Source: an uncultured Actinomycetota bacterium (GTDB taxonomy: Bacteria > Actinomycetota > Actinomycetes > Actinomycetales > Microbacteriaceae). From it: DNA of 64,000 bases. The notes under the pieces are model-generated. The model was not told the origin of the DNA. It searched no databases and saw only the letters and a program-made list of their open reading frames with translations. Positions 1 to 64,000 of this stretch are shown piece after piece. Where the stretch lies: the NCBI GenBank assembly GCA_963756375.1, contig CAVWNJ010000005.1, positions 1,640,440 to 1,704,439 of the forward strand, given 5' to 3'. Positions within the stretch are counted from its first letter, which is position 1. The number at the start of each line of letters is the position of its first letter. A program made the translations under genes and the position numbers.

Positions 1-674
1 CGCCTTCGGCGGCGGCGGCGAAGCCGACCAGAACGGCGCACTCTCCCAGGTTGCGCAGGCACCGGCTGGTCTCCTCGTGCTGTGGACGGTGGTGATCGGA
101 ATGCTCGCGCTCGGCCTGTTCCAGCTCCTCGAGGCCGCGCTCGTGCGGGGCACCGACAAGGACGCGTGGATCGACCGGGCGAAGGAGGGCGGCAAGGGAA
201 TCGCCTACCTCGCTGTGGGTGCCACCGCCCTGCAGTACGCCATGGGCGGTTCATCGAGCGGGTCAGAGAGTTCCAACACGGTCAGCGCGGCACTGTCTCG
301 GCAGCCCCGGGGGCGTTTTCATCCTCGGGCTCCTCGGCGCCGGCATCATCGCGATCGGCGTGTACTTCGTGGTGAAGGGCGTCAAGAAGAAGTTCATGAC
401 CGACATCCGCGACCCCTCGGGCACATTCGGTGACGCCACCGTGATCGTCGGGGTCGTGGGCTACGTGGCCAAGGGGATCGCCATCGCGGTGGTGGGCATC
501 CTCTTCGTGGTCGCTGCCTTCACCACCGACCCGGACGCAGCCGACGGGCTGGATGGTGCACTCAAGTCCCTCGTGCAGCTGCCGTTCGGTGTGGTCGTGC
601 TCTCGGTCGTCGCGCTCGGGCTCATCGCCTTCGGCATCTACAGCTTCGTGCGCGCCAAGTACGCCCGACTCTGA
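1..674 (+). CDS. DUF1206 family membrane protein, 5' partial; the reading frame changes inside a C/G homopolymer near 303-312 (frameshift or sequencing error)
   Basis: ORFs 77..433 and 219..674 (different frames) translate into contiguous halves of one protein with two hydrophobic repeat halves (GGVFILGLLGAGIIAIGVYFVV and AKGIAIAVVGILFVVAAF), typical of DUF1206. The join falls in gcagccccgggggcg. Confidence 0.5.
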
Positions 675-696
675 GCCAGCGCCCGCGCGTCGTGCC

Positions 697-1824
697 TCAG
701 AGCCAGCGGCGCCTGCGGAACACCGCGTAGAGCGTGCCGCTCACCGCCGCCATCAACGCGATCGCGACCGGGTAGCCGAACGCCCAGTCGAGCTCGGGCA
801 TCAGGCGGAAGTTCATGCCGTAGATCGACCCGACCAGGGACGGCGCGAACAGGATCGCCGCCCACGCCGAGATCTTGCGCGTCTCCTCGGCCTGCCGATT
901 GCTCGCCTCCCCCACCGACTGCATCTCGTTGTTCTGCCGCTCGGCCACGAGCGTGCCGTTGACCGTGAGGATGTCACGCAGCAACTGGCGGAACTCGTCG
1001 ATGCGCTCGTTGACCCGCACCACGTGGTCGGCGACATCGCGCAGATACTGCTGCATGCCCTCATCCACCCGGTATTTCTCGAAGCCGTGAGCGAGTTGCT
1101 CGAGCATGCCCACGAGCGGATGCGCCGCCCGCTGAAAATCGATCACCTCGCGGGACAGCTCGTAGATGCGCCTCGACACCGAGGGATCGCCGTCGAAGAC
1201 CTGGGTCTCGATCTCGTCGATGTCGTTCTCGAGGCCAGCCACGACGGGGGCGTAACCGTCGACGACCGCATCGAGGATGGCGTAGAGCACCGCCTCGCTG
1301 CCGAGCGCGAGCAGCTCGGGGGTCGACTCCAGCCGGGTGCGAACGAGGGAGAGATCCGGGGACTCCGCGTGCCTGAGGGTGATCACGAAGTCCGGCCCGA
1401 TGAACACGTGCAGCTCGCCGAACTCCACCTCCTCGCGGTCATCCAGATATCTGGCGGCCTTGAGCACGACGAACAGGGTGTCGCCGTAACGCTCGATCTT
1501 CGGCCGCTGGTGGGCGTTGATCGCGTCTTCGACCGCGAGCTCGTGGAGGTCGAACTGGGCGGTCAGCGAATCCAGTTCCGCCTCCCCCGGGCGATACAGT
1601 CCGATCCAGGCCATCGAGCGCGGGTGTCGCCCGATCTCCGCGTAGGTCGCGCCGAGGTCGTTCGGGGAGGCGACCCTGGCGCCATCCACGTAGATGGCGT
1701 TGTTGATCACGCTCGGGCGACGATCCTCGGACGGCTCCGCCGCCACCTCGACCGCAACCGGGGCCACGTCGAACACCTTGCGCCGGATCAGGTTGCTGAG
1801 CGGTCGGCGAAAATCGGGAGCCAT
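697..1824 (-). CDS. corA: magnesium/cobalt transporter CorA
   Basis: 375 aa with a C-terminal two-TM domain carrying the YGMNF (GMN) signature and an acidic N-terminal cytoplasmic domain. ATG at 1822-1824. Confidence 0.9.
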   Translation of the reverse strand: MAPDFRRPLSNLIRRKVFDVAPVAVEVAAEPSEDRRPSVINNAIYVDGARVASPNDLGATYAEIGRHPRSMAWIGLYRPGEAELDSLTAQFDLHELAVEDAINAHQRPKIERYGDTLFVVLKAARYLDDREEVEFGELHVFIGPDFVITLRHAESPDLSLVRTRLESTPELLALGSEAVLYAILDAVVDGYAPVVAGLENDIDEIETQVFDGDPSVSRRIYELSREVIDFQRAAHPLVGMLEQLAHGFEKYRVDEGMQQYLRDVADHVVRVNERIDEFRQLLRDILTVNGTLVAERQNNEMQSVGEASNRQAEETRKISAWAAILFAPSLVGSIYGMNFRLMPELDWAFGYPVAIALMAAVSGTLYAVFRRRRWL

Positions 1825-1860
1825 GGACTCACGCTAGACCCGCGCCGACCCGCTCCCCGC

Positions 1861-3630
1861 TCAGAAGCTGAAGTCGTACCCGCCCGCATCTCGCACCGAC
1901 GTGCCGATCGACTTCGTGTGACGGTCGTCGTTGATCTCGAGGGAGCGCATCTGGCGCGCCACCTCACGCTGGCTGCGCTTCAGGAAGTTGATGGCGAGCG
2001 CCTTCTCCGCACCGGAGACCTGCACCCCGTCCCGGGTGAAGGTGGCCGAAGCCCGCCCGATCACGGCCACCTGCTGATAGATGCCGGATGCCGCATCCGA
2101 CAGCCGTGCCTGCAGCAATTGCCGCTCCTGCACCTTCTTGCCGTGCTTGCGCAGTGCGCCCTCGGCGGCGTCCCGCAGCCGCACCGCCTGATCGCTGACC
2201 GCCGCGCTGTGCTTCGCGAGCGACGGATGCGCACCCGTGAGGCGATCCGGCCGGATGGCGCGGCCGAGCCTGCCCGACACGTACGGCGCGAGCACGCCGA
2301 TCGCCTTGGCCGGGTCGCTGATGCTCAGCGATCGCACATCCGGCAGTTCCTCGCTCAGGGCCTTGATGCCGCCAAGCGCAACAAACGCCCGCATCACGTC
2401 ATTCGCGCCCTCGAAGATCGGGAAGATGCGGAAGTCGCGCAGCGCCTTCGCGAGCGGGTGGTCGTCCATATAGGCGGTGCCGCCGTGAACCTGCACCGCC
2501 TTGTTCAGCGCCTTCCACCCCGTGTCGCTCGCCACCACCTTGGTCATCGCCGATTCGAGCGAGAAGTCGGCCTCCCCTCGGTCGACGAGACCGGTGGTGA
2601 GGTACGACATCGACTCCAGGGCGTAGATCTGGGTCGCCATCCAGGCGACCTTCTCCTCCACGAGCTCGAAGTCGATCAGCGCGCGACCGAACTGCTTGCG
2701 CTCCGACGCGTGCTCGAGCGTGAGGTCGAGGAACCGCTTCATGCCGCCGGCGATGGATGTGCCCATCGACATGCGCCCGTTGTTCAGGGTGTTCATGGCG
2801 ATGCGGAAACCATCGCCCGCCTCGCCGAGCAGGTTCTCTGCCGGCACCCGCACGTCGGTGAATCGCACTCGCTGCAGCCGGTTCGCCTTGAGCCCGAGCG
2901 TCTCGAACCGTGGGCCGGTTGCGAGGCCCTCCATGCCCTTCTCCACCACGAGCGCGACGTGACCGTGATCCGATCGCGCGAAGACCGTGAGCACGTCGCC
3001 GTCGCCGTTACCGATCCACCGCTTCTCGCCGTTGAGCACCCAGGAGCCGTCCGGCTGACGCTCTGCCCAGGTCTCGAGGTTGTAGGCGTCCGACCCCACG
3101 TTCGGCTCGGTGAGGGCGAACGCGGCGAGCTTCCGTCCGGATGCGAGGTCGGGCAACCAGCGCGCCTTCTGGTCGTCTGTGCCGTAGAGGTGAATCGGCT
3201 TGGTGCCGATCGACTGGTGCACACCCATCACCACCGCGAGCGCGCCATCCATCCGTCCGAACTCCTCCATCACCCGGCAGTAGCCGGACTGGCTGAGCCC
3301 CTGGCCGCCGTACTGCGGGTCGACGAACAACCCGAGGAGGCCCTGCTCGCCGAGGTCGCGGATGGTGTCATCGCCCACCCAGCCGTCACGCTCGGCGCGG
3401 GCCGGGCTGTACACCTCCTCGAGGTAGGTGCGGGCGGTTCCGGCGAGCTCGGTGACCCGCCGATGCTCGGTCGGCGCCATCGACGGGTAGGGCAGCACCA
3501 GTTCGGATGCCACCTGCCCGAGAAAGAGGGATTTGGTGAACGAGGGTTTGGTGGATCGGTCGACAGCAGCCATGCGGTCAGTGTTGAACACCTCCGGCAG
3601 CGGCCCGAACCGGTTGTACGACATCCACAA
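1861..3630 (-). CDS. acyl-CoA dehydrogenase family protein (long FadE-type, about 589 aa)
   Basis: Contains the ACAD N-terminal, middle and C-terminal motifs (GxxLTEPxxGSD..., RFxIxPIFEG...). Start could lie a few codons downstream of 3630. Confidence 0.85.
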   Translation of the reverse strand: MWMSYNRFGPLPEVFNTDRMAAVDRSTKPSFTKSLFLGQVASELVLPYPSMAPTEHRRVTELAGTARTYLEEVYSPARAERDGWVGDDTIRDLGEQGLLGLFVDPQYGGQGLSQSGYCRVMEEFGRMDGALAVVMGVHQSIGTKPIHLYGTDDQKARWLPDLASGRKLAAFALTEPNVGSDAYNLETWAERQPDGSWVLNGEKRWIGNGDGDVLTVFARSDHGHVALVVEKGMEGLATGPRFETLGLKANRLQRVRFTDVRVPAENLLGEAGDGFRIAMNTLNNGRMSMGTSIAGGMKRFLDLTLEHASERKQFGRALIDFELVEEKVAWMATQIYALESMSYLTTGLVDRGEADFSLESAMTKVVASDTGWKALNKAVQVHGGTAYMDDHPLAKALRDFRIFPIFEGANDVMRAFVALGGIKALSEELPDVRSLSISDPAKAIGVLAPYVSGRLGRAIRPDRLTGAHPSLAKHSAAVSDQAVRLRDAAEGALRKHGKKVQERQLLQARLSDAASGIYQQVAVIGRASATFTRDGVQVSGAEKALAINFLKRSQREVARQMRSLEINDDRHTKSIGTSVRDAGGYDFSF

Positions 3631-3731
3631 ATTCCGTGCCGTGCATACGGGCGTGGATTTCGCACTCCCGCCAAGGATGGTGCGGCGCGCGCCGCGAACG
3701 AGGGATCCGCCGAGGTCGCTACGGTTGACGA

Positions 3732-4298
3732 GTGACGCGCATCATCGCCGGGTTTGCCGGCTCCCTCACCCTCGCCGTGCCCGGCACGGGAACTCGCCCC
3801 ACCAGCGATCGGGTGCGCGAAGCCATCTTCTCGTCACTCGACGCCAGAGGGCTCCTTGCTGATGCTCGCGTGCTCGACCTCTACGCCGGCTCGGGCGCGC
3901 TGGGGCTCGAAGCGGCCAGCCGCGGCGCCGCATCCGTGACCCTCGTCGAGAAGGGCCAGCAGGCTGCGCGTGCGTGCTCGGCCAACGCCAAAAAGGTGCG
4001 AAGCAGCGCCCCCGAAGCCCGTGCGCCATCGGTGGATGTCGTCGCCCGCGCCGTGCGCTCCTACCTGGCCGGCGCATCCGGCACCTTCGACCTGGTGTTT
4101 CTCGACCCGCCATACGACCTCGGGGAGGGAGAGGTTGCGCTCGACCTGCTTCACCTGATGCCACTGCTCGCGCCGGACGCCACCGTGATGCTGGAGCGCA
4201 GCTCGCGGTCCCCGCGGCCAGAGCTGCCCGCTGGCCTGCGGCTCGACGGGCGGAAGGACTACGGCGACACGAGCCTGTGGTGGCTCGGAACCGACTAG
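3732..4298 (+). CDS. rsmD: 16S rRNA (guanine966-N2)-methyltransferase RsmD
   Basis: 188 aa with the N-terminal RIIAGxxxG..L..P..TRPT.DRVREAIF motif and the DPPY catalytic motif. GTG start. Confidence 0.85.
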   Translation: MTRIIAGFAGSLTLAVPGTGTRPTSDRVREAIFSSLDARGLLADARVLDLYAGSGALGLEAASRGAASVTLVEKGQQAARACSANAKKVRSSAPEARAPSVDVVARAVRSYLAGASGTFDLVFLDPPYDLGEGEVALDLLHLMPLLAPDATVMLERSSRSPRPELPAGLRLDGRKDYGDTSLWWLGTD

Positions 4299-4369
4299 GG
4301 CACTGCGGGGTGCGCGGGTAGGGCGCGGGGTGCGGCGCGGCTCGGGGTTCGCTGCGGGTGCGCCGCGGC

Positions 4370-5353
4370 TCAGCCGGCGGCGCCGTCCCAGCCCCGATAC
4401 GGGTCCCAGCCCTGACGGTGGTCCCATTCGGCGCCGTCGACCGTGATACCGGTGCCCTCGTGCACCAGACCGATCGCACGGAAGCCGCCCGGGAGCGCCG
4501 CCCCCGGCGGGAATGTGGCGAGCAGGGAGTGGTCCTCCCCTCCGCCGAGCGCGAGTGCGGCATCCGGCCCCAGCGCCTCCGCTGCGAAGTCGATCCGCAC
4601 CCCGCTCGCCCGCGCCACCCGGGCGGCGTCGATGGCGAGCCCGTCGCTGAGGTCGAGCATCGCGGTGGCTCCGCCGCGCGCCGCGAGCACGCCATCGGCG
4701 ATGGGAGGGGCAGGCGCGAGCTGCGCCCCGACCTGGTCGGGGAACTCGGACCGGCAGGCGGCGGCCGCCGCGACATCCGGCTTGCCCGCCGCATCCACCC
4801 CGCGCGCGAACAGCAGGGCGAGACCTGCGGCCGCCCTCCCCAGGTCGCCGGCGACGGCGACCACGTCACCGACGCGCGCGCCCGACCGCAGCACGGGGGC
4901 CCTGCCCTCGAGGTCGCCGAACGCGGTCACCGCGAAGGTGAGCACGCTCGACGCGGAGAGGTCGCCGCCCACGACGCCGCAGCCGGGCGCGAGCGCGTCG
5001 CACGCGTCCCGCAGGCCGTCGGCGATGCCCTCGAGCAGTGAGACCGGGGAGTCGGGGGGCGCAGCGATCGCGACGACCAGCGCGGTCGGCCGTGCGCCCA
5101 TCGCCGCGACATCCGACAGGTTCGTGGCGGCGGCCTTCCAGCCGAGGTCGTGCGGGCTCGACCAGGAGCGGCGGAAGTCGGGTCCGTGGATCATCATGTC
5201 GGTGGTGACCACGAAGCGGCCATCCGGCGCGGCCACGACGGCCGCATCATCGCCTGGACCGAGTAGTTCGGCGCCGGCCGCGGGCAGTCGGGGAAAGATC
5301 CGGGCCAGGGTCGCCGACTCCCCGATCCCGCCCAGCGTGTCAGGAAGCGTCAT
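4370..5353 (-). CDS. thiL: thiamine-monophosphate kinase ThiL
   Basis: AIR synthase-related fold. True start is MTLPDTLGGIGE (ATG 5351-5353) inside the longer ORF 4370..5893. Partner of the downstream DUF3515 gene, as in many actinobacteria. Confidence 0.85.
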   Translation of the reverse strand: MTLPDTLGGIGESATLARIFPRLPAAGAELLGPGDDAAVVAAPDGRFVVTTDMMIHGPDFRRSWSSPHDLGWKAAATNLSDVAAMGARPTALVVAIAAPPDSPVSLLEGIADGLRDACDALAPGCGVVGGDLSASSVLTFAVTAFGDLEGRAPVLRSGARVGDVVAVAGDLGRAAAGLALLFARGVDAAGKPDVAAAAACRSEFPDQVGAQLAPAPPIADGVLAARGGATAMLDLSDGLAIDAARVARASGVRIDFAAEALGPDAALALGGGEDHSLLATFPPGAALPGGFRAIGLVHEGTGITVDGAEWDHRQGWDPYRGWDGAAG

Positions 5354-5377
5354 GAGACTCACGGTAGCCTGAACGCG

Positions 5378-5854
5378 ATGTTGACGAAGCGCGCACGGTG
5401 GGCCACGGCGACCACGACCCTTCTTCTCGTCGGAGGTCTCGCCGGATGCTCGGCCACCGTGCCGATGGCCGCCGCCGAGGATGCCGCCAACCCCCGGTGC
5501 GCCGAGGTGAGCGTTCGGCTGCCCGGCGACATCGACGGCCACGCGAAGCGCACGACGGATGCCCAGGCCACCGGCGCGTGGGGCAGCCCTGCGATCATCC
5601 TGCTCACCTGCGGCGTCGCCGTGCCCGGCCCGTCGCCGCTCCGCTGCATCACCATCGCCGGCGTCGACTGGTTGGTGGACGACAGCGACCCGGATGTGGG
5701 CGTCTTCACCACCTACGGACGAGACCCCGCCATCCGCGTCGTGGTCGACCACGTGACATCCGACTCCAACGCGCTCAACGCTGTGTCCCCCGCCATCGCG
5801 GTGAACCCCGCCGACGGCGGCTGCACCAACCCCGAGGACGTGACGCAGCCGTAG
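5378..5854 (+). CDS. DUF3515 family lipoprotein
   Basis: 158 aa with a lipoprotein signal (LAGCSA). The conserved actinobacterial position next to thiL supports DUF3515. Confidence 0.65.
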   Translation: MLTKRARWATATTTLLLVGGLAGCSATVPMAAAEDAANPRCAEVSVRLPGDIDGHAKRTTDAQATGAWGSPAIILLTCGVAVPGPSPLRCITIAGVDWLVDDSDPDVGVFTTYGRDPAIRVVVDHVTSDSNALNAVSPAIAVNPADGGCTNPEDVTQP

Positions 5855-5969
5855 CGGCGTGCTGTGGCCTGGGGTGCTCCCGCCGTCGTGCACGTCGCGG
5901 GCGCCGGGTCACACCCGGCCGCTCACATCCGGCTGCCGTTCGGGCCCCTGCCGCTCAGATCCCGGCCGC

Positions 5970-6441
5970 CGTTCATAACTCAGGACGGAGTGGCTTCAGC
6001 GCCGCAAATCGGGCCCGTGCGGGGGGCTGACGCAATCCGTCCTGAGTTGTGAACACGAGCCGTGTGGGCTGGCGTCAGCGCGACGCCTGCCGCAGCCACT
6101 CCGCACCCGCCAGTCCCGCAGCCGGCCGTTCACAACTCAGGATGGAGCGGCTGAAGCACCGCAAAATCGGGCCCGAGCGGGGGTGCAGACGCAATCCGTC
6201 CTGAGTTGTGAACACGAGCCGCGCGGGCTGGCGGCAGCGCGACGCCTGCCCGCCGGTGATTCCGCCCCGGTCCGTGCCCGGCCGCGGCTGCGCACCCGCA
6301 CCCGCACCTGCCAGCCCGAACTCGGCCGCCCCGATGCACCCGACCCCACCCGGTCCGTTCACAACTCAGGATGGATTGGCTGAAGCACCGCAAAAACAGC
6401 GCCGTACGGGGGTGCTGACGCAATCCGTCCTGAGTTGTGAA
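5970..6441. repeat. Array A: three copies of a roughly 85-bp hairpin-forming element (19-bp terminal inverted repeats gttcacaactcaggatgga / tccgtcctgagttgtgaac) with GC-rich (cggcag)n-like linkers; cores at about 5970-6053, 6127-6213 and 6357-6441
   Basis: Direct reading of the sequence. Same family and same orientation as array B at 62941-63647. Confidence 0.9.
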
Positions 6442-6561
6442 CAGGAGCCGCGCGGCAGCGGCAGCGCGGCGGCAGCAGCAGCCGGCAGCCGGCAGCGGCA
6501 CCGCCCCACCACGCGAGCCGCACGCCGCACGAGCCGCAGCCACAGCGGCGCCGCACCGAAC

Positions 6562-7671
6562 TCAGCGCGCGGTGGTGAGTCCGAGCGTGATGAGCTCGTC
6601 GATGAGTTCCGGATAGGTCATGCCGCTCGCCATCCAGCACTTGGGGAACATGGAGATCGGCGTGAACCCGGGCATCGTGTTGAGCTCATTCACCACGAAA
6701 CCATCCGCGGTGAGGAAGAAGTCCACCCGCGCGAGCCCGGTGCCGTCGACGGCGAGGAAGGCCTGCGCGGCTATCCGCTGCATTTCCGCGAGCTGGTGGT
6801 CCGTGAGCTCTGCGGGGCAGACGAGCGCCGCAGCGTCGGGGTCGAGGTACTTGGACTCGAAGTCGTAGAACTCCCCTGCCCGCGTGATGATCTCACCGGC
6901 AACCGACACCCTGGGGGCCGAGCCGTCACGTCCGGCGAGCACGGCGCACTCCACTTCGCGGCCGACCAGCGCCGCCTCCACGAGCACCTTCGTGTCTTCG
7001 GCCAGCCCGAGGTCGATCGCCGCCGCGAGTTCCGCCTCGGATGCGGCCCGGGAGACCCCGACACTCGATCCGGCCCGCGCCGGCTTCACGAACACCGGCC
7101 ACTCGAATCGGGCGGTCACGGCCGTGGCGACGGCGGCACTGTCGGCGCGCCACTCATGCCCGGTCACGGTGAGCCACGGCGCTACGGCGATGCCGCGGTG
7201 CTGCAGTACGGACTTGGTGAAGTGTTTGTCCATGCCGACGGATGACGCCAGCACCCCGGCTCCCACGTAGGGCAGGCCGAGCAGCTCGAGCATGCCCTGC
7301 ACCGTGCCGTCCTCACCGAAGCGGCCGTGCAGGATCGGGAACACCACATCCACGTCGCCGAGCGAGCGGATGACGCCCGCGTCGTCGACACGCAGCTCCC
7401 GGGAGTCGGCGGAGTCGGGCCAGAGGATGCGCGTGCCGTTGTCGTTCACGGAGGGCAGCCCGTCGAGCATCCGGAACTTGGCCGGATCGTCGTCTTCGAG
7501 CACGAAGGCGCCGTTGCGGGTGATGCCGACCGGAATGACGTCGTAACGGTCGCGGTCGATCGCCGCGAGCACGCCACCCGCGGTCGCGCAACTGACGGAG
7601 TGCTCGCTGGACCGCCCGCCGAAGAGCACGACGACAACGAGGCGGCGGTCTGCCGCGGAGGAGGAAGACAT
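6562..7671 (-). CDS. ddl: D-alanine--D-alanine ligase
   Basis: ATP-grasp Ddl motifs (VLFGGRSSEHSVS, EVNTMPGFT). True start is MSSSSAADRR (ATG 7669-7671) inside the longer ORF 6562..8499. Confidence 0.9.
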   Translation of the reverse strand: MSSSSAADRRLVVVVLFGGRSSEHSVSCATAGGVLAAIDRDRYDVIPVGITRNGAFVLEDDDPAKFRMLDGLPSVNDNGTRILWPDSADSRELRVDDAGVIRSLGDVDVVFPILHGRFGEDGTVQGMLELLGLPYVGAGVLASSVGMDKHFTKSVLQHRGIAVAPWLTVTGHEWRADSAAVATAVTARFEWPVFVKPARAGSSVGVSRAASEAELAAAIDLGLAEDTKVLVEAALVGREVECAVLAGRDGSAPRVSVAGEIITRAGEFYDFESKYLDPDAAALVCPAELTDHQLAEMQRIAAQAFLAVDGTGLARVDFFLTADGFVVNELNTMPGFTPISMFPKCWMASGMTYPELIDELITLGLTTAR

Positions 7672-8703
7672 TACGACTCCGGCTGAGGTTCGGTGCTGTC
7701 GGTGGTGAGGTGCGGTGCAATGTCGCGGGGGTCCATGGTGCCGGCGAGCACCTGCGCCACCTGCGAGACGATCGGCATGACCACACCTTTGGCGCGGGCC
7801 AGCTCGATCACGGGCGCCACCGACGCGAGACCTTCGGCGGTCTGATTCATCTGCGCCACAACGTCGTTGAAGCTGTACCCCTGGCCGAGCAACCGTCCGG
7901 CGGTGTTGTTGCGCGAGAGCGGCGAGCCACAGGTGGCGATGAGGTCGCCGAGCCCGGCCAGCCCGGCGAGGGTCTCCGCACGCGCGCCGTAGGCCACGGC
8001 GAAGTCGGTCATCTCGGCGAGTCCGCGCGTGATGATCGACGCCTTGGTGTTCTCGCCGTATCCCACGCCATCGACGATGCCGATGGCCACGGCGATGAGG
8101 TTCTTGAGCACTCCGCCGAACTCGGTGCCGATCACGTCGGTGTTGACGAAGGAACGGAAGTAGCGGTTCGTGGCGGCGATGGCCACGGCGGATGCCGTCA
8201 CCATGCTCGCCGACGACACGACGGCGGCGGTCGGCTGCTCCTTGGCGATCTCGAGGGCGAGGTTCGGGCCGGATGCGACCGCGATGCGCTCGGCGTCGAT
8301 GTGCAGTTCCTGCATGATGACCTCGCTCATGCGGAGGCCGGTGCCCTTCTCGACGCCCTTCATGAGGCTCACGACGATGGCGTCCCGCGGGATGATGTCG
8401 CGCACGATGGCGAGGTTCTCCCGGAGCGACTGGCTCGGCACGGAGATGAACACCATCTCTGCGCCGTCGAGCACCTCGGGGATGCGCGGGCTCGCCCACA
8501 GGCCGCGGGGCAGGTTGATGCCGGGGAGATAGTCGCTGTTGCGTTTGCTCTGCGAGATTTCGCGAGCGAGTTCGGCACGTCGCGCCCAGATCGCGACATC
8601 CGATCCGCCATCGGCGAGCACCTTGCTGAAGGTGGTGCCCCAGCTGCCCGCCCCGAGCACGGCCACGCGCCTGACCCCCGGGCGCGTGATCCGGATGGGC
8701 ATC
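7671..8703 (-). CDS. gpsA: NAD(P)H-dependent glycerol-3-phosphate dehydrogenase
   Basis: N-terminal GAGSWGT Rossmann motif and the GpsA C-terminal domain. Start is MPIRITRPG at 8703. The stop overlaps the ddl start by one nucleotide (TAATG). Confidence 0.9.
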
Positions 8704-8710
8704 GTGAGAC

Positions 8711-9466
8711 TCAAAAGCGCCCCGTCTCGTTCTGGTTGTTCTTGGCCGGGTCCCAGCGCTCGGCGGGAGCCTTCTCCCCGCGGAGATCCTCGAGCAGGGC
8801 CGTCACGGCATCCATCACCTTCGCGGTGGCCGCAGTGGTGGTCTGCGAGTCGAGGGGCTTGCCGCGGAATTCGCTGAGGTCGACGGGGTCGCCGAACTTG
8901 ATGTCGATCACGCTTCGCGGGAACAGACGCAGGCGCTTGCCGTAGCGCGGCAGCAGCGTCTGGGTGCCCCAGTGCGCTGCGGGGATGAGCGGGATGTCGG
9001 CCTGCAGCGCCATCCGCACGGCCCCCGCCTTGCCGCGCATCGGCCAGAGCTCGGGGTCGCGGGTGAGCGAACCCTCGGGGTAGATGATCACGGCGAGGTC
9101 GTTCTCGACGATCTTGCGGGCCGCGACGAGCGGGTCGCTTCCGCGCGACGTTCCGGTCCGCTCGACGGGGATCTGCCCCGACGCCCGCAGGAGCCAGCCG
9201 ATCAGCGGCAGCTTGAACAGCGACCCCTTCGCCAGGAATCTGGGCATGCGGTTGAGCTTCCACATGACGACCCCGACCACGATCGGATCGATCTCGCTGT
9301 AGTGGTTGGGTGACAGCACGAATGCGCCGGTCGGCGGGAGCTTGTGCCCGTCATGGATGCGGTACTTCGCCACCGCGTTCATGAAGGGCAGTGCGAGCAC
9401 GGCAAGCAGCAGGAAGATCGGTTTTTTCTCCGACTTGGGCCGCTCGCTCGACGGGGAGCCGGTCAC
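8711..9466 (-). CDS. plsC: 1-acyl-sn-glycerol-3-phosphate acyltransferase
   Basis: PlsC acyltransferase motifs NHxSxxD and PEG. GTG start. Confidence 0.8.
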   Translation of the reverse strand: MTGSPSSERPKSEKKPIFLLLAVLALPFMNAVAKYRIHDGHKLPPTGAFVLSPNHYSEIDPIVVGVVMWKLNRMPRFLAKGSLFKLPLIGWLLRASGQIPVERTGTSRGSDPLVAARKIVENDLAVIIYPEGSLTRDPELWPMRGKAGAVRMALQADIPLIPAAHWGTQTLLPRYGKRLRLFPRSVIDIKFGDPVDLSEFRGKPLDSQTTTAATAKVMDAVTALLEDLRGEKAPAERWDPAKNNQNETGRF

Positions 9467-9472
9467 GCGCGA

Positions 9473-10879
9473 TCAGCCTTCGTAGACGAAGTCGGCGCCG
9501 AGCGCATCGAGCTTGTCGATGATGTGCTCGTAGCCGCGGCTGATGATGCCCATGTTGCTGACGACCGACTGCCCCTCGGCGCTCAGCGCCGCGATGAGGT
9601 GGCTGAATCCGCCGCGCAGGTCGGGAACGTAGATCTTTGCCCCGTGCAGCTTCGTCGGACCGGTGATGATGGCCGCCTGCTCGAAGTCGCGCCTCGCAAC
9701 CCGGCGCGGGTGGTCCGGCAGGCCCTCCTTGTGCACCACGATCTTCGCGCCCATCTCCACGAGCGCATCGGTGAAGCCGAACCGGTTCTCATACACGGTC
9801 TCGTGCACGATCGAGATGCCCTCGGCCTGGGTGAGAGCCACGATGAGCGGCTGCTGCCAGTCGGTCATGAACCCGGGGTGCACGTCGGTCTCGATCGTGA
9901 CCGGCTTGAGCGGGCCGCCGGGGTGCCAGAAGCGGATGCCGTCCTCCTGCACGTCGAACGCGCCGCCGACCTTGCGGAAGACGTTGAGGAAGGTCATGAG
10001 CTCGGACTGCCGCGCTCCGCGCACGAAGATGTCGCCGTGGGTCACGAGCGCTGCCGAGGCCCAGCTCGCCACCTCGTTGCGGTCGAACAGCGCCTTGTGG
10101 GTGTAGCCCTCCAGGCGGTCGACACCCTCGATGAGGATGACGCGGTTCGGCTCCACCGAGATGATGGCGCCCATCTTCTGCAGGATGGCAATGAGATCCA
10201 TGATCTCCGGCTCGATCGCCGCGTTCTTCAGCTCCGTGGTGCCGGTGGCTCGCACCGCGGTGAGGAGCACCTGCTCCGTCGCCCCGACGCTCGGGTAGGG
10301 CAGCTCGATGTCTGCGCCGCGAAGGCCGTTGGGTGCGGTGAGGTTGATGCCCTCGTAGGTCTTCTCCACGACGGCGCCGAACTTGCGCAGCGCATCCAGG
10401 TGGAAGTCGATCGGTCGATCGCCGATGCGGCATCCGCCGAGGTCGGGGATGCGTGCCTCACCGAGGCGGTGCAGCAGCGGGCCGCAGAACAGGATCGGGA
10501 TGCGGCTGGCGCCGGCGTGCGCGTCGATCTCGGCGAAGTGGGCGCTTTCGACCTTGCTGGTGTCGAAGGTGAGTTCGCCGACGGCGGTCTCGGTCACCTT
10601 GACGCCGTACACCTCGAGCAGGCCGCGCACGACCTGCACATCGCTGATGTCGGGCACGTCTTTCAGCACGCTCGGCGTCTCGCCGAGGAGCGCCGCGACC
10701 ATCGCTTTCGTCGCGAGATTCTTCGCCCCGCGCACCTGAATGGTGCCGGTCAGCGGCTTGCCGCCGTTGATGACGATCGAGTCCGACTTCAAGCCGACTC
10801 GAGCGCCTGCCTTCTGCGCGTCTTTGACGAGAGGGTTCACTTGCTTCACCTGCACTGACTGTCTGAGGGTGGTCTCCAC
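9473..10879 (-). CDS. murA: UDP-N-acetylglucosamine 1-carboxyvinyltransferase MurA (start uncertain; a GTG about 10-30 codons downstream is possible)
   Basis: EPT-family fold with the NGGKPLTGTIQVRGAKN N-terminal motif and C-terminal EPSP-like repeats. Confidence 0.85.
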   Translation of the reverse strand: METTLRQSVQVKQVNPLVKDAQKAGARVGLKSDSIVINGGKPLTGTIQVRGAKNLATKAMVAALLGETPSVLKDVPDISDVQVVRGLLEVYGVKVTETAVGELTFDTSKVESAHFAEIDAHAGASRIPILFCGPLLHRLGEARIPDLGGCRIGDRPIDFHLDALRKFGAVVEKTYEGINLTAPNGLRGADIELPYPSVGATEQVLLTAVRATGTTELKNAAIEPEIMDLIAILQKMGAIISVEPNRVILIEGVDRLEGYTHKALFDRNEVASWASAALVTHGDIFVRGARQSELMTFLNVFRKVGGAFDVQEDGIRFWHPGGPLKPVTIETDVHPGFMTDWQQPLIVALTQAEGISIVHETVYENRFGFTDALVEMGAKIVVHKEGLPDHPRRVARRDFEQAAIITGPTKLHGAKIYVPDLRGGFSHLIAALSAEGQSVVSNMGIISRGYEHIIDKLDALGADFVYEG

Positions 10880-10895
10880 CCTAGGGGGAGGCTCG

Positions 10896-11492
10896 CTACT
10901 TTACGGGGAGGGTGCGGGGGCGCCACGCTTCGCGCGTCGCCTCGAACGTGGAGATGGCCTCCTCGTCACGCAGAGTGAGACTGATGTCGTCGAGCCCTTC
11001 AAGCAACCGCCAGCGAGTGTAATCGTCGATCACGAACGGAACCGTCAACTCGCCCACCGTGGCGGTCCGTGCCACAAGGTCGACGGATGCCTCGATGCCG
11101 GGATTCTCGTTGATGGTTGCCCAGAAAGCGTCAGCGGCCTCTTCGGTGATCTCGCCGGCGAGCAGCCCCTGCTTTCCGGCGTTACCGCGGAAGATGTCCC
11201 CGAAGCGCGGGCTGAGCACAGCGGCGAAACCGAAGTCACGGAGGGCCCAGACGGCGTGCTCGCGGCTGGATCCCGTGCCGAAGTCGGGCCCTGCGATCAG
11301 CACTCGCGCGCCCTGGAACTCGGCACGGTTGAGCACGAAGTCCGGGTCCTGACGCCAGGCGTAGAACAGCGCGTCGTCGAAGCCGGACTTGGTGATGCGC
11401 TTGAGGAAGACCGCGGGGATGATCTGGTCGGTGTCGACGTTGGACCGCGGGAGCGGTGCGGCGATGCCGGTGATCACAGAGACCTTGTCCAT
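10896..11492 (-). CDS. leuD: 3-isopropylmalate dehydratase small subunit
   Basis: 198 aa starting MDKVSVITG (ATG 11490-11492) inside ORF 10896..12071. ATGA overlap with the leuC stop. Confidence 0.9.
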
Positions 11493-12967
11493 CAGGCGTT
11501 CACCCCTTCCTGGGTGGTGGGCTCGGGGGTCGATGCCGTGACGAGGTCCCAGGGGCTCGAGAGGGTTCCGCGAATGGCGGTGGCCGCCGCGACGAGCGGT
11601 GAAACCAGGTGGGTGCGGCCGCCCTTGCCCTGCCTGCCCTCGAAGTTGCGGTTGGAGGTGGATGCGCAGCGCTCCCCCGGTGCCAACTGGTCCGGGTTCA
11701 TGCCGAGGCACATCGAGCATCCGGCGAACCGCCATTCGGCACCGAACTGCTTGACGATCTCGTCGATGCCCTCCGCCTCGGCCTCGATGCGCACGCGGGC
11801 GGAGCCCGGAACGACCATCACCCGCACGCCGTCCGCCTTCTTCTGACCCTTGATGATGGACGCGAACGCCCGCAGGTCTTCGATGCGACTGTTGGTGCAC
11901 GACCCCATGAAGACCGCGTCTACGGCGATCTCCTTCATCGGGGTGCCCGCGGTGATGTCCATGTACTCGAGAGCCCGCTCGGCAGCGGCGCGGTCGTTGT
12001 GGTCGGCAAAGCTCGCGGGGTCGGGAACCGTCTCGCTCAGCGACACACCCTGGCCGGGGTTCGTACCCCACGTGACGAAGGGCTCGAGGGTGTCGGCGTC
12101 GATGAAGACTTCGGCGTCGAAGACGGCGTCGTCGTCGGTGGCGAGGGTGTTCCAGTATTCGACGGCGGCGTCCCAGTCCGCGCCCGCCGGAGCGTGCGGG
12201 CGGCCTTCGAGGTAGTCGTAGGTGGTCTGGTCTGGGGCGACCATGCCGGCGCGTGCACCGGCCTCGATCGACATGTTGCAGATCGTCATGCGGCCTTCCA
12301 TCGACAGCGCACGGATGGCACTGCCCCGGTACTCCAGCACGTAGCCCTGGCCACCGCCGGTGCCGATCTTGGCGATGACGGCGAGGATGATGTCCTTCGC
12401 CGTGACACCGGGGCGCAGTGTGCCCTCCACCGTGATCGCCATCGTCTTGAAGGCCGTCAGCGGCAGCGTCTGCGTGGCGAGCACGTGCTCCACCTCACTG
12501 GTGCCGATGCCGAACGCCATGGCGCCGAAGGCACCGTGCGTGGAGGTGTGCGAGTCGCCGCAGACGACAGTGATGCCGGGCATCGTGAGCCCGAGCTGCG
12601 GCCCGACGACGTGCACGATTCCCTGCTCGATGTCGCCGAGCGAATGGATGCGCACCCCGAATTCGGCGCAGTTCTTGCGCAGGGTCTCGATCTGGATGCG
12701 ACTGGTCGGGTCGGCGATCGGCCGGTCGATCGCGAGAGTCGGGGTGTTGTGATCCTCGGTCGCGATGGTGAGGTCGGTGCGGCGGACCGGGCGACCGGCG
12801 AGCCTCAGCCCATCGAAGGCCTGGGGGCTGGTGACCTCGTGGATGAGGTGCAGGTCGATGTACAGCAGGTCGGGGTTGCCGTCATCGCCCTTGGCGACGA
12901 GATGGTCATCCCACACCTTCTCTGCCAGTGTGCGTGCGCGCGAGGATTCGGTGGTGCGTGTGGTCAT
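11492..12967 (-). CDS. leuC: 3-isopropylmalate dehydratase large subunit
   Basis: 491 aa aconitase-family protein with the cluster-ligand Cys motifs ([12 protein letters not shown]). Confidence 0.9.
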
Positions 12968-13228
12968 GATGCGGTCTTTCTCCGGTTCGAGGGGTCAGCC
13001 AACGAGAACTCCGCGACGGGAGGGGCCTCTAGAGAATTCAGGACCCGTCGCGGCGACGAAGAAGAAGCTGACCAAACTGCATCCACAGAGGATAGCACCG
13101 CCCTGTCGAGGCTCCGGCTGTACAGACCCGTGCGAAAACGGGTTGCGCCAAATATCCTGTGACCGACAGCGCACCACAATCGCGCGTCACCACCTCGCCC
13201 ACAAGGCCGACTCTTCAGGAGAACAACC

Positions 13229-14323
13229 GTGACCCTCACGCAACCCCAGCCATCGCTCGACGTGCTCGCCGACATCCCCTTCACGCATGAGCGGGTGCTG
13301 ATCGCCACGGGGGCCAGGTCGGGTCTCGTGATCAGCGTGGCCGTGCACTCCACCCGCCTCGGTCAGGCGCTCGGCGGGGCACGGATGTGGCAGTACGAGT
13401 CGTGGACAGACGCTGTGGCCGACTCCCTGCGACTCTCCTCGGCGATGACCCTGAAGAACGCGGCCGCGGGAATCGACCACGGCGGCGGAAAGTCCGTCAT
13501 CCACATCCCGATGGGCACCGTGCTCACCGCGCAGCAGAAGCGGGACGCCATGCTCGACCTCGGCGACGCGATCGAGAGCCTCGGAGGCGCGTACATGACC
13601 GCCGAGGATGTCGGCACGAGCGCCGAGCTCATGGCGGTCGTGGCGGAGCGTACCGGGCACGTGTGCGGCCTCCCGCCCGAGCAGGGCGGCGTCGGCGAGC
13701 CGGCGGATGCCACGGCGGCCGGGGTCTACGCCAGCATCCGCGCGACCCTCGACGCCCTCTTCGGGAGCCGTGAGGTGGCCGGACGACACATCGTGGTGTC
13801 GGGCCTTGGACAGGTGGGCGGACGCCTCGCGCGGGCGCTCTCGGCGGCGGGAGCCCGGCTCACGGTGACCGATGTGAACCCGGACAAGAAGCTGCTGGCC
13901 GAGGAGCTCGGCGCGAACTGGGTCGGTGTCGCCGACGCCCTCACCGAGCGCGGTGACCTCCTCGTGCCGTGTGGCCTCGGCGGGGTGCTCACCTCGAGTG
14001 TCATCTCCGAGCTCAACGTGCTCGGCGTGGTCGGTGCCGCGAACAACCAGTTGGCCAGGCGCGAAGGCGCGTCAGAGCTCGAGGCTCGCGGCATCCTCTG
14101 GGCGCCCGACTTCGTGGTGAACGCGGGAGGCGTGGTCTATCTCGCGACCGCGTCGATGCCGGGCGCCGACCGGGCTGCGATCTCAGCCCGGGTCGACGCG
14201 ATCGGCGACACGGTGGCATCGATCTTCGCCGCGGCGAAGGCGCAGGGCATCACCACGCTCGCGGCGGCGGAGTCGCTCGCCGCAGCGAGGCTCGACGCCC
14301 CACTGGTCAGCACGCTCGACTGA
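13229..14323 (+). CDS. Glu/Leu/Phe/Val dehydrogenase family protein (leucine/valine dehydrogenase-like)
   Basis: 364 aa with the catalytic GxGKSV-like motif (GGGKSVI) and the NAD Rossmann motif GLGQVGG. RBS aggaga upstream of a GTG start. Confidence 0.8.
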   Translation: MTLTQPQPSLDVLADIPFTHERVLIATGARSGLVISVAVHSTRLGQALGGARMWQYESWTDAVADSLRLSSAMTLKNAAAGIDHGGGKSVIHIPMGTVLTAQQKRDAMLDLGDAIESLGGAYMTAEDVGTSAELMAVVAERTGHVCGLPPEQGGVGEPADATAAGVYASIRATLDALFGSREVAGRHIVVSGLGQVGGRLARALSAAGARLTVTDVNPDKKLLAEELGANWVGVADALTERGDLLVPCGLGGVLTSSVISELNVLGVVGAANNQLARREGASELEARGILWAPDFVVNAGGVVYLATASMPGADRAAISARVDAIGDTVASIFAAAKAQGITTLAAAESLAAARLDAPLVSTLD

Positions 14324-14330
14324 CCCGAAC

Positions 14331-14361
14331 CTGCGGCGCCTCGCGGTGCGAGGCGCCGCAG
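14331..14361. terminator. bidirectional stem-loop (ctgcggcgcctcgc-ggtg-cgaggcgccgcag) between the convergent dehydrogenase and terC genes
   Basis: Perfect 13-14-bp GC-rich inverted repeat seen in the sequence. Confidence 0.6.
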
Positions 14362-14367
14362 GTGCGG

Positions 14368-15396
14368 TCACTCGCGAGGGAGCTTGTCACCCTCGATGCG
14401 CTCAGGCACGGCGCTGCGGTCGCGGCTCGTCTTGATGAGACTCGCGCCAGTGGCGACGATGATGGCGGCGACGATCACTGCGAGCGAGGTGAAGGTGCCG
14501 ATCTCCGGCGCCCACTCGATGTGCTGACCGCCGTTGATGAAGGGCAGCTCGTTCTCGTGCATGGCGTGGAGCACCAGCTTCACGCCGATGAAGCCGAGGA
14601 TGAACGCGATGCCGTAGTGCAGGTAGACCAGTCTCTCGAGGAGCCCACCGAGCAGGAAGTAGAGCTGGCGGAGACCCATCAGCGCGAAGATGTTCGCGGT
14701 GAACACGATGAACGGGCTCTGGGTGATTCCGAAGATGGCCGGGATCGAGTCGAGCGCGAAGATGAGGTCGGTGGACCCGATCGCGAGGAACACGATGAGC
14801 ATCGGCGTGAAGTACTTCTTGCCGTCGACCGTGGTGCGCAGCTTCGCCCCGTCGTAGGTGTCCACGGTGCGCACGCGCTTCTTGATGGAGCGGATGAAGA
14901 AGTTGTCGGTGGCTTCTTCGCCGTCATCCGCGCTGTGGAACGCCTGCTGGTAGGCCGTGTAGAGCAGGAACGCCCCGAAGATGTAGAAGACCCAGCTGAA
15001 GTTCTCGATGAGCTGGGCGCCGAGCAGGATGAAGATGCCTCGCAGTATCAGGGCGATGATGATGCCGATCATCAGCACCTCCTGCTGCAGCTTCGCCGGC
15101 ACGGCGAACCTCGCCATGATGATGACGAAGACGAAGAGGTTGTCGACGCTCAGGGAGTATTCGGTCAGCCACCCCGCCACGAATTGCCCGGCGGTTTCGG
15201 CACCGCCGACGAAGTACATCACCACCGCGAAGATCAGCGCGAGCGAGACGTAGAACCCGACCCAGAGCCCGGATTCCTTGAGCGACGGCACATGCGGCCG
15301 CCGGATGACGATGAGGAGGTCTGCTGTGAGGATGAGCAGCAGCAGCACGATCGAGACGACCTCGAAGGCAACAGGAAGCTGAGTGGAAAGAGTCAT
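14368..15396 (-). CDS. terC: TerC family integral membrane protein
   Basis: 342 aa multi-TM protein with the TerC family signature (TEYSLSVDNLFVF...). Confidence 0.85.
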   Translation of the reverse strand: MTLSTQLPVAFEVVSIVLLLLILTADLLIVIRRPHVPSLKESGLWVGFYVSLALIFAVVMYFVGGAETAGQFVAGWLTEYSLSVDNLFVFVIIMARFAVPAKLQQEVLMIGIIIALILRGIFILLGAQLIENFSWVFYIFGAFLLYTAYQQAFHSADDGEEATDNFFIRSIKKRVRTVDTYDGAKLRTTVDGKKYFTPMLIVFLAIGSTDLIFALDSIPAIFGITQSPFIVFTANIFALMGLRQLYFLLGGLLERLVYLHYGIAFILGFIGVKLVLHAMHENELPFINGGQHIEWAPEIGTFTSLAVIVAAIIVATGASLIKTSRDRSAVPERIEGDKLPRE

Positions 15397-15419
15397 CGAA
15401 GACTTTCGCTAGAGGAGTG

Positions 15420-15550
15420 TGGGGTACGGCAAAGCTCGAAAGTCTCTCCCTGCGTCGTGATTGACGACGCCACCACAACCGGGGCAGCGATGATGCTGTC
15501 CGTACTGACGACTGTGATGAGGCGGGGTACTCCCCTTCGCGCGTTCAGAA
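15420..15550 (-). promoter_or_regulatory. candidate yybP-ykoY (Mn2+) riboswitch in the terC 5' leader
   Basis: On the minus strand the leader contains GGGGAGUACCCC (plus 15524-15535) and GGGAGAGACUUUCG (plus 15437-15450), resembling the conserved loops of the yybP-ykoY element. This class commonly precedes TerC-family genes. Confidence 0.55.
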
Positions 15551-15571
15551 TAGCCGACATCGGGCGCGCTA

Positions 15572-16225
15572 TCACCGCACGGTGATGCGCCCCTGCTCCC
15601 ACAGGAGCACGGCAGACACCCTCGGGTTGGATTGTTCGTCGTCGTCGAGTCCGAGCGCCGCGAACAGGCGGCCGATCATCGTCTCGGCGGCACGCACAGT
15701 GGTGCCCCGCTGCTCCGCGACCGCTCGCGTGGATGCGCCTGCCGCGAGCATCCGCAGCACCTCGGCCTGGGCGAGCGTCACCGACCAGGTTCCGCTCGCG
15801 TCGATGGGGGCGGTGTTGACCCGTTGATGCCCGGCGATGGCCTGCCGCACGGCGTCGCCGAGTTCGTCGACCGCACGCAATTGGGACTTCACGAGGTAGA
15901 TCACCCCGGTCGGCAGCACGGCGGCGTCGTCGATCGCAAGCTCCGGCGACCGGTGCGAGGTGAGCACGACAAGACCCACCCAGGGGTAGTCGTGGCTGAT
16001 CCGCTGCAGAAGGGTCGCACCGGATCCGCCCGGTCCGAAGTTCAGGTCGGACACGATCGCGTGCGGGTCGATCTCGTCGACCAGCTGCAGCGCTGTGGTG
16101 ACGTCGGCGGCGGTCTCCACCTCGAAGCCCTGCGAACGCAGGCCGTCCCCGACGAGCGACACCGTGAAGGCGTCGTCATCGGCGACCACCACGCGCAGCG
16201 CCGTTCGATCTCCGGTCATGCTCAT
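15572..16225 (-). CDS. response regulator with C-terminal LuxR-type HTH
   Basis: 217 aa with a receiver-like N-terminus and the LuxR HTH (TLAQAEVLRMLAAGASTRAVAEQRGTTVRAAETMI). ATGA overlap with the upstream kinase. Confidence 0.75.
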   Translation of the reverse strand: MSMTGDRTALRVVVADDDAFTVSLVGDGLRSQGFEVETAADVTTALQLVDEIDPHAIVSDLNFGPGGSGATLLQRISHDYPWVGLVVLTSHRSPELAIDDAAVLPTGVIYLVKSQLRAVDELGDAVRQAIAGHQRVNTAPIDASGTWSVTLAQAEVLRMLAAGASTRAVAEQRGTTVRAAETMIGRLFAALGLDDDEQSNPRVSAVLLWEQGRITVR

Positions 16226-18501
16226 CGCGCGGCACCCTCGAGCGCTGTCGCAACCGTTCGGAGGAGATCGGTCGAGGTGAAGGGTTTGGAGAGGAATGCC
16301 CGGATGCCCGGGAACGCGTCACGCTTGGCGTTGCGACTGGTGCTGAGCCCGCTGGCCACGATGATCGGAAGGGCGGGGTGCCGTTCGGCCAGGTACGCGG
16401 CGAGTGCGGCGCCATCCATCACCGGCATCATCACGTCGGTGAAGACGAGGTCGATGGGCGCCGCATCCGATTCCACGAGCGAGATGGCCTCCTCGCCATG
16501 GCCTGCACCGAGCGTCGTGTAGCCGTGCGCCTCGAGGGACTTGCGCACCACCTGCCGGATGGCGGTCTCGTCGTCGACGACGAGGATGCGCTGGCCACGA
16601 CCGATCGGAATCGACGCGCCGTCATCGACCGGATGCTCGGCGAGCGCGCGGCCGTCGCCGGACGCCGGGAGGTGGACGAGGAATCTCGACCCATTTCCGG
16701 GCTCGCTGTAGGCCTGCAGTTGTCCGCCATGGCTCCGGATGATCCCGACCGACGTCGCGAGCCCGAGCCCGGTGCCCTCTCCCTGCGATTTGGTGGTGAA
16801 GAACGGCTCGAAGATGCGGCTCATCTCGTCTTGCGGGATTCCCACGCCGGAGTCTTCGACCTCGAGTCGGATGTAGCTGCCCGGGACCAGCTCGGCATCG
16901 ATGGGGGTATGAACCGCAGAGACCACGACATTCCTCGCCGACACGAGGAGTCGACCGCCGTCGGGCATCGCGTCGCGCGCGTTGATGACGAGGTTCATGA
17001 GCACCTGCAGGATCTGCGTCGGGTCACCCGTGATCGGCAGGAGGCGATCATCCGATTCGACCGACCAGTCGATACCGGCGGGAACGGTGGTGCGACAGAA
17101 CTCGCTGACCTCCTGCAGCACCGTGACGAGATCGATCGGCAGCCGGCGCCCCTCCATTCCGCTCGCGAAGGACAGCACCTGGCGGATCATGTCCGCCCCC
17201 CGCTTGACGCTCGCCTCCATCGTGGAGAGCAACTGCGCGCGCATGGGATCAGACTCACCGGCAGCGAGGAGCTGCACCGACATGAGCACGGGAGTGAGCA
17301 CATTGTTGAGATCGTGGGCGACGCCGCTGGCCAGGTTTCCGAGGCTCTCCATGCGCTGCGCCCGCACCTGCAGTTCGTCCCGCCGTCGCTGCTGAGTCAC
17401 ATCGGTGCTCACGGTGAGGATCTTCTCGGGTTGTCCCTCCTGGCCGCTGATGAGCGTCCAGGAGGAGTTGACGACGATTCGTCGCCCCGAGCGGTGCCTC
17501 TGCTCGAGGTCACCCGACCACGCGCCGATACGTCGCACCGTCTCGATGGCGTCGGCGAGTTCGTTGGCGTCGGCGAACACGGCATCGTGAGCGGACAGCG
17601 CGATTGCTTCGTCATGGGTGTAGCCGTAGAGAGTTTCGGCCGCGGCATTCCAGAATTCGATGCTGTCGTCGAGTCTGCGCACGACGATCGCGTCTCGAGC
17701 GAGGTTCAGCAGGGCCGCCTGCGCCTCGATACGGCCAGCGCTCTCCTCGAGCGCCCGCCGCGACATCTCCTGCTCGGTGACGTTCTTGAGGTAGACGGTC
17801 AGCCCGCCCTCCGTCGGGTACGCGGTGATGTCGAGCCAGGCGTCGAGCCGCTCGATGTATTGCAGAACCTCGACGGTTTCCTGCGTCTCGACGGCGCGCC
17901 GGTATGCCGCCGCGTAGTCGGATCCGTGCGCGGTCGGCACGACGTCCCACAGCACGTTTCCGATCAGATCCAGCGCCGAGAGGTTCAGGATGCTCTCCGC
18001 GCCGGGATTCATGTAGGTGATGATCCAGTCGGCATCGAACATCAGGACGCCATCGCTGATGCGGTTGAGCGCTTCGCCAAGGGTGCGTTCGACGGTGCCT
18101 CGCGCCTCCTCGGCGGCGAGCAGGGCACCTATGTCGAAGAATGCGCCCTGGACACCGACGATCTTGCCGGACGCATCGCGGTGGGCCTCGCCCATGGTGC
18201 GCATCCGCACGACTTCTCCGCCCGGAACCGTGAAGTCGCGACGGTGGTCGAACGGGGTGCCGTCGAATTTGCTGATCGAGTCGAGGATGGACCTCTGATC
18301 GTGTTCCGGATACCGGTCGATGGCATTCCTGCTCGACTCCTCGGCCGGATATCCGAGCATCGCGCTGAGCTCTTCGGTCCAGGTCACATGGCCGGTCGCG
18401 AGGTCGATGTACCAGCCCCCGAATCGCGCCCGCTCCCCCGCCATGCGCAGGAGTTGGTCGCGGTCACCCGGCCACGGGGTGCGCGAGGGCGCTTCGGTCA
18501 T
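16222..18501 (-). CDS. PAS-domain hybrid sensor histidine kinase / response regulator
   Basis: 759 aa with PAS repeats, HisKA (SHDLNNVLTP) and HATPase (GTGLGLA) regions, and a C-terminal receiver domain (ILVVDDE...DVMMP). Confidence 0.85.
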   Translation of the reverse strand: MTEAPSRTPWPGDRDQLLRMAGERARFGGWYIDLATGHVTWTEELSAMLGYPAEESSRNAIDRYPEHDQRSILDSISKFDGTPFDHRRDFTVPGGEVVRMRTMGEAHRDASGKIVGVQGAFFDIGALLAAEEARGTVERTLGEALNRISDGVLMFDADWIITYMNPGAESILNLSALDLIGNVLWDVVPTAHGSDYAAAYRRAVETQETVEVLQYIERLDAWLDITAYPTEGGLTVYLKNVTEQEMSRRALEESAGRIEAQAALLNLARDAIVVRRLDDSIEFWNAAAETLYGYTHDEAIALSAHDAVFADANELADAIETVRRIGAWSGDLEQRHRSGRRIVVNSSWTLISGQEGQPEKILTVSTDVTQQRRRDELQVRAQRMESLGNLASGVAHDLNNVLTPVLMSVQLLAAGESDPMRAQLLSTMEASVKRGADMIRQVLSFASGMEGRRLPIDLVTVLQEVSEFCRTTVPAGIDWSVESDDRLLPITGDPTQILQVLMNLVINARDAMPDGGRLLVSARNVVVSAVHTPIDAELVPGSYIRLEVEDSGVGIPQDEMSRIFEPFFTTKSQGEGTGLGLATSVGIIRSHGGQLQAYSEPGNGSRFLVHLPASGDGRALAEHPVDDGASIPIGRGQRILVVDDETAIRQVVRKSLEAHGYTTLGAGHGEEAISLVESDAAPIDLVFTDVMMPVMDGAALAAYLAERHPALPIIVASGLSTSRNAKRDAFPGIRAFLSKPFTSTDLLRTVATALEGAAR

Positions 18502-18510
18502 TCCGGCTCC

Positions 18511-18897
18511 TCAGCTGTCCGGGCCAGACGGCGTGGATAGGCGGGACACGGCGTCGAGCAACGCGGGGAGTTCGACCGGCTTGGCGAGGTATTCGATTCC
18601 CGCCGCTTCCGGTCCGAGTGTCGCGTGGCTGTCGCCGCTGAGAAGGATAACACCGGGCGGCCGGACCGCCTCTTTGAGCAGCGTGAGGGTCTGGGCGAGC
18701 GGCTGGCCCGGCATCCGCGCATCGAGGATGACGATGTCGATGGCGTCGGTGCGCACAATCTGCACTGCCGTCGCGCCGTCGTGTGCTTCTCGCCCCGCAT
18801 ACCCCGATCCGGTGAGCGCAGTCATCACCACGAAGCGGATCAGCGGGTCGTCATCGACGACAAGTACGGTCGGTGCCGCGCGTCCCCCGGTTGACAT
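18511..18897 (-). CDS. single-domain response regulator (CheY-like receiver)
   Basis: Receiver motifs VLVVDDD ... ILDARMP. Start chosen at MSTGG (ATG 18895-18897) inside ORF 18511..19005. Confidence 0.65.
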   Translation of the reverse strand: MSTGGRAAPTVLVVDDDPLIRFVVMTALTGSGYAGREAHDGATAVQIVRTDAIDIVILDARMPGQPLAQTLTLLKEAVRPPGVILLSGDSHATLGPEAAGIEYLAKPVELPALLDAVSRLSTPSGPDS

Positions 18898-18922
18898 GTG
18901 CTCGACTATAACGGCCGGGGTG

Positions 18923-20311
18923 TCACCTGACCGAGCCCGCTCCCATCGCAGCGAGGTCGTTCGAGGCCGAGTCGAGATGGCTGACGACCGCATCGGTGAT
19001 GGCACTCGTGCCGGAGTGCGAGCCGACGGCAGGCCCGGCCGCGTGAAAGTTGAGCGCCATAGCGCACGCGGAGAGGCGCCCGATCACGGGCCCGTGCAGC
19101 AGCGCGCGGACCTGCTCTCGAACGCGGACCTCGATGTCTTTCGCGCTCTCTGCGAGCGCACGGGTGTCCGCCCGCACGCCTTCGATCCTGTTCTCCAGCT
19201 CCCGGTTGGATCGCGCAATCCCCCCTGCGACGGAGGTCACGCTGGCACAGAAGGTGACGCCGAACGGGATCAGCGCGGCGAGCATCATGCCCGCCGAACC
19301 CGGTCGCGCGCCCGACAGACCGAGGAACACCAGCGCGCCAAGGGACCCGGCAGCGAAGGCGCCGATGGTGACGAATCGCAGACGCGTGCCGCGATCGGCG
19401 GTGAAACGGTCGAGAAACTCGAGGAGCAGCACCAATGCCCCGCTCACGGCGATCAGTGCGGCGACGGTGGCGACCGCGAACGGCCATCCGCCTTCCGGTA
19501 TCGCGATCACGAGGGCCAGCGGGCCGAGGAGCACGCTCGTCATCACGGCGACAAGTGCGGGAGACGACCCGACGAACCGGAGCGCGGCTCCGAGCGGTGC
19601 CGGTGTGGGCAAGCGGATGCCGCCGGTGGGAAGTGCTGCGCCGTCGACGATGTGCGCCGCATCCTCGGTGACCGCCGCGATGCGGTCGCCGATGGATCTG
19701 AGCTCCTCCGGGTCGAGCCGCCCGGTGAGCGCCCCCAAGCTCGACCGCAGCTCCGAGATCACGGGCACCACCGTCTCCTGCACCGTGGCGAGGAGTTGGT
19801 CACTCAGTTCCTTGATCGACGTATCCGCGCGACTGCGCTCCACATCGCGCACCCTGGTGGCGAGTTCGAGTTCGTCGAGCAGCGCACGGCGGGCATCGAT
19901 CTGAGCCGCGGAGTACACGGCGACGGGCATCCAGAGCAGCATGGTGAGCAGCCACACGACGATGCGTTCGAGGAACGCCGGCTCTGCGCCGGTCATTCCG
20001 TGGAGCACGAGGCCACCGACAACCCCCCTGATGACCGCCATAGCGGTCCAGAGCGAGATGCTCGCCCACAGGGGAATAGGTGCGGCGCGATTCCTGCGGG
20101 CGACTTCGACGATCGCCAGCGGTATGAGCACGCCGAGATGTTGGGCGATCACCGACGTCACGATCGAGGCGGGCGTTGTGCCCGCGTAGACCACTTCCGC
20201 AGCGATCGTGAGCAGAACGCTCGGGATCAGCAGGAGCACGAGGCCGAGCGGCCGGGATGCCCAGCGGCTGCCGAGGGCAGCGCGGATACTCAGGGGCATG
20301 TCACCCACCAT
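18923..20311 (-). CDS. multi-pass membrane protein of unknown function, first gene of the signalling operon (putative sensor/accessory)
   Basis: 462 aa with many TM helices and a central coiled-coil-like segment. No recognisable catalytic motif. Confidence 0.5.
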   Translation of the reverse strand: MVGDMPLSIRAALGSRWASRPLGLVLLLIPSVLLTIAAEVVYAGTTPASIVTSVIAQHLGVLIPLAIVEVARRNRAAPIPLWASISLWTAMAVIRGVVGGLVLHGMTGAEPAFLERIVVWLLTMLLWMPVAVYSAAQIDARRALLDELELATRVRDVERSRADTSIKELSDQLLATVQETVVPVISELRSSLGALTGRLDPEELRSIGDRIAAVTEDAAHIVDGAALPTGGIRLPTPAPLGAALRFVGSSPALVAVMTSVLLGPLALVIAIPEGGWPFAVATVAALIAVSGALVLLLEFLDRFTADRGTRLRFVTIGAFAAGSLGALVFLGLSGARPGSAGMMLAALIPFGVTFCASVTSVAGGIARSNRELENRIEGVRADTRALAESAKDIEVRVREQVRALLHGPVIGRLSACAMALNFHAAGPAVGSHSGTSAITDAVVSHLDSASNDLAAMGAGSVR

Positions 20312-20357
20312 CCGCTCATGACGCCGACCGGATGTCGGAAGCCGCCTTTGTCAGCAT

Positions 20358-20407
20358 AATTTCGGCCGTTCCCGTCTTCCCCGAAACTTGCGGGAACGGC
20401 CGAAATT
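20358..20407. other. 17-bp perfect inverted repeat (aatttcggccgttcccg ... cgggaacggccgaaatt) with a 16-nt loop, 47 nt upstream of the signalling operon
   Basis: Seen directly in the sequence. Either an operator or leader structure, or the distal terminator of the LLM gene. Confidence 0.5.
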
Positions 20408-20672
20408 GCTGTCGCAGTCGATGAGTTCCCCCGAACATTCACCGTGACACTGCGTTCGCAGCTCGTGGCCGGTTCCCCCGAACCGCCCCCCATACCGCGT
20501 GTAATGATTCTGTGACATCGATTACATCCCTGCAAACGCCTACACCCGGCGACGTTCGCATTCCGAACATGACACGCGGCCGTGACGGAAATCGCGCCGG
20601 GAACGCCGAAGGGCCCGCCCGGACGACGCGAGGTCGAATGGACGGGCCCGTCGGTGCACCGGACGAGAGTGT

Positions 20673-22067
20673 CTAGCCGACCGCCTGCGCAGCCACGGCC
20701 GCACCGATGCGATAGCCGGCACCCTTGTGCTCTTCGGGGAGTCGCGCGCCGCGCCCGTGCAGCTTCTCGCGCAGCGTGCCCTCCACGTACTCCTCGGGGT
20801 AGGCGCCCCGCTTGCGGAGCTCGGGGATGACGAACTCGACCACATCTTCGAAGGTGCCCGGCGTGATCGCATAGGCGAGGTTGAAGCCGTCGACGTCGGT
20901 CTCCTCCACCCACTCCTGCAACTGGTCGGCGATCTCGGCGCCCGAACCCACGATGAAGGGGCCGAGTCCGCCGATCGCGCCGAGACGCGCGATGTCGCGC
21001 ACCTTCCACTCGCTGCCGTCGGAGTTGGCGGTCTGGTAGTTGGCGACCACCGACTGGATGGCGTTGCTCTTCACATTGCCGATCGGCTCATCCAGGTCGT
21101 ACTTCGACAGGTCGATGCCCATCCAGCCCGACATGAAGACGAGGGCGCCCTCCTCGCTGGCGTAGCTGAGGTAGTCCTGGTGCTTCGCCTGGGCCTTCTC
21201 CGGAGTCTCGTCCGTGATGATCGTGAGCAGTGTGTAGATGCGGGCGGAGTAGCGGTCACGCCCAGCGAGCTCGAGCGCGTCGCGGATCTTGGTGACCGTG
21301 GCCTTCAGGCCCTCCTTGGTGGATGCCGCCACGAAGATCGCCTCGGCGTTGCCCGCGGCGAAAGCGATGCCGCGGGGAGACGCACCGGCCTGGTAGATCA
21401 CCGGGGTGCGCTGCAGGCTCGGTTCGGAGAGGTGGATGCCTGGCACCGTGTAGTGCTTGCCCCGGTGGCCGATCTCGTGCACCTTGGCCGGGTCGGTGAA
21501 CACGCCGGTCTCGCGGTCGCGGATGACGGCGTCATCCTCCCACGAGCCCTCCCACAGTTTGTAGAGCACCTCGAGGTATTCGTCGGCCTGGTCGTAGCGG
21601 TCGTCGTGCTCCAACTGGTCGTCCGCACCCATGTTGCGCGCGGCCGAGGGCAGATACCCCGTGACGACGTTCCAGCCGACCCGGCCGTTCGTGAGGTGGT
21701 CGAGCGTCGACATGCGGCGGGCGAACGGGTACGGGTGCTCGTAGGCGGTGCCCGCGGTCACGCCGAAGCCGAGGTGCTCGGTCACGTGCGCCATGGCGGA
21801 GATGAGCAGGATCGGGTCGTTCACCGGAACCTGGGCGCCGTGCCGGATGGCCGCCTCGTTGCTTCCGCCGTACACGTCATACGTTCCGAGCACATCGGCG
21901 ATGAAGATGCCGTCGAAGCGCCCGCGCTCGAGCAGCTGAGCGAGCCCGGTCCAGTAGCTGAGGTCCTTGTAGCGCCAGGACTGGTCGTCGGGGTGGCGCC
22001 ACATTCCGGAGGACTGGTGGGCGACACAGTTCATGTCGAAAGCGTTGAAACGGATCTGGCGAGTCAT
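20673..22067 (-). CDS. LLM-class flavin-dependent monooxygenase (NtaA/SnaA/DszA family)
   Basis: About 464 aa starting MTRQIRFNAFDMNCVAHQS (ATG 22065-22067). N-terminal motif typical of the nitrilotriacetate monooxygenase component A family. Confidence 0.85.
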   Translation of the reverse strand: MTRQIRFNAFDMNCVAHQSSGMWRHPDDQSWRYKDLSYWTGLAQLLERGRFDGIFIADVLGTYDVYGGSNEAAIRHGAQVPVNDPILLISAMAHVTEHLGFGVTAGTAYEHPYPFARRMSTLDHLTNGRVGWNVVTGYLPSAARNMGADDQLEHDDRYDQADEYLEVLYKLWEGSWEDDAVIRDRETGVFTDPAKVHEIGHRGKHYTVPGIHLSEPSLQRTPVIYQAGASPRGIAFAAGNAEAIFVAASTKEGLKATVTKIRDALELAGRDRYSARIYTLLTIITDETPEKAQAKHQDYLSYASEEGALVFMSGWMGIDLSKYDLDEPIGNVKSNAIQSVVANYQTANSDGSEWKVRDIARLGAIGGLGPFIVGSGAEIADQLQEWVEETDVDGFNLAYAITPGTFEDVVEFVIPELRKRGAYPEEYVEGTLREKLHGRGARLPEEHKGAGYRIGAAVAAQAVG

Positions 22068-22184
22068 CCGCCCATCGTCTGTCGGAGGGGCTGCTTCGGC
22101 AACCGGGGCGCAACACACCGTCACATAGTTACGGCATGCGACGGGGCGGATGCGCGGCACGCGAGCGCCACTTACCTTCGTGCC

Positions 22185-22766
22185 ATGCCATACATCGACC
22201 CCGAACAGACCCTCAAGGTCGTCGCCGTCTCCGGGAGCCTCCAGACGCCGTCACGAACGACGTCGTTGGCCTCCGAGCTCCTCGCCACCTTCGCGCGGGA
22301 GCGTGACGTCGACGCGCACCTCATCGAGCTCGCGGACATCGGACCGCTGCTCTCCGGCGCGCTGCACCGTCGCGATCTGCCCCAGCGGGTGGAAGACGAG
22401 CTGCAGCGCATCGAGCAGGCCGATGTTCTCATCGTGGCGAGCCCGGTCTACCGCGCATCCTTCACCGGACTGTTCAAGCACCTCTTCGACTTCGTCGACC
22501 AGTACGCGCTCGTCGATACCCCTGTGCTGCTCGCGGCCACGGGCGGAAGCGATCGGCACGCGCTCATCATCGAGCATCAGTTGCGGCCGCTGTTCGGCTT
22601 CTTCCAGGCACTCACGCTGCCCATCGGCGTCTACGCGAAGGATTCGGAGTTCACCGACTACCGCGTGAGCGATCCGTCGCTCCGCGAGCGCATCGAACGC
22701 TCCGTCACCCGGAGCCTCCCCCTGCTGGAGAGCCGCTTCGAGCCGTCCCGACCGAGCAGCTGGTAG
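22185..22766 (+). CDS. NADPH-dependent FMN reductase (SsuE/MsuE-like)
   Basis: 193 aa with the flavodoxin-like fold motif LKVVAVSGSLQTPSRT. Divergent from the LLM monooxygenase. Confidence 0.8.
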   Translation: MPYIDPEQTLKVVAVSGSLQTPSRTTSLASELLATFARERDVDAHLIELADIGPLLSGALHRRDLPQRVEDELQRIEQADVLIVASPVYRASFTGLFKHLFDFVDQYALVDTPVLLAATGGSDRHALIIEHQLRPLFGFFQALTLPIGVYAKDSEFTDYRVSDPSLRERIERSVTRSLPLLESRFEPSRPSSW

Positions 22767-22773
22767 CCCGAGA

Positions 22774-23766
22774 ATGATCCGGCTGAAGGAACTCACCAAG
22801 GTGTACGGCACGACCACCGTGCTCGACCGACTCGACTTCTCGGTCGAGAGCGGCGAGATCTTCGCGGTGGTCGGCCCCAGTGGCGCGGGCAAGAGCACCC
22901 TCGCCGGCTGCATCACCCTGCTCGAGCAGCCGACATCCGGTTCGGTCATCGTGAACGGCGATGACCTGTCCCACCTCAGCACAGCGCAATTGCGCATCGC
23001 GCGTCGCCGCATCGGAACGATCTTTCAGCACGACGGCCTGTTCTCGAGGCGCTCAGCGGCGAAGAACGTGGCGCTTCCGCTCGAATACCTCGGCGTGACC
23101 CCCGCCGAGACGAAGCGGCGGGTCGGCGAACTTCTCGACCGCGTGGGACTCGCCGACAAAGCGGGTCACTACCCACACCAGCTCTCCGGCGGTCAGCGCC
23201 AGCGGGTCGGCATCGCCCGCGCGCTCGCACTGCGCCCCTCGGTGCTCATCGCGGATGAAGCCACCAGCGGGCTCGACCCGGACTCCACGGCATCCATCGT
23301 GGCCCTGCTCAAGGAGCTGCGGCTCGACCTCGACCTCGCCATCGTCTTCATCAGCCACGAGATGGACACCGTGCTTTCGGTGGCCGACCGCGTCGCCCGC
23401 CTCGACCGGGGTCGCATCGTCGAGCAGGGCGCGCTCGACACCCTGCTGCGGGATGCGAACAGCGAGCTCGGGCGAGCCCTGCACCCCCGACGTGCCCACG
23501 AAACCGCACGGACCGATGAGACCTCGTGGTTCGTGAGCTACGGATCTGCGGATGTTCCGACCGACTGGATAGCGCGGGCGTCGGTGTCGCTCGGCTCCCC
23601 CGTGAGCCTGCTCGGTGCCTCGGTTCAGCGCATCCACGGCTCGACCGTCGGGCACGCCACCGTGAGCGTCACCGACCCCGACCACGCTCGCGTGCGGGAG
23701 ATTTTCGCGGCCCTCGGCCTCGACGCCCGGCTCGAAGAACCCACCCGACTGGAGACCGCGCGATGA
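22774..23766 (+). CDS. metN: methionine-type ABC transporter ATP-binding protein with C-terminal NIL domain
   Basis: Walker A GPSGAGKST, signature LSGGQRQR, Walker B LIADEATSGLD, plus a C-terminal NIL-like extension. Confidence 0.85.
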   Translation: MIRLKELTKVYGTTTVLDRLDFSVESGEIFAVVGPSGAGKSTLAGCITLLEQPTSGSVIVNGDDLSHLSTAQLRIARRRIGTIFQHDGLFSRRSAAKNVALPLEYLGVTPAETKRRVGELLDRVGLADKAGHYPHQLSGGQRQRVGIARALALRPSVLIADEATSGLDPDSTASIVALLKELRLDLDLAIVFISHEMDTVLSVADRVARLDRGRIVEQGALDTLLRDANSELGRALHPRRAHETARTDETSWFVSYGSADVPTDWIARASVSLGSPVSLLGASVQRIHGSTVGHATVSVTDPDHARVREIFAALGLDARLEEPTRLETAR

Positions 23767-24473
23767 TCATCCACGCCGCGAACGTTCCCCTGCCGGAGAT
23801 TCCCGCTCTGCTTCTTCCCGCCCTCGTCGACACCCTCACCATGGTGGGCATCGTCATGGTGATCGTCGTCGCAGTCGGAATCCCCCTCGGCGCGATCATC
23901 CACAACCTCGCCCCGGGCGGTCTGTTCGCGAAGCCCCGCCTGCACACCCTGCTCAGCTGGATCGTGAGCGTGGGGCGGTCGCTGCCGTTCCTCATTCTGA
24001 TGGCGTCGATCGTGCCCTTCACCCGCTTCATCACCGGCACCAACATCGGCATCGCCGCGGCCGTCGTGCCGATGTCGATCGCCGGCATCGCGTTCTTCAC
24101 CCGGATCGTGGAGAACTCGCTGCGCGCCGTGCCGCCGTCGCTCGCCCAGGTGGCGAAGGCGAGCGGCGCATCCACCCTGCAGATCGTGCTCACCGCACAG
24201 CTCGCGGAGGCGGTGCCGTCGATTCTCGGCGGGGTCACCATCAACACGATCGCGATGATCGAGTACTCGGCCATCGCCGGAACCATCGGCGCGGGCGGTG
24301 TCGGCTATGTGGCCGTCACCTACGGGTATCAGCGGTTCGACCACGGGGTGATGATCGCCACGATCATCCTGCTCGTCGCCCTCGTCGCCACCGTGCAGAA
24401 GCTCGGCGACACCGCCGTTCGTTTCACCACCCCGCACGCACGCACCGCGATGCGCGTGACCCAGCCCGCGTAA
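23763..24473 (+). CDS. metI: methionine-type ABC transporter permease
   Basis: 236 aa, 5 TM, MetI-like. ATGA overlap with metN. Confidence 0.85.
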   Translation: MIIHAANVPLPEIPALLLPALVDTLTMVGIVMVIVVAVGIPLGAIIHNLAPGGLFAKPRLHTLLSWIVSVGRSLPFLILMASIVPFTRFITGTNIGIAAAVVPMSIAGIAFFTRIVENSLRAVPPSLAQVAKASGASTLQIVLTAQLAEAVPSILGGVTINTIAMIEYSAIAGTIGAGGVGYVAVTYGYQRFDHGVMIATIILLVALVATVQKLGDTAVRFTTPHARTAMRVTQPA

Positions 24474-24512
24474 CCACTCCCCCAGCACACCACCTTTAAG
24501 GAGAACTCCGTC

Positions 24513-25433
24513 ATGACACAGCAGATCGACACCCCCACCGGCCCGCCGACCCCCTCCGAGCACGGTTTCGAGCTTCGCGCCAAGCGTCGCTGGCCCTGGG
24601 TGGTGGGCGGAGCGCTCGCGCTCGTCGCCGTCGCCGCAGCAGTGGTGATCCCGCTGGTGAACCCCACCAAGTCGGCGAACCTGATCCCAGGGGCCACCCT
24701 GTTGGTCGCCACGGCGGAGGGCAACGCCTCGGAGCAGGCCCTCGTGCAGTTCGTCGCCGACGAGGTGGCGCCGCGCTATGGCATCACGGTCGCGTTCACC
24801 GGGCTCTCCGACAGCAACACCATCAACCGCGCCGTGAGCGAGGGCGAGGTCGCGGCCACGGTCTACCAGCACAAGCTCTGGCTGAGTCAGGTGCTCGAGT
24901 CGAACCCCGACTTCCGCGAGACGGCCGCGACTCCGGTATTCCGCTGGGGCTTCGGACTCTGGAGCGACAAGTACTCCTCGGTCGACCAGATTCCGGATGG
25001 CGCCACCATCTCGCTGTACTCAGACCCGGCCAACGAGGCTCAGGGCCTCTGGGTGCTGGAGCGCGCGGGGCTGATCACCCTCGATCCGAGCATCGACAAG
25101 GCCTTCGCCACCCAGAAGGACATCATCGAGAATCCGAAGAACATCTCGTTCACCCTGCTCGACTTCGCAGCGCAGTCGCGCGCGCTGCCGGACATCGACG
25201 CCGCCGTGGGCTACACCGAGTACTACCTGGCAGCGCAGATCCCGCTCGAGAAGCAGATCTTCGCTCCCGCCGCCCCCGATGCGTTCGCCGGCCAGCTCAC
25301 CATCGGATCCGACTACGCCGACAGCGACAACATCCAGAAGCTCGTCGCCGCCTTCCAGGACCCGGCGGTGCAGAACTTCCTCGCCACCGATCCGTCGGTG
25401 AAGGGCATCCTGCTGCCGCTCGACGCGAAATAG
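24513..25433 (+). CDS. metQ: MetQ/NlpA family substrate-binding lipoprotein
   Basis: 306 aa with an N-terminal TM/signal segment and an NlpA-family fold. RBS aaggaga upstream. Confidence 0.8.
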   Translation: MTQQIDTPTGPPTPSEHGFELRAKRRWPWVVGGALALVAVAAAVVIPLVNPTKSANLIPGATLLVATAEGNASEQALVQFVADEVAPRYGITVAFTGLSDSNTINRAVSEGEVAATVYQHKLWLSQVLESNPDFRETAATPVFRWGFGLWSDKYSSVDQIPDGATISLYSDPANEAQGLWVLERAGLITLDPSIDKAFATQKDIIENPKNISFTLLDFAAQSRALPDIDAAVGYTEYYLAAQIPLEKQIFAPAAPDAFAGQLTIGSDYADSDNIQKLVAAFQDPAVQNFLATDPSVKGILLPLDAK

Positions 25434-25448
25434 TCGCACTGCATCACC

Positions 25449-25485
25449 ATGAACGCCCCCGCGCTTCTCGCGCGGGGGCGTTCAT
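25449..25485. terminator. perfect 16-bp stem / 5-nt loop hairpin (atgaacgcccccgcgc-ttctc-gcgcgggggcgttcat) between convergent metQ and the ABM gene
   Basis: Seen directly in the sequence. Confidence 0.7.
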
Positions 25486-25499
25486 CGGTTTCGCGCCGC

Positions 25500-25797
25500 C
25501 TACTTGCTGGCGATGAGATCGACCATGCGGAGGTCGGGCTCTTTCGCAAGGAGTGTTGGGCCGTGCTCGGCGAGTGCGGCAGGGATCGCGCCGTTCAGGT
25601 GCGCCTGCCGGTCTTCCTCGGTCTCGAAACTGTCGAAGATGCCGAAGGTGGTCTCGCCCATGCGGAAGGCGTACCAGGTGGCCGTGCCGTGCTCTTCCTG
25701 AATGATGTCGCGGCCCGCCTGCAGAAAATCCCACAGCGCCTGCTCGCTGCCGGGGTTCGCCTCGAGTGTTGCCAGAATGCCGAATTTCAACGCCATT
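25500..25797 (-). CDS. antibiotic biosynthesis monooxygenase (ABM) domain protein
   Basis: 98 aa starting MALKFGILATLEA (ATG 25795-25797). ABM/quinol monooxygenase-like ferredoxin fold. Confidence 0.65.
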
Positions 25798-25887
25798 GCC
25801 GTTCCCTTCGAGTGTCTGTTGCGTTCGGCGGGCTCGTCGTCGTGCTCCCGTGGCAAGCCTAGAAGAGTGCGTACAGCACGACCAGAG

Positions 25888-25899
25888 TGGGGTACCTGG
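25888..25899. repeat. 12-bp direct copy (tggggtacctgg) of the 3' end of tRNA-Gln (49052-49063); candidate distal att site of an integrated element
   Basis: Exact 12/12 match in the same orientation. Expected chance occurrence in this window is about 0.01 at 70% GC. Confidence 0.4.
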
Positions 25900-25934
25900 C
25901 CGCCCGTGTCGGAGGGCGCACGTAGGGTCTGGGC

Positions 25935-26522
25935 ATGCACGACCGCAGCACTTCCCCGCCCGACGTGACCGGGTGCGCTCTTCTTGTCGGAGGCCGGCCG
26001 TGCCAGACCCCGATCGACCCCGACTCGCCCATCGCTCTCTGCACGGCTCATCTCCTCACCGCTCACGACTGGATCGTGCGCGATGTGGGTGTCACCGACC
26101 TGCTCCCCTCGCCCTGCCTCGCCTGTGGTTCTCGTCTCGGCGCCCGCTATCCGTCGGGCTGGCTATGCGCGATCTGCGAGTGGCGGCAGGGCGAGGTGCC
26201 CGGTGCGGATGTCGCGCCGCCGCGCGTCGACGTGGTCTACTACCTCCGCTTCGGCGACCGCATCAAGATCGGCACCTCCGGCAACCCGCGCCAGCGGCTC
26301 GCCGGGCTCCGCTACGACGAACTGCTCGCGTTCGAGCGCGGTGACCGCGCCCGCGAGCAGCAGCGCCATGCCCAGTTCTCCCGCCATCGCCTTGCCCGCA
26401 CCGAGTGGTTCGAGTCGCACGACGCCCTCACCCGACACGTTGGCGCGCTGAGCGCCGGGGTCGACGATCCCTGGCAGCGCTACGCCCGCTGGAAGAGCGA
26501 GGCTGCTGCGCTCGGCGGGTAG
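25935..26522 (+). CDS. GIY-YIG nuclease superfamily protein of the T5orf172/MUG113 type with an N-terminal Cys-rich zinc-finger-like region
   Basis: VYYLRFGDRIKIGTSGNPRQRLAGL ... FERGDRAREQQRHAQFSRHRLARTEWFE matches the T5orf172 signature. N-terminal CxxC...CxxC...CxxC. Phage/defence-island associated family. Confidence 0.75.
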   Translation: MHDRSTSPPDVTGCALLVGGRPCQTPIDPDSPIALCTAHLLTAHDWIVRDVGVTDLLPSPCLACGSRLGARYPSGWLCAICEWRQGEVPGADVAPPRVDVVYYLRFGDRIKIGTSGNPRQRLAGLRYDELLAFERGDRAREQQRHAQFSRHRLARTEWFESHDALTRHVGALSAGVDDPWQRYARWKSEAAALGG

Positions 26523-26738
26523 CGGCGCAACGCATCATCCGAAAGGCGCAAAGTCGCCGTCCCGAGGCATGATCCGCTCGCACTCCCCGACCCCGCTCGT
26601 GCCGTCGAGCATCCGCGAGGTGCATCCCACAGCGCCGAGGGTTGCGCCGGGCGGAGGAAGAACCGCCTATGGCCGCGCTCATAACGTTCTGGCGCGGGAC
26701 CAAGAGGAGCCGCAAAAACCGAGCGACAGGAGCTGGTC

Positions 26739-26936
26739 ATGGGCTGGATCAAATGGGCGAAGAAGATCTACGAACTCGTCAAGTACATCGGGAGCCGGGT
26801 AGGCACGTGGGGCGCAACCAAGGTCAAGAAGATGACCGCGTGGGTGTGGGCCAATAAGGGCACCATCTACACGTGGCTCGAGCGTGGTTCGACCATCGCC
26901 TGGATCGCCGGCGAGATCTACCGCCGCGTTTCCTAG
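26739..26936 (+). CDS. leaderless class IId bacteriocin of the lacticin Q / aureocin A53 family (65 aa, Trp/Lys-rich)
   Basis: MTAWVWANKGTIYTWLERGSTIAWIAGEI aligns with lacticin Q AVQWAWANKGKILDWLNAGQAIDWVVSKL and aureocin A53 SAAWKYKGKVLEWLNVGPTLEWVWQKL. No leader or double-Gly site. RBS aggag 8 nt upstream. Local GC about 57% against about 70% for the genome. Confidence 0.7.
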   Translation: MGWIKWAKKIYELVKYIGSRVGTWGATKVKKMTAWVWANKGTIYTWLERGSTIAWIAGEIYRRVS

Positions 26937-26941
26937 CGCGT

Positions 26942-26981
26942 GATTCGGTGCGGTCGGGCGTGCGTTCGACCGCACCGAATC
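26942..26981 (+). terminator. 15-bp perfect stem hairpin (gattcggtgcggtcg ... cgaccgcaccgaatc) immediately after the bacteriocin gene; likely partial terminator or attenuator before the PH-domain genes
   Basis: Seen directly in the sequence. A structural gene followed by a leaky terminator and then immunity genes is the classic bacteriocin arrangement. Confidence 0.5.
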
Positions 26982-27068
26982 AGCCTTGAGACGGTAGAGC
27001 GACGAGAGAGGAGCACGGATGATGGTAGCCATGACGATTGACGCGCCGGCAGACCCGCGGGCCGCGAG

Positions 27069-27563
27069 GTGGAGCGACCCCCGCACGTTCTCGGTCGTGG
27101 CACCCACGGCCTGGCGCCCGCCGCCCTGAAATACGAGAACATCAGGACGCTGATCCTCGCCGCCATCCTCACGCCGCTCGCTGTGGCCGCCTGTTTTCAG
27201 ATCCCCTCCCCGGGCTGGCGCATCGCGGCCTTCGTCGCCCTGGGTGTCCTCACCTTGGCGACGTTCGCGATCGACATACCGTTCGTCAACCGCTGGGAGT
27301 TTCAGAACACCACCTACACCGTCACCCGCGACACGGTCTTCATCCGTCGCGGTCTTCTCCTTCGCCGAACGACGACGATCTCCACCGCTCAGATACTCAA
27401 TGTCGAGATCGCACAGGGCCCACTCCTCCGTGCATTCGGTCTGGTGAAGGTGAAGTTCGCCTGCATCGCAGACGTCGAAAGCCTTACCGGGCTCACCCCG
27501 GAGGCGGCAGAGACGATACGCGACACCGTTCTCGATTCCCAAGGCGGAGTCGCAGATGACTGA
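27069..27563 (+). CDS. YdbS-like bacterial PH-domain (bPH_2) membrane protein
   Basis: 164 aa with two N-terminal TM helices followed by a PH-like domain. ATGA overlap with the downstream YdbT-like gene, mirroring the B. subtilis ydbS-ydbT pair. GTG start, uncertain. Confidence 0.65.
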   Translation: MERPPHVLGRGTHGLAPAALKYENIRTLILAAILTPLAVAACFQIPSPGWRIAAFVALGVLTLATFAIDIPFVNRWEFQNTTYTVTRDTVFIRRGLLLRRTTTISTAQILNVEIAQGPLLRAFGLVKVKFACIADVESLTGLTPEAAETIRDTVLDSQGGVADD

Positions 27564-29214
27564 TCTTCTCGAGGCCGCGCCAGCAGCTGCGAATCGCAGA
27601 CTCCCCAAGGCCTACCTTGGAGCGTCGTACCTCGCACACGGTGTGGCTACGCTCGGGTCCCTTGCCGGGGCCCTCGTCTTCCTCGCCAATCCCGACATCT
27701 GGCCGGGGAGATTGGCGGTCGCCGTCTTCGCGGCCTTCTTCCTGCTTCGCGTCATCGATCCGCTCTACGAGTGGGCGACGACCCGGATGACCATCACGAC
27801 CCATGACTTCCGGGTCACGTCGGGCCTGCTGCACAGGCGCACACGCAGCATCAGGTGGAGCGCTGTGCACTCCATTGAAACGACCGCACCGTGGGCGTAT
27901 CGGCTGTTCGGGTTGGTTCGAGTCCGTATCGCCCAGGGCGGGGACGGCTCAACCCAGGTGACGCTCGCTGGAATAACGACGCAATTCCGCGACGAGATCC
28001 TGGCACACTCGCCCGTACCGGACTCCGGCTCGCAGGACGAAGCATCCGGCTCGCAGTCCCGGGAGGCGGAGTCCCCCTCCGGCCGCCGGGAGATCGACGC
28101 GTCCCCCGATCCACGTGGTGAGCTCGTCTATCGCGCGTCAGTCGGTGACCTCGTGGTGGCGAGCATCCTATTCGGCCGGTTCGCGGTGGTGGCGATAGCG
28201 ATCGCCTTCGCGCTGTTCGAGCAACTCGATAATTTCGGCCTTCTCGGCATCCTCGATGCGCTCAACGGAGTGGGCGTGGCCGGACTCTCCACGATCGTGG
28301 CGATCGCCATCGTTGGCCTGGGAGTCGCCGCTAGCGTGGTTCGGTTCAGCCGACTGCAGGTACGCATTACCGGGCTTGGTGGCATCGCGGTCTCCTATGG
28401 CCTTATCGAGACCAATGACCGCGTCATCGACAGCGCCGGCGTCACGGGGGTCGTGCTCCAGCGCAACGCGCTGGAGATGATTCTCGGACGGGTTCGACTC
28501 GGGTTGCTCACCACCGACACCAGCCAGCAGTTCGGATCGAACCTTCTGCTCCCGTCACTGCCGCGCAACACGGTCAAGACAATCCTGGACGCCGGATTCA
28601 GAGATCGCGTGCCGGCTGAGACCCTCGCCTCACGACGAGGTCATCCCGTGCGGTCGATCATTGCCTTCTCCGCGGTCACCTCTGTTGCGGCCGGTGCCGG
28701 CTGGTGGATGCACGGGCTCGGCATGCCGCTCGGACTTGCAGCGGTCGGGGCCCTTGCTCTGTGGGCCATCATCGCCACGTCTGCCCGCCCGTTTGTCACC
28801 ACACTCCGCTACGACGTAGACGCGCAGCATGTGGCGCTTCGCACGAGCTTCATCAAGGAGCGCGACGTTTACCTCGACTCCCTTTCAATTCATCTCGTCA
28901 CGAGCACCGCTGTGCGAAACCGCTCGCGCTTTGCCACCGTGCACTACTACGCAGGCGAACCACACCAGCGGGGGTCGGTGTGGTTCTCCGAGGCGAACCT
29001 CGACGCGCTCCAGGCGCAGCTCGGCGAGCGAGACCGGCGAGCAGCCACCCTCCGGTCCTCTCGCGACGCGGCGCGACAGCGACGTCTGAGCGCCGACTCC
29101 CTAGGAGACGTCGACGACGCCAGCTTTGGCGGCTCGCACGAGAACCTGCACGCGGTCCCTGACGTTCCACTTCGTCATGATCCGCCGCAGGTGCGACTTG
29201 ACCGTCGCCTCTGA
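27556..29214 (+). CDS. YdbT-like membrane protein with three bacterial PH (bPH_2) repeats
   Basis: 552 aa with alternating TM hairpins and three PH-like repeats (e.g. RMTITTHDFRVTSGLLHRRTRSIRWSAVHSIE). Architecture matches YdbT. Confidence 0.75.
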   Translation: MTDLLEAAPAAANRRLPKAYLGASYLAHGVATLGSLAGALVFLANPDIWPGRLAVAVFAAFFLLRVIDPLYEWATTRMTITTHDFRVTSGLLHRRTRSIRWSAVHSIETTAPWAYRLFGLVRVRIAQGGDGSTQVTLAGITTQFRDEILAHSPVPDSGSQDEASGSQSREAESPSGRREIDASPDPRGELVYRASVGDLVVASILFGRFAVVAIAIAFALFEQLDNFGLLGILDALNGVGVAGLSTIVAIAIVGLGVAASVVRFSRLQVRITGLGGIAVSYGLIETNDRVIDSAGVTGVVLQRNALEMILGRVRLGLLTTDTSQQFGSNLLLPSLPRNTVKTILDAGFRDRVPAETLASRRGHPVRSIIAFSAVTSVAAGAGWWMHGLGMPLGLAAVGALALWAIIATSARPFVTTLRYDVDAQHVALRTSFIKERDVYLDSLSIHLVTSTAVRNRSRFATVHYYAGEPHQRGSVWFSEANLDALQAQLGERDRRAATLRSSRDAARQRRLSADSLGDVDDASFGGSHENLHAVPDVPLRHDPPQVRLDRRL

Positions 29215-29763
29215 CAGAAAGAGTTCTTCGGCGATCTCGGCGTTGGACATCCCACGGGCGAGCAATTCCACGACGTTGCTCTCGCGCGGGGATATCTGCT
29301 CCGACTCCTGAAGCGGAACAGAGGCGGGTGCAGGGGCGTGCGAGGCGACCGAGCGCACGAGTTCGCGAGCGATCCCGGGCGAGAGCACGTACCCGCCTTC
29401 GTGCACGCTTCTGATGGCCGCAACGATCTGTTCCGGCTCGGTGTCCTTCACGAGGAAACCGACCGCGCCCGCCCTCAGCGCGGCGATCACTGATTCATCG
29501 GAGCCGAACGTCGTGACGGCGATGACCCGGATGCCCGGCGAACGCTCTGCGAGCTGACCGATCGCGGTGATCCCGTCGCCGCCGGGCATGCGGATGTCCA
29601 TGAGCACGACATCCGGCTCGATGGCACGGCAGAGGCTGATGGCGGTCGGGCCATCCGGAGCCTCGCCGACGACGGTCATATCGCGAGCGGACTCGACGAA
29701 GATGGCGAGGGCGCGCCTGACGAGAGCCTCATCGTCAACGATGACCACTCTTACGTCGGACAT
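29101..29763 (-). CDS. NarL/FixJ-family response regulator with LuxR HTH
   Basis: 220 aa with receiver motifs ([17 protein letters not shown], KD) and a C-terminal LuxR HTH ([35 protein letters not shown]). Confidence 0.85.
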   Translation of the reverse strand: [220 protein letters not shown]

Positions 29764-29873
29764 GTCGAAAGTCTAAGTGAGCGGTTGCCGTCTCCCGGCG
29801 GACCCCGCTACGTCTCAAGGACGTATCGATCGGTAAATGGACCTGTCAGGATCTGTCTGGACATCACCACCGC

Positions 29874-31148
29874 ATGAGAACGAATCACCGAGGAGCCAGC
29901 CGTGTTCACCTTCCTGCCATACGCCAACGATTCCAAGTCGATCTGGGGCGTTTTCTGCCAGTGGCTCAAAATCTGCCGTCCCTGACCCTTCGGCGCCCGC
30001 CGTCCGGATGGCGCGGACTCGATGGGTTCTGGCAGTTCGTTCCGCTGGCACGGCTGCTGAGGATCACGCTGTTGATCGTCGTGCCCCTCGGGGTGGTCGT
30101 CGATGGAGCACTGCGCCTCGCCGGCGAGCCTGCGGGCGGCTTCATCGAATTCGCCTTCTCGACAGCGACCAGCGGATGTCTGCTCCTGATGCTCTGGCGG
30201 CCGCCGGTTGCTGCGGTCTTTCTGGCGTCAGCCGGGTTCGTCGCGGTCGCCATCAACGAGGGGGGCGGCTATCTCACCGCCGTGACCGCGAGCGTTGGCC
30301 TGGTCGTGTACTGCTGTGCCAGGTCGTTCGCCGTGGCGTACGGTTCGATCGTCGTCGGCTGGATAGTGGTCTTCGTCGCCATCCCTCCCGGTCTCCCCCG
30401 AGGCGGTGTCGTCACGCTCTTCGTGATCGGACTCATGTCTGCGGCGGTGGGGTTCTCGCTACAGGCGATGGTCCGCCGCAATGGGGCATTGCGTGAGGCC
30501 CTGGATCTTCATGACGAGCGGCTCGACGATGAGCTTAGAGCGGAGCGCAGTCGTATAGCCGATGAGTTGCACGACATCATCGCCCACGACATCACGATCG
30601 TCGCGATGCACGCGCGCGTGCTCCAGCACACGAGTGATCCCGAAGTGCGATCCGTCTCGCAACAGGCGATCAGCAGAGCGGCCGGTCAGGCCCTGGCCGA
30701 TACCCGGCGAGTTCTCAACCTCATCCACGGGCAACAGAGCGACCCGACTCCTGCCGTGACCGGCGCACCGGGCATCCGTTCCGTCCTCCCCCAGCTTGGC
30801 GATCAGCTTCGCGCCCTCGGTGACACCGTCACGGTCTCAATGGCAAATGGTCCGGAACTCGCGAAGAGCATCGATGCGACACTCGTTCGGATGGCGCGGG
30901 AGTCGGTGACCAACATCGTGAAGCATGGGGCCACACTGCGAACGGTGCACTTCGCGTTGGAGTTCTCCCGTGACTCCGTGGACCTCCGCATCGAGAACGT
31001 GCCCTATCGAGCCGATTCCGCCACGCACGGGCAGCCGGGCTATGGGCTTGCTCGCCTTCACGAGCGCGCCGATCTTCTCGGCGGATCGTTTGCGGCGGGG
31101 CAGGACGGCGAATCGTGGATTGCGCGGATGACCCTCCCGCAAAGGTGA
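29874..31148 (+). CDS. sensor histidine kinase (HisKA_3 / NarX-type, multi-TM N-terminus)
   Basis: H-box ERSRIADELHDIIAHDITIVAMHA and a C-terminal HATPase region. Divergent from its response regulator. N-terminal start uncertain. Confidence 0.8.
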   Translation: MRTNHRGASRVHLPAIRQRFQVDLGRFLPVAQNLPSLTLRRPPSGWRGLDGFWQFVPLARLLRITLLIVVPLGVVVDGALRLAGEPAGGFIEFAFSTATSGCLLLMLWRPPVAAVFLASAGFVAVAINEGGGYLTAVTASVGLVVYCCARSFAVAYGSIVVGWIVVFVAIPPGLPRGGVVTLFVIGLMSAAVGFSLQAMVRRNGALREALDLHDERLDDELRAERSRIADELHDIIAHDITIVAMHARVLQHTSDPEVRSVSQQAISRAAGQALADTRRVLNLIHGQQSDPTPAVTGAPGIRSVLPQLGDQLRALGDTVTVSMANGPELAKSIDATLVRMARESVTNIVKHGATLRTVHFALEFSRDSVDLRIENVPYRADSATHGQPGYGLARLHERADLLGGSFAAGQDGESWIARMTLPQR

Positions 31149-31277
31149 GCATGGACCGGGCTGTTCTACGCCCGCTCCCCGAACGACTCGCCAAACGCGA
31201 GCAGGACTTACCTGTTGCGCTCCGCCTAGGTTTGTAACACGGCGTGCACGCGGCAGGCCCAGCTAGGAGACGCCCCC

Positions 31278-32723
31278 ATGGACTTGTTCGGACTCGTCGG
31301 CATTGCCGTGGCTGCCGGCGCGGTATTCGTCGTCGCGATCATCAGCTTTCTTCTCTTCCGCGCCTGGTACCAGGTACCCAAAGCCGATGAGGCCATCGTG
31401 ATCGTGGGAAAGAGGGCCAGGGACAGCACCGAGGGCGAAGCGAACAAGATGACCGTGATCAGCGGTCGAGGCGCCTTCGTGAACAAGTTGACGCAGCGAT
31501 CCGACAGGGTCTCGCTGCGCTCGCGCCAGATCAAGTTCGAACCAACGGCGCAGACCAACAACGGTGTGACCATCGACCTCACCGGAGTCGCACTCGTGAA
31601 GATCGGCTCGACACCCGACCAGGTGCGACGCGCGGCCGAGCGCTTCGCCTCGCAGGATGACGCCATCGTCGTGTTCACCACGGAGCAGCTCGAGGGCGCT
31701 CTTCGCGGCGTCGTGGCGAAGCTCACGGTGGAACAGGTCATGCAGGACAGGCAGAAGCTCAGCGACGAGATCGCAGAGGGCATCTCCGGCGACCTGCTCG
31801 CGCAGGGCCTGGTGCTCGACTCTTTCGCCATCCAGGGCATCACCGACAAGAACAACTACATTTCGGCGCTCGGGGCGAAGGAAGTCCAGCGCGTGAAGCG
31901 GGAAGCGGATGTGGCGGAGATCGACGCCACTCGCGAGGTGAAGAAGCGCCAGCTGGCGGCGGATGAGGCGAACCTCATCGAACAGACCGCGCTCGACAAG
32001 AACAGCGCGGCGGCCAAATCCGAGGTCGGCCGCGCGAACGCCCAGGCCGAACAGGCGGAGAACCTCGCCCGCGCCGAAGCCGAGCAGGGCGTGCTGCTTC
32101 AGGAGGCGAACAACACCCAGGCCCGACTCGACTCCGAGGTGAAGAAGGTCGCAGACGCCGACAAATACCGGCAGCAGTCCGCCGCCGACGCGGAGGCGTA
32201 CACGCGGCAGAAGAACGCCGAGGCCGAGCGCCGGGTTGCTCAGGAGCGCTCCGATGCCGAGGCGTATGCGGTGAAGACGCAGGCCGAGGCGCGCGAGGCG
32301 TCGGCGTCGGCCGAGGCGGCCGCGGTGCGGGTGCAGGCCGAAGCGGAGGCCGAGGCGATTCGACTCCGCGGTGTCGCCACCGCCGAGGCGATCGCAGCGG
32401 AGGCGGCCGCGCTGAGCGAGAACCGGGACGCGATTCTGGCGAAGGAGATCATCGGACAGCTGCCGCAGCTGATGGCCGCATTCGCCAAGGGCTACGAGCG
32501 CGTCGGGGCCATTACCCTCATCGGCGGCGACAGTGCCGCAACTCACCTTGCCCGCGAGCAGTCCGCGAGCCTCAGTGCGACGTTCGAGAGCGTGAAGGCT
32601 GCAACCGGGCTCGACCTCGGCGCCATCATCCAGGGCCAGGCACTCGGCCGAGGGATCGCCGAGGGTTCACAGACGCCCACGACCGCAGGCAGTGGCGCGA
32701 GCTTCGACGAGACGATCGCGTAA
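31278..32723 (+). CDS. flotillin-like SPFH/band 7 protein (FloT/YuaG-like)
   Basis: 481 aa with an N-terminal TM, an SPFH domain and a long Ala/Glu-rich coiled coil (AEAEAEA repeats). RBS aggaga upstream. Confidence 0.85.
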   Translation: MDLFGLVGIAVAAGAVFVVAIISFLLFRAWYQVPKADEAIVIVGKRARDSTEGEANKMTVISGRGAFVNKLTQRSDRVSLRSRQIKFEPTAQTNNGVTIDLTGVALVKIGSTPDQVRRAAERFASQDDAIVVFTTEQLEGALRGVVAKLTVEQVMQDRQKLSDEIAEGISGDLLAQGLVLDSFAIQGITDKNNYISALGAKEVQRVKREADVAEIDATREVKKRQLAADEANLIEQTALDKNSAAAKSEVGRANAQAEQAENLARAEAEQGVLLQEANNTQARLDSEVKKVADADKYRQQSAADAEAYTRQKNAEAERRVAQERSDAEAYAVKTQAEAREASASAEAAAVRVQAEAEAEAIRLRGVATAEAIAAEAAALSENRDAILAKEIIGQLPQLMAAFAKGYERVGAITLIGGDSAATHLAREQSASLSATFESVKAATGLDLGAIIQGQALGRGIAEGSQTPTTAGSGASFDETIA

Positions 32724-32768
32724 GGCCGCGCTCATGGAACCGCTGGCGACAGCCCTTACGCTCACGGG

Positions 32769-33200
32769 GTGAGTCCCTCCCGCTCGATCGCCCGCTGGCT
32801 GCTCGGCCTCGCCCTGCTGTTTGCCGGAATCAGCCACCTCACGTTCGCCCGAGACGCATTCGTGGCTCAGGTGCCGTCGTGGTTGCCCCTGCCCGCAGAC
32901 TTCGTGGTCGTGGCATCCGGCGTCGTCGAGATCGGACTCGGGCTCGGCTTGATCCTGTTGGCGCGGCACCGCGTCGTCGTCGGATGGCTCACCGCCGCGT
33001 TCTTCGTCGCCATCTTCCCGGGCAACATCGAGCAATTCGTCAGCGGAACCGCCTCCCTAGGTCTCGACAGCGACCTGGCCAGGGGCATCCGGCTGCTCTT
33101 TCAGCCGCTGCTCGTGGTGTGGGCGCTCTGGTCGACCGGGGCATGGAAGGCGTGGCGCGATCATCGCAGGGATCGGGCCGGCAAAACTTCCCACCAGTAG
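32769..33200 (+). CDS. DoxX family membrane protein
   Basis: 143 aa with 4 TM. DoxX-like composition. GTG start. Confidence 0.65.
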   Translation: MSPSRSIARWLLGLALLFAGISHLTFARDAFVAQVPSWLPLPADFVVVASGVVEIGLGLGLILLARHRVVVGWLTAAFFVAIFPGNIEQFVSGTASLGLDSDLARGIRLLFQPLLVVWALWSTGAWKAWRDHRRDRAGKTSHQ

Positions 33201-33285
33201 CTCGGACTCGCTCCGGTGAGCTGCCGGCATGGCAGCACAAGCAAAAAGTCCGGCACCCGTGGCGAGACGGGAGACCGGACTTTTC

Positions 33286-33358
33286 GTGACCCCAACGGGA
33301 TTCGAACCCGTGTTACCGCCGTGAGAGGGCAGCGTACTAGGCCGCTATACGATGGGGC
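33286..33358 (-). tRNA. tRNA-Glu (anticodon CTC)
   Basis: Minus-strand sequence GGCCCCATCGTATAGCGGCCTAGTACGCTGCCCTCTCACGGCGGTAACACGGGTTCGAATCCCGTTGGGGTCA folds as a cloverleaf with anticodon loop CT-CTC-AC. The GGTTCGAATCC T-loop is present. CCA is not encoded. Confidence 0.85.
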
Positions 33359-33418
33359 CGTAAGCAACCTGACGAGTATGCCACACCAAGTACGTCGCCC
33401 GCCAATCGAGCGAAACGG

Positions 33419-34345
33419 TCACGCCAGAATGCCGATCGCGCCGGGCACGAGCTCGATGTCGAGCGGGAAAAAGTCGACCCTTTCGCCGTCTGCATACCCC
33501 ACCACGCCCGCCACCTCGATGCGCACGCGACGTGCGCGGGTCACCGTCACGCGCGGGTCGTTCAGGTGGGCTCCGGTGAACACCTTCGGGAAGATCCGCA
33601 GCAGGCCCGCGCGACCGACGGGGTCGAGGGTGACCACATCGAACTGCCCGTCGTCGAGCCGCGCATCCGGTGCGACGAGCATCCCTCCGCCGAACGAGCG
33701 GTTATTTGCCACGGCCACGAGCGTGGCCCGCTGGGTGCGCACAACGCCGTCGATCTCGATCACATACTCACGCGCGGTGAGACCCGCGAGCTCCAACAGC
33801 AGCGCCAGCGTGTACCGGTGACGTCCGCGCGGCCAGCGGAGCGCGTTCGCCCTCTCGTTGACGAGCGCATCGAACCCGCCGGAAAGCACGCCTGCGAACC
33901 AGGTCTCCTGCCCGGACGCGCGCGTGATGCGGCCCACATCGATGCGGCGGACGGGACGCCTCAGCGCCGCGAGCATCGTGTCGATCGCGGCATCCGCGTC
34001 GTCCACCGGAATGCCGAGTCCACGGGCCAGGTCGTTGCCCGTGCCGGACGGGATGATGCCGAGAGGGAGTGCCCGCGCGGGGTCGTCGGGCCGAGCAGCC
34101 CCGATGATGCCCACCCCGAGCGACACCATTCCATCCCCGCCCACCACCACGAGCGCATCCGCACCTGCCGCGACGGCCGACAGCACCGACACCCGGAGTT
34201 CCGCATAATCCGCCTCGACGCACACCCGCACGTCGTGCCCGGCACGTCGCAGCTCGGAGACGGCGCGGTCCGCGACGCCCCTCGTGCGCCCGAAGGCGGC
34301 TGCGGGATTCACGGCGACGATGAGGCGCAAGCGGGTGGGCGGCAT
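33419..34345 (-). CDS. diacylglycerol/lipid kinase family protein (YegS/DagK-like)
   Basis: 308 aa with the NPAAxxG..., GGDGTV and GTGND motifs of the DAGK catalytic domain. Confidence 0.8.
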   Translation of the reverse strand: MPPTRLRLIVAVNPAAAFGRTRGVADRAVSELRRAGHDVRVCVEADYAELRVSVLSAVAAGADALVVVGGDGMVSLGVGIIGAARPDDPARALPLGIIPSGTGNDLARGLGIPVDDADAAIDTMLAALRRPVRRIDVGRITRASGQETWFAGVLSGGFDALVNERANALRWPRGRHRYTLALLLELAGLTAREYVIEIDGVVRTQRATLVAVANNRSFGGGMLVAPDARLDDGQFDVVTLDPVGRAGLLRIFPKVFTGAHLNDPRVTVTRARRVRIEVAGVVGYADGERVDFFPLDIELVPGAIGILA

Positions 34346-34413
34346 GATGTCCGATTATCCAGGGCGCGGCAAGCTGCAGGAACGGGTCGGTGGCCGAACG
34401 TAGGATCGGGTTC

Positions 34414-35052
34414 ATGAAGGTCACCAAGCACGAGCACGCCTGCCTCGAGATCGAGGCTCAGGGCGACATCCTCATCGTCGACCCGGGGATGTTCACCACC
34501 CTCCTCGACCCCACCACCCATGTTGTCGCGGTCGTGATCACGCACGAGCACCCCGACCATTGGACCCCCGAGCACCTGGGCCGCATCCTCAAAATGAGTC
34601 CGGATGCGCGGATCTTCGGTCCGTCCGGCGTCGCCGTCGCGGCCGCCGACTTCGACATCACCGTGGTCGCCGCGGGCGACGAGCACACGGTCGGTGCCTT
34701 CACCGTGCGCTTCTTCGGCGAGAAGCACGCCGAGATCCATCGCTCCATCCCGCTCGTGGACAACGTGGGGGTGCTGGTCAACGATGAGCTCTACTACGCA
34801 GGCGACTCCTACACGGTGCCGGAGGGTGTGCAGGTCGGCACCCTCGCCGCGCCCGCCGGGGCACCGTGGCTCAAGATCGGCGAGGTGATGGACTACGTGG
34901 AGGCGATCGCACCGAAGCGCAGCTTCCCCACGCACGAGATGGTGCTGTCGGTGGCCGGTAAGAACATGTCGAACCAGCGCATCGGGCAGGTCACCGAGGC
35001 GGGCGGAGGCACGTTCCACCCGCTTCAACCGGGAGAGTCGCTCGACATCTGA
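34414..35052 (+). CDS. MBL-fold metallo-hydrolase
   Basis: HxHxDH motif (ITHEHPDH). Start chosen at MKVTKHEH with aggat about 9 nt upstream (the ORF extends to 34390). Confidence 0.75.
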   Translation: MKVTKHEHACLEIEAQGDILIVDPGMFTTLLDPTTHVVAVVITHEHPDHWTPEHLGRILKMSPDARIFGPSGVAVAAADFDITVVAAGDEHTVGAFTVRFFGEKHAEIHRSIPLVDNVGVLVNDELYYAGDSYTVPEGVQVGTLAAPAGAPWLKIGEVMDYVEAIAPKRSFPTHEMVLSVAGKNMSNQRIGQVTEAGGGTFHPLQPGESLDI

Positions 35053-36017
35053 GTAACGGCGGTCGCGCTCCGGCCTCGCACGAGCACGAGCCCCGCGGCG
35101 ACGAGCATGCCCGCCGCCAGCACCGCAGTCGCCCCGACCGTTGCTGCTCCGGGCTGCACGATCGATTCGCCGCGCAACGCCTGCCAGGTGATCACGACGA
35201 TGAGTCCGAGGTATCCGGCGGCGACGACGCCGACGAGTCCGGAGCGCACGTGCGGCACACGGAGCAGGGCCACGCGGCGCGACAGCAGTTCGATCAGGAT
35301 GAGCACGATCGGAATGGCCTGCAGCGCGTGCATCCCGACGAAGTGGGGCACCCTGAGGTCTCCCGCCACGGTGCTCCATCCGAGAATCGGGAGACCAGGG
35401 CCACCATCGGCCAGCCCGACGGTGTGAGCGCCGGCAACACCCTGGAAGTCGGCGAGCTGGTCAGAGGTGGGCGAGGTCATGAGAAAACCGAGCGCGAGTC
35501 CGAGCAACGACAGCATCACGGCGGACCGGATCGCGAGCGTGCGCGCCCGGTCGAGAAAAGTCGTGCGGAACAGCACTACCGCGATCACGAGGTTGGCGAC
35601 CCACAGCACCGTGATCGAAACGGCCATGACCGACCAGAGTGCGGCGGCCAACGGGCTCGACACGTTGAAGTGGCTGGTCACGCCGAACGCCGCAGCGCCG
35701 ACGATCACCGCAACTTCCACGGCGAGCGCGAGCGCGATCACGGTGCCCGCGACCGTCGCAGTGCGCCTGCCGCGGTCGAGTTGACCGATCAGCCACGACC
35801 AGGTGACCGAGTAGATCACCGTCGACAGTGCGAACTTCAGCGGTTTGTCCCAGGCGCCGAGCCCCGTCACATCCCGCGTGTCGGCGAAGCGCAGCACCAG
35901 GGCCACGAGGGCGAGCAGCGCCATCGAGGCCGCCAGCCAGAGCAGCGGTCGATGCCACCGCACGGCGCGGGGTTCGGCGGAGGTGGTAGGTAGCAGGTCG
36001 ACGAAGGTCATGGTCAA
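35025..36017 (-). CDS. hypothetical multi-TM membrane protein
   Basis: 330 aa with about 8 predicted TM helices. No recognisable motif. Confidence 0.5.
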   Translation of the reverse strand: MTMTFVDLLPTTSAEPRAVRWHRPLLWLAASMALLALVALVLRFADTRDVTGLGAWDKPLKFALSTVIYSVTWSWLIGQLDRGRRTATVAGTVIALALAVEVAVIVGAAAFGVTSHFNVSSPLAAALWSVMAVSITVLWVANLVIAVVLFRTTFLDRARTLAIRSAVMLSLLGLALGFLMTSPTSDQLADFQGVAGAHTVGLADGGPGLPILGWSTVAGDLRVPHFVGMHALQAIPIVLILIELLSRRVALLRVPHVRSGLVGVVAAGYLGLIVVITWQALRGESIVQPGAATVGATAVLAAGMLVAAGLVLVRGRSATAVTQMSSDSPG

Positions 36018-36688
36018 CTCCCGGGTGGTTGTCGCTCACCACGGCCAAAAGGGTCGGCGGCGTCGGCGAGCGGGTACTGCTCGAATGTCACGTGTTCTTG
36101 GGCGAGGCGGCGGGCCGCCGCGAAGAGGGCGTCGCCGAGCACAGTGCCGGCGACGACCACGGTGGCCATGTCGGCCAGGCTGGATTGCAGAGCGACCGAG
36201 CGGAGGTCCGCCCGGGCGACGATTTCGGCGGCCGTGAGGTAGTCGGCGAGAACATCGGTGAGCTCCGGATGCCCGACCGCGGCGAACGCGTCGAGCACAT
36301 TCGCGGCTCCGACCCTGGCTGGGGCATCCGCGGTCACGAGCCATCCGCGATCCGCGATCGCGGTGTCGACGACGTCGCGCGACGCATCGGATGCGGGGTC
36401 GGTGTAGATGGCGGCGCCGGATATCGCGTACTGCGCCACCCCGAAGACATGACCCAGCGGCATGCCCTCCGCGTCGACCGCGTCGAGCACCTCCCGGGCC
36501 GTCGCGATGCTCAGCGACCCGATCTCCACGAGCGCGCGAATGAGGCGCAGGCGCTCGAGGTGGCCCTCGTCGTAGTCCGCCTGGTTCGCCCCGGTGGCAC
36601 GTCCGGGCGCGAGGAGGTGCTCTCTCAGGTAGTACTTGATGGTGGGCAGGGCAACGCCGGAGCGCTTGCTCAGTTCGGAAATCCTCAC
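36014..36688 (-). CDS. MerR family transcriptional regulator
   Basis: N-terminal MerR HTH (MRISELSKRSGVALPTIKYYLREHLLAPG) with a C-terminal effector domain. Confidence 0.75.
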   Translation of the reverse strand: MRISELSKRSGVALPTIKYYLREHLLAPGRATGANQADYDEGHLERLRLIRALVEIGSLSIATAREVLDAVDAEGMPLGHVFGVAQYAISGAAIYTDPASDASRDVVDTAIADRGWLVTADAPARVGAANVLDAFAAVGHPELTDVLADYLTAAEIVARADLRSVALQSSLADMATVVVAGTVLGDALFAAARRLAQEHVTFEQYPLADAADPFGRGERQPPGS

Positions 36689-36721
36689 ATGGATAGTTCT
36701 ACTATCCGATAGTCGTGCTGT

Positions 36722-37425
36722 CTATATCAGGGGAGAGAGTTTCTCCGAATATTCGCTCACCAGCAGGAAGCGCGCCTCGGCGTCCTCCTCGATGACGGCG
36801 TACCGCGGGAAAGGGTCGAGAAATGTGTTGTCGCCGGCGTCGTCGTTCACGGATGACACCTCCGCCGCGAAGACGCGGGATCCCTCCGCCCAGAACCTGT
36901 GGAACACGCCGGGAGCGATGTGGATGCTCTGGCCGGCGGCCAGCGACACCCGCTCGGTAGCCGTGACCTCCCGGACAACCCCGTCGACGAAGGTGCGCAC
37001 CGGCTCCTCCCCCAGCGTGCCGTCGGCATCCGATCGCAACTCGAGCACGAGGGTGCCACCGCCACGGTTGATGATGTCCTCGGCCTTGCGTTCGTGCTTG
37101 TGGAAGGGCGTCTCCTGCCCGACCCCGACGAACATCACCTTCTCGGCGTAGGTCTGCCCGTGACCCGAGTCGCGCTCGGCGAGGGAGCCGTTGCGGAGTG
37201 TGCAGAGGCACAGGCCCACGCTGGCGAAGTCGCCGCGGCCGAAATCGGTGACGTCCCAGCCGAGACCACGCTCGGCGGTGGGAGCGAGCTCCTCGGCGCG
37301 ACTGAGCCACTCCTCCCGGCCCCAGGTGGCGAAGCCCGGCAGCGCGAAGCGGTACCGCGCGGCCTCGGCGAGGGCATCCTCGATCGTTCCGTCGATCACC
37401 GAACGCTTCATGGGCGCCGGCGCCA

Positions 37426-37429
<4 letters not shown>
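36722..37429 (-). CDS. cupin-fold sugar isomerase-like protein (D-lyxose/D-mannose isomerase family)
   Basis: 235 aa with HKHERKAEDIINRGGG and a second conserved His further on, resembling YdaE-type cupin isomerases. Confidence 0.5.
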
Positions 37430-38562
<1,133 letters not shown>

Positions 38563-38597
38563 GGCCGGGCGATGGGTTCTGGCGGCACCCGGCGGGC

Positions 38598-38736
38598 GGC
38601 ATCCTCACCCCCGGGCGCCATCCCCACCCCCGGGCGCCATCCCTCACCCCCCGGGCGCCATCCCTCACCCGAGTTGCCCACTTTTGCGGCCAAATCGCCC
38701 GAAATGGCCCTGTTTGCGCGCAAAAGTGGGCAACTC
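38598..38736. promoter_or_regulatory. divergent-promoter region with about four tandem copies of a 20-21-bp unit (cgccatccYcacccccggg, 38598-38670) and an 18-bp perfect inverted repeat (gagttgcccacttttgcg, 30-nt spacer, cgcaaaagtgggcaactc, 38671-38736)
   Basis: Seen directly in the sequence. Located between the two divergently transcribed aldo/keto reductase genes. Confidence 0.5.
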
Positions 38737-38905
38737 GGTGAAGTGGGAGACGGGGCCGCCGCCGATTCAGAAGCCGGAGTGCACGATGGGATGCCCAATA
38801 TCGGTTGGACACACGGATTGGCGCGACGGATGCTTGATCGGGGCGCCGCGACGCGCCCGGTGCCGTCGCGCGAGCGGCGGCAGCCCGAGCAGAGAGCAGG
38901 ACTCG

Positions 38906-39766
38906 ATGAATTCACGCACAATCGGCGACATGCAGGTCAGCGCCATCGGACTGGGCGGAATGCCCATGTCGATCGAAGGCCGCCCCGACGAGGCACGATC
39001 GATCGCCACCATCCACGCCGCCCTCGACGCCGGTGTCACCATCATCGACACGGCGGACGCCTACCACCTGCACGCCGACGAGGTGGGGCACAACGAGGAG
39101 CTCATCGCCCGCGCCGTCGCCTCCTGGGGCGGAGACACGTCCGACGTGCTCGTGGCGACGAAGGGCGGCCACCTCCGCCCAGGCGACGGCAGCTGGTATG
39201 TCGACGGCCGTCCCGAGTACCTCAAGCAGGCGGCGGAGGCATCGCTGAAGCGTCTGGGCGGCGACGCGATCGGTCTGTACCAGTTCCACCGCCCGGACCC
39301 CGCCGTGCCCTACGCCGACTCGGTCGGAGCGATCCGCGACCTGCTCGACGCCGGCACGATCCGCATGGCCGGAATCTCGAACGCCAACCCGGAGCAGATC
39401 CGGCAGGCCAACGAGATCCTCGGCGGCCGCCTGGTGTCGGTGCAGAACCAGTTCTCGCCCGCGTTCCGCAGCAGCGAGCCGGAGCTCGAGCTGTGCACCG
39501 AGCTCGGTATCGCGTTCATCCCGTGGAGCCCGCTCGGCGGCATCTCGAACGCGAGCGCTCTGGGTGACAAGTTCGCCGCGTTCAAGACGCTCGCCGACGA
39601 GCGCGACGTGACCCCGCAGGTCGTGGCGCTCGCGTGGCACCTCGCCAAGTCGCCGCAGGTCATCCCCATCCCGGGTGCATCACGCCCGGAGAGCATCCGC
39701 AACTCCGCTCAGGCGGTGGAGCTCACCCTCACCGCCGACGAGATGGCCGCGCTCGACGCGTCCTGA
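38906..39766 (+). CDS. aldo/keto reductase (about 286 aa)
   Basis: True start MNSRTIGDMQVSAIGLGGM (ATG 38906, RBS agcagga) inside ORF 38489..39766. AKR motifs IDTADAY and GISN. Confidence 0.85.
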   Translation: MNSRTIGDMQVSAIGLGGMPMSIEGRPDEARSIATIHAALDAGVTIIDTADAYHLHADEVGHNEELIARAVASWGGDTSDVLVATKGGHLRPGDGSWYVDGRPEYLKQAAEASLKRLGGDAIGLYQFHRPDPAVPYADSVGAIRDLLDAGTIRMAGISNANPEQIRQANEILGGRLVSVQNQFSPAFRSSEPELELCTELGIAFIPWSPLGGISNASALGDKFAAFKTLADERDVTPQVVALAWHLAKSPQVIPIPGASRPESIRNSAQAVELTLTADEMAALDAS

Positions 39767-40638
39767 TCCGGGACCCCGATCACCAGTTGATCGAGGAACG
39801 CCGTGGCGGCGGGGCTGGTCTCCTCCGCCACGGCGACAGCCACCACCCATGCCGGGGCTGCCGCGAGCGGCACCGATACGAGGGTGTCGGGTCGTTTGGC
39901 GGCGAAACTCGCCGGCACCACGGCAACGCCGAGGTTGTGGCCGACGAGATCGAGCAGCGGATGCACGTCGTTCACCTCGAGGCTGGTGCGGTAGTCGAAC
40001 CCGGCCGCCGCGAAGGCGCGTGCGGTGAGTGAGTGGGCGCCCCAGCCCGCATGGAACCCGATGAGGGACTGCTCGGCGAGCTCCTCGACGGTGACGCCGC
40101 CGGATGTCGCGAACGCGTGATCGGGGTGGCAGAGCACCACCAGGCTCTGCGTGCTGAGGGGCCGAAGCCGCACCCCGGGAACGGTCTCGCCGGTGTCGAC
40201 GACGAGTGCGACATCCGTCCTTCCCCCTGCGACGCTCTCCATCAGGTCACTCGACCCGGCGTAGCGCAACCGTAGTTCCACCCCGGCGTTGACGGCGCGG
40301 AAGCGCGCGAGCTCACCCGGGATGTCGACCGAGCCGAGGCACGGCTCTGCTCCCACGGTGAGCCGACCGCGCACGAGTCCGCGCACGGCGGCCACCGCGT
40401 TCTGTGCCGCGGCAGCGCTGGCCAAGGTGCGCCGTGCCTCCACGAGGAACGCGGTGCCCGCTGCGGTGAGCTCGACCCTGCGGGTGCTCCGCACGAACAG
40501 CGAGGTGCCGAGTTCGATCTCCAGAGCCCGGATGGATGCGGACAGGCCCGACTGGGAGATGCGCAGCAGTTCCGCGGCCCGGGTGAAGTGCCTCTCATCG
40601 GCGACATTCACAAAGTGTTCGAGTTGACGAAGCTCCAT
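39709..40638 (-). CDS. LysR family transcriptional regulator
   Basis: N-terminal LysR HTH (MELRQLEHFVNVADERHFTRAAELLRISQSGLSASIRALE) with a C-terminal substrate-binding domain. The 3' end overlaps the convergent AKR gene by 58 bp. Confidence 0.85.
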   Translation of the reverse strand: MELRQLEHFVNVADERHFTRAAELLRISQSGLSASIRALEIELGTSLFVRSTRRVELTAAGTAFLVEARRTLASAAAAQNAVAAVRGLVRGRLTVGAEPCLGSVDIPGELARFRAVNAGVELRLRYAGSSDLMESVAGGRTDVALVVDTGETVPGVRLRPLSTQSLVVLCHPDHAFATSGGVTVEELAEQSLIGFHAGWGAHSLTARAFAAAGFDYRTSLEVNDVHPLLDLVGHNLGVAVVPASFAAKRPDTLVSVPLAAAPAWVVAVAVAEETSPAATAFLDQLVIGVPDQDASSAAISSAVRVSSTA

Positions 40639-40654
40639 TCAGCGAATCTAGCGC

Positions 40655-41893
40655 CTAATGGACGGCGGCTTCGCTTCCGGCGACCGCTCGGGTGCGCGGC
40701 ATCCGGAGGGAGAACGCGGAGGCGCCGAAGAACAGCAGGGCACCGACCAGGAAGGCGACCGGGTAGCTGACCGTATCGGCGAGGAAGCCCGCGGCGAGCG
40801 GACCGACGATGGCGCCGACATCCGACATCATCGAGAAGAGCGCCACCGGACGCCCGCCCCGGGAACCTGCCACATCGCCGACGCTTGCCGCGGGCGCTGT
40901 GCCCATGAATGCCGCCATCACCCCGTAGAGGCAGAGGAGCGCTGTGAGCACCCAGATGTTCGGCGCGAAGGGGACCGCGATCACGACGACGCCGGCCACC
41001 GCGAAGGCGCCGACCATGGCGGGTCGCCTGCCCACGGTGTCGACGAAGCGAGCGGCGGGCGCCAGCGCGAGGCCCTGCGCCACCGCGGCGAAGGCGAAGG
41101 CGATTCCGGTCCACGCACTCGGTCCGCGCAGCACCTCGACCACGAAGAGCGGAACCAACGCGCCGCGCACGCCGAACGACGTCCAGCCCTGCGCGAAGTT
41201 GGCCACGAGCGCGGCGCGGTAGCGGGTGTCGGCAAGCACGGTGCGGAACGGCACGACCGGCGCCGGTGTTGCGGGCCCCGCGGATGCACGAGCCGCCCGA
41301 CCGTGCAGCATCACGAGCCCAACGAGGCTCGCCACCGTGAGGGTGCCCGCGTAGAAGAAGAACGGGGCGGTGAGCGAGATCGTGGCGAGCAGACCGCCGA
41401 GCGCCGGGCCCGCCATGCCGCCGATGAGGAACCCGCCCTGGTAGAAGCCGATGGCCCGCGCGCGCAGGCTCGATGAGGTGGCTCCGAGCAGCAGGGTCAT
41501 CGCCGAGACGGAGAACATCGCCGAGCCGATTCCTCCGGCCCCGCGCAACAGCAGCAGCTGGGGGTAGTCCTGGGCGATGCCGACGAGCCCGCTCGAGATC
41601 GCCACGATGCCGATGCCCGTGGCCAGCACCGTGCGCTCACCGAAGGCGTCGATCATCCGGCCCACAAACGGACTCGCGACCAGCCGCATGAGCGCGAAGG
41701 CGGCGACCACCGCGCCGACCTCCACGTAGCCGACGCCGAAGCTCTTCGCGTAGACCGGCAGCACCGGCACGACCACACCGAAGCCGACCATCACGAAGAA
41801 CGCGATGACCCCGAGCACGTACACATCGCGTGGGAGACGTTCGCGAGGGGGTCCTCCGCCCTCCGACGCTTTCGTCGACCGGGCGCGTTTCAT
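40655..41893 (-). CDS. MFS transporter
   Basis: 12-TM MFS composition. Start chosen at MKRARSTKAS (ATG 41891-41893) inside ORF 40655..42025. Confidence 0.8.
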   Translation of the reverse strand: MKRARSTKASEGGGPPRERLPRDVYVLGVIAFFVMVGFGVVVPVLPVYAKSFGVGYVEVGAVVAAFALMRLVASPFVGRMIDAFGERTVLATGIGIVAISSGLVGIAQDYPQLLLLRGAGGIGSAMFSVSAMTLLLGATSSSLRARAIGFYQGGFLIGGMAGPALGGLLATISLTAPFFFYAGTLTVASLVGLVMLHGRAARASAGPATPAPVVPFRTVLADTRYRAALVANFAQGWTSFGVRGALVPLFVVEVLRGPSAWTGIAFAFAAVAQGLALAPAARFVDTVGRRPAMVGAFAVAGVVVIAVPFAPNIWVLTALLCLYGVMAAFMGTAPAASVGDVAGSRGGRPVALFSMMSDVGAIVGPLAAGFLADTVSYPVAFLVGALLFFGASAFSLRMPRTRAVAGSEAAVH

Positions 41894-42013
41894 CCCTCCA
41901 GCGTAAGCGGGGTGCGGGATGCTCTGGCCCCACAACTGGGCCAAGACGACGTGAGCATTCCCCCCATAGAGTCCTGAGCATCCGCCGTACGCGGACCCGG
42001 TTTCGCCCAGTCG

Positions 42014-43154
42014 ATGGGCCCACACTCAGGAGCCCTCATGCCGCTCGCCTCACGCTCGTCCCGTCGTCCCTCCACCGCGCACCGCTCGATGTGGACCGGC
42101 ATTGCCGCATCACTGCTCGCAGTCGCCATGACCGCAGGCGGCGCAGCAGGCGCATTCGCAGCGACCAGCGGTAGCGTGTTGGACCAGTCGTTCGAGGAAG
42201 GCACAGACGAGGGGATCGGGGCCACCGACGGGCAGCGCGTCGCTCAACCCTTCACAGCTGGCCGCTCGGGTCTTCTCACCGACGTGGAACTCAACTTCGT
42301 GACCACGATCGATATGCACGGCGACGGATACATCGCTGTGCGGAACACAGACGATGCCGGCAGCCCGGTGGGACCGGCCCTCGCCTCTGTAACCTTTGCG
42401 CAGGACGAGTACTCGGGGTGGACCTCTTTCACCTTCCCGGAGCCCGCGCGTCTCACGGAAGGCACCGGATACGTGCTCGAGGCGAGCGCGGAAGCCGTCC
42501 TCCCGCCGGACTCGAGCGGCGACTCGCGGTATTACAACCAGTATGTGCTGGCCATGGGCGTCACCGACTCGGTCGAGGAGAGCCTCTTCGTGACCCGCGC
42601 AGATGGCACGTTCATCCGGGTGCGCCCTCACGAGCTGCTCTTCCGTACCCACATGCTCGCCGCAGTCGGCTCCCGCCGCACCGGCCGACGTGACCGTCGT
42701 CCCGGGTGATGGCACCGCGACCGTGACGTGGACGGCTCCCGCCAGCAACGGCGGAGCGATCACCTCCTACACGGCCACCGCATCCACCGGCGAGCACTGC
42801 GTCACCGAGACCACCTCCTGCACGATTGAGGGCCTCACCAACGGCACCGAGTACACCTTCACCGTCACCGCCAGCAACGCGTTCGGGATCTCGCCCGCGT
42901 CGGCGCAGAGCGCAGCCGTCGTTCCCGCACCGGAGGCCAGCGCCCCCGTCGACAGCGAGCCCACAGCCGAGGTCGTCGACAGCGAGCCCACCGCCGAGGT
43001 CATTGACACCGTGAGTGAGGTCGCCGCATCCGGCGCGCCCGAGCTCGCCAAGACGGGCGCCGACTCCGCAGGAACAGCCACCCTCGCGGCCCTGCTCCTC
43101 GGCGGAGGCGTCGCGATGCTCCTCGTCGCACGCCGCCGCAAGCAGCTCGCCTGA
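42014..43154 (+). pseudogene. secreted Fn3-domain surface protein with LAxTG (class E sortase) cell-wall sorting signal; frameshifted near 42650-42665 (paralog of 43202-44263)
   Basis: ORFs 42014..42709 and 42603..43154 join into one protein colinear with the downstream paralog. C-terminal ELAKTG followed by a hydrophobic stretch and RRRK. Confidence 0.6.
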
Positions 43155-43201
43155 GCACTCCCCACTCGTTCACCTACCAATCACAGCCCGAGGCAGGATT
43201 C

Positions 43202-44263
43202 ATGTCGCACCAAACCCTCACCATCAGCCGCCCGCTCGCGACCCGCCGACCCCTCTGGACCGGCGTCGCCGCATCCCTCCTCGCGGTCGCCATGACCGCA
43301 GGCGGCGCAGCAGGAGCGTTTGCCGCGACGAGCGGGAGTGAGGTGGACCAGGCGGTCGAGTCGCCCCTCGTGTATGACCACCTCTGGGTGCACCCGGATA
43401 ACGCGTTCGCTCAGACCTTCACGGCCGGTTCCACGGGACTTCTCACGGACCTGGAGGTGTCCATCAGCAACGCGGACCATATGGTCACGGACGGCGTTGT
43501 CGAGATCCAGCGGGTCGACGCGGAAGGCTACCCCACCGGAATGGCCATCGCGTCGACGACGTTCGCGCCCAACCCGCCGAACGGCTGGCTGAGCCTGAGT
43601 TTCGCCGCCCCTGCCTCCGTGATCAGCGGCACGAAGTATGCCTTCGTGGCGACTATCACTCCCAGCGAGGCGGCCCCCTACGAGCACAACTCGTATCTCC
43701 TGGCGAACACCTCGAACGCTTACGGCGGGGGCGACCTCTTCGAGAGCGTGGATGGCCAGCCGTACGGGTCGCTCGACTCCGACCTGCTGTTCCGCACCTA
43801 TGTGGCTCCCCGCTCCGCACCGGATGCCCCCGCCGACGTGACAGCGGTGCCCGGCGATGGCCTCGCTACCGTGTCGTGGACCGCTCCCGCGGACCACGAC
43901 TCGGCCATCACGTCGTACACCGCCATGGCGTCGACCGGGGAAACCTGCATCGTCGACACCACGACCTGCACGATCGATGGCCTGGAGAACGGCACCGCGT
44001 ACACGTTCGCGGTCTATGCCACCAATGCCTTCGGCGATTCGGAGCTGTCGCTGGCGAGCGCGTCCATCATCCCGCTGGCCGATGTGAGCGCCCCGGTCGA
44101 TGTCGTCGTCGCCGACCTCGACACCACGCCCGCGGCATCCGGCGCACCCGAACTCGCGAAGACCGGAGCCGACTCCGCCGGAACCGCAACGCTCGCAGCC
44201 TTGCTTCTCGGCGGAGGGCTCGCGATGCTCCTCGTCGCACGGCGCCGCAGGCTTCAGGCCTAG
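43202..44263 (+). CDS. secreted Fn3-domain surface protein with LAKTG sortase signal (intact paralog)
   Basis: 353 aa with a signal peptide, an Fn3-like segment (VSWTAPADHDSAITSYTA...YTFAVYATNAFG), LAKTG, a TM segment and RRRR. Confidence 0.75.
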   Translation: MSHQTLTISRPLATRRPLWTGVAASLLAVAMTAGGAAGAFAATSGSEVDQAVESPLVYDHLWVHPDNAFAQTFTAGSTGLLTDLEVSISNADHMVTDGVVEIQRVDAEGYPTGMAIASTTFAPNPPNGWLSLSFAAPASVISGTKYAFVATITPSEAAPYEHNSYLLANTSNAYGGGDLFESVDGQPYGSLDSDLLFRTYVAPRSAPDAPADVTAVPGDGLATVSWTAPADHDSAITSYTAMASTGETCIVDTTTCTIDGLENGTAYTFAVYATNAFGDSELSLASASIIPLADVSAPVDVVVADLDTTPAASGAPELAKTGADSAGTATLAALLLGGGLAMLLVARRRRLQA

Positions 44264-44294
44264 CTCGAGCTCGACCCGGGCCGGGTTCGTCGCG

Positions 44295-44660
44295 CTACGG
44301 CGTGACGATCTCGAGCCCGGTCGAGGCGGCCGCGTCGTTCAGGCCGCCGATGTTGGTGGTGTCGCCGAACCCGAGCGCGGTCATCTGAGAGATGGCGTTA
44401 CCGGCGCGGTTGCCCGACTTGCAGTACACGAGGTACGTGCCGTCGGTGGGCAACTGACTCACCTGGGCCTCGAAGTCGGCGGACTGCACGTCGATGTTGA
44501 GTGCATCGACCAAGTGACCCTGCGCGTACTCCCCCGGGGTGCGCACGTCGATGACCACGGTGTCGGGTCCGACGGCAACGGGCTCGGAGGGTGCTGAGCA
44601 CCCGGCCAGGGCAAGTGAGGCGCTAGCGGTGAGGGCAAGAGTGATGAGCAGCTTCTTCAT
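44295..44660 (-). CDS. rhodanese-domain lipoprotein (single-domain sulfurtransferase)
   Basis: 121 aa starting MKKLLITLALTASASLALAGCS (lipobox). Active-site CKSGNRAG loop. Confidence 0.75.
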   Translation of the reverse strand: MKKLLITLALTASASLALAGCSAPSEPVAVGPDTVVIDVRTPGEYAQGHLVDALNIDVQSADFEAQVSQLPTDGTYLVYCKSGNRAGNAISQMTALGFGDTTNIGGLNDAAASTGLEIVTP

Positions 44661-44682
44661 GAGTGACTTTCTTGTGAGGTGA

Positions 44683-45210
44683 TCAGGAACGAGTGTCGGT
44701 GTGGACGATCGGCTCGCGGGCGTCGTCACGGGGCTCGAGTGGCGACTGGTCGGCCGACACCCGGCACGAGTTCTCCCGAGTGACGCGGGCAAACAGCGCC
44801 CAGCCGAGCAGGAGGATGGATGCGGCGGCCAGGTACGGCTGCACCGGTTCGAAGTACTGCAGCGCACCGGTGGTGCCGAGCGCGAGCAGCACGAGTTTGT
44901 TGCAGACCGGGCATCCGACCGCGAAGAACGCGACCATGCCGCCGGCCAGACCCAGTCGGCCGTCGGCCCGCCGTGGCGCGGCACCCTGCGGGTAGGCGAC
45001 ATAGGTTGCGGTGACGAGGCCCGCGAGAATCGCGCTCACGACGAGCACGGGCCATGCCCATGCGGTCGGCGGAATCTCCCTCGAAAAGATGGGATTCTCG
45101 ATCAGGTCGGTGGGGATCGCGATGAACAGCACGGTCGCTGCCGCTGTTAAAAGGGCTGTCCACCATCGGCGCGCGGGCCAGAGCCGGAAGCCGTTGAGGA
45201 ACGCGCTCAT
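44683..45210 (-). CDS. membrane protein with intramembrane CPVC motif (MauE/MerT/VKOR-like thiol-redox or metal-handling membrane protein)
   Basis: 175 aa starting MSAFLNGFRLWP (ATG 45208-45210) with 4-5 TM and GCPVCNKLVLLALG. Confidence 0.55.
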   Translation of the reverse strand: MSAFLNGFRLWPARRWWTALLTAAATVLFIAIPTDLIENPIFSREIPPTAWAWPVLVVSAILAGLVTATYVAYPQGAAPRRADGRLGLAGGMVAFFAVGCPVCNKLVLLALGTTGALQYFEPVQPYLAAASILLLGWALFARVTRENSCRVSADQSPLEPRDDAREPIVHTDTRS

Positions 45211-45557
45211 GACGCGAGCTGCCCGGCGAGCGCGTCGAGCCCGCCCTCGAAATAGTCCGCCCACCCTGCACCGGTTCGGCCGGGCGCGCTCGACTGCGCG
45301 AGCCAGGCGTCGCGGATGCCCGTGATGATGAGTCGCTGCGAAGCGTCGTCGGGGTCTCCGGTGGCGGCCGACCGGGCGGATCGTCGGATCGCTCGCCTGC
45401 CTTCGGCAAGTGCCGCAACCGCACCCTCCCGGTATTTCACGGTGGAGCGTGAGCCGCGATCGCCCGCGGGGGCACACAGCGACTGCCCGCCGGTCGAATC
45501 GACCAGACGGTTCAGCGCATCATTCTCGCGGACGATGAGGGTGTCGAGAAATGGCAT
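45207..45557 (-). CDS. hypothetical protein (116 aa), translationally coupled (ATGA) to the CPVC membrane protein
   Basis: ORF in an operon context. Weak resemblance only (ALNRL) to CsoR-family N-termini, and it lacks the C-H-C metal ligands. Confidence 0.4.
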   Translation of the reverse strand: MPFLDTLIVRENDALNRLVDSTGGQSLCAPAGDRGSRSTVKYREGAVAALAEGRRAIRRSARSAATGDPDDASQRLIITGIRDAWLAQSSAPGRTGAGWADYFEGGLDALAGQLAS

Positions 45558-45575
45558 GAGACTGTCAGCGGCGAA

Positions 45576-45692
45576 TCAGTTGCAGGTGCAGTGCTGGTCG
45601 CGGGGAACGTCGGCCATCACGTCTTCGACGTGGGCTCCGCATCCGGCCCAGGTGATCTTGTTGCACGCGTCACAACGGATGGGACTGCACAT
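45576..45692 (-). CDS. 38-aa Cys/His-rich small protein MCSPIRCDACNKITWAGCGAHVEDVMADVPRDQHCTCN (candidate metallothionein-like or zinc-ribbon peptide)
   Basis: Strong RBS AAGGAG 5-6 nt upstream of the ATG. 6 Cys and 2 His in 38 residues. First gene of the rhodanese operon. Confidence 0.5.
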   Translation of the reverse strand: MCSPIRCDACNKITWAGCGAHVEDVMADVPRDQHCTCN

Positions 45693-45729
45693 TGCTACTC
45701 CTTCGGCAGGGGATGTGAACACTGTCGAG

Positions 45730-45745
45730 TATACCCCCTAGGGTA
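45730..45745. promoter_or_regulatory. CsoR/RicR-type palindromic operator ATACCC-CCTA-GGGTAT about 40 nt upstream of the small Cys-rich gene
   Basis: Perfect 6-bp arms. Resembles the B. subtilis copZA CsoR site ATACCCTACGGGGGTAT and the mycobacterial RicR motif TACCC-N5-GGGTA. Confidence 0.45.
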
Positions 45746-46992
45746 TTTTCCGCAACGCTAGAGGCAACGGGCCGCCTTGGGCAGCGAAACAGAGGAGCGC
45801 GACGGGTCGGCGGCGGGATCCAGAGACCGGGGCTAAGTGGGGACAGAGGTCGGCGACGGGGCACGGGTACGGAAGGCAACGGGCCGCCTCGGGCAGCGGA
45901 CCTGCGCCTTCTCCGTGGGGTACGGGCGCATACCCGATCTCGCCTTGCACGTTGTCGGCGAGGGCGAGGGAATGGTAGTTGATGGTCATGGCACTGAGCC
46001 CGGAGTCGAACGAGGTCGCAGTTTCGTCCCATGAGGCGGAGGTGCTTCCCGGCGGAACCGACCCGCTGTCGATCAGATCCGTGTAGTACTGCAGCGCTTC
46101 GACGCCTTCAGGTGTGTCGAAGGCGAGGGACAGGTCGTCGGCAACGAGGTGACCGTCTCCGCCATTGCTCGCGAGCAATGTCTTGAAATCATCTGTCGCC
46201 AGTCGCCGACACCTGCCATGACGGTGGTGCCGTAGAGATTGTTCTCGGGTTGGGTGAAGAACGCCGCGACCTCCGCGTAGTCGTCCCACGTTTCGGGAAC
46301 CGTGAGCTCACGTCCGTACTCTTTCAGGAACGTGGCTTTTTGGGTCTCGTCGTTGAACAGGTCGGCGCGGTACCCCATGATGGCAACGTTCGCCTGAATC
46401 GGCATTCCGTAGACGTCAAAACCAGCGGAGGTTATGGCGCTCACGTCTGCCGGTTCATCGGTACTGGAAAATTGCTTCAGCGGATCACCGGCGTCGTAGA
46501 CCGCAGTGTCGTACAGCACCTTAGGAACGAAGTCAGAAAGGTCCGGGTCGGATTTTGTGTTCAGCTCGGGATTATTCAGGTATCCGCTGAGTGGTTCCAG
46601 GCTACCGACAAGCGCCGGCGCCCACGGTGTGTCGACCACCACGATGTCGTAGTAATCGCTGGAAGAAGCAAACTCAGAGAACACTTTCTGCTGCAAGGCG
46701 TCATACGGCTGCGTATCGATTGCAAGCTTGATTCCGAACTCGCTTTCGAACTTGGGGACCTGGGCCTGCAGCGCCTGCGCATTAGCTTCGGCCGTCGTGT
46801 AGAGAATGCGCAGGGTGTCAGGCTTACCGGTGGACGGCGCGCTGTCGGCGGCGCAACCGGAAAGGGCGAGAACGCCTACGGTTGCAGCCGCGAATCCCGC
46901 GGTGATGAACAGAGGAGCGCGACCGGGTCGGCGGCGGGACACCGAGGGACCGGGCCCCCGGACCGGCGGTAGCCGCTCGAGCAGATTTCTCA
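45738..46992 (-). pseudogene. ABC transporter sugar-binding protein, frameshifted (near 46205) and apparently 3'-truncated
   Basis: N-terminal ORF 46073..46992 (lipoprotein signal, SBP family 1 motifs) continues in another frame within 45738..46289 (LATDDFKTLLASNGGDGHLV...). The conserved C-terminal about 100 aa is missing. No cognate permeases nearby. Confidence 0.6.
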
Positions 46993-47235
46993 TTGCTTGA
47001 CAGGCGTGCAGCGGGGGCGTGTCCGACGGAACGCGCGGCGGCCGCGTGGACTCGGGCGAGAACGCCGCCGCCAGGACTGGGCACACGCCTTTCGCGCTGG
47101 GTGCTCATCCGACGATCCGTTGTCATGAACACATCTGACAACATTCCCATGGCTTATGTCAATCTTTACGCAAAAGTTCTTCGAAACTCGCGGCGTTAAT
47201 CGCGGCGCCACCGCATGTTGTGTTTGACTGTGGAT

Positions 47236-48423
47236 ATGACCGACGTCCAGCAACGAGCGCCGCGGCACGGCTCAGGGCCGGGCGAGTTGTTGCAAGTTTT
47301 TTTGGACGGCAGTGCACATACAAAGGCCCAGTTAGCACTGATCACGGGCCTCTCGCGATCTACGGTCTCGTCCCGAATTGATCTGCTCGTCAGCAGGGGT
47401 CTGCTCACACCGGCGGGAGAAGCCGCATCGTCAGGCGGGAGGCCTCCCGCCCAAATCGAGTTCAACCGCAGAGGTCGAATCATCATTGCAGCGGACTTGG
47501 GAGTGACCCATGGCGTTGTCGCGCTCGCTGATCTCGGCGGTGAACTTCTGGCGATTCACAGGGAACGTATCCGTATTGCCGACGGTCCCGAAGTAGTACT
47601 CGACTGGCTAGTGGCGTGCGCGCAAAGACTCCTGGCCGAGGGCGAATACGCAGTAGCCTCCGTGGCAGGCATCGGTGTCGGGGTACCCGGGCCTGTGGAG
47701 CACCTGACGGGCCGCCCAACAAACCCGCCTTTGATGCCCGGCTGGGATGGGTTCAGCATTCCCGACTACCTGCGTCGGTCATTCGATCTGCCGGTACTGG
47801 TCGACAATGACGTCAACATACTCGCGCTGGGCGAGCGAGCCATGCTTTGGCCCGGCGTCGCCGACCTCGTCTATATAAAGGTTGCCACCGGGATCGGCGC
47901 AGGGATCGTCAGCGGCGGCGCCCTGCAACGTGGCGCTGAGGGCACCGCGGGCGACCTCGGCCATGTTCAAGTTCCCTACAGCAAGCATTCCCCTCGTGAC
48001 CCCGAAGACGAGCGTGATCTGGAGGCTGTGGCAAGTGGGACCGCCATCGCAAACTGGCTCACCGCGCGCGGAACGACTGCCCGTACCAGCCAAGACGTTG
48101 TTGATCTCGTGCGTGCCGGCAATGACGAGGCCATTCAAGCCACACGCCAGGCGGGGCGGGAGATCGGCGAAGTTCTAGCCACGCTGGTCAACATATTGAA
48201 CCCTTCGATCATTGTCATGGGCGGAAGCATCTCCCGCAGCGGTGAGCACCTGCTCGCCGGAATGAGGGAGATCGTGTACCGTCGGTCTACCCCACTGGCG
48301 ACCCAAAACCTGTCAATCGTCCAGTCGCAATCAGGAGAGACGGGCGGCGTAATGGGAGCCGCCATCATGGTCATCCAGGAAGTCCTATCGGTCGACGCAA
48401 TCGACGCGCTCTGCACGGAGTAG
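47236..48423 (+). CDS. ROK family transcriptional regulator (NagC/XylR-type)
   Basis: N-terminal HTH followed by the ROK sugar-kinase-like domain (IGVGVPGPV, DNDVNILALGE). Alternative start at 47215. Confidence 0.8.
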   Translation: MTDVQQRAPRHGSGPGELLQVFLDGSAHTKAQLALITGLSRSTVSSRIDLLVSRGLLTPAGEAASSGGRPPAQIEFNRRGRIIIAADLGVTHGVVALADLGGELLAIHRERIRIADGPEVVLDWLVACAQRLLAEGEYAVASVAGIGVGVPGPVEHLTGRPTNPPLMPGWDGFSIPDYLRRSFDLPVLVDNDVNILALGERAMLWPGVADLVYIKVATGIGAGIVSGGALQRGAEGTAGDLGHVQVPYSKHSPRDPEDERDLEAVASGTAIANWLTARGTTARTSQDVVDLVRAGNDEAIQATRQAGREIGEVLATLVNILNPSIIVMGGSISRSGEHLLAGMREIVYRRSTPLATQNLSIVQSQSGETGGVMGAAIMVIQEVLSVDAIDALCTE

Positions 48424-49050
48424 TCGACGCTGGCTCGCGACTCGATCAGGTCGACATCCGCTGCGGCCATCGACGGAAGTGAAATGCTCCGCCGTTGTCG
48501 AGAGCGCCTAAGAGTCTTGCGGTGCGTTCCTTGCGCCTTGGTGCTGACGATCGTGGCGCTGACGACGAGAGTCGGCGGCAGCGTCGTCATGCGCCAGTGG
48601 CAGGTGGAAGGCCCGCGACCTTAGGTCATCGGCGTTGGCACAGTCGTCGGAGGCACCGTCACCGTTCACCAGGGCAGCCTCGCAGGCCCTGGGATTGGCC
48701 AGGCAGCACTGACGGCAGCGGCCGCTCCCGCGAACGGCGCCGTGTTCGATCTGCGGCTGAGAAACGCGGCGTCGGGAACCAGAAGTCCTGGAACCGTCTG
48801 GATCGAGTCGACCCTCGGTGGCACAGCTGGCCCGTTCACCGTCGGGTAGCCCGCCCCGACCGACATTGGGCCCGTCGTTGCGCAAGCAGCGGCGGGCCCA
48901 GCGCGCGACCGGAGGTGATCTGGATCGAGCAAATAATTCGTGATGCGCCCGCGATTGTGGCCCCTCTTGCCGAGCGGGAGAGCGCCACAAGGATGATTGT
49001 GGGTTAGCACCCCACCAACGAAAAAACCCCCGGAAACCGAGGGTCAACAG

Positions 49051-49122
49051 CTGGGGTACCTGGACTCGAACCAAGAACAAAAGAATCAGAATCTTCCGTG
49101 TTGCCAATTACACCATACCCCA
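49051..49122 (-). tRNA. tRNA-Gln (anticodon CTG)
   Basis: Minus-strand sequence TGGGGTATGGTGTAATTGGCAACACGGAAGATTCTGATTCTTTTGTTCTTGGTTCGAGTCCAGGTACCCCAG. Acceptor TGGGGTA/TACCCCA, anticodon loop TT-CTG-AT, discriminator G. A stem-loop plus T-run terminator lies at about 49000-49045. Confidence 0.85.
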
Positions 49123-49150
49123 CCGTTCCGGCCGAGACCGGGACGACTGT

Positions 49151-50149
49151 CTACTTTACCGCATGCTGGGAGGTGCTCTGAACGCGCCGCACCAGGTCGG
49201 TGTTGAGCGCTGCCGCGAGCTTCGCGCCGGCACCCGCCGCCACGATGAGTTGCTGCGGCCCCGGAGGGGTCGGGTCGCCGGCTGCGTAGACGCCATCGGC
49301 ACTGGTTCGGCCGACCGGGTCGATCACGACAAAGCCATCGGCATCCAGGTCAACGCCGAGACCGGCGAGGTAGCCGAGGCGCGGCTCGTAGACCGGGCGC
49401 ACGAAGGCGGCCGAGCGGGGTACGACGGTGCCGTCGGTGAGCTGGATGCCGGTGAGGCCGGTCTGGTCGCCGGTGACGTCGGCGAGCGGACGTGTGTCGA
49501 CCGCGATGCCGCGTTCGGCGAGCGCCGCGGCATCCGCCTCGCTGATCTCGGCGATGCCGCCGGTGAACACGATGATGTCGTCGCTCCACTGCGACAGCAG
49601 GATGGCGCGGTGGGCGAGGTCCGCTGTCTCGCCGATGACCGCGATCGGCTTGCCGCGCTCCTCGTACCCGTCGCATTCGATGCAGCTGTGGATGCTCGTG
49701 CCGTAGAACGCGCGCAGCGTCGGCAGAGCCGGCATCACCTCTGCCACACCGGATGCCACGACGATGGTGCGCGCCCGGTACTGACGTTTCTCGAAGCCCG
49801 GGCCCTTGGTCGACACGAGAAAGCCGCCATCCGCCCGCTCCACAGCCATCACCTGGGTCTGATGGAACTCGTAGTGCGGGTACTCCTCCAGCTCCTGCCG
49901 CGCCAGCTTGCGCAACTCGAGCGGCGGGATGCCGTCGCGCGTGATGAACCCGTGCGAGTGGAAGGTGGCCGCGTTGCGCGGACGGTTGCTGTCGAGCAGG
50001 ATGGTGCGCCGCCGCGCACGCACCAGGTTCAGTGCGGCGCTCAACCCCGCAGGGCCCGCGCCCACGATCGCGACGTCGTAGTCGGTGCCCGCGTCATCGG
50101 TCGACGCCCGATCGGTCGGGTGCCGCTGCACGAACACCGGCTCGGTCAC
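49151..50149 (-). CDS. NAD(P)/FAD-dependent oxidoreductase (thioredoxin reductase-like)
   Basis: FAD motif [13 protein letters not shown], a second dinucleotide motif and a C-terminal GD motif (YAAGD). GTG start, overlapping the gltX stop. Confidence 0.8.
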
Positions 50150-51621
50150 AGGGTGGCTGCCAACCGTTCGAGGCGCACCAGCGTGGACGTGCGACCGAGC
50201 AACTCCATCGATTCGAACAGCGGCGGGCTGATGCGGCGCCCGGAGATCGCGGCGCGCAACGGTCCGAACGCCACCCGGGGCTTCAGACCGAGACCCTCGA
50301 TGAGCGAGGCGCGGAGGGCCTCCTCGATCGCGGGGGTCGACCAGTCCTCCACAGCCCCCAGCGCGGTGATGGATGCCTCGAGGGTGGGTTTCGCGGCCAC
50401 ACCGGGCAGCGCATCCGCCTCCCAGGCGAGCGCCTCGTCGTCGGTGAACAGGAAGCGCAGGAGGTCGGGTGCCTCGCCGAGCAGTTGCATCCGCTCCTGC
50501 ACGAGGGGCGCCGCGGCCTGCAGCATCGCGCGGTGCTCGTCGGTCTGCACCAGGTCACCGAGATACGGGAGGAGCCGCTCGGCGAACACGTCGGCCGGCA
50601 GCAGGCGGATGTGGTCACCGTTGATCGATTCGGCCTTCTTCACATCGAAGCGGGCCGGGTTCGGGTTCACATCCTCCACGTCGAAGGCTGCGACCATCTC
50701 GTCGATGGAGAACACGTCGCGGTCGTGCGTGAGCGACCAGCCGAGAAGCGCGAGGTAGTTGATGAGACCCTCCGGCAGGAATCCGCGTTCGCGGTGCAGG
50801 AACAGGTTCGACTCGGGATCGCGCTTGCTGAGCTTCTTGTTGCCCTCCCCCGTCACGTAGGGCAGGTGCCCGAACCGCGGGATCGCCGTGGCCACGCCGA
50901 CCTCGATGAGCGCGTGATACAGCGCGATCTGTCGCGGGGTGGAGGAGAGCAGGTCCTCACCCCGCAGCACGTGGGTGATGCCCATGAGCGCGTCATCCAC
51001 CGGGTTCACGAAGGTGTAGAGCGGTGCGCCGTTCGGCCGCACCACCACGAAGTCGGTGAAGCTTCCCGCCGGGAACGTGATCTCGCCACGCACCAGGTCA
51101 TCGAAGCTGAGGTCGGTGTCCGGCACGCGCAGACGAAGCGCCGGCGAGCGTCCCTCATCGCGGAACGCCTGGCGCTCCTCGTCGCTGAGCTCACGCTCGA
51201 AGTTGTCGTACCCCTGCTTGGGGTCGCGACCGTTCGCGATGTTGCGCGCCTCGATCTCCTCGCCGGTGGCGAAGCTCTCGTACAGGTGGCCCGACTCCAG
51301 CAACTGCGCGATCACGTCGTCGTAGATGCTCGTGCGCAGCGACTGACGGTACGGGCCGTGCGGGCCGCCCACGTCGATGCCCTCGTCCCAGTCGAGTTTC
51401 AGCCAACTGAGGGCATCCACGATCTGCGCGTAGCTCTCCTCGCTGTCGCGGGCCGCATCAGTGTCTTCGATGCGGAACACGAACGTGCCGCCGGTGTGCC
51501 GGGCGTAGGCCCAGTTGAACAGGGCGGTGCGGATGAGCCCGACGTGGGGTGTGCCGGTGGGGGACGGGCAGAACCGCACGCGAACATCGGCGCCGGTGGC
51601 TGTGGAGAATGAGGCAGACAT
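50146..51621 (-). CDS. gltX: glutamate--tRNA ligase
   Basis: 491 aa with a class I HIGH region ([19 protein letters not shown]) and a KMSKS-like motif (KLSKR). Confidence 0.9.
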
Positions 51622-51744
51622 AGGCCCCCGATTCTACGGGAGCACGATGCGGATGCCCGGGCCCGGGCTTGCGGGCTGCGCGCGCCTGCGCGGCGCTCGG
51701 CACGCGGGCGCGCGCGCGCGGCGCTCGGCACGCGGCGGGCGCGC

Positions 51745-52130
51745 GGCATGCGCGCGTGTCCGATGCAGGCGCGCACGGCGGCGCGGGCATGCGCGGCACG
51801 GGCGCGCGGGGCGGGCGCGGCGGGCGGATTCACACCGAGACCGCGCATCCCGTCGTGCTCCCCGACGCGGTGCGCGCCTGTATCGGACTGGCGCGGGTGT
51901 TAACCATGCGCGCGTGTCCGATGCAGGCGCGCACGGCGGCCCGGGCGCGCGTGCGGCGGTCAGCCGTGCGTTCGGGCGGCGCGGGGCGGGGCGGGTCGGG
52001 TCGGGCGGATGTCACACCACGAGAGCCGCGCATCCCGCTCGTGCATCTCCCCGACGCGGTGTGCGCGCCTGTATCGGACTGGCGCGGGTGTTAGACCATG
52101 CGCGGGTGTCCGATACAGGCGCGCATGTGA
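51745..52130. repeat. second repeat family: two full and one partial copy of a roughly 100-bp GC-rich element ending in a 15-bp-arm hairpin (gcgcctgtatcggac ... gtccgatacaggcgc)
   Basis: Copies at about 51834-51938 and 52010-52126, plus a partial copy at 51747-51780, in the gltX upstream intergenic region. Confidence 0.8.
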
Positions 52131-52280
52131 AAGGCGGCACCGCGAGCCGCGCCGCCGCCCCGCACCCCGCGCCGAGGCACCCCCGCCCCGCACCACCGCC
52201 CGCACCCCGCGCCCGCGCCAAGGCTCGCCGCCGCGCCGCCGCACCCGCACCGAGCCACGCCCCACGCGCCCCGCCCCGCG

Positions 52281-53360
52281 TCACACCAGCAGCAGCGTCA
52301 CATACGCCATGGCGAGGATGGCGGCCCAGGCGAGCGCGCCGGCGAGGAACGCACGCCCGCCGGTGCGCACGAGCTTCTCGAGGCGCAGGCTCGCACCGAT
52401 GGCGAAGAGGGCTGCGGCGAGCAGGGCGGATTGCAGCACGTCCGCGACCGAGAGCAGCGCATCCGGCAGCGGCACGAACGAGCGCAGAAGCACGGCCACG
52501 AGGAATCCGACGATGAACAACGGCACGAGGGGCGGTGTCGCCCGACTGACCGGCCCGGCGAAGGGTCCGGCAACCGTGTTGCCCGCGGAGTCGACGCCAC
52601 GAGGTGCGTCGACCGGGGCGGATGCCGCGTCGCGCGCTCCCCGCCGACGCGTGCCCACCGACGCGAGCGCCACCATGGGCGCGAGCATGAGCACGCGGGT
52701 GAGCTTCACCACCACGGCGACGGCGAGCGCCGCCGTGCCCGCGGTGCTCGCGGTGGCCACCACCTGGCCCACGTCGTGCACACTCGCCCCCGCCCAATGA
52801 CCGAACTGGGCGGGATCGAGCGACAGCGCAGAGGCGAGCACCGGCAACACGACGATGGCGAGCGTGCCGTAGACGGTGACCATGGCGATCGGAACGGCGG
52901 AGTCGCGGTCATCGGAATCGCGGGCGGCCGCCATCGCCCCCACCGCAGACACCCCGCAGATGGAGAACCCGGCAGCGAGAAGCACCGGCTGATCGCCTTC
53001 GAGCTTCAGCCAGCGACCGATCAGCAGGGTCACCGCGAAACTCGCGACCACGAGCGCCACGATGCCGAGGATGGCGGGCACACCGAGGCCCGCGATGTCG
53101 GTGAGGCTGAGCTTGAGCCCGAGCACGACGATTCCGAGCCGCAGCAGGCGACGTGCGGCGACGGCAAGGCCGGGCTTGAGTGGTCCGTCGAGCCGGGGTC
53201 GAGCCGGCCGAACGCTGCCGACGATCACCCCGACCACGAGAGCCGCGGTGAGCCAGGGCACGGCAGGAAGCGCGAGATGGATGCCGTAACCGACGGCGGC
53301 GCCGAGGCCGGCGAGCATCAGGCCGGGAAGCCACGGCGGCGTCATCTGTCGGGTGGGCAC
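52281..53360 (-). CDS. YeiH/UPF0324 family putative sulfate exporter membrane protein
   Basis: 359 aa with 10 or more TM helices and YeiH-family composition. Alternative ATG at 53345. Confidence 0.7.
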   Translation of the reverse strand: MPTRQMTPPWLPGLMLAGLGAAVGYGIHLALPAVPWLTAALVVGVIVGSVRPARPRLDGPLKPGLAVAARRLLRLGIVVLGLKLSLTDIAGLGVPAILGIVALVVASFAVTLLIGRWLKLEGDQPVLLAAGFSICGVSAVGAMAAARDSDDRDSAVPIAMVTVYGTLAIVVLPVLASALSLDPAQFGHWAGASVHDVGQVVATASTAGTAALAVAVVVKLTRVLMLAPMVALASVGTRRRGARDAASAPVDAPRGVDSAGNTVAGPFAGPVSRATPPLVPLFIVGFLVAVLLRSFVPLPDALLSVADVLQSALLAAALFAIGASLRLEKLVRTGGRAFLAGALAWAAILAMAYVTLLLV

Positions 53361-53386
53361 CGTTCGAGACTAGGCGGTGACGCCAA

Positions 53387-54679
53387 TCAGGCGGGCCCCG
53401 CGCGAAGCACGCCCGGACGGCGCGTGATCACCACGGCCGCGGCGATCAGCACCACCACCACCAGTCCACTGGCGGCGAACGACATCCCCGCGAAGCCGAG
53501 CAGCACGAGGACCGGGCCTGCTCCGGCGCCGCCGACCGCACCGGCCAGATTCATCACGAGGTCGGCCCTGCCCTGCACCCTCGTGCGGGCCGGTGTCGCG
53601 ACAGCGTCGGTGAGCAGGGCGGATGCCGCGACGGTGGACGCACTCCACCCCACGCCGAGCAGCACGAGCCCCACCGTCACCGACCCGCCGGCGTCGGCCC
53701 CGAACCCGGTCGTGGCGACCGCCGCGACGAGAAGCACCTGGCCTGCGAGCACGGTCGGCACGCGGCCGAAACGGTCGGCCATGATGCCGAAGAGCGGCGA
53801 GAACAGGAACATGCCGGCGATGTGCAGGCTGATCACGATTCCGACGATCTGGATGGTCGCGCCCGACTGCATCAGATGCACCGGAGTCATCGCCATCACC
53901 GACACCATGGTCGCGTGGGAGAGGCCGAGCGCCACGAAGGCGAATGCCACCAGCATCCGATCTGTGCGCTCCTCCGCCACCGGCGAGCCAGCGGGCGCCT
54001 CCGCGGCGCTCAGCGCAAGCCGGTCGCGCAGCAGAAGTGGGTCGGGCCGGAGCCCGGCGAAATAGAGCACGGCGGCGGCGATCTGTGCCGCAAGCGCAAA
54101 GAGGAAGACCCCGCTGAGCGGTGGCAGGCCGAAGGCATCCCCCAGCGCCTCACCCGGCCCGACGAGGTTCGGACCCGCCACGGCCCCGACGACCGTCGAC
54201 CAGACCACGACGGAGAGGTCGCGCCCGCGGTGCCGCGGGTCGGCGAGGTCGGATGCCGCGAACCGCGACTGCAGCCCGACGGCGGCACCGCTGCCGATCA
54301 TGGCGAACGCCACGAGGAGCAGCGGGAATGACCCGACGACGGCGGCGACGATCGCGAGCGCTGCGCCGACCGCCGCTGTGGCGGATCCGAGGCTGAGCGC
54401 GATCCGCCTGCCCCTCCGGCCGGCGAGGGCGGCAAGCGGCACGGCCACGACGGCGGCTCCGAGCGTGCTCAGGGTGGCGGCCATACCCGACAGGGCGGCG
54501 TCGCCGGAGACCGCCTCGGCGAGCAGGGCGCCGAGCGCGAGGCTGGAACCGAGCGACAGTCCGCCCAGCACCTGACCGACGACGAGCACCCCGAGGGTGC
54601 GCCGCTGCACGCGGATCAGCGCGGCCGGGTCAGACCACGTCGCCGCACCGGCGTTCGCGGCATCCGACGCCCGCATCAT
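53387..54679 (-). CDS. MFS transporter
   Basis: Start chosen at MMRASDAANAG (ATGATG 54674-54679) inside ORF 53387..54991. 12-TM MFS. Confidence 0.75.
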   Translation of the reverse strand: MMRASDAANAGAATWSDPAALIRVQRRTLGVLVVGQVLGGLSLGSSLALGALLAEAVSGDAALSGMAATLSTLGAAVVAVPLAALAGRRGRRIALSLGSATAAVGAALAIVAAVVGSFPLLLVAFAMIGSGAAVGLQSRFAASDLADPRHRGRDLSVVVWSTVVGAVAGPNLVGPGEALGDAFGLPPLSGVFLFALAAQIAAAVLYFAGLRPDPLLLRDRLALSAAEAPAGSPVAEERTDRMLVAFAFVALGLSHATMVSVMAMTPVHLMQSGATIQIVGIVISLHIAGMFLFSPLFGIMADRFGRVPTVLAGQVLLVAAVATTGFGADAGGSVTVGLVLLGVGWSASTVAASALLTDAVATPARTRVQGRADLVMNLAGAVGGAGAGPVLVLLGFAGMSFAASGLVVVVLIAAAVVITRRPGVLRAGPA

Positions 54680-54681
54680 GT

Positions 54682-55446
54682 TCAGCGGTTGCGTGCCGGG
54701 TTCGTGAGGGTGCCGATGCCGTCGATCGTGATGTCGATGGTCTGCCCGTCGACGAAGCCGCCGAGGCCGGCCGGGGTGCCGGTCATGATGATGTCGCCGG
54801 GGAGCAGGGTCCACACGTCGGAGGCGAATTCGATGATCTCCGGGATGCCGTGGATCATGTCGGAGGTGTTGCCCTGACGGCGCGGCTCGCCGTCGACGAA
54901 GGTGGTGATGTTCACGTTCGACGCATCGAGGTCGGTCTCGATCCACGGACCGATCGGCGCAAACGTGTCGTAGCCCTTCGCGCGCGCCCACTGGCCGTCG
55001 GCGAACATCACGTCTCGAGCCGAGACGTCGTTTCCGATCGTGTAGCCGAACACGTAGTCGGCGTAGTCGGCCGCCTTGATCTGCTTGCCGATCTTGCCGA
55101 TCACGATCACGAGCTCGCCCTCGTGCACGATGCGGCCCTCGACCGGCGGAATGAGGATCGCATCGCCCGGGCCGACGACCGCGGTGTTGGGCTTGAGGAA
55201 GATGAGCGGGTTCGCCGGACCCAGGTCGCCCATGTCGGCCTTGTGCTCGGCGTAGTTGAGTCCGACGCAGATCACCTTGGAGCGCGGGATGACCGGCGCG
55301 AGCAGCTTCGCGTCGGCAAGGGGCACCCGCTCCCCCGTGGTGTCGTATCCGCTGAACATGGGGTCTCCGGCGAGCACGACGAGATGGTCGTCGTCGACGA
55401 TCCCGAATCGAGGGTCGCCACCGGTACTGAAACGCGCGATCTTCAC
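54682..55446 (-). CDS. fumarylacetoacetate hydrolase (FAH) family protein
   Basis: 254 aa. Motifs GLNYAEH ... GELVIVIGK ... PGDIIMTGTPAG typical of FAH-family hydratases and decarboxylases. Confidence 0.85.
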   Translation of the reverse strand: MKIARFSTGGDPRFGIVDDDHLVVLAGDPMFSGYDTTGERVPLADAKLLAPVIPRSKVICVGLNYAEHKADMGDLGPANPLIFLKPNTAVVGPGDAILIPPVEGRIVHEGELVIVIGKIGKQIKAADYADYVFGYTIGNDVSARDVMFADGQWARAKGYDTFAPIGPWIETDLDASNVNITTFVDGEPRRQGNTSDMIHGIPEIIEFASDVWTLLPGDIIMTGTPAGLGGFVDGQTIDITIDGIGTLTNPARNR

Positions 55447-55501
55447 CCTGCGAGCCTAGCCCCCGGGACGCCGAGCCCCCGTGGCCAGCGGCGACGGACG
55501 G

Positions 55502-56629
55502 TCAGCGGTCGAGGCGCGTCATCCAGCCGTGACGATCCTCAGCGCGGCCGTACTGGATGTCGGTGAGCTCCTGCCGAAGGGACATGGTCAACTCGCCAGG
55601 GGTGGCATCCGCAGAGCCGACCTCGAATTCGGTGCCGTCGGCGTCGACGCCCTTGAGCAGACCGATCGGGGTGACCACCGCTGCCGTGCCGCACGCGAAC
55701 ACCTCGGTGATCTCACCCGAGCTGACGCCCTCGCGCCATTCGTCGATGCTCACTCGGCGACGCTCCACGCGGTGGCCGCGGTCTTCGGCGAGCTGCAGGA
55801 TGCTGTCGCGCGTGATGCCCTCGAGGATCGAGTCGGAGTGCGGGGTCACGAGCGTGCCGTCCTTGTAGACGAGCACCACGTTCATTCCGCCGAGCTCTTC
55901 GATGTAGGTGCCCTCCACCGAGTCGAGGAACAGCACCTGCTGGCAGCCGTGCCCGCTCGCCTCGGCCTGAGCCACGAGCGACGCGGCGTAGTTGCCTCCG
56001 GTCTTCGCGGCGCCGGTACCACCCTTGCCCGCTCGGGAGTAGGTGGTGGAGAGCCAGATCGACACGGGCGCGACACCGCCGGTGAAGTAGGCGCCCGCCG
56101 GGCTCGCGATCACGTAGTAGTTCACCTTCGCGGCCGGGCGCACCCCGAGGAACGCCTCCTTCGCGAACATGAACGGGCGGAGGTAGAGGGAGGTCTCGGG
56201 CGCCGTCGGCACCCAGTCGGCGTCGACGGCGATGAGCTGCTTCAGCGACTCCACGAAGTACTCGGTGGGCAGCTCGGGAAGCGCCATCCGCTTCGCCGAG
56301 CGCTGCATCCTGGCGGCGTTCGCCTCCGGTCGGAACGACCAGATGGAGCCGTCGGCATGACGGTAGGCCTTCAGCCCCTCGAAGATCTCCTGTCCGTAGT
56401 GCAGCACAGCGGCGGCAGGGTCGAGAGCGATCGGACCGTAGGGCTGCACCCGCGGGCGGTGCCAACCGCCGCGCTCGGACCAGCAGACGTCCACCATGTG
56501 GTCGGTGAAATGCTGCCCGAACCCTGGGGCCGCGAGGATCTCCTCGCGTGCGGCATCCGCCACGGCGTCTGGATTCTTCTTCACCAGGAACTGCAGGTCG
56601 CGTTGCGCCATCGGCAGGTGGATCGTCAT
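55502..56629 (-). CDS. ilvE: branched-chain amino acid aminotransferase
   Basis: 375 aa class IV aminotransferase (long IlvE form) with [10 protein letters not shown] and GTAAVVTPI motifs. Confidence 0.9.
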
Positions 56630-56680
56630 GGTCGTGTCTTTTCGTTCGGAAGGCCGGTAGGTCGGTGGGATGCGCTCGGT

Positions 56681-57763
56681 CTAGTGTGCGCGCTCGGCGG
56701 CCGTTTCGCGGCCCGCTGTCTGCAATCGGGCCACGATGGCATCGCCCACCTGCGCCGTGCTGCGCGGTGCGGATGCCCGATCGCCGAGATCGGCGCCCAC
56801 CGCCGCCGTCACCCTGGCTGCGGCATCCGCGAGACCAAGATGTGCGAGCAGGAGCGAGACCGACAGGATCGCCGCGGTCGGATCGGCCCGTCCGGTGCCC
56901 GCGATGTCGGGCGCCGAACCGTGCACCGGCTCGAACATACTCGGAAACGCGCCCTCGGGGTTGATGTTCCCTGAGGCCGCAAGCCCGATGCCACCGCTGA
57001 TCGCGCCGGCAAGATCGGTGAGGATGTCGCCGAACAGGTTGTCGGTGGCGATCACGTCGAAGCGCGCCGGGTCGGTGACAAGGAAGATGGTGGCCGCGTC
57101 GACGTGCAGGTAGTCGACTGTCACCCCCGGATACTCGGCCGCGACCGCGTCGACCGTTCGCTGCCACAGCGACCCGGCGTGCACGAGCACATTCGTCTTG
57201 TGCACGAGGGTGAGCCGGTTGCGCCGGGTCGTCGCCAACTCGAAGGCGTAGCGCACGAGCCGCTCGACGCCGAACGCGGTGTTCACGCTCACCTCGTTGG
57301 CGATCTCGTGCGGGGTGCCCACGCGGATGCCGCCGCCGTTGCCCACGTACGGTCCCTCCGTGCCTTCCCGCACCACCACGAAGTCGACGTCGCCAGGCGA
57401 CGCGAGCGGCGACGGCACGGTCGGGTACAGCACGGTGGGGCGGAGGTTCACGTAGTGGTCGAACGCGAAGCGGAGCTTCAGCAGCAGGCCGCGCTCGATG
57501 ATGCCGCCGGCGAGCCTTGGGTCGCGAGGGTCTCCCCCGACGGCGCCGAGCAGGATGCCGTCGTGCGCCCGAAGCGACTCGAGATCGGTGTCGTCGAGGA
57601 TGCTGCCGGTGGCGAGGAAATGCCCGGCGCCGAACGGGTATTCGGTGGTGCTGACGGTCGCATCGTCACCGACGGCTGCGGTGAGCACCTTGAGCGCCTC
57701 CGCGGTGACTTCCGGCCCGATTCCGTCGCCGGGGATGACCGCGAGATTCACGTGTTTCGACAT
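56681..57763 (-). CDS. leuB: 3-isopropylmalate dehydrogenase
   Basis: Start [19 protein letters not shown] (ATG 57761-57763) inside ORF 56681..57841. Isocitrate/IPM dehydrogenase motif [10 protein letters not shown]. Confidence 0.9.
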
Positions 57764-57876
57764 GAAACGAGCGTAGCGGAGCACGCCGACGGCACTCGTC
57801 GCCGGTATTCTTACAGCTACATCATGCCCGGCGCTGCGCATACGCGGACCGCCGTGCCGTCGAAAGGATCAGCACC

Positions 57877-58125
57877 ATGGGTATCGGTTCCGGCATTTTC
57901 CTCTTCGTCATCGGCGCGATTCTGACCTTCGCGCTGAATGTCGAAACCTCGGTCATCAACCTCGACCTCGTGGGCTACATCCTCATGGGCGCAGGGGTTC
58001 TCGTGTTCCTCATCTCGCTGTTCATGACCATGCGTCGCCGTTCGGTCAGCACCGAGACGCGCACCGCCGTCGACCCGAACAGCGGGCAGCGCGTGACCCG
58101 CAGCGACACCAACGACAGCCTGTAA
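57877..58125 (+). CDS. small two-TM membrane protein (DUF6458-like)
   Basis: 82 aa. RBS aaaggatc upstream. Two hydrophobic helices. Confidence 0.55.
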   Translation: MGIGSGIFLFVIGAILTFALNVETSVINLDLVGYILMGAGVLVFLISLFMTMRRRSVSTETRTAVDPNSGQRVTRSDTNDSL

Positions 58126-58220
58126 CAGCCGTCCGGGCGTTCGCCCGGCGGAGGAATGCCGAAGGGCGGGAGAACACTCTCCCGCCCTTCGTGCTTTTCC
58201 GGCAGACAGCCGGCGTTTGA

Positions 58221-59810
58221 TTACTCGGTGATCTCGATCGGTCGCATCAGGTCGGCCTCGATCGCTGTACCGATGGCGGCGAGGAGCTCGTCGGCGACCG
58301 GCGAGTCGACGGTGAGTACGGAAAGAGCCTGGCCGCCGGCCTCACGGCGACTGATCTGCATGCCGGCGATGTTGATGCCCGCGTCGCCGAACTCGCGACC
58401 GTACACGGCCACGATGCCAGGGCGGTCGGTGTAGACCATCACGATGTGGTGCTGCGCGATCGGCACCTCCACGTCGTAGCCGTTGATTTCGACGATCTTC
58501 TCGATCTGCTTCTGCCCCGTGAGCGTGCCGGAGACAGAGGCCTGCTTGCCGTTGCTGAGCGCCGCACGGATCGTGAGGATGTTGCGGTACTCGTCACTCA
58601 CCGGGTCGGTGAGCAGGCGCACATCGATGCCGCGCTGTTCCGCGAGAAGCGGCGCGTTCACGTACGACACGCTCTCCGAGACGATGTTCGTGAAGATGCC
58701 TTTCAGTGCCGCGAGCTTGAGCACGCTCACGTCGAATTCCACGATCTCGCCGCGCACCTCGATGTCCACGCTCGTCACCGGGCTGTCGGCGAGGCCGGAG
58801 AGCACCTGGCCGAGCTTCTCCATGAGCGGGATGCCGGGGCGCACCGTCTTGTCGATCACGCCGCCGGCGACGTTCACCGCGTCGGGCACGAGCTCGCCGG
58901 AGAGCGCGAGGCGCACCGACTTCGCCACGGAGACACCCGCCTTCTCCTGAGCCTCGTCGGTGGAGGCCCCGAGGTGCGGGGTGACGATCACGTTCGGCAG
59001 GCTGAGCAGCGGCGAGTCGGTGGGCGGCTCCTGCACGAAGACGTCGAGGCCGGCTCCGGCGATCTCACCCTCGACGAGAGCGCGGTAGAGCGCGTCCTCG
59101 TCGATGAGTCCGCCGCGGGCCACGTTCACGATGAACGCCGACCGCTTCATGAGCTTCAGCTGGTCATCCGAAATCATGCCGGTGGTCTCCGGCGTCTTCG
59201 GCATGTGGATGGTCACGAAGTCGGACTGCTCGAGCAACTCGTCGAGCGGCACGAGGGTCACGCCGAGCTGCTGGGCCCGCTGCGAGGTGACGTAGGGGTC
59301 GAAGGCGAGGATGCGCGTGCCGAACGACTGCATGCGCGCGGTGATCAACGCGCCGATGCGGCCGAGGCCGATGATGCCGATGGTCTTCTCGTACAGCTCG
59401 GTGCCGGTGTACTTCGAGCGCTTCCACTGTCCCTGCGCGAGCGCGGCGTGAGCCGGCGAGATGTGGCGGGCGAGGCTCAGGATGTGGCCGACCGTGAGTT
59501 CCGCGGCCGAGATGATGTTCGACGTGGGCGCATTCACCACCATGACACCCGCCGTGGTGGCGGACTTGATGTCGACGTTGTCGAGCCCGACGCCCGCGCG
59601 GGCGATCACCTTGAGGCTCGACGCTGCCGCGATGGCTTCCGCGTCCATCTGGGTGGCCGAGCGGATGAGCACCGCCGAGGCATCCGCGAGCGCGGAGAGC
59701 AACGCGGGGCGGTCGGTGCCGTCCACGGTGCGAACCTCGAAGTCGGGCCCGAGGGCCTCGACGGTTGCCGGGGAGAGTTCTTCGGCGATCACAACGATCG
59801 GCTTAGCCAC
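58221..59810 (-). CDS. serA: D-3-phosphoglycerate dehydrogenase (long form with ASB and ACT domains)
   Basis: GTG start at VAKPIVVIAEEL (59808-59810). 2-hydroxyacid dehydrogenase NAD motif GIIGLGRIG and a C-terminal ACT domain. Confidence 0.9.
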   Translation of the reverse strand: MAKPIVVIAEELSPATVEALGPDFEVRTVDGTDRPALLSALADASAVLIRSATQMDAEAIAAASSLKVIARAGVGLDNVDIKSATTAGVMVVNAPTSNIISAAELTVGHILSLARHISPAHAALAQGQWKRSKYTGTELYEKTIGIIGLGRIGALITARMQSFGTRILAFDPYVTSQRAQQLGVTLVPLDELLEQSDFVTIHMPKTPETTGMISDDQLKLMKRSAFIVNVARGGLIDEDALYRALVEGEIAGAGLDVFVQEPPTDSPLLSLPNVIVTPHLGASTDEAQEKAGVSVAKSVRLALSGELVPDAVNVAGGVIDKTVRPGIPLMEKLGQVLSGLADSPVTSVDIEVRGEIVEFDVSVLKLAALKGIFTNIVSESVSYVNAPLLAEQRGIDVRLLTDPVSDEYRNILTIRAALSNGKQASVSGTLTGQKQIEKIVEINGYDVEVPIAQHHIVMVYTDRPGIVAVYGREFGDAGINIAGMQISRREAGGQALSVLTVDSPVADELLAAIGTAIEADLMRPIEITE

Positions 59811-59926
59811 GAATTTCTGTCCTTTGGTCGCCGGAAAAATACCAAAGCCGAGTTTAGCGGGCGGGCGAAGTGCCGGGTCGCTGAGACGGAGGGGGCACAC
59901 TGAGCGCATGGACGAAACCGAAATAC

Positions 59927-60304
59927 GTGGCGGCGCAGTGGGTGCTCCGCGGTCTGCTCGCGGCGGTCTTCGTCGCGATGGGGATCATGCACTTCGTGCC
60001 GGGGCCGGCCCGAACCATGGCCGCGCTCATCCCGCCCGGGCTCAGACGGGAGCGGATGCCGTCTCCCGCCGCCCTCGTCGCGTTCACCGGGGTGTGCGAA
60101 CTGGCCGGGGGCATCGGCCTCCTGATCCCCGCGACGCGGGTGGCCGCTGCGATCGGTCTCGTGGCTTTTCTCATCGCCGTCTGGCCCGCGAACCGCTTCG
60201 CCTCCGAGCATCCGGAGCGCTTCGGACCCGTCGCCGTGCCGTTCTGGCGGCGCTATGCGGCGCAGTTGGCGCTCATCCTCGCGGTGATCATCGCGGCGCT
60301 CTGA
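59927..60304 (+). CDS. DoxX-like small membrane protein
   Basis: 125 aa with 4 TM. GTG start. Confidence 0.55.
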   Translation: MAAQWVLRGLLAAVFVAMGIMHFVPGPARTMAALIPPGLRRERMPSPAALVAFTGVCELAGGIGLLIPATRVAAAIGLVAFLIAVWPANRFASEHPERFGPVAVPFWRRYAAQLALILAVIIAAL

Positions 60305-60314
60305 GCGAGTTGTC

Positions 60315-60677
60315 TCAGGCGAGGGCGATGAGGGAGAGCGTGAGGGCCGCGACGACGGTGAGCCCCGCGGCGAACAGCAGCGCTCGCATCCCGATCGATC
60401 GACCTCGACCGAGGGCCGCAGCCGTCGCGTAGGCCACGGGCGGAAGCGCGATCGTGGCAACGAGCAGCGCCCACGGCACAGCGGCGGGGGTGAGCCCGTT
60501 CTCCTCGGCGAACGCGTTGTAGGCATCGAGTTGCGCGGTGACGCCCACGAGGTTCGAGATCGCCTCGAACAGGTCGTAGGCATAGAGGAGCGCGAAGAGG
60601 ACCGCGACCACCAGCACGGTCCACTGGCGCACGCCTCGGCTTCTCGGGCGCCCGGCGTCCGTTTCGCGGCTCACGCG
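60315..60677 (-). CDS. hypothetical small membrane protein (downstream of, and possibly one frameshifted gene with, 60671-61168)
   Basis: Hydrophobic 3-TM ORF in a different frame from the upstream ORF, overlapping it by a few nucleotides. Start uncertain. Confidence 0.35.
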   Translation of the reverse strand, partial: RVSRETDAGRPRSRGVRQWTVLVVAVLFALLYAYDLFEAISNLVGVTAQLDAYNAFAEENGLTPAAVPWALLVATIALPPVAYATAAALGRGRSIGMRALLFAAGLTVVAALTLSLIALA

Positions 60678-61168
60678 CTCGCCCCCGACAGCAGGAACGG
60701 CCACGGCAGCAGCACGGCCGCGCCGACGATCAGCCAGACCACCCGCACGATCTGCCGACGCCCGCGGGTGAGGAGCACGGTGACGAAGAACCAGACGGCG
60801 GGCGACGCGATCGCGAGGAATTCGCCGAGTTGATACATGATCTCGAAGAACAGGGTGGGCGAGGAGAACGGATCCCGTTGAACCCCCAGGATCCACCCGA
60901 CGGTGTAGAGCAGATAGATGCCGGCGAGGATGCCGTAGCTCACGAGCAGCGGCGAGCTCAGCCGAGCCGCAGCGTCGCCTGACCCCGCCTCATCGGCGTC
61001 GGCGGCGTCATCGGCACCGTCGGGGTTCGCGGATGCGCGTTCCGCCCGTCTGCCGTCCACGTGGGTCGGGTCCCCCGACTCATCGCCCCACCCCAGGGCA
61101 TCCTCGTCGTCTCCGGCCACCCCTCGACTGTACCGGCGAGCGACACGGGCAAGAGCATCCGAGATCAT
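60671..61168 (-). CDS. hypothetical membrane protein with acidic N-terminal region
   Basis: 165 aa. ATG 61166-61168. Asp/Ala-rich N-terminus then 3 TM. Confidence 0.4.
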   Translation of the reverse strand: MISDALARVARRYSRGVAGDDEDALGWGDESGDPTHVDGRRAERASANPDGADDAADADEAGSGDAAARLSSPLLVSYGILAGIYLLYTVGWILGVQRDPFSSPTLFFEIMYQLGEFLAIASPAVWFFVTVLLTRGRRQIVRVVWLIVGAAVLLPWPFLLSGASA

Positions 61169-61292
61169 GCGTCTGCATACACGCCGCGGAATGGCAATGG
61201 GCTGAGAACGTTACCAAACCGGGTTAGGGTACTCCCTGGCCCGGCGTAGGTGCCAGCCACTAGATCAATGACGACTCAAGGGGACACACACC

Positions 61293-62684
61293 ATGGGATT
61301 TCTCGACCGCGAACATAGCGTTGCCCCTCCCGGGTTCAACCGCTGGCTCATTCCGCCGGCTGCTCTCGCCGTTCACCTCTGCATCGGCCAGGCTTACGCC
61401 ACCAGCGTCTACAAGAACGCCCTCGTCGCGCACTTCAACGCCAGCCTCACCCAGATCGGAATCATCTTCTCGATCGCCATCGTGATGCTCGGCCTCTCGG
61501 CTGCCGTCATGGGCACCTGGGTGGACCGCAAGGGACCGCGCATGGCCATGTTCACCGCCGCGCTGTTCTGGTCGAGCGGATTCCTCGTGGGCGCGCTCGG
61601 CATCTTCACGAACCAGCTCTGGCTCGTATACCTCGGCTACGGCGTCATCGGCGGCATCGGCCTCGGCATCGGGTACATCTCCCCCGTGTCCACGCTGATC
61701 AAGTGGTTCCCGGACCGTCCGGGACTCGCGACCGGAATGGCGATCATGGGCTTCGGCGGTGGCGCGCTCATCGCGAGCCCCGTGTCGACCGCACTGCTCA
61801 ACGCCTACGACCCCAACGCCGCGGCCAACGGCTTCGCCAGCGGCGACGCCGTGGGCAAGCTTTTCCTCACCCTCGCCGTGATCTACGTCATCTACATGAT
61901 GTTCGGTGCATTCACCATCCGCGTGCCAGCGGCGGGCTGGACCCCCACCGGCTTCGACGCCAGCAAGGTGAAGAAGAAGGCGCTCGTCACCTCCGACAAC
62001 GTGTCGGCCAAGAACGCCATCCGCACCAAGCAGTTCTGGCTGCTCTGGACCGTGCTGTTCTGCAACGTGACCGCGGGAATCGGCATCCTCGAGCAGGCCG
62101 CCCCGATGATCCAGGACTTCTTCCGCCAGTCGGACGGCGTCTCGCTCGTCACCGCGGGTGTGGCCGGCGGCTTCGTCGGACTGCTCTCCATCGGAAACAT
62201 GGCAGGCCGCTTCGTGTGGTCCTCCACCTCCGACATCATCGGTCGCAAGCGCATCTACATGGTCTACCTGGGCGTCGGAGCGGTGCTCTATGTGATCCTC
62301 GCCCTGTTCGGCTTCAGCGCCACCGCGCTGTACGTGATGGTCGCCTTCGTGATCATCTCGTTCTACGGCGGAGGGTTCGCCACGGTTCCCGCGTACCTGC
62401 GCGACCTGTTCGGCACCTTCCAGGTGGGCGCCATCCACGGCCGTCTGCTCACCGCATGGGCCGCAGCGGGCATCGCGGGACCGTTGATCGTCAACGGCTT
62501 CCTCGACGCCCAGGGCACCCCGGGTGAGCTCACCGCTCAGGCCTATCAGCCGGCGTTGCTCACCATGGTCGGCCTGCTCATCATCGGCTTCATCGCCAAC
62601 CTGATGGTCAAGCAGGTGGACTCGAAGTTCCACGAGCCCGTCGCCGCCCGCACCGCTACCGCCGAACCGGCACTGGAGTCCTGA
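61293..62684 (+). CDS. MFS transporter, oxalate/formate antiporter (OFA) family
   Basis: 463 aa with the OFA-family N-terminus (LIPPAALAVHLCIGQAYATSVYKN) and 12 TM. RBS aagggga. Confidence 0.85.
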   Translation: MGFLDREHSVAPPGFNRWLIPPAALAVHLCIGQAYATSVYKNALVAHFNASLTQIGIIFSIAIVMLGLSAAVMGTWVDRKGPRMAMFTAALFWSSGFLVGALGIFTNQLWLVYLGYGVIGGIGLGIGYISPVSTLIKWFPDRPGLATGMAIMGFGGGALIASPVSTALLNAYDPNAAANGFASGDAVGKLFLTLAVIYVIYMMFGAFTIRVPAAGWTPTGFDASKVKKKALVTSDNVSAKNAIRTKQFWLLWTVLFCNVTAGIGILEQAAPMIQDFFRQSDGVSLVTAGVAGGFVGLLSIGNMAGRFVWSSTSDIIGRKRIYMVYLGVGAVLYVILALFGFSATALYVMVAFVIISFYGGGFATVPAYLRDLFGTFQVGAIHGRLLTAWAAAGIAGPLIVNGFLDAQGTPGELTAQAYQPALLTMVGLLIIGFIANLMVKQVDSKFHEPVAARTATAEPALES

Positions 62685-62686
62685 TC

Positions 62687-62790
62687 ATGAAGAACCTGAC
62701 GAATCGTCATCGCCTGGGCCCTCGTGGCCGTCCCGCTCATGTACGGCATCAGCCAGACCCTCATCAAGGTGACTGCGCTGTTCGCCGGCT
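62687..62790 (+). CDS. candidate MFS-associated small membrane subunit (about 34-37 aa), apparently frameshifted
   Basis: ATG at 62687 gives MKNLTN, then the hydrophobic continuation IVIAWALVAVPLMYGISQTLIKVTALFAG lies in the +2 frame and ends at TGA 62788-62790. Confidence 0.35.
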
Positions 62791-62940
62791 GAGTTCGAAC
62801 GGAAACAGAACGACCGCGTGGGCTCCGGCCCGCGCGGTCGTTTTTGTTGTGTACCGGAGTGCTGGTCGCTCAGAACACGATGGTTCCGGATGCCACGGAG
62901 GCGGCAGTTCGCACCCGGCGGCTGTTGGCACCCGAGGGCC

Positions 62941-63647
62941 GTTCACAACTCAGGATGGAGTGGCATCCGCGCCGCAAATCGGGCCCGTGCGGGGGTGCTG
63001 ACGCAATCCGTCCTGAGTTGTGAACAGGAGCCGTGCGGCAGCGGCAGCGGCAGGCGGGCCAGCCGCAGGGGCAGGCGCAGCGCGGCGCCTGCCGCAGTGG
63101 CGCGGCGCCGCCGCCCCCCGCAGCGGCGCGGCGCACGCACCCCACGCCGCAGCCCGCCAGGCCGTTCACAACTCAGGATGGAGTGGCATCCGCGCCGCAA
63201 AACGGGCCCGTGCGGGGGTGCTGACGCAATCCGTCCTGAGTTGTGAACAGGAGCCGTGTGCGCAGGCCGGCAGCGGCAGCGGCAGCGCGGCGCCTGCCGC
63301 AGCGGCGCGGCGCCGCACCCCGCACACCCGCAACCCGCCAGGCCGTTCACAACTCAGGATGGAGTGGCATCCGCGCCGCAAAACGGGCCCGTGCGGGGGT
63401 GCTGACGCAATCCGTCCTGAGTTGTGAACAGGAGCCGTGCGGCAGCGGCAGCGCGGCGCCTGCCGTAGTGGCAGTGGCAGTGGCACCACCAGGGCAGCCG
63501 CAGCGCGGCGCCTGCTGTAGCGGCGCGGCGCCGCACGCCATCACGCCGCAACCCGCCAGGCCGTTCACAACTCAGGATGGAGTGGCATCCGCGCCGCAAA
63601 TCGGGCCCGTGCGGGGGTGCTGACGCAATCCGTCCTGAGTTGTGAAC
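62941..63647. repeat. Array B: four copies of the same roughly 85-bp hairpin element as array A (cores at about 62941-63027, 63164-63247, 63345-63428, 63563-63647) with GC-rich (cggcag)n-like linkers, same orientation as array A
   Basis: Direct reading of the sequence. Period 180-225 bp. Confidence 0.9.
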
Positions 63648-63846
63648 AGGAGCCGCGCGGCAGCGGCAGCGGCAGCGGCCCACCCGCGCGAGCCCTGGGC
63701 GAGGCCTGCACGACCCGGCCGGATGCGACGGAGGGCGACGGCATCCGCGTCTGGGCACACGCGAAAGCGCGGGTGTATTGGACACGCGCGGGTGATGTAA
63801 CACCCGCGCCTGTCCGCAACACCCGCGCTGAGCACGGCTGGCGGTG

Positions 63847-64000
63847 TTAGCGCGCTGCGGAACCGTCGGTGTAGTCCGCGTCCTGCTGCTTCCACGCGAA
63901 GAGGGCGCGGAGCTCCTTGCCCGTGGCCTCGATGGGGTGCGCTGCACCCTTCTCGCGGAGCGCGAGGAACTCGGGGGCTCCGGCATCCTGGTCCTTGATG
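63847..64000 (-). CDS. ilvC: ketol-acid reductoisomerase, 3' end only (5' partial, continues beyond the window)
   Basis: C-terminal translation ...ALREKGAAHPIEATGKELRALFAWKQQ... matches the class I KARI C-terminus (HPIE..GK.LR). Neighbourhood with serA and leuB is typical. Confidence 0.55.
   Translation of the reverse strand, partial: IKDQDAGAPEFLALREKGAAHPIEATGKELRALFAWKQQDADYTDGSAAR

What the first reader, a model, noticed from the sequence alone, without database searches (positions are those of the whole stretch)
25888..49122. 12-bp direct repeat of the tRNA-Gln 3' end suggests a roughly 23-kb integrated element separating gltX/tRNA-Gln from tRNA-Glu and the rest of the chromosome
tggggtacctgg at 25888-25899 is an exact, same-orientation copy of the last 12 nt of the minus-strand tRNA-Gln gene (49052-49063). 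The estimated chance occurrence in this window is about 0.01. The interval between the two copies carries all the accessory content of the window: GIY-YIG, the bacteriocin cassette, tRNA-Glu, a lipid kinase, regulators, AKRs, LAxTG surface proteins, the rhodanese/Cys-peptide operon, a decayed sugar-binding protein gene and an orphan ROK regulator. The core ilv/leu/ser/gltX and met genes lie outside. In many actinobacteria tRNA-Gln and tRNA-Glu sit together beside gltX, whereas here they are 15.7 kb apart. No integrase is visible, and the 620 bp next to tRNA-Gln are non-coding, so the element may be a decayed island or a composite of successive insertions.
Basis: partly seen in the sequence, partly recalled or inferred. 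Interest (0 to 1): 0.55.

Follow-up and report, generated by a model that had tools for sequence, protein, structure and literature searches.

The report
Chance repeat at tRNA insertion hotspots
The 12-base repeat is most likely a coincidence and there is no single 23-kb inserted element; the region is an old, conserved gene scaffold with two tRNA-flanking spots where extra DNA has accumulated, one of which still holds a fragment of a broken integrase gene, which is an ordinary pattern of bacterial genome change.

Summary
The 12-mer TGGGGTACCTGG is at both stated places, in the same orientation. It is not beyond chance (BLAST E 0.5; about 0.13 expected empirically). A 98.9%-identical sister strain has only a 10-nt match at 25888.

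The interval 25888-49063 is not one element. It contains a block (tRNA-Glu, lipid kinase, MBL hydrolase, unknown gene, MerR; 33286-36688) that sits between tRNA-Gln and TerC/leuC, in the same order and orientation, across Microbacteriaceae. The sister strain is collinear across 25888.

What is there is two variable regions, each at the 3' side of a tRNA:
- VR-A, 36689-49049, 3' of tRNA-Gln.
- VR-B, 15409-33285, 3' of tRNA-Glu. The 12-mer lies in the middle of it.

Relatives show what real integrations at these tRNAs look like: intact tyrosine integrases, 42-87-bp att repeats and GC dips.

The "non-coding" 620 bp next to tRNA-Gln holds a 54-codon integrase relic (48453-48614, 74% identical to the tRNA-Gln-associated integrase of an ICE-like (integrative conjugative) element in Cryobacterium). 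The adjoining low-GC 3.2 kb (45834-49017: ROK regulator plus broken sugar-binding gene) is absent from the sister strain and is a remnant of a fuller sugar-uptake operon seen in a third strain.

This is ordinary genome plasticity, of low interest.

The parts
25888..25899 (+). Distal copy of the 12-mer TGGGGTACCTGG. It lies in the divergent intergenic region between a 98-aa ORF (25500-25796, -) and the T5orf172/GIY-YIG gene. Judged a chance match.
   Evidence: The sister strain has TGCGGGTACCTGG here.
49050..49122 (-). tRNA-Gln(CTG). The 12-mer copy at 49052-49063 is its T-stem and acceptor-stem 3' strand.
49025..49045 (-). Terminator-like hairpin plus T run directly after tRNA-Gln. It is shared with the sister strain, and the strain-specific DNA starts right after it.
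48453..48614 (-). Relic of a tyrosine integrase gene (54 codons, matching residues 238-283 of the 401-aa integrase next to tRNA-Gln in Cryobacterium zongtaii). It has the same orientation relative to tRNA-Gln as the intact genes in relatives.
   Evidence: tblastn E 1.3e-9 (L014) and 8.6e-7 (L071) against the whole window. BLASTP 34/46 identical. Too short for a Pfam hit.
45834..49017 (.). Strain-specific 3,184-bp segment abutting the tRNA-Gln terminator. It is replaced by 38 bp in sister contig_9716. GC is 0.626 against about 0.685 for the backbone.
47215..48423 (+). Intact ROK-family regulator. It is the orphaned regulator of a sugar ABC-uptake operon that is complete in contig_13597 and in a JGI contig.
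45896..46910 (-). Internal fragment of the solute-binding-protein gene. Start and promoter are lost (~450 bp), there is one frameshift, and the 3' end plus two permeases, ADH and an AP_endonuc_2 gene are lost (5.0 kb). It is 99.7% identical to contig_13597.
   Evidence: Bracketing short direct repeats.
36689..45833 (.). Remainder of variable region A (3' of tRNA-Gln): D-lyxose isomerase, two aldo/keto reductases, LysR, MFS, fn3/DUF4082 surface proteins and the Cys-peptide/rhodanese operon. It is shared with both close strains, absent at this position in more distant relatives, and of normal composition.
33286..36688 (-). Conserved core block inside the proposed element: tRNA-Glu 33286-33359 (-), YegS-type lipid kinase 33419-34345 (-), MBL-fold hydrolase 34390-35052 (+), unknown 35025-36017 (-), MerR 36014-36688 (-). 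Order and orientation match relatives.
15409..33285 (.). Variable region B (3' of tRNA-Glu, 17.9 kb). It holds a response regulator, PAS hybrid kinase, luciferase-like monooxygenase, Met-type ABC transporter, T5orf172/GIY-YIG, bPH_2 proteins, LuxR-type two-component pair, SPFH and DoxX. In relatives TerC follows tRNA-Glu after 80-6,960 bp.
14368..15408 (-). TerC-family membrane protein gene. It is the first backbone gene beyond tRNA-Glu in relatives, and leuC follows at 11492-12994.
49151..51621 (-). Backbone on the other side: FAD-dependent oxidoreductase (49151-50149) and gltX (50146-51621).
25935..26522 (+). T5orf172/MUG113 (GIY-YIG-like) gene directly right of the distal 12-mer. It has 60-73% identical homologues in many Microbacteriaceae genera, but in other chromosomal contexts.

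Best explanation
The 12-bp repeat is a coincidental match, and 25888-49063 is not a single integrated element.

The locus is an ancestral scaffold shared by Microbacteriaceae: serA, leuB, ilvE, FAA hydrolase, gltX, tRNA-Gln, (MerR, unknown gene, MBL), lipid kinase, tRNA-Glu, TerC, leuC. Extra DNA has accumulated at two places in it, each immediately 3' of a tRNA gene. In this genome these are VR-A (36689-49049, 12.4 kb) and VR-B (15409-33285, 17.9 kb).

Shown:
- In relatives, both tRNA 3' ends are used by tyrosine-integrase elements with long att repeats.
- Next to this window's tRNA-Gln lies a 162-bp relic of the same integrase family.
- The adjoining 3.2 kb is strain-specific, low in GC, and a deletion remnant of a ROK-regulated sugar ABC operon.

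Inferred:
- Site-specific integration at the tRNA 3' ends delivered DNA repeatedly.
- Later deletions removed integrases, att copies and most cargo.
- Recombination between co-occurring strains exchanged the tRNA-Gln-proximal piece. That piece is 99.4-99.7% identical to a strain whose neighbouring DNA is only 90.6% identical.
- The rest of VR-A and VR-B is older, ameliorated or intra-family cargo with no surviving scars.
For: 1. Chance level of the repeat.
- BLAST E is 0.51, with equal or better unrelated hits.
- 4.3% of comparable 12-mers recur in the window.
- The empirical expectation is about 0.13.
- The sister strain has only a 10-nt match.
- The match does not extend, and the discriminator base is missing.

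2. Conserved backbone inside the interval.
- Eleven loci have the minimal form tRNA-Gln, lipid kinase, tRNA-Glu, usually followed by TerC: L012, L015, L027, L127, L135, L136, L145, L147, L149, L150, L159.
- Six loci have MerR, unknown gene, MBL, lipid kinase in the window's order and orientation: L094, L101, L105, L116, L117, L161.

3. The sister strain contig_9716 is collinear over window 14513-35431 and 29716-45833. Its only indel is 45834-49017.

4. Composition. The proposed element has GC 0.669 against 0.683 outside, with no step at 25888. Only 45834-49017 deviates (GC 0.626; tetranucleotide distance 0.341 against 0.175 +/- 0.029).

5. Positive controls in relatives.
- L153: integrase 43 bp from tRNA-Glu, a 42-bp repeat 4.9 kb away, and a GC dip.
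- L019: an 87-bp repeat flanking an 8.3-kb islet at tRNA-Gln.
- L014 and L071: intact integrases about 390 bp from tRNA-Gln. L014 also carries SSB and a TraG/VirD4 coupling protein, so it is ICE-like.
- L010 and L035: decayed copies.

6. The integrase relic in the window.

7. The sugar-operon remnant.
Against: - No genome of the same genus with an empty VR-A or VR-B was available. The backbone is inferred from relatives at 43-57% (lipid kinase) and 65-82% (gltX) protein identity.
- The distal att site of the L014-type ICE lies beyond the fetched DNA, so a naturally short core for this integrase family is not excluded.
- The exact 12-mer is a rare word. In 171 loci it occurs only inside tRNA-Gln genes and in the L019 att repeat.
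- The window and its two close relatives are metagenome assemblies. The patchy 99.5%/90.6% identity and the short duplicated junction sequences could be assembly chimerism rather than biology.
- Neither VR-A (apart from its last 3.2 kb) nor VR-B carries any direct mark of site-specific integration. Their origin by integration is inferred from the family pattern only.
Confidence: 0.85

Rival explanations
1. A single ~23-kb island integrated into the 3' end of tRNA-Gln. The 12-bp copy at 25888 is the displaced tRNA fragment (attR), and the island has since lost its integrase.
For: - The repeat is exact and on the correct side and strand.
- An integrase relic lies at the tRNA-proximal end.
- The 12-mer is rare in related DNA.
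Against: - The interval includes tRNA-Glu, lipid kinase, MBL, the unknown gene and MerR. These are fixed between tRNA-Gln and TerC across the family.
- The repeat is at chance level and is only 10 nt in the sister strain.
- Genes left of 25888 (Met-type ABC, luciferase-like, PAS kinase) are just as non-backbone as those to the right.
- There is no compositional step at 25888.
- Real att repeats at these tRNAs in relatives are 17-87 bp and include the tRNA's terminal bases.
Confidence: 0.03
2. All of VR-A (36689-49049) is the cargo of one old integrative or conjugative element. That element entered at tRNA-Gln with the integrase whose relic survives, and its attR next to MerR has eroded beyond recognition.
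For: - The integrase relic is at the expected end and in the expected orientation.
- VR-A is absent at this position in many relatives, where MerR, MBL or the lipid kinase lies 46-1,200 bp from tRNA-Gln.
- An ICE-like element of the same integrase family exists in Cryobacterium.
Against: - No tRNA-Gln-derived repeat of 10 nt or more lies near 36.7 kb.
- GC and tetranucleotide usage over 36689-45833 are near backbone values.
- No conjugation, replication or excision genes are present.
- The relic travels with the 99.5%-identical ROK piece rather than with the 90.6%-identical remainder, which suggests separate histories.
Confidence: 0.15
3. The 3.2-kb difference next to tRNA-Gln, and its mosaic identity, are artefacts of assembling mixed strains from metagenomes. 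They would not be a real strain polymorphism.
For: - The window, contig_9716 and contig_13597 appear to be metagenome assemblies. The two contigs have adjacent ENA accession numbers.
- Identity jumps abruptly from 99.5% to 90.6% at 45755/45896.
- Short duplicated intergenic pieces bracket the SBP fragment.
- contig_13597 ends just before the tRNA.
Against: - The junction at the tRNA-Gln terminator is clean in both assemblies.
- The window's copy has its own deletions and a frameshift not present in contig_13597, so it is not a simple mis-join of that strain's sequence.
- The low GC is intrinsic to the segment.
Confidence: 0.1

Closest known systems
tRNA-gene-integrated genomic islands as defined by the Islander signature (intact tDNA, displaced tDNA fragment, tyrosine integrase; PMC4383910)
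   Same: - An intact tRNA-Gln with foreign, low-GC, strain-specific DNA directly 3' of it, and a tyrosine-integrase remnant in the canonical position and orientation.
- Relatives carry complete examples at the same tRNA-Gln and at the neighbouring tRNA-Glu (L153, L014, L071, L019).
   Different: - In the window the integrase is a 54-codon fragment.
- No credible displaced tRNA fragment exists.
It fails the integrase and coding-sequence (CDS) filters of that definition.
Integrative conjugative elements of Actinobacteria that insert into tRNA genes. From my own knowledge: pSAM2 in tRNA-Pro, SLP1 in tRNA-Tyr. Found here: the Cryobacterium zongtaii element in L014.
   Same: The relic is 74% identical over 46 residues to the integrase of the L014 element. 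That element sits at the orthologous tRNA-Gln and carries SSB and a TraG/VirD4-type coupling protein.
   Different: Nothing but the integrase fragment survives in the window. There are no transfer, replication or excision genes and no att pair.
Chromosomal hotspots or 'islets' of gene gain and loss between conserved core genes, many of which lack recognisable mobile-element genes (general comparative-genomics concept, from my own knowledge)
   Same: - Two fixed positions in a conserved scaffold have very different lengths and contents between relatives: 46 to more than 9,000 bp after tRNA-Gln, and 80 to 6,960 bp after tRNA-Glu. The values here are 12.4 and 17.9 kb.
- The cargo is mostly metabolic and regulatory.
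   Different: Here both hotspots coincide with tRNA 3' ends that are demonstrably integrase targets in the family. Hotspots in general often lack such an explanation.
The gltX, tRNA-Gln, tRNA-Glu arrangement next to serA, leuB and leuCD in other Actinobacteria
   Same: The flanking backbone is the same (serA, leuB, ilvE, FAA hydrolase, gltX ... leuC), and so are the two tRNA genes.
   Different: In 20 non-Microbacteriaceae loci the two tRNAs are 37-135 bp apart. In Microbacteriaceae a YegS-type lipid kinase gene always lies between them. The separation is therefore a family trait, not the result of the proposed island.

Membership tests
tDNA-integrated genomic island (Islander signature), applied to 25888-49063 | Intact target tRNA gene at one end | tested here: met
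   tRNA-Gln(CTG) at 49050-49122, found by ARAGORN and Rfam (57.9 bits).
tDNA-integrated genomic island (Islander signature), applied to 25888-49063 | Displaced fragment of the same tRNA at the other end, on the correct side and in the correct orientation, and beyond chance | tested here: not met
   - Side and orientation are correct.
- It is only 12 nt, lacks the terminal bases, and has E 0.51.
- The empirical expectation is about 0.13.
- It is 10 nt in the sister strain.
- Real fragments in relatives are 17-87 nt.
tDNA-integrated genomic island (Islander signature), applied to 25888-49063 | Tyrosine integrase gene inside the island | tested here: not met
   - There is no intact gene.
- Pfam on all main ORFs from 20-49 kb finds no Phage_integrase domain.
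- Only a 54-codon relic exists, at 48453-48614.
tDNA-integrated genomic island (Islander signature), applied to 25888-49063 | The interval is dispensable as a unit: it has no conserved backbone genes and relatives have an empty site | tested here: not met
   - It contains the conserved block of tRNA-Glu, lipid kinase, MBL, unknown gene and MerR.
- The sister strain is collinear except for 45834-49017.
tDNA-integrated genomic island (Islander signature), applied to 25888-49063 | Composition differs from the flanks (supporting, not defining) | tested here: not met
   GC is 0.669 against 0.683. It is 0.670 left and 0.660 right of 25888. Only 45834-49017 deviates.
Remnant of a tRNA-Gln-targeting integrative element (L014/L071 integrase family), applied to 45834-49049 | Integrase homologue directly 3' of the orthologous tRNA-Gln, in the same orientation | tested here: met
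   - tblastn E is 1.3e-9 and 8.6e-7. Identity is 74% over 46 aa.
- The relic is on the minus strand, like the tRNA.
- Intact or decayed homologues sit 200-410 bp after tRNA-Gln in L014, L071, L010 and L035.
Remnant of a tRNA-Gln-targeting integrative element (L014/L071 integrase family), applied to 45834-49049 | Presence or absence polymorphism between close strains, with one boundary at the tRNA | tested here: met
   3,184 bp are replaced by 38 bp in contig_9716, and the boundary is at the tRNA-Gln terminator.
Remnant of a tRNA-Gln-targeting integrative element (L014/L071 integrase family), applied to 45834-49049 | att direct repeats flanking the segment | tested here: not met
   No tRNA-derived repeat lies at or near 45834. 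The best is an 8-mer, GTACCCCA.
Remnant of a tRNA-Gln-targeting integrative element (L014/L071 integrase family), applied to 45834-49049 | Transfer or excision functions (e.g. TraG/VirD4, as in L014) | tested here: not met
   The only other content is ROK and an SBP fragment.
ROK-regulated sugar ABC-uptake operon | Regulator plus intact binding protein, permeases and catabolic genes | tested here: not met
   ROK is intact. The SBP gene is truncated at both ends and frameshifted. The permeases, ADH and AP_endonuc_2 genes present in L170 and L171 are missing.

The most novel reading that the evidence does not exclude
The scaffold gltX, tRNA-Gln, lipid kinase, tRNA-Glu, TerC may be a family-wide double landing pad. 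Cargo would be exchanged between co-occurring strains without a resident integrase, through recombination on short repeats derived from the tRNA 3' half and adjacent intergenic DNA. Two observations would then be footprints of such an integrase-independent route: the 87-bp-flanked, integrase-less islet in L019, and the window's patchwork of 99.5%-identical donor pieces bracketed by 25-39-bp duplicated recipient sequences.
Probability: 0.1. Interest if true: 0.4.

Novelty: new member of a known kind. Interest (0 to 1): 0.15.

Why it matters
The main value is corrective, and the biological significance is modest.
- A short repeat of a tRNA 3' end in a 67% G+C genome is not evidence of an island.
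- Synteny across relatives separated a false 23-kb element from the real features. Those are two tRNA-flank hotspots, an integrase relic and a 3.2-kb strain-specific remnant.
- For annotation, 48453-48614 should be marked as an integrase pseudogene fragment and 45896-46910 as a binding-protein pseudogene.
- For the family, the lipid kinase wedged between tRNA-Gln and tRNA-Glu is a stable synteny marker. The two tRNA 3' ends are useful places to look for integrative elements in Microbacteriaceae genomes.

Tried and rejected
- Looked for longer or imperfect tRNA-derived repeats. blastn-short of both tRNAs plus 100 nt of flank against the window found nothing better than chance anywhere in VR-A or VR-B.
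- Searched the window with the tRNA-Glu-associated integrase of L153. The best hit was E 0.25, inside murA, which is noise.
- Ran Pfam on the ORFs overlapping the 620-bp spacer and on the translated relic itself. There were no hits. Only homologous integrases from relatives exposed the relic.
- Examined a second possible integrase fragment at 48691-48843. BLASTP gives 28% over 32 aa, E 0.19, so it was rejected.
- Ran Rfam on the whole window. It found only the two tRNAs, and no RNA element explains the spacer.
- Tried to get the window's own record and more same-species contigs through exact-protein look-ups. Only contig_9716, contig_13597 and one 1.7-kb contig were found. P0001 and P0035 were not on record.
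- Checked the context of T5orf172 homologues for synteny across 25888. They lie in unrelated neighbourhoods (L082, L085), so they give no test of that junction. Only the ~35 nt next to the start codon is conserved.
- Looked for the attR of the L014, L071 and L010 elements within the fetched 8-9 kb. It was not found, and the elements run past the locus ends.
- Searched for the 38-bp filler of the sister strain in the window and in all loci, to decide between insertion and deletion. It is unique to that contig, so the test was uninformative.
- The Cys-peptide/rhodanese operon was suspected to be CsoR/CstR-like because of its palindromic operator. Pfam gave no support.

Full report
**The observation**

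TGGGGTACCTGG occurs exactly twice in the window, at 25888-25899 and 49052-49063, on the same strand. ARAGORN and Rfam place tRNA-Gln(CTG) at 49050/49051-49122 and tRNA-Glu(CTC) at 33286/33287-33359, both on the minus strand.

Read in tRNA sense, the word is CCAGGTACCCCA. That is the 3' strand of the T stem plus the acceptor stem. It stops 1-2 nt before the annotated end, so the discriminator G is not part of the repeat. Identity does not extend on either side. The distal copy lies in a divergent intergenic region between a 98-aa ORF and a T5orf172/GIY-YIG gene.

**Is it more than chance?**

- In this 67% G+C window, 5.2% of all 12-mer positions recur in direct orientation. For 12-mers with eight G+C the figure is 4.3%.
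- blastn-short of tRNA-Gln plus 100 nt against the window scores the hit at E = 0.51. A 13-mer elsewhere (inverted) scores better, and a 15/16 direct match at 6846-6861 scores the same.
- I ran the same scan on relatives as an empirical control: the last 40 nt of each tRNA plus 5 nt, downstream side only, same strand. Over 1.31 Mb it gave two apparently unrelated matches of 12 nt or more. That corresponds to about 0.13 expected for the 82 kb available here.
- The closest available genome is ENA ERZ25039498 contig_9716, 98.85% identical over 20.9 kb. It has one extra base inside the word (TGCGGGTACCTGG), which leaves a 10-nt match.

The repeat is real as sequence but not significant.

**Organism and relatives**

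gltX places the window in Microbacteriaceae. The best hits are 82% to a MAG and 79-80% to Glaciihabitans. I collected 80 loci around gltX from species-representative genomes and 80 metagenome loci around the lipid kinase gene, each with up to 10 kb of flank. I then mapped window proteins and tRNAs onto them.

**The backbone**

In 20 loci from other actinobacterial families, tRNA-Gln and tRNA-Glu are 37-135 bp apart. In 37 Microbacteriaceae loci they are 986-10,096 bp apart, with a YegS-type lipid kinase gene detected between them in 31 of the 37 at the threshold used.
- The minimal form is gltX, tRNA-Gln, lipid kinase, tRNA-Glu, TerC, leuC, with gaps of only 46-100 bp in the tightest loci. It is seen in L012, L015, L027, L127, L135, L136, L145, L147, L149, L150 and L159.
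- Six loci (L094, L101, L105, L116, L117, L161) have MerR, unknown gene, MBL, lipid kinase, tRNA-Glu. This is the order and orientation of window 36688 to 33286.

The block 33286-36688, in the middle of the proposed element, is therefore ancestral backbone. The separation of the two tRNAs is a family trait.

What varies is the DNA directly 3' of each tRNA.
- The distance from tRNA-Gln to the first backbone gene is 46-9,153 bp in relatives and 12,361 bp here. This is VR-A, 36689-49049.
- The distance from tRNA-Glu to TerC is 80-6,960 bp in relatives and 17,877 bp here. This is VR-B, 15409-33285.

**Close strains**

contig_9716 is collinear with the window over 14513-35431 and 29716-45833, and again from 49018 onward. 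The only difference is that window 45834-49017 (3,184 bp) is replaced by 38 unrelated bases. There is no empty site for a 23-kb element. There is a clean polymorphism that starts right after the tRNA-Gln terminator hairpin at 49045-49025.

That segment is the only compositional outlier.
- Its GC is 0.626, against about 0.685 for the backbone.
- Its tetranucleotide distance is 0.341, against 0.175 +/- 0.029 for backbone pieces of equal size.
- The proposed element as a whole is 0.669 against 0.683 outside. It is 0.670 left and 0.660 right of 25888.

**What real integrations look like in relatives**

- L153 has a 393-aa tyrosine integrase (Pfam Phage_integrase, 7.5e-23) 43 bp from tRNA-Glu. It has a 42-bp copy of the tRNA 3' part 4.9 kb away and GC of 0.59-0.63 against 0.68-0.77. 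A further IS and a 15-bp copy follow.
- L019 (a Mycetocola MAG) has an 8.3-kb islet after tRNA-Gln, flanked by an 87-bp direct repeat, with no integrase.
- L014 (Cryobacterium zongtaii) and L071 (a Microbacterium MAG) have 401-aa integrases about 390 bp after tRNA-Gln.
- In L014 the integrase is followed by low-GC DNA encoding a HEPN protein, a D12 methyltransferase, SSB and a TraG/VirD4-type coupling protein. This looks like an integrative conjugative element (ICE).
- L010 and L035 carry decayed copies of the same integrase.

Both tRNA 3' ends are thus genuine attachment sites in the family. Genuine repeats are 17-87 bp and include the terminal bases of the tRNA.

**The integrase relic**

Used as tblastn queries, the L014 and L071 integrases hit the window once, at 48614-48453 on the minus strand (E 1.3e-9 and 8.6e-7 against the whole window). 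BLASTP shows 34/46 identities to residues 238-283.
- The strand and position relative to tRNA-Gln match the intact genes.
- The fragment ends 30 bp from the stop codon of the convergent ROK gene.
- A second candidate fragment did not hold up.
- No significant relic of either integrase type used as a query was found elsewhere in the window.

**The rest of the 3.2 kb**

A third strain is ENA ERZ25039476 contig_13597 (L168/L170). At the same place it carries ROK, a complete 472-aa binding protein, two permeases, an alcohol dehydrogenase and an AP_endonuc_2 (xylose-isomerase-like) gene. A JGI contig has the same operon type.
- The window matches contig_13597 at 99.4% over 46957-49043 (ROK, relic, spacer). 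It matches at 99.7% over 45896-46910 (an internal binding-protein fragment with one frameshift).
- The window lacks about 450 bp at the gene's start and 5.0 kb covering its end and the downstream genes.
- The adjoining 42786-45755 is only 90.6% identical.
- The fragment is bracketed by 25-bp and ~39-bp direct repeats of local intergenic sequence.

My reading, which is inference, is that a cluster-bearing piece was recently shared between lineages and then decayed by deletion. It is missing altogether in the sister strain. Assembly chimerism among co-occurring strains is the main caveat.

**Mechanism, with status**

Shown:
- The conserved scaffold.
- The two variable positions.
- Active-type elements at both tRNAs in relatives.
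- The integrase relic.
- The strain polymorphism.
- The operon remnant.

Inferred:
- VR-A and VR-B grew by repeated integration at the tRNA 3' ends followed by loss of integrases and att copies.
- Homologous recombination moved the tRNA-Gln-proximal piece between strains.

Not shown: any integration scar for 36689-45833 or for VR-B.

**Comparison and novelty**

Against the Islander definition of a tDNA island (PMC4383910), the proposed 23-kb interval has the intact tRNA. It fails the fragment, integrase and backbone-gene criteria. The 3.2-kb piece qualifies only as a decayed remnant of such an island. This is a further example of a well-known kind of locus, in an uncultured Microbacteriaceae lineage.

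**Verdict**

The composite, decayed idea and the integrase hunch hold up. The 12-bp att site and the 23-kb element do not. Interest is 0.15.

Noticed in passing
window 45728-45746 and 44295-45692 (-): A near-perfect palindrome (TATACCCCCTAGGGTAT) lies just upstream of a 38-aa Cys-rich ORF (MCSPIRCDACNKITWAG...). That ORF heads a four-gene operon: 38 aa, 116 aa, 175 aa (weak MerT-like hit) and rhodanese. The palindrome is kept in the sister strain and, in diverged form, in contig_13597. It looks like an operator for a metal- or persulfide-sensing repressor, but Pfam gives no CsoR-type hit.
   Followed up: partly
L019 12534-12620 and 20856-20942: In a Mycetocola MAG, an 8.3-kb islet (MFS, isochorismatase, ABC transporter, GntR) with no integrase is flanked by an 87-bp direct repeat. 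The repeat comprises the 3' half of tRNA-Gln plus about 50 nt downstream. GC is 0.61-0.64 against 0.65-0.70 in the flanks.
   Followed up: partly
L014 13016-21443: Cryobacterium zongtaii TMN-42 carries an ICE-like element at the orthologous tRNA-Gln. It encodes an integrase, an Apea-like HEPN protein, a DUF4145 protein, a D12 adenine methyltransferase, SSB and a TraG/VirD4 coupling protein. GC falls to 0.54, and the element runs past the end of the fetched DNA.
   Followed up: partly
L014 12634-12665; also L035, L019, L071 directly after tRNA-Gln: A conserved ~25-nt motif (AGGCGCAGGATTCCGCGGCGAAA and variants) follows tRNA-Gln in several genera that carry, or once carried, this integrase family. 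It is probably element-borne attL sequence. The window and its sister strain have a terminator hairpin there instead.
   Followed up: no
L153 9562-15857: A metagenome contig shows a tandem array at tRNA-Glu. First comes an integrase element closed by a 42-bp tRNA fragment. Then comes an IS (rve transposase) closed by a further 15-bp fragment.
   Followed up: partly
window 45762-45898 and 46908-46946: Short direct repeats bracket the binding-protein pseudogene fragment. They are a 25-bp pair at 45762-45786 / 45874-45898 and a ~39-bp pair at 45788-45825 / 46908-46946. They could be recombination scars or signs of strain-mixed assembly.
   Followed up: partly
window 25900-25937: The ~35 nt before the T5orf172/GIY-YIG start codon (TGTCGG...CGTAGGGT, then 6 nt, then ATG) are conserved in homologues that sit in unrelated chromosomal contexts. 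This suggests a promoter that travels with the gene and a near-leaderless transcript. The protein itself is 60-73% identical across many Microbacteriaceae genera.
   Followed up: partly
window 33419-34345 (-): A YegS-type lipid (diacylglycerol-family) kinase gene wedged between tRNA-Gln and tRNA-Glu appears to be a synteny marker of Microbacteriaceae. It is absent from the same spot in 20 loci of other actinobacterial families.
   Followed up: yes
Nothing here identifies a bacteriocin.
   Followed up: no

What the first reader, a model, noticed from the sequence alone, without database searches (positions are those of the whole stretch)
25935..33358. Bacteriocin island: toxin gene followed by YdbS/YdbT-like PH-domain proteins, a two-component system, flotillin and DoxX, bounded by a phage-type GIY-YIG gene and tRNA-Glu
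Immediately downstream of the bacteriocin, after a leaky-terminator-like hairpin, lie a ydbS-like and a ydbT-like gene (bacterial PH-domain membrane proteins, translationally coupled). In B. subtilis the ydbST pair belongs to the sigma-W antimicrobial-resistance regulon, as does the flotillin gene floT. These proteins are therefore good candidates for immunity or self-protection. The module also has its own NarL-type response regulator and histidine kinase. No dedicated ABC exporter is present, so export is unexplained. The module ends at the 3' side of tRNA-Glu and begins next to a T5orf172 GIY-YIG gene, a hallmark of mobile and defence islands. Taken together this resembles an uncharacterised self-contained bacteriocin production/immunity cassette in Actinobacteria.
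Basis: inference. Interest (0 to 1): 0.75.

Follow-up and report, generated by a model that had tools for sequence, protein, structure and literature searches.

The report
Leaderless bacteriocin cassette in Microbacterium
This is a compact 4.6 kb gene cassette for an aureocin A53/lacticin Q-type leaderless antimicrobial peptide with its two PH-domain membrane partners and a dedicated two-component regulator; it is a real but largely already-described kind of system, and the flotillin, DoxX, GIY-YIG and tRNA genes next to it are only neighbours.

Summary
The 65-aa peptide (26739-26936) belongs to the aureocin A53/lacticin Q class IId leaderless bacteriocin family. It scores 36.8 bits against NCBIfam NF033881 (cut-off 27), matches lacticin Q in the PDB at E 1e-5, and its predicted fold is closest to epidermicin NI01. 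A near-identical 66-aa peptide from Microbacterium kitamiense is already in Table S1 of Hourigan et al. 2024.

Every relative of the YdbT-like gene whose contig reaches far enough sits in the same unit: peptide, conserved hairpin, ydbS-like, ydbT-like, NarL-type regulator (reverse strand), HisKA_3 kinase. The flanking genes differ in at least five settings. The real unit is therefore about 26.53-31.15 kb, not 25.9-33.4 kb.

Flotillin, DoxX, the GIY-YIG gene and tRNA-Glu do not travel with it. There is no integrase and no att repeat.

YdbS/YdbT-like pairs are already known partners of leaderless bacteriocins (DdE/DdF, LnqC/D, Orf7/8). In enterocin DD14 they are needed for export, not for resistance to external peptide. 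Export is thus the best reading.

Modestly new points: a dedicated two-component system, no ABC transporter, a conserved mini-ORF before the kinase, and a 1-nt frameshift in ydbS in this genome.

The parts
26532..26551 (+). Conserved 20-nt box GCATCATCCGAAAGGCGCAA, about 190-210 nt upstream of the peptide start. It marks the left edge of cassette conservation and is a candidate regulator-binding site (inferred).
   Evidence: It is the first block conserved in all 7 cassette versions despite unrelated upstream genes. It occurs once in the window, but a pattern this loose is expected about once by chance. A related CGNCGAAAGG core occurs in the regulator-kinase intergenic region of some versions (weak).
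26656..26738 (+). Conserved promoter-like and 5'-UTR segment. It holds an invariant GGAAG (26656-26660), a TAnnnT-type candidate -10 element TAACGT (26682-26687), and the AGGAG ribosome-binding site.
   Evidence: Invariant columns in the 7-sequence alignment. No sigma-70 consensus promoter was found by scanning. Function is inferred.
26739..26936 (+). Structural gene for a 65-aa leaderless class IId bacteriocin of the aureocin A53/lacticin Q family (7 Trp, pI 10.3).
   Evidence: NCBIfam NF033881 36.8 bits against cut-off 27. Pfam Bacteriocin_IIi 21.1 bits, below cut-off 25. PDB sequence matches: lacticin Q E 9.8e-6, epidermicin E 4.6e-4. AlphaFold pLDDT 89.5, all-helical. Best Foldseek hits: epidermicin 6sif (TM 0.76) and aureocin A53. 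Orthologues are 76-87% identical in 7 other contigs.
26941..26982 (+). Conserved GC-rich hairpin with no U-tract between the peptide gene and ydbS. Probably a partial terminator or transcript-stabilising hairpin.
   Evidence: -39.8 kcal/mol, z -5.4. Present in all 7 versions; 17 pairs, 3 of them with compensatory changes; loop length varies. Also present in L074.
27019..27563 (+). ydbS-like gene: 2 transmembrane helices plus one bPH_2 domain. It is frameshifted in this window by a 1-nt deletion near 27058. The intact frame resumes at GTG 27069.
   Evidence: bPH_2 47 bits. Two hydrophobic helices. L003 and 6 other versions start at ATGATGG and give 177-182 aa. The indel was located by alignment.
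27556..29214 (+). ydbT-like gene (552 aa): three pairs of transmembrane helices, each followed by a beta-rich module. Only the first module is recognised as bPH_2. It overlaps ydbS by 8 nt.
   Evidence: bPH_2 47 bits at residues 73-139. Hydrophobic segments at 26-71, 194-267 and 387-410. The AlphaFold model has low confidence (pLDDT 55) but shows 3 x (2 helices + strands + helix). Internal repeats were not detectable by hhalign. All 9 homologues found in 5.8 billion proteins lie in this cassette where the context is visible.
29101..29763 (-). NarL/LuxR-type response regulator, a conserved member of the cassette. It converges on ydbT and overlaps it by 114 nt.
   Evidence: Response_reg 98 bits plus GerE 68 bits. 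72-88% identical in all cassette versions, always on the opposite strand directly after ydbT.
29902..29985 (+). Conserved mini-ORF (27 aa, VFTFLPYANDSKSIWGVFCQWLKICRP) with a strong ribosome-binding site. It overlaps the start of the kinase gene. Candidate sixth gene or coupling leader; function unknown.
   Evidence: An AAGGAG site 6-7 nt before the start codon and the C-terminal motif W-x-(V/I)-(I/F)-C-x-W-(L/F)-x-I-C are shared by four distinct versions: window/L003, L067, L066 and L068/L071. L070 has only a 15-codon ORF without the motif. No family match. Substitution pattern is not decisive.
29961..31148 (+). HisKA_3 histidine kinase with about 5 N-terminal membrane segments and no sizeable extracellular domain (intramembrane-sensing type). 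Conserved member of the cassette. The start codon is uncertain (GTG 29961 or ATG 29874).
   Evidence: HisKA_3 41 bits. Weak HATPase_c hit. Hydrophobicity profile. 52-66% identical in all versions.
25935..26522 (+). Neighbour, not part of the cassette: GIY-YIG/T5orf172-like protein with Cys-rich N-terminus.
   Evidence: Borderline Pfam hits; phrog_8604 E 4e-19; no PADLOC hit. Absent upstream of the cassette in L001/L002, L066, L067 and L070. Fragmented in L064.
31278..33200 (+). Neighbours, not part of the cassette: flotillin (31278-32723) and DoxX (32769-33200).
   Evidence: Band_7 75 bits, DoxX 29 bits. Absent downstream of the cassette in L066, L067, L068 and L070. Flotillin is 82-90% identical in 16 Microbacterium-type loci (65% in a seventeenth), none of which has any other window gene within 10 kb. 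GC3 is host-like, 0.85-0.86.
33286..33359 (-). Neighbour: tRNA-Glu(CTC), a core gene linked to the diacylglycerol-kinase gene. It is not a demonstrable integration site.
   Evidence: ARAGORN and Rfam hits. The same DAGK-tRNA-Glu arrangement occurs in Parafrigoribacterium soli. No direct repeat of its 3' end in 13-34.5 kb. No integrase in 13-37 kb.

Best explanation
The window, from a Microbacterium-like member of the Microbacteriaceae, carries a 4.6 kb accessory cassette (about 26.53-31.15 kb). Its order is: leaderless aureocin A53/lacticin Q-family bacteriocin, hairpin, ydbS-like, ydbT-like, NarL-type response regulator (reverse strand), mini-ORF, HisKA_3 kinase.

Proposed mechanism:
1. The 65-aa Trp-rich cationic peptide is made in active form with no leader (shown by homology and predicted fold; activity is inferred).
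2. The conserved hairpin after its stop codon lets most transcripts end or be stabilised there. A fraction reads through into the translationally coupled ydbS-ydbT genes, giving much peptide and little membrane protein (inferred).
3. The YdbS/YdbT-like pair forms a membrane channel that exports the peptide without ATP. Export keeps the peptide from accumulating to toxic levels in the cytoplasm. This is inferred by analogy with DdE/DdF of enterocin DD14, and it explains why no ABC exporter is needed.
4. The intramembrane-sensing kinase and its regulator, always linked to the cassette, adjust expression in response to membrane or peptide stress (inferred).

Flotillin, DoxX, the GIY-YIG gene and tRNA-Glu are unrelated neighbours. 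In this genome a 1-nt deletion shifts the frame at the 5' end of ydbS, so the exporter may be made from an internal GTG or may be impaired.
For: Peptide family: NCBIfam above cut-off, PDB sequence hits, confident helical model whose best matches are epidermicin and aureocin A53, and 84% identity to a catalogued Microbacterium peptide.

Cassette unit: the five genes occur in the same order and orientation in the window/L003, L064, L065/L066 (Microbacterium sp. LTA6), L067, L068/L069, L070 and L071. Partial versions occur in L001, L073 and L074. The flanking genes are different: AHSA1 and TetR; DUF2071 and SBF; TetR and FAD monooxygenase.

Specificity of YdbT: only 10 proteins reached E<=1e-10 in 5.8 billion, and all lie in the cassette where the context is visible.

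Hairpin: conserved, with compensatory changes. The ydbS/ydbT 8-nt overlap is confirmed.

Composition: GC3 is 0.77-0.82 for ydbS, ydbT, the regulator and the kinase, against 0.83-0.92 for the flanks including flotillin and DoxX.

Export role, from the literature: deletion of ddE or ddF abolishes export, the peptide accumulates inside the cell and kills about 90% of cells, while resistance to external peptide is unchanged. Orf7/8 (aureocin A53) and LnqC/D (lacticin Q) are YdbS/YdbT homologues (PMC8657885, PMC9865063). PH-domain proteins are common in Actinomycetota leaderless bacteriocin clusters (PMC11580447).
Against: - No experiment exists for this peptide or these proteins.
- The Pfam score of the peptide is below the gathering cut-off, and the peptide is 12-14 residues longer than characterised members.
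- Only one of the three expected PH domains in YdbT is detected, the model has low confidence, and internal repeats are not detectable.
- In DD14 an ABC transporter still carries about 75% of the export and a separate protein (DdD) gives immunity (PMC9865063, PMC13262744). Neither has a counterpart here, so the analogy is incomplete.
- B. subtilis YdbST protects against an external bacteriocin (PMC8144471).
- ydbS is frameshifted in this window.
Confidence: 0.7

Rival explanations
1. First reader's model. The whole 25.9-33.4 kb stretch is one self-contained production and immunity island. It was inserted at tRNA-Glu and is flanked by a phage-type GIY-YIG gene. Flotillin and DoxX contribute to self-protection.
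For: The arrangement is shared by L003 (99% identical) and L064 (about 86% identical). In B. subtilis, ydbST and floT are both in the sigma-W regulon (PMC8144471). The region on the 3' side of tRNA-Glu differs between genera. The GIY-YIG protein and the small adjacent protein match phage protein families.
Against: Flotillin, DoxX and the GIY-YIG gene are absent from all five other settings of the cassette. Flotillin and DoxX have host-like GC3. There is no integrase, transposase or att repeat. Flotillin is a conserved genus-wide gene whose neighbours vary.
Confidence: 0.08
2. The YdbS/YdbT-like pair is mainly an immunity device against external peptide, as sigma-W-controlled YdbST protects B. 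subtilis from amylocyclicin. Export would then occur by another, unlinked route.
For: YdbST protects against amylocyclicin (PMC8144471, citing Butcher and Helmann 2006 and Scholz 2014). The lnqBCDEF cluster serves both production and immunity (Iwatani 2013, cited in PMC6131525). The cassette has no other candidate immunity gene apart from the mini-ORF.
Against: In the only direct genetic test in a leaderless bacteriocin cluster, ddE and ddF mutants kept wild-type resistance to external peptide but could not export it (PMC9865063). No alternative exporter is linked to any of the cassette versions.
Confidence: 0.2
3. The cassette in this genome is silent or decaying. The ydbS frameshift inactivates the exporter, so the peptide gene must be off or the locus is on its way to loss.
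For: There is a 1-nt deletion relative to L003 and all other versions. No obvious ribosome-binding site precedes GTG 27069. ydbS and ydbT are the most diverged genes between the window and L064.
Against: Only about 16 poorly conserved N-terminal residues would be lost. Both membrane helices and the PH domain remain in one ORF. All other cassette genes are intact, and the peptide is 100% identical to that of L064. The indel could be an assembly error.
Confidence: 0.15
4. The peptide is not an antimicrobial but a membrane-active or signalling peptide sensed by the linked kinase. The cassette would then be a signalling circuit rather than a weapon.
For: The two-component system is strictly linked. 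Characterised leaderless bacteriocin clusters use other types of regulator (PMC6131525).
Against: The peptide has family-level homology and the predicted fold of proven pore-forming bacteriocins. Two Actinomycetota members of the family were synthesised and found active (PMC11580447).
Confidence: 0.05

Closest known systems
Aureocin A53 / lacticin Q / epidermicin NI01 (class IId leaderless, saposin-like bacteriocins; NCBIfam NF033881, Pfam PF11758)
   Same: No leader; Trp-rich and strongly cationic; conserved W-x-W-x-x-K-G...W-L/I...G...W core; all-helical compact predicted fold whose best PDB matches are epidermicin and aureocin A53.
   Different: 65-66 aa instead of 51-53, with two insertions in the N-terminal half and a fifth predicted helix. 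The Pfam score is below the cut-off. The host is an actinobacterium with about 67% GC. Activity is untested.
Microbacterium kitamiense WP_102193816.1 and other Actinomycetota aureocin A53-like peptides (Hourigan et al. 2024, J Bacteriol, PMC11580447)
   Same: Same peptide subfamily: the M. kitamiense peptide differs by one residue from that of L066 and is 84% identical to the window peptide. The paper already notes that PH-domain proteins are common in these clusters and that Actinomycetota peptides are longer.
   Different: The paper lists this peptide only in a supplementary table. It does not describe its gene cluster, the linked two-component system, the absence of an ABC transporter, the hairpin or the mini-ORF.
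Enterocin DD14 cluster ddABCDEFGHIJ (DdE/DdF PH-domain exporter). Also aureocin A53 Orf7/Orf8 and lacticin Q LnqC/LnqD.
   Same: A small YdbS-like protein (2 TM + PH) and a large YdbT-like protein (6 TM + PH domains) are encoded directly after a leaderless bacteriocin gene (PMC8657885).
   Different: The DD14, aureocin A53 and lacticin Q clusters also carry ABC transporters, and DD14 has a separate immunity protein, DdD. This cassette has none of these. Regulation here is by a NarL/HisKA_3 two-component system rather than TetR- or HTH-type regulators (PMC6131525).
Bacillus subtilis sigma-W regulon genes ydbST and floT
   Same: A bPH_2 membrane protein pair of the same architecture. YdbST gives protection against a bacteriocin, amylocyclicin (PMC8144471).
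   Different: There, the genes are stress-regulon members unlinked to any bacteriocin gene and controlled by an ECF sigma factor. Here they are linked to a peptide gene and a two-component system. The flotillin next door does not co-occur with the cassette elsewhere.

Membership tests
Aureocin A53 / lacticin Q family class IId leaderless bacteriocin | Sequence match to the curated family model above its cut-off | tested here: met
   NCBIfam NF033881 36.8 bits against cut-off 27, E 2.2e-9. The older Pfam PF11758 model gives 21.1 bits, below its cut-off of 25. PDB phmmer: lacticin Q E 9.8e-6.
Aureocin A53 / lacticin Q family class IId leaderless bacteriocin | No N-terminal leader or signal peptide; the family core starts at Met1 | tested here: met
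   Met1-Gly-Trp aligns with Met1 of lacticin Q, aureocin A53 and epidermicin. No double-glycine or signal sequence is present. The N-terminus is invariant in 8 orthologues. Absence of processing in vivo is not testable here.
Aureocin A53 / lacticin Q family class IId leaderless bacteriocin | Compact all-helical (saposin-like) fold, Trp-rich and cationic | tested here: met
   AlphaFold pLDDT 89.5 with 5 helices. Foldseek top hits are epidermicin 6sif (target TM 0.76, prob 0.99) and aureocin A53 2n8o, though the E-values are weak for such a small protein. The peptide has 7 Trp and pI 10.3.
Aureocin A53 / lacticin Q family class IId leaderless bacteriocin | Length about 47-53 residues, four helices | tested here: not met
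   65 aa, with two insertions relative to the three solved members and a fifth predicted helix. Hourigan 2024 lists other 64-66 aa Microbacterium members, so this is a known long subtype.
Aureocin A53 / lacticin Q family class IId leaderless bacteriocin | Antimicrobial activity of the unmodified peptide | not testable with these tools
   Needs synthesis or expression and an inhibition assay.
YdbS/YdbT-type bPH_2 membrane pair (DdE/DdF, LnqC/D, Orf7/8) | Small protein with 2 TM helices plus one bPH_2 domain | tested here: met
   bPH_2 47 bits against cut-off 22. Two hydrophobic helices at residues 24-74.
YdbS/YdbT-type bPH_2 membrane pair (DdE/DdF, LnqC/D, Orf7/8) | Large protein with three repeats of (2 TM + bPH_2) | tested here: inconclusive
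   The first PH domain is detected (47 bits). The second and third are not detected by Pfam. Three hydrophobic regions placed as expected for TM pairs, the third resolved as one 24-residue segment. The low-confidence AlphaFold secondary structure fits the pattern. hhalign finds no internal repeat. No PDB relative by sequence.
YdbS/YdbT-type bPH_2 membrane pair (DdE/DdF, LnqC/D, Orf7/8) | Adjacent, co-oriented genes next to a leaderless bacteriocin gene | tested here: met
   8-nt overlap. The peptide gene is immediately upstream in all 9 distinct contexts that reach far enough.
YdbS/YdbT-type bPH_2 membrane pair (DdE/DdF, LnqC/D, Orf7/8) | Required for export of the peptide | not testable with these tools
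   Genetic evidence exists only for DdE/DdF (PMC8657885, PMC9865063).
tRNA-integrated genomic island | Integrase or recombinase gene next to the tRNA or at the island end | tested here: not met
   No such domain in any gene from 13 to 42 kb.
tRNA-integrated genomic island | Direct repeat of the tRNA 3' end at the distal boundary | tested here: not met
   No repeat involving 33286-33359 among direct repeats of at least 16 nt in 13-34.5 kb.
tRNA-integrated genomic island | Presence/absence polymorphism at the same site in close relatives | tested here: inconclusive
   The only two relatives that share the flanks (L003 at 99%, L064 at about 86%) both carry the full arrangement. In another genus the DAGK-tRNA-Glu pair is followed by different genes, then by TerC. 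No empty site was found.
tRNA-integrated genomic island | Atypical base composition across the whole segment | tested here: not met
   Only ydbS, ydbT, the regulator and the kinase have lowered GC3 (0.77-0.82). The GIY-YIG gene, flotillin and DoxX are host-like at 0.85-0.86.
Peptide-pheromone three-component bacteriocin regulation (HPK10 kinase + LytTR regulator + inducing peptide) | LytTR-type response regulator and AgrC/PlnB-type kinase | tested here: not met
   The regulator has a GerE/LuxR output domain and the kinase has a HisKA_3 dimerisation domain. The best NCBIfam hits (MadR, NarL, LiaS, UhpB) are all far below their cut-offs.

The most novel reading that the evidence does not exclude
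The Microbacterium cassette is a minimal leaderless bacteriocin system with no ABC transporter. The YdbS/YdbT channel alone provides both export and self-protection. Output is controlled by a dedicated intramembrane-sensing two-component system working with a conserved 23-27-aa Cys-containing mini-protein encoded just before the kinase. Such a regulatory circuit has not been described for leaderless bacteriocins.
Probability: 0.25. Interest if true: 0.55.

Novelty: new member of a known kind. Interest (0 to 1): 0.3.

Why it matters
How cells export leaderless bacteriocins and survive making them is still debated, because the peptides are active as soon as they are translated. Every characterised cluster mixes PH-domain proteins with ABC transporters and extra immunity genes, which makes it hard to separate their roles. 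This cassette carries only the peptide, the YdbS/YdbT pair and a two-component system. It recurs in that form in several genomes, at least one of them a sequenced isolate (Microbacterium sp. LTA6; M. kitamiense carries a near-identical peptide). It would therefore be a clean system for testing whether a YdbS/YdbT channel is enough for export and self-protection. The peptide is also an untested, unusually long member of a family with activity against Gram-positive pathogens. Otherwise the finding is an ordinary new instance of a published kind of gene cluster.

Tried and rejected
1. Exhaustive HMMER search with the peptide against 1.84 billion cluster representatives. It returned only one true relative (P0001). 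The second hit (P0002) is a low-complexity FAWGRQGSC-repeat protein and is spurious.
2. Two scans of JGI metagenome contigs, one with the peptide alignment and one with the YdbT alignment. Both found nothing.
3. tblastn of the peptide and of YdbT against 72,556 plasmids. No match, so there is no evidence for plasmid carriage.
4. Using flotillin as a synteny anchor in 185,579 species genomes. It identified the genus but shared no neighbours with the window, so no empty site could be defined.
5. Using the diacylglycerol-kinase gene as an anchor. Apart from self and L064, homologues are at most 62% identical. One context (P. soli) was examined, and the source record itself could not be retrieved.
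6. Search for att-type repeats, integrases, Rfam families and defence-system (PADLOC) hits. All negative.
7. A search for a shared operator between the peptide promoter region and the regulator-kinase intergenic region. Only weak, inconsistent 12-13 of 16 matches were found, so this remains a lead.
8. A test for three PH repeats in YdbT by Pfam on sub-fragments, AlphaFold, hhalign and a PDB profile search. All inconclusive.
9. A consensus promoter and terminator scan. It found no sigma-70-type promoter, and it cannot see terminators that lack a U-tract.

Full report
**What is in the sequence**

- a GIY-YIG/T5orf172-like ORF (25935-26522)
- a 65-codon ORF with a good ribosome-binding site (26739-26936)
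- a strong hairpin (26941-26982; -39.8 kcal/mol, z -5.4)
- a ydbS-like and a ydbT-like gene, each with a bPH_2 domain (47 bits each) and overlapping by 8 nt
- a NarL/GerE-type response regulator on the reverse strand (29101-29763)
- a HisKA_3 histidine kinase (to 31148)
- a flotillin, a DoxX protein and tRNA-Glu(CTC)

The organism is a Microbacterium-like member of the Microbacteriaceae. Its flotillin is 82-90% identical to those of 16 Microbacterium-type loci from other species. A 99%-identical metagenome contig (L003) and an 86%-identical one (L064) share the whole arrangement.

**The peptide**

It passes the curated NCBIfam model for the aureocin A53 family of class IId bacteriocins (36.8 bits, cut-off 27). 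It falls just short of the Pfam model (21.1 bits against 25). Among solved structures it matches lacticin Q (E 9.8e-6), epidermicin NI01 (E 4.6e-4) and, weakly, aureocin A53.

A confident AlphaFold model (pLDDT 89.5) is all-helical. Its best PDB matches are epidermicin (target-normalised TM 0.76) and aureocin A53.

The peptide has 7 Trp and a pI of 10.3. Its Met1 aligns with Met1 of the leaderless bacteriocins. It carries two insertions that make it 65 aa rather than 51-53.

The subfamily is rare. There is one other 50%-identity cluster in 1.84 billion representatives, and none in JGI metagenomes or PLSDB plasmids. It is not new, however. Table S1 of Hourigan et al. 2024 lists a 66-aa peptide from M. 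kitamiense (WP_102193816.1), annotated as an aureocin A53-family bacteriocin. That peptide differs by one residue from the L066 orthologue found here.

**What the unit really is**

A search with the YdbT-like protein returned only ten proteins at E<=1e-10 in 5.8 billion. I retrieved the contig of every one that could be looked up. Each shows the same order and orientation:
- peptide (65-66 aa)
- bPH_2 protein (177-182 aa)
- bPH_2 protein (514-555 aa)
- response regulator (reverse strand)
- HisKA_3 kinase

Identity to the window proteins is 76-87% for the peptide, 60-74% for YdbS, 51-57% for YdbT, 72-88% for the regulator and 52-66% for the kinase. L074 begins inside the peptide gene, and L073 is cut before it.

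The flanks differ:

| Locus | Upstream | Downstream |
|---|---|---|
| L066 (Microbacterium sp. LTA6) | AHSA1-type gene | TetR |
| L067 | DUF2071 | SBF transporter |
| L068 | not covered (contig starts 318 nt upstream of the peptide gene) | TetR, FAD monooxygenase |
| L070 | an unrelated 190-aa membrane protein | an unidentified gene on the opposite strand, cut by the contig end |

None has flotillin, DoxX, a GIY-YIG gene or a tRNA.

Upstream conservation starts at a 20-nt box at 26532-26551, 9 nt after the GIY-YIG stop codon. Downstream, similarity to other Microbacterium flotillin loci starts at about 31222. The cassette is therefore about 26.53-31.15 kb.

Composition agrees. GC3 is 0.77-0.82 for ydbS, ydbT, the regulator and the kinase. 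It is 0.83-0.92 for the flanks, including flotillin and DoxX.

**The island claim**

The cassette is accessory and occurs at different chromosomal sites. In that limited sense the would-refute condition (conserved synteny across actinobacteria) is not met. The proposed island is not supported, for these reasons:
- No integrase or transposase lies between 13 and 42 kb.
- There is no direct repeat of the tRNA 3' end.
- tRNA-Glu is linked to the diacylglycerol-kinase and metallo-beta-lactamase-fold genes in Parafrigoribacterium soli as well. It is a core gene, and the genes on its 3' side simply differ between genera.
- Flotillin is a well conserved genus-wide gene. In 16 Microbacterium-type loci from other species it has none of the window's genes within 10 kb.
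- The GIY-YIG gene does match a phage protein family (phrog_8604, E 4e-19). But it has no defence-system match, is fragmented in L064, and is absent from the other cassette settings.

**How it most likely works**

The link between YdbS/YdbT-like proteins and leaderless bacteriocins is published. Orf7/Orf8 of aureocin A53, LnqC/LnqD of lacticin Q and DdE/DdF of enterocin DD14 are all such pairs (PMC8657885).

In DD14, deleting ddE or ddF abolishes export. The peptide accumulates in the cytoplasm and kills about 90% of cells, while resistance to external peptide is unchanged. A DdE/DdF channel that works without ATP has been proposed (PMC8657885, PMC9865063). Hourigan et al. note that PH-domain proteins are common in Actinomycetota clusters (PMC11580447).

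The best reading is therefore that the pair exports the peptide and so prevents self-poisoning from inside.

The rival reading is immunity to external peptide. It rests on B. subtilis YdbST protecting against amylocyclicin (PMC8144471). It is not excluded, because the cassette has neither a counterpart of the DD14 immunity protein DdD (PMC13262744) nor an ABC transporter.

The hairpin is conserved in all versions. It has 17 pairs, three with compensatory changes, and a variable loop. It lacks a U-tract. It probably sets a high ratio of peptide transcript to exporter transcript (inference).

The kinase has about five membrane segments and no sizeable external loop, like intramembrane-sensing envelope-stress kinases. 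Its strict linkage argues that it regulates the cassette, but no operator could be established.

**Points that go beyond the published picture**

1. A dedicated NarL/HisKA_3 two-component system is a constant member of the cassette. Characterised leaderless systems use TetR- or HTH-type regulators (PMC6131525).
2. No version has an ABC transporter.
3. A 23-27-codon ORF with a conserved AAGGAG site and a W-x-(V/I)-(I/F)-C-x-W-(L/F)-x-I-C motif precedes and overlaps the kinase start in four distinct versions: window/L003, L067, L066 and L068/L071. L070 has only a 15-codon ORF without the motif.
4. In this window, ydbS has lost one base at about 27058 relative to L003 and all other versions. The conserved ATGATGG start is therefore out of frame, and the gene can only be read from GTG 27069. 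This may be a real lesion or an assembly error.

**Verdict**

The finding is real and correctly spotted. It is a new member of a known kind, with over-extended boundaries and an immunity interpretation that the literature makes less likely than export. Interest is modest. The main value is as a minimal system without an ABC transporter for testing the YdbS/YdbT export model.

Noticed in passing
window 27019-27129 (indel at about 27058): ydbS has a 1-nt deletion (CCCGC-GGGCC against CCCGCAGGGCC) relative to the 99%-identical contig L003. All other cassette versions keep the ATGATGG start in frame and give 177-182 aa. In the window the first 13 codons run into a 36-codon dead-end ORF, and the gene resumes at GTG 27069.
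   Followed up: partly
window 29902-29985 (+): A conserved mini-ORF (27 aa, two Cys, hydrophobic) with a strong AAGGAG site lies between the regulator and kinase genes and overlaps the predicted kinase start. The motif-bearing form (23-27 aa) is present in L003, L067, L066, L068 and L071; L070 has only a 15-codon ORF without the motif. No family match.
   Followed up: partly
window 17.4-36.7 kb against L064: Nucleotide identity to the related contig L064 is mosaic. It is 91-98% across 20.7-25.8 kb (luciferase-like monooxygenase, FMN reductase, MetNIQ, small ABM-like gene), about 80-86% in the baseline, and only 72-80% across ydbS/ydbT. The peptide is nevertheless 100% identical at protein level. 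This suggests recombination between lineages and fast evolution of the PH-domain proteins. L064 has many indels, so part of the pattern may be assembly error.
   Followed up: partly
window 31222-32675; loci L004-L020: The flotillin gene is 82-90% identical at protein level in 16 Microbacterium-type loci from other species (65% in a seventeenth). None of its neighbours in the window occurs within 10 kb of it there, and the flanks of those loci show little nucleotide similarity to the one reference locus (L004) they were compared with. In contrast, the diacylglycerol kinase next to tRNA-Glu has no homologue above 62% identity apart from self and L064.
   Followed up: partly
window 29101-29214: ydbT (552 aa) and the convergent response-regulator gene overlap by 114 nt in the window and in L003. 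In other versions ydbT is 514-546 aa and ends 2-10 nt before the regulator's stop codon. The window's YdbT C-terminal tail is therefore probably a read-through extension.
   Followed up: no
window 26532-26551 and 29800-29830: A 20-nt box (GCATCnnnCGRAAGRCGCAA) is conserved about 200 nt upstream of the peptide gene in all 7 versions. A loosely similar CGNCGAAAGG / ACGTC-N5-GACGT element sits in the regulator-kinase intergenic region. This is a possible shared operator, but the statistics are weak.
   Followed up: partly
window 25500-25796 (-) and 25935-26522 (+): The small ABM-like protein (98 aa) and the C-terminal half of the GIY-YIG-like protein match PHROG families of unknown function (phrog_6411 at E 1.6e-26; phrog_8604 at E 4e-19). 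No other phage genes are nearby. The GIY-YIG gene is fragmented in L064.
   Followed up: partly
window 33244-33283: A hairpin flanked by an A-run and a T-run (AAAAGTCCGG...CCGGACTTTT) lies between the DoxX stop codon and the 3' end of tRNA-Glu. It looks like a bidirectional terminator separating the two convergent transcription units.
   Followed up: no
window 15572-18501 (-): A hybrid PAS/HisKA/HATPase/receiver kinase and a stand-alone receiver protein lie next to TerC. In P. soli, TerC sits about 1.5 kb from tRNA-Glu; in the window they are about 18 kb apart. The whole 15.3-33.3 kb stretch is therefore variable between genera.
   Followed up: no

What the first reader, a model, noticed from the sequence alone, without database searches (positions are those of the whole stretch)
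26739..26936. Leaderless lacticin Q / aureocin A53-family bacteriocin gene in a high-GC actinobacterial chromosome
The 65-aa Trp/Lys-rich product has no leader or processing site. Its C-terminal two-thirds aligns closely with lacticin Q and aureocin A53 (WxWANKGxIxxWLxxGxxIxWI). Members of this family are described almost entirely from Firmicutes. A copy in a roughly 70%-GC actinobacterium, with local GC of about 57% and sitting in an island next to tRNA-Glu, would be an unusual and probably horizontally acquired antimicrobial peptide. Its N-terminal half carries an insertion of about 12 aa relative to the known members, so it may be a distinct subfamily.
Basis: partly seen in the sequence, partly recalled or inferred. 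Interest (0 to 1): 0.85.

Follow-up and report, generated by a model that had tools for sequence, protein, structure and literature searches.

The report
Known-family leaderless bacteriocin gene in Microbacterium
The 65-residue gene is real and does encode a leaderless antimicrobial peptide of the aureocin A53 / lacticin Q family, but close copies in Microbacterium are already annotated as such in RefSeq and listed in a 2024 genome-mining paper, so it is an ordinary, already catalogued find.

Summary
The ORF at 26739-26936 (+) is real. It has an AGGAG ribosome-binding site, a conserved hairpin straight after the stop codon, and it is under purifying selection. [quoted passage not shown] It matches lacticin Q and epidermicin NI01 in the PDB by sequence. 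A confident AlphaFold model (pLDDT 90) has epidermicin and aureocin A53 as its two best PDB fold matches.

The next two genes encode a YdbS/YdbT-like pair of bacterial PH-domain membrane proteins. Such pairs are reported as needed for bacteriocin production or export in the aureocin A53, lacticin Q and enterocin DD14 clusters.

The interpretation around the gene is weaker:
- Members of the same 90% cluster are named in RefSeq for Microbacterium aurantiacum and Microbacterium sp. LTA6.
- WP_102193816.1 is listed in Hourigan et al. 2024, which reports 97 such peptides in Actinomycetota.
- The low GC of the gene (59.6%) comes from its Lys/Trp/Ile-rich composition. Its GC3 is 0.88, like the host's.
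- tRNA-Glu lies 6.3 kb and six genes away, with no integrase and no att repeat.

What remains mildly interesting is a rare, untested 65-66-residue long form. It travels as a five-gene cassette with no ABC transporter.

The parts
26682..26687 (+). Candidate -10 hexamer (TAACGT, TAnnnT type) of the peptide promoter. Inferred only.
   Evidence: It lies 51 nt upstream of the ATG. M. aurantiacum (L005) has TAGCTT 50 nt upstream of its ATG, in an otherwise diverged upstream region. The surrounding block is conserved between the window and L002. The sigma-70 consensus scan found nothing.
26728..26732 (+). Ribosome-binding site AGGAG, 6 nt before the ATG.
   Evidence: Read directly from the sequence. 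It is invariant in the window and L001-L003. L005 has GGAG at the same place.
26739..26936 (+). Structural gene for the 65-aa leaderless peptide of the aureocin A53 / lacticin Q family (long form).
   Evidence: Purifying selection: 9 synonymous and 0 non-synonymous differences against L002, and dN/dS 0.16 against L005.
26941..26982 (+). Stem-loop with perfect 16-nt arms straight after the stop codon and no U-tract. Probably a terminator, attenuator or mRNA-stabilising hairpin between the peptide gene and the export genes.
   Evidence: Folding gives -39.8 kcal/mol, z -5.4. The inverted repeat is I25. The hairpin is kept in five loci with compensatory changes.
27022..27563 (+). YdbS-like small membrane protein with 2 TM segments and 1 bPH_2 domain. 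It is 180 aa in relatives. In this window a missing base between 27058 and 27059 breaks the frame, leaving a 164-aa ORF from GTG 27069.
   Evidence: Pfam bPH_2 E 3e-12. TM segments. Frameshift. 180-aa gene calls in L001 and L003.
27556..29214 (+). YdbT-like large membrane protein of 552 aa. One bPH_2 domain is detected. The three TM-rich regions are spaced as expected for TM-pair-plus-PH repeats.
   Evidence: Pfam bPH_2 E 2.9e-12. Hydropathy. Its only homologues found belong to the same narrow clade and include proteins from contigs shown to carry the peptide (L002, Microbacterium sp. LTA6).
29101..29763 (-). NarL/LuxR-type response regulator, linked to the cassette.
   Evidence: Response_reg plus GerE domains. 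It is conserved next to the module in L005, L006 and L007, which sit in a different genomic context.
29874..31148 (+). HisKA_3 histidine kinase with a multi-TM N-terminus. The start may be at 29961, as called in L001.
   Evidence: HisKA_3 E 2e-10. TM segments. It is conserved with the module in L005 and L007.

Best explanation
The gene encodes a leaderless, unmodified class IId bacteriocin of the aureocin A53 / lacticin Q / epidermicin NI01 family. The organism is most likely a Microbacterium.

**Proposed mechanism (inferred).**
- The peptide is made in active form, with no leader and no processing.
- It folds into a compact Trp-rich cationic helical bundle. Helix 1 is lengthened and amphipathic (residues 2-19), and an 8-residue insert follows it.
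- The two co-oriented YdbS/YdbT-like PH-domain membrane proteins encoded immediately downstream carry it out of the cell.
- It kills competing Gram-positive bacteria by receptor-independent membrane permeabilisation.

The adjacent response regulator and intramembrane-type histidine kinase travel with the cassette. They probably control production or self-protection.

**Shown here:** the ORF, family homology, predicted fold, purifying selection, and conservation and mobility of the cassette.

**Inferred only:** export by the PH-domain pair, the role of the two-component system, and antimicrobial activity.
For: **Family membership.**
- NCBIfam NF033881 is above its cut-off.
- The PDB sequence search hits lacticin Q, epidermicin NI01 and, weakly, aureocin A53, and nothing else.
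- In the alignment with the three solved members, M1, K31, W37, K40, W46, G50 and W55 are invariant.

**Fold.**
- AlphaFold gives pLDDT 90.3 and pTM 0.71, all helical.
- The top two Foldseek hits among 350,542 PDB chains are epidermicin 6sif (probability 0.99, target-normalised TM 0.75, rmsd 2.4 Å) and aureocin A53 2n8o (TM 0.64).
- Helix 1 is strongly amphipathic: muH 0.56, reached by only 0.3% of shuffles.

**Selection.** There are 9 synonymous and 0 non-synonymous changes against L002. dN/dS is 0.16 against M. aurantiacum.

**Gene context.**
- A YdbS/YdbT-like pair lies directly downstream.
- The homologous pairs are Orf7/Orf8 (aureocin A53), LnqC/LnqD (lacticin Q) and DdE/DdF (enterocin DD14). 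They are reported as needed for production or export (PMC8657885).
- The order peptide, ydbS, ydbT, response regulator, kinase is kept in M. aurantiacum Sa12 and Microbacterium sp. LTA6 within different flanks.

**Precedent.**
- RefSeq names cluster members as this family.
- Two synthesised actinobacterial members, arcanocin and arachnicin, are active (PMC11580447).
Against: - Pfam PF11758 is below its gathering score (21.1 against 25).
- Identity to the characterised peptides is only about 30-38% over the C-terminal two-thirds.
- No member of this long form has been tested for activity.
- No ABC transporter lies within about 13 kb on either side. The aureocin A53 and lacticin Q clusters both use one (AucEFG, LnqEF).
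- No dedicated small immunity gene was recognised.
- In this genome the ydbS-like gene carries a 1-nt deletion relative to 99%-identical relatives. If real, this could impair export.
- The genus assignment is inferred from named cluster members, not from a marker gene.
Confidence: 0.8

Rival explanations
1. The cassette is decaying in this strain. The peptide gene is intact, but the frameshifted ydbS-like gene blocks export, so no bacteriocin is released or production is silenced.
For: One base is missing between 27058 and 27059 relative to L001 and L003, which are 99% identical, and to L002. The ORF from the conserved ATG with its good RBS stops at 27129. The remainder needs a GTG start at 27069 with a poor RBS. 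The 164-aa product is seen on only one contig in the collection.
Against: Only the 16 N-terminal cytoplasmic residues would be lost. Both TM segments and the PH domain remain in frame. A single-base indel in a GC-rich run could be an assembly error. The peptide gene itself is identical to those of the relatives.
Confidence: 0.12
2. The peptide is not primarily a weapon. It could be a membrane-active signal or envelope-stress peptide, sensed and controlled by the linked two-component system.
For: A HisKA_3 kinase with a multi-TM, intramembrane-type N-terminus and a LuxR-type regulator always accompany the peptide. No ABC immunity or export system is present. There is a weak sub-threshold hit to the AMEP412 elicitor family (E 0.014).
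Against: Every characterised relative is a bacteriocin. Two-component systems commonly regulate bacteriocin loci. The AMEP412 hit is far below its cut-off (15.7 against 45 bits).
Confidence: 0.05
3. One reading: a recent horizontal acquisition from Firmicutes, integrated as a genomic island at tRNA-Glu.
For: Gene GC is 59.6% against 67.8% for the window. The five-gene module has GC 64.7%, in the lowest 5% of 4.4-kb windows. The module occupies different sites in different genomes.
Against: GC3 of the peptide gene is 0.88, like the host's. GC3 of the module genes is 0.77-0.82, far from Firmicute values. tRNA-Glu is 6.3 kb and six genes away. There is no integrase, no repeat of the tRNA 3' end and no flanking repeats. 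All close homologues of the peptide and of the YdbT-like protein come from the same narrow actinobacterial clade. Actinomycetota have their own clades of this family (PMC11580447).
Confidence: 0.03

Closest known systems
[quoted passage not shown] LTA6. WP_102193816.1 is listed in Table S1 of Hourigan et al. 2024 (PMC11580447).
   Same: They belong to the same 90% cluster at 82-83% identity. They share the long form (66 aa), the N-terminal MGW(I/L)KW, the insert after helix 1, and the five-gene cassette of peptide, ydbS-like, ydbT-like, response regulator and kinase.
   Different: Their chromosomal neighbourhood differs: AHSA1 upstream and RNase H/thiolase downstream, against metNIQ and Band_7-DoxX-tRNA-Glu here. 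The C-terminus is RRLFG against RRVS. DNA identity across the module is only about 69%.
Lacticin Q (PDB 2n8p) and lacticin Z, Lactococcus lactis
   Same: This is the best sequence match among solved structures (E 1e-5). The W-x-W-A-N-K-G-x-I-x-x-W-L-x-x-G-x-x-I-x-W core is shared. Both are leaderless, cationic and Trp-rich. A YdbS/YdbT-like pair (LnqC/LnqD) is in the cluster.
   Different: Lacticin Q is 53 aa against 65 here. It lacks the six extra N-terminal residues and the 8-residue insert. Its cluster has the LnqEF ABC transporter, absent here. It has no two-component system; lacticin Q has a TetR-type regulator (own knowledge).
Epidermicin NI01 (PDB 6sif) and aureocin A53 (PDB 2n8o), Staphylococcus
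   Same: These are the top two fold matches to the AlphaFold model, with sequence E-values of 4.6e-4 and 0.34. Aureocin A53 has the Orf7/Orf8 YdbS/YdbT-like pair, and Orf8 is needed for production.
   Different: Both are 51 aa. Aureocin A53 is plasmid-borne (pRJ9) and has the AucEFG ABC transporter, per PMC8657885. Its small immunity proteins AucIA and AucIB and the plasmid location of epidermicin NI01 are from my own knowledge. Neither an ABC transporter nor a small immunity gene was found here.
Arcanocin and arachnicin (Actinomycetota; Hourigan et al. 2024)
   Same: They are actinobacterial members of the same family, next to PH-domain proteins, and are active when chemically synthesised.
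   Different: Each is 52 aa, the classical length. The arcanocin cluster includes ABC transport genes. They come from other genera (Arcanobacterium, Arachnia).

Membership tests
Aureocin A53 / lacticin Q family (class IId leaderless bacteriocins; NCBIfam NF033881, Pfam PF11758) | The sequence matches the curated family model above its trusted cut-off. | tested here: met
   NF033881 (equivalog) scores 36.8 bits against a cut-off of 27, E 2.2e-9, over residues 26-64. Caveat: Pfam PF11758 scores 21.1 bits, below its gathering score of 25.
Aureocin A53 / lacticin Q family | Leaderless: translation starts at the first residue of the mature peptide, with no double-glycine or Sec leader. | tested here: met
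   The ATG at 26739 is the first start after the upstream stop and has an AGGAG RBS. M1 aligns with or near M1 of the classical members. The N-terminus is charged and amphipathic with no hydrophobic h-region. It contains no GG motif. Retention of formyl-Met cannot be tested here.
Aureocin A53 / lacticin Q family | Conserved Trp/Lys/Gly core (W..K......W...G....W). | tested here: met
   K31, W37, K40, W46, G50 and W55 are invariant in the alignment with lacticin Q, aureocin A53 and epidermicin.
Aureocin A53 / lacticin Q family | Compact saposin-like helical bundle. | tested here: met
   This rests on prediction only. The AlphaFold model has pLDDT 90.3 with helices at 2-19, 21-24, 26-38, 40-48 and 53-64. 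The best Foldseek PDB hits are 6sif (target-normalised TM 0.75) and 2n8o (0.64).
Aureocin A53 / lacticin Q family | Small size, about 47-54 residues. | tested here: not met
   The peptide is 65 aa, with six extra N-terminal residues and an 8-residue insert. Size is not a strict criterion: RefSeq and Hourigan et al. accept the 66-aa and 64-aa Microbacterium forms.
Aureocin A53 / lacticin Q family | A YdbS/YdbT-like PH-domain membrane protein pair in the cluster (Orf7/Orf8, LnqC/LnqD). | tested here: met
   The 164(180)-aa protein has 2 TM segments and one bPH_2 domain. The 552-aa protein is multi-TM with bPH_2. Both lie directly downstream on the same strand and are conserved in all relatives.
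Aureocin A53 / lacticin Q family | A dedicated ABC transporter for secretion or immunity (AucEFG, LnqEF). | tested here: not met
   The only ABC system within about 13 kb is the metNIQ-type importer (NlpA lipoprotein). There is none in the cassette in L005 or L007 either. This is not universal in the family (PMC11580447 discussion).
Aureocin A53 / lacticin Q family | Antimicrobial, membrane-permeabilising activity of the unmodified peptide. | not testable with these tools
   This needs peptide synthesis and inhibition assays.

The most novel reading that the evidence does not exclude
The 65-66-residue form is a distinct subfamily restricted to Microbacterium. It was found in only 1 of 185,579 species-representative genomes. 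It has a lengthened amphipathic helix 1 and a Trp-containing insert. It works as a self-contained five-gene cassette in which the YdbS/YdbT-like pair alone provides export, and perhaps immunity, without any ABC transporter. A LiaRS-like two-component system would provide control. If so, it would be a clean natural test case for ABC-independent export of leaderless bacteriocins.
Probability: 0.3. Interest if true: 0.4.

Novelty: already known. Interest (0 to 1): 0.2.

Why it matters
It matters little beyond confirming the annotation. Leaderless bacteriocins are attractive because the active peptide can be made by chemical synthesis. Actinobacterial members are a recently recognised and mostly untested pool.

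This long form has a net charge of +9 and 7 Trp residues. It has no ABC transporter in its cassette and is rare even within Microbacterium. That makes it a reasonable candidate for synthesis and for testing whether YdbS/YdbT-like proteins are sufficient for export and immunity. Its existence and family assignment are already in RefSeq and in the literature.

Tried and rejected
- **Whole-library phmmer search (1.84 billion representatives).** Only the peptide's own cluster passed. The other hit, P0002, is a low-complexity FAWGRQGSC-repeat protein and is rejected. A 65-aa query cannot reach the rest of the family at library-wide E-values, so I used a profile of the long form plus three solved members instead.
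- **Island at tRNA-Glu.** I searched for a second copy of the tRNA 3' end with up to 3 mismatches, and for direct or inverted repeats across 18-36 kb. Only chance-level short repeats turned up. Pfam scans of flanking genes found no integrase or transposase.
- **Sigma-70 promoter scan.** It found nothing, as expected for a high-GC actinobacterium.
- **Plasmid search.** A tblastn search of PLSDB with the peptide found no match.
- **Naming the organism.** Exact look-up of neighbouring proteins returned NCBI and ENA records without names. The genus is therefore inferred from named cluster members.
- **Upstream T5orf172-like gene (25935-26522).** I considered it as part of the cluster and rejected it, because it is absent from the Sa12 and LTA6 loci.
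- **Weak hits.** The M18 aminopeptidase and AMEP412 hits are far below their cut-offs.

Full report
**Observation.**
- The ATG is the first possible start after the upstream in-frame stop. AGGAG precedes it at 26728-26732.
- A perfect 16-bp-arm hairpin lies at 26941-26982, straight after the stop codon. It folds at -39.8 kcal/mol, z -5.4.
- The peptide has 7 Trp, 12 Lys/Arg against 3 Glu (no Asp), pI 10.3 and a mass of 7.6 kDa.

**Is it a real gene?** Yes.
- Three assemblies carry the identical peptide.
- One of them, L002, is about 87% identical in DNA overall. Its coding sequence differs from the window's at 9 synonymous and 0 non-synonymous sites, while the upstream spacer has diverged.
- Against the Microbacterium aurantiacum orthologue, dN/dS is 0.16.
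- The post-stop hairpin is kept in five loci with compensatory base changes.

**Family.**
- Pfam PF11758 scores 21.1 bits, just under its gathering score of 25.
- Against all PDB sequences, the only hits are lacticin Q (E 1e-5), epidermicin NI01 (4.6e-4) and aureocin A53 (0.34).
- In the alignment with these three, M1, K31, W37, K40, W46, G50 and W55 are invariant.
- AlphaFold2 on a 17-sequence family alignment gives pLDDT 90.3 and pTM 0.71. Helices lie at 2-19, 21-24, 26-38, 40-48 and 53-64.
- Foldseek against 350,542 PDB chains ranks epidermicin 6sif first (probability 0.99, target-normalised TM 0.75, rmsd 2.4 Å). Aureocin A53 2n8o is second (TM 0.64).
- E-values for such small proteins are weak. 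Still, the two top hits are exactly the family.

**The extra length.**
- The extra length is about 14 residues. Six are at the N-terminus (MGWIKW) and lengthen helix 1. Eight form an insert, G18-G25, between helix 1 and helix 2.
- Helix 1 (residues 2-19) is strongly amphipathic: muH 0.56, reached by 0.3% of shuffles.
- A 64-aa Microbacterium peptide in the supplement of Hourigan et al. has an insert at the same position.

**Context.**
- Directly downstream on the same strand lies a YdbS-like protein with 2 TM segments and one bPH_2 domain.
- Next comes a 552-aa YdbT-like protein. One bPH_2 domain is detected, and its TM-rich regions are spaced as in TM-pair-plus-PH repeats.
- Homologous pairs occur in the classical clusters: Orf7/Orf8 for aureocin A53, LnqC/LnqD for lacticin Q and DdE/DdF for enterocin DD14. 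They are reported as needed for production or export (PMC8657885).
- A LuxR-type response regulator follows on the minus strand, then a multi-TM HisKA_3 histidine kinase.

**The cassette moves.**
- The five-gene order is conserved in M. aurantiacum Sa12 (L005) and Microbacterium sp. LTA6 (L007, CP147855.1).
- Their flanks are different: AHSA1/SRPBCC upstream and RNase H/thiolase downstream.
- DNA homology between the window and L005 starts exactly at the peptide's ATG and ends inside the kinase gene.
- A third context, with a cation-efflux gene upstream, is seen for a 70%-identical peptide.
- The unit is therefore a cassette of about 4.4 kb that has moved among Microbacterium chromosomes without recognisable mobility genes.
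- The only homologues found for the YdbT-like protein belong to the same narrow clade (52-100% identity). They include the proteins from the L002 and LTA6 contigs, which carry the peptide.
- Across the relatives found, the peptide (69-88% identity) is better conserved than this partner (52-76%).

**Claims that fail.**
- *Composition.* The window is 67.8% GC and the gene 59.6%. Its GC1/GC2/GC3 are 0.41/0.50/0.88, and GC3 of flanking genes is 0.83-0.92. The low GC therefore comes from the Lys/Trp/Ile/Tyr-rich composition, not from foreign codon usage.
- *The cassette as a whole* is mildly low at 64.7% GC, with GC3 0.77-0.82, in the lowest 5% of 4.4-kb windows. That fits exchange among related actinobacteria, not a Firmicute donor.
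- *tRNA-Glu island.* The tRNA (33286-33359, minus strand) is 6.3 kb and six genes away. No second copy of its 3' end exists in the window. There are no meaningful flanking repeats and no integrase or transposase within about 13 kb.
- *Rarity in Actinobacteria.* Hourigan et al. 2024 (J Bacteriol, PMC11580447) mined 757 aureocin A53-like peptides, 97 of them from Actinomycetota including Microbacterium, Curtobacterium and Streptomyces.
  - They noted that actinobacterial peptides are on average longer and more cationic, and that PH-domain proteins are common neighbours.
  - They synthesised two active members.
  - Their Table S1 lists WP_102193816.1, the 66-aa orthologue, which is 82% identical to the window peptide.
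[quoted passage not shown] The window's exact sequence is itself in NCBI on a 2.88-Mb contig.

**What is left.**
- The long form is rare. A scan of 185,579 species-representative genomes found it only in M. aurantiacum Sa12. The 5.8-billion-protein collection holds two clusters of it.
- No member has been tested for activity.
- The cassette lacks the ABC transporter that the aureocin A53 and lacticin Q clusters use.
- In this particular genome, one base is missing between 27058 and 27059 relative to 99%-identical relatives. This shifts the frame of the ydbS-like gene. The ORF from the conserved ATG at 27022 stops at 27129, and the rest is readable only from GTG 27069. This may be an assembly error or a real lesion that compromises export.

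**Mechanism.** The membrane-permeabilising, receptor-independent mode of action is taken from established knowledge of lacticin Q (toroidal pores) and aureocin A53 (generalised membrane damage). That is my own knowledge and was not tested here. Export by the PH-domain pair is inferred from the enterocin DD14, aureocin A53 and lacticin Q genetics summarised in PMC8657885. The regulatory or immunity role of the two-component system is inferred only from its linkage to the cassette.

**Verdict.** The gene is real and the family assignment is correct. It is already annotated and catalogued, and the surrounding story of an unusual phylum, foreign GC and a tRNA island is not supported. Interest is low. 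The residual interest lies in the untested long-form subfamily and its ABC-free cassette.

Noticed in passing
window 27019-27129 and 27058/27059: One base is missing (GACCCGC-GGGCC against GACCCGCAGGGCC in L001 and L003). This frameshifts the ydbS-like gene. The 180-aa ORF of relatives is split into a 35/36-aa stub and a 164-aa ORF starting at GTG 27069. It could be an assembly error or a real inactivating lesion.
   Followed up: partly
window 25935-26522 (+): A 195-aa protein with a Cys-rich N-terminus and weak T5orf172/MUG113 (GIY-YIG-like) matches lies 216 nt upstream of the peptide gene. It is present in L001, truncated in L002 and absent from the M. aurantiacum and LTA6 loci, so it is not part of the cassette. 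Its function is unknown.
   Followed up: partly
window 29101-29214: The 3' end of the ydbT-like gene overlaps the convergent response-regulator gene by 114 nt in the window and L001. It does not in M. aurantiacum (L005). The low-complexity C-terminal tail may simply be read-through in stop-poor GC-rich DNA.
   Followed up: no
window 26739-29214 compared with relatives found: Across the relatives found, the 65-66-aa peptide is better conserved (69-88% identity) than its YdbT-like partner (52-76%).
   Followed up: partly
window 15572-19005 (-): A 758-aa hybrid PAS histidine kinase with a C-terminal receiver domain is flanked by two stand-alone receiver-domain proteins. This is unrelated to the finding.
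   Followed up: no
window 25449-25485 and 20358-20407: Perfect 16-nt and 17-nt inverted repeats lie in intergenic positions, after metQ and after the 18923-20311 gene. They are likely terminators.
   Followed up: no
window 22774-25433 (+): A methionine-type ABC importer operon (ATPase, permease, NlpA lipoprotein) lies next to a luciferase-like monooxygenase. It is the only ABC system near the bacteriocin gene and is an importer, not a candidate exporter.
   Followed up: partly
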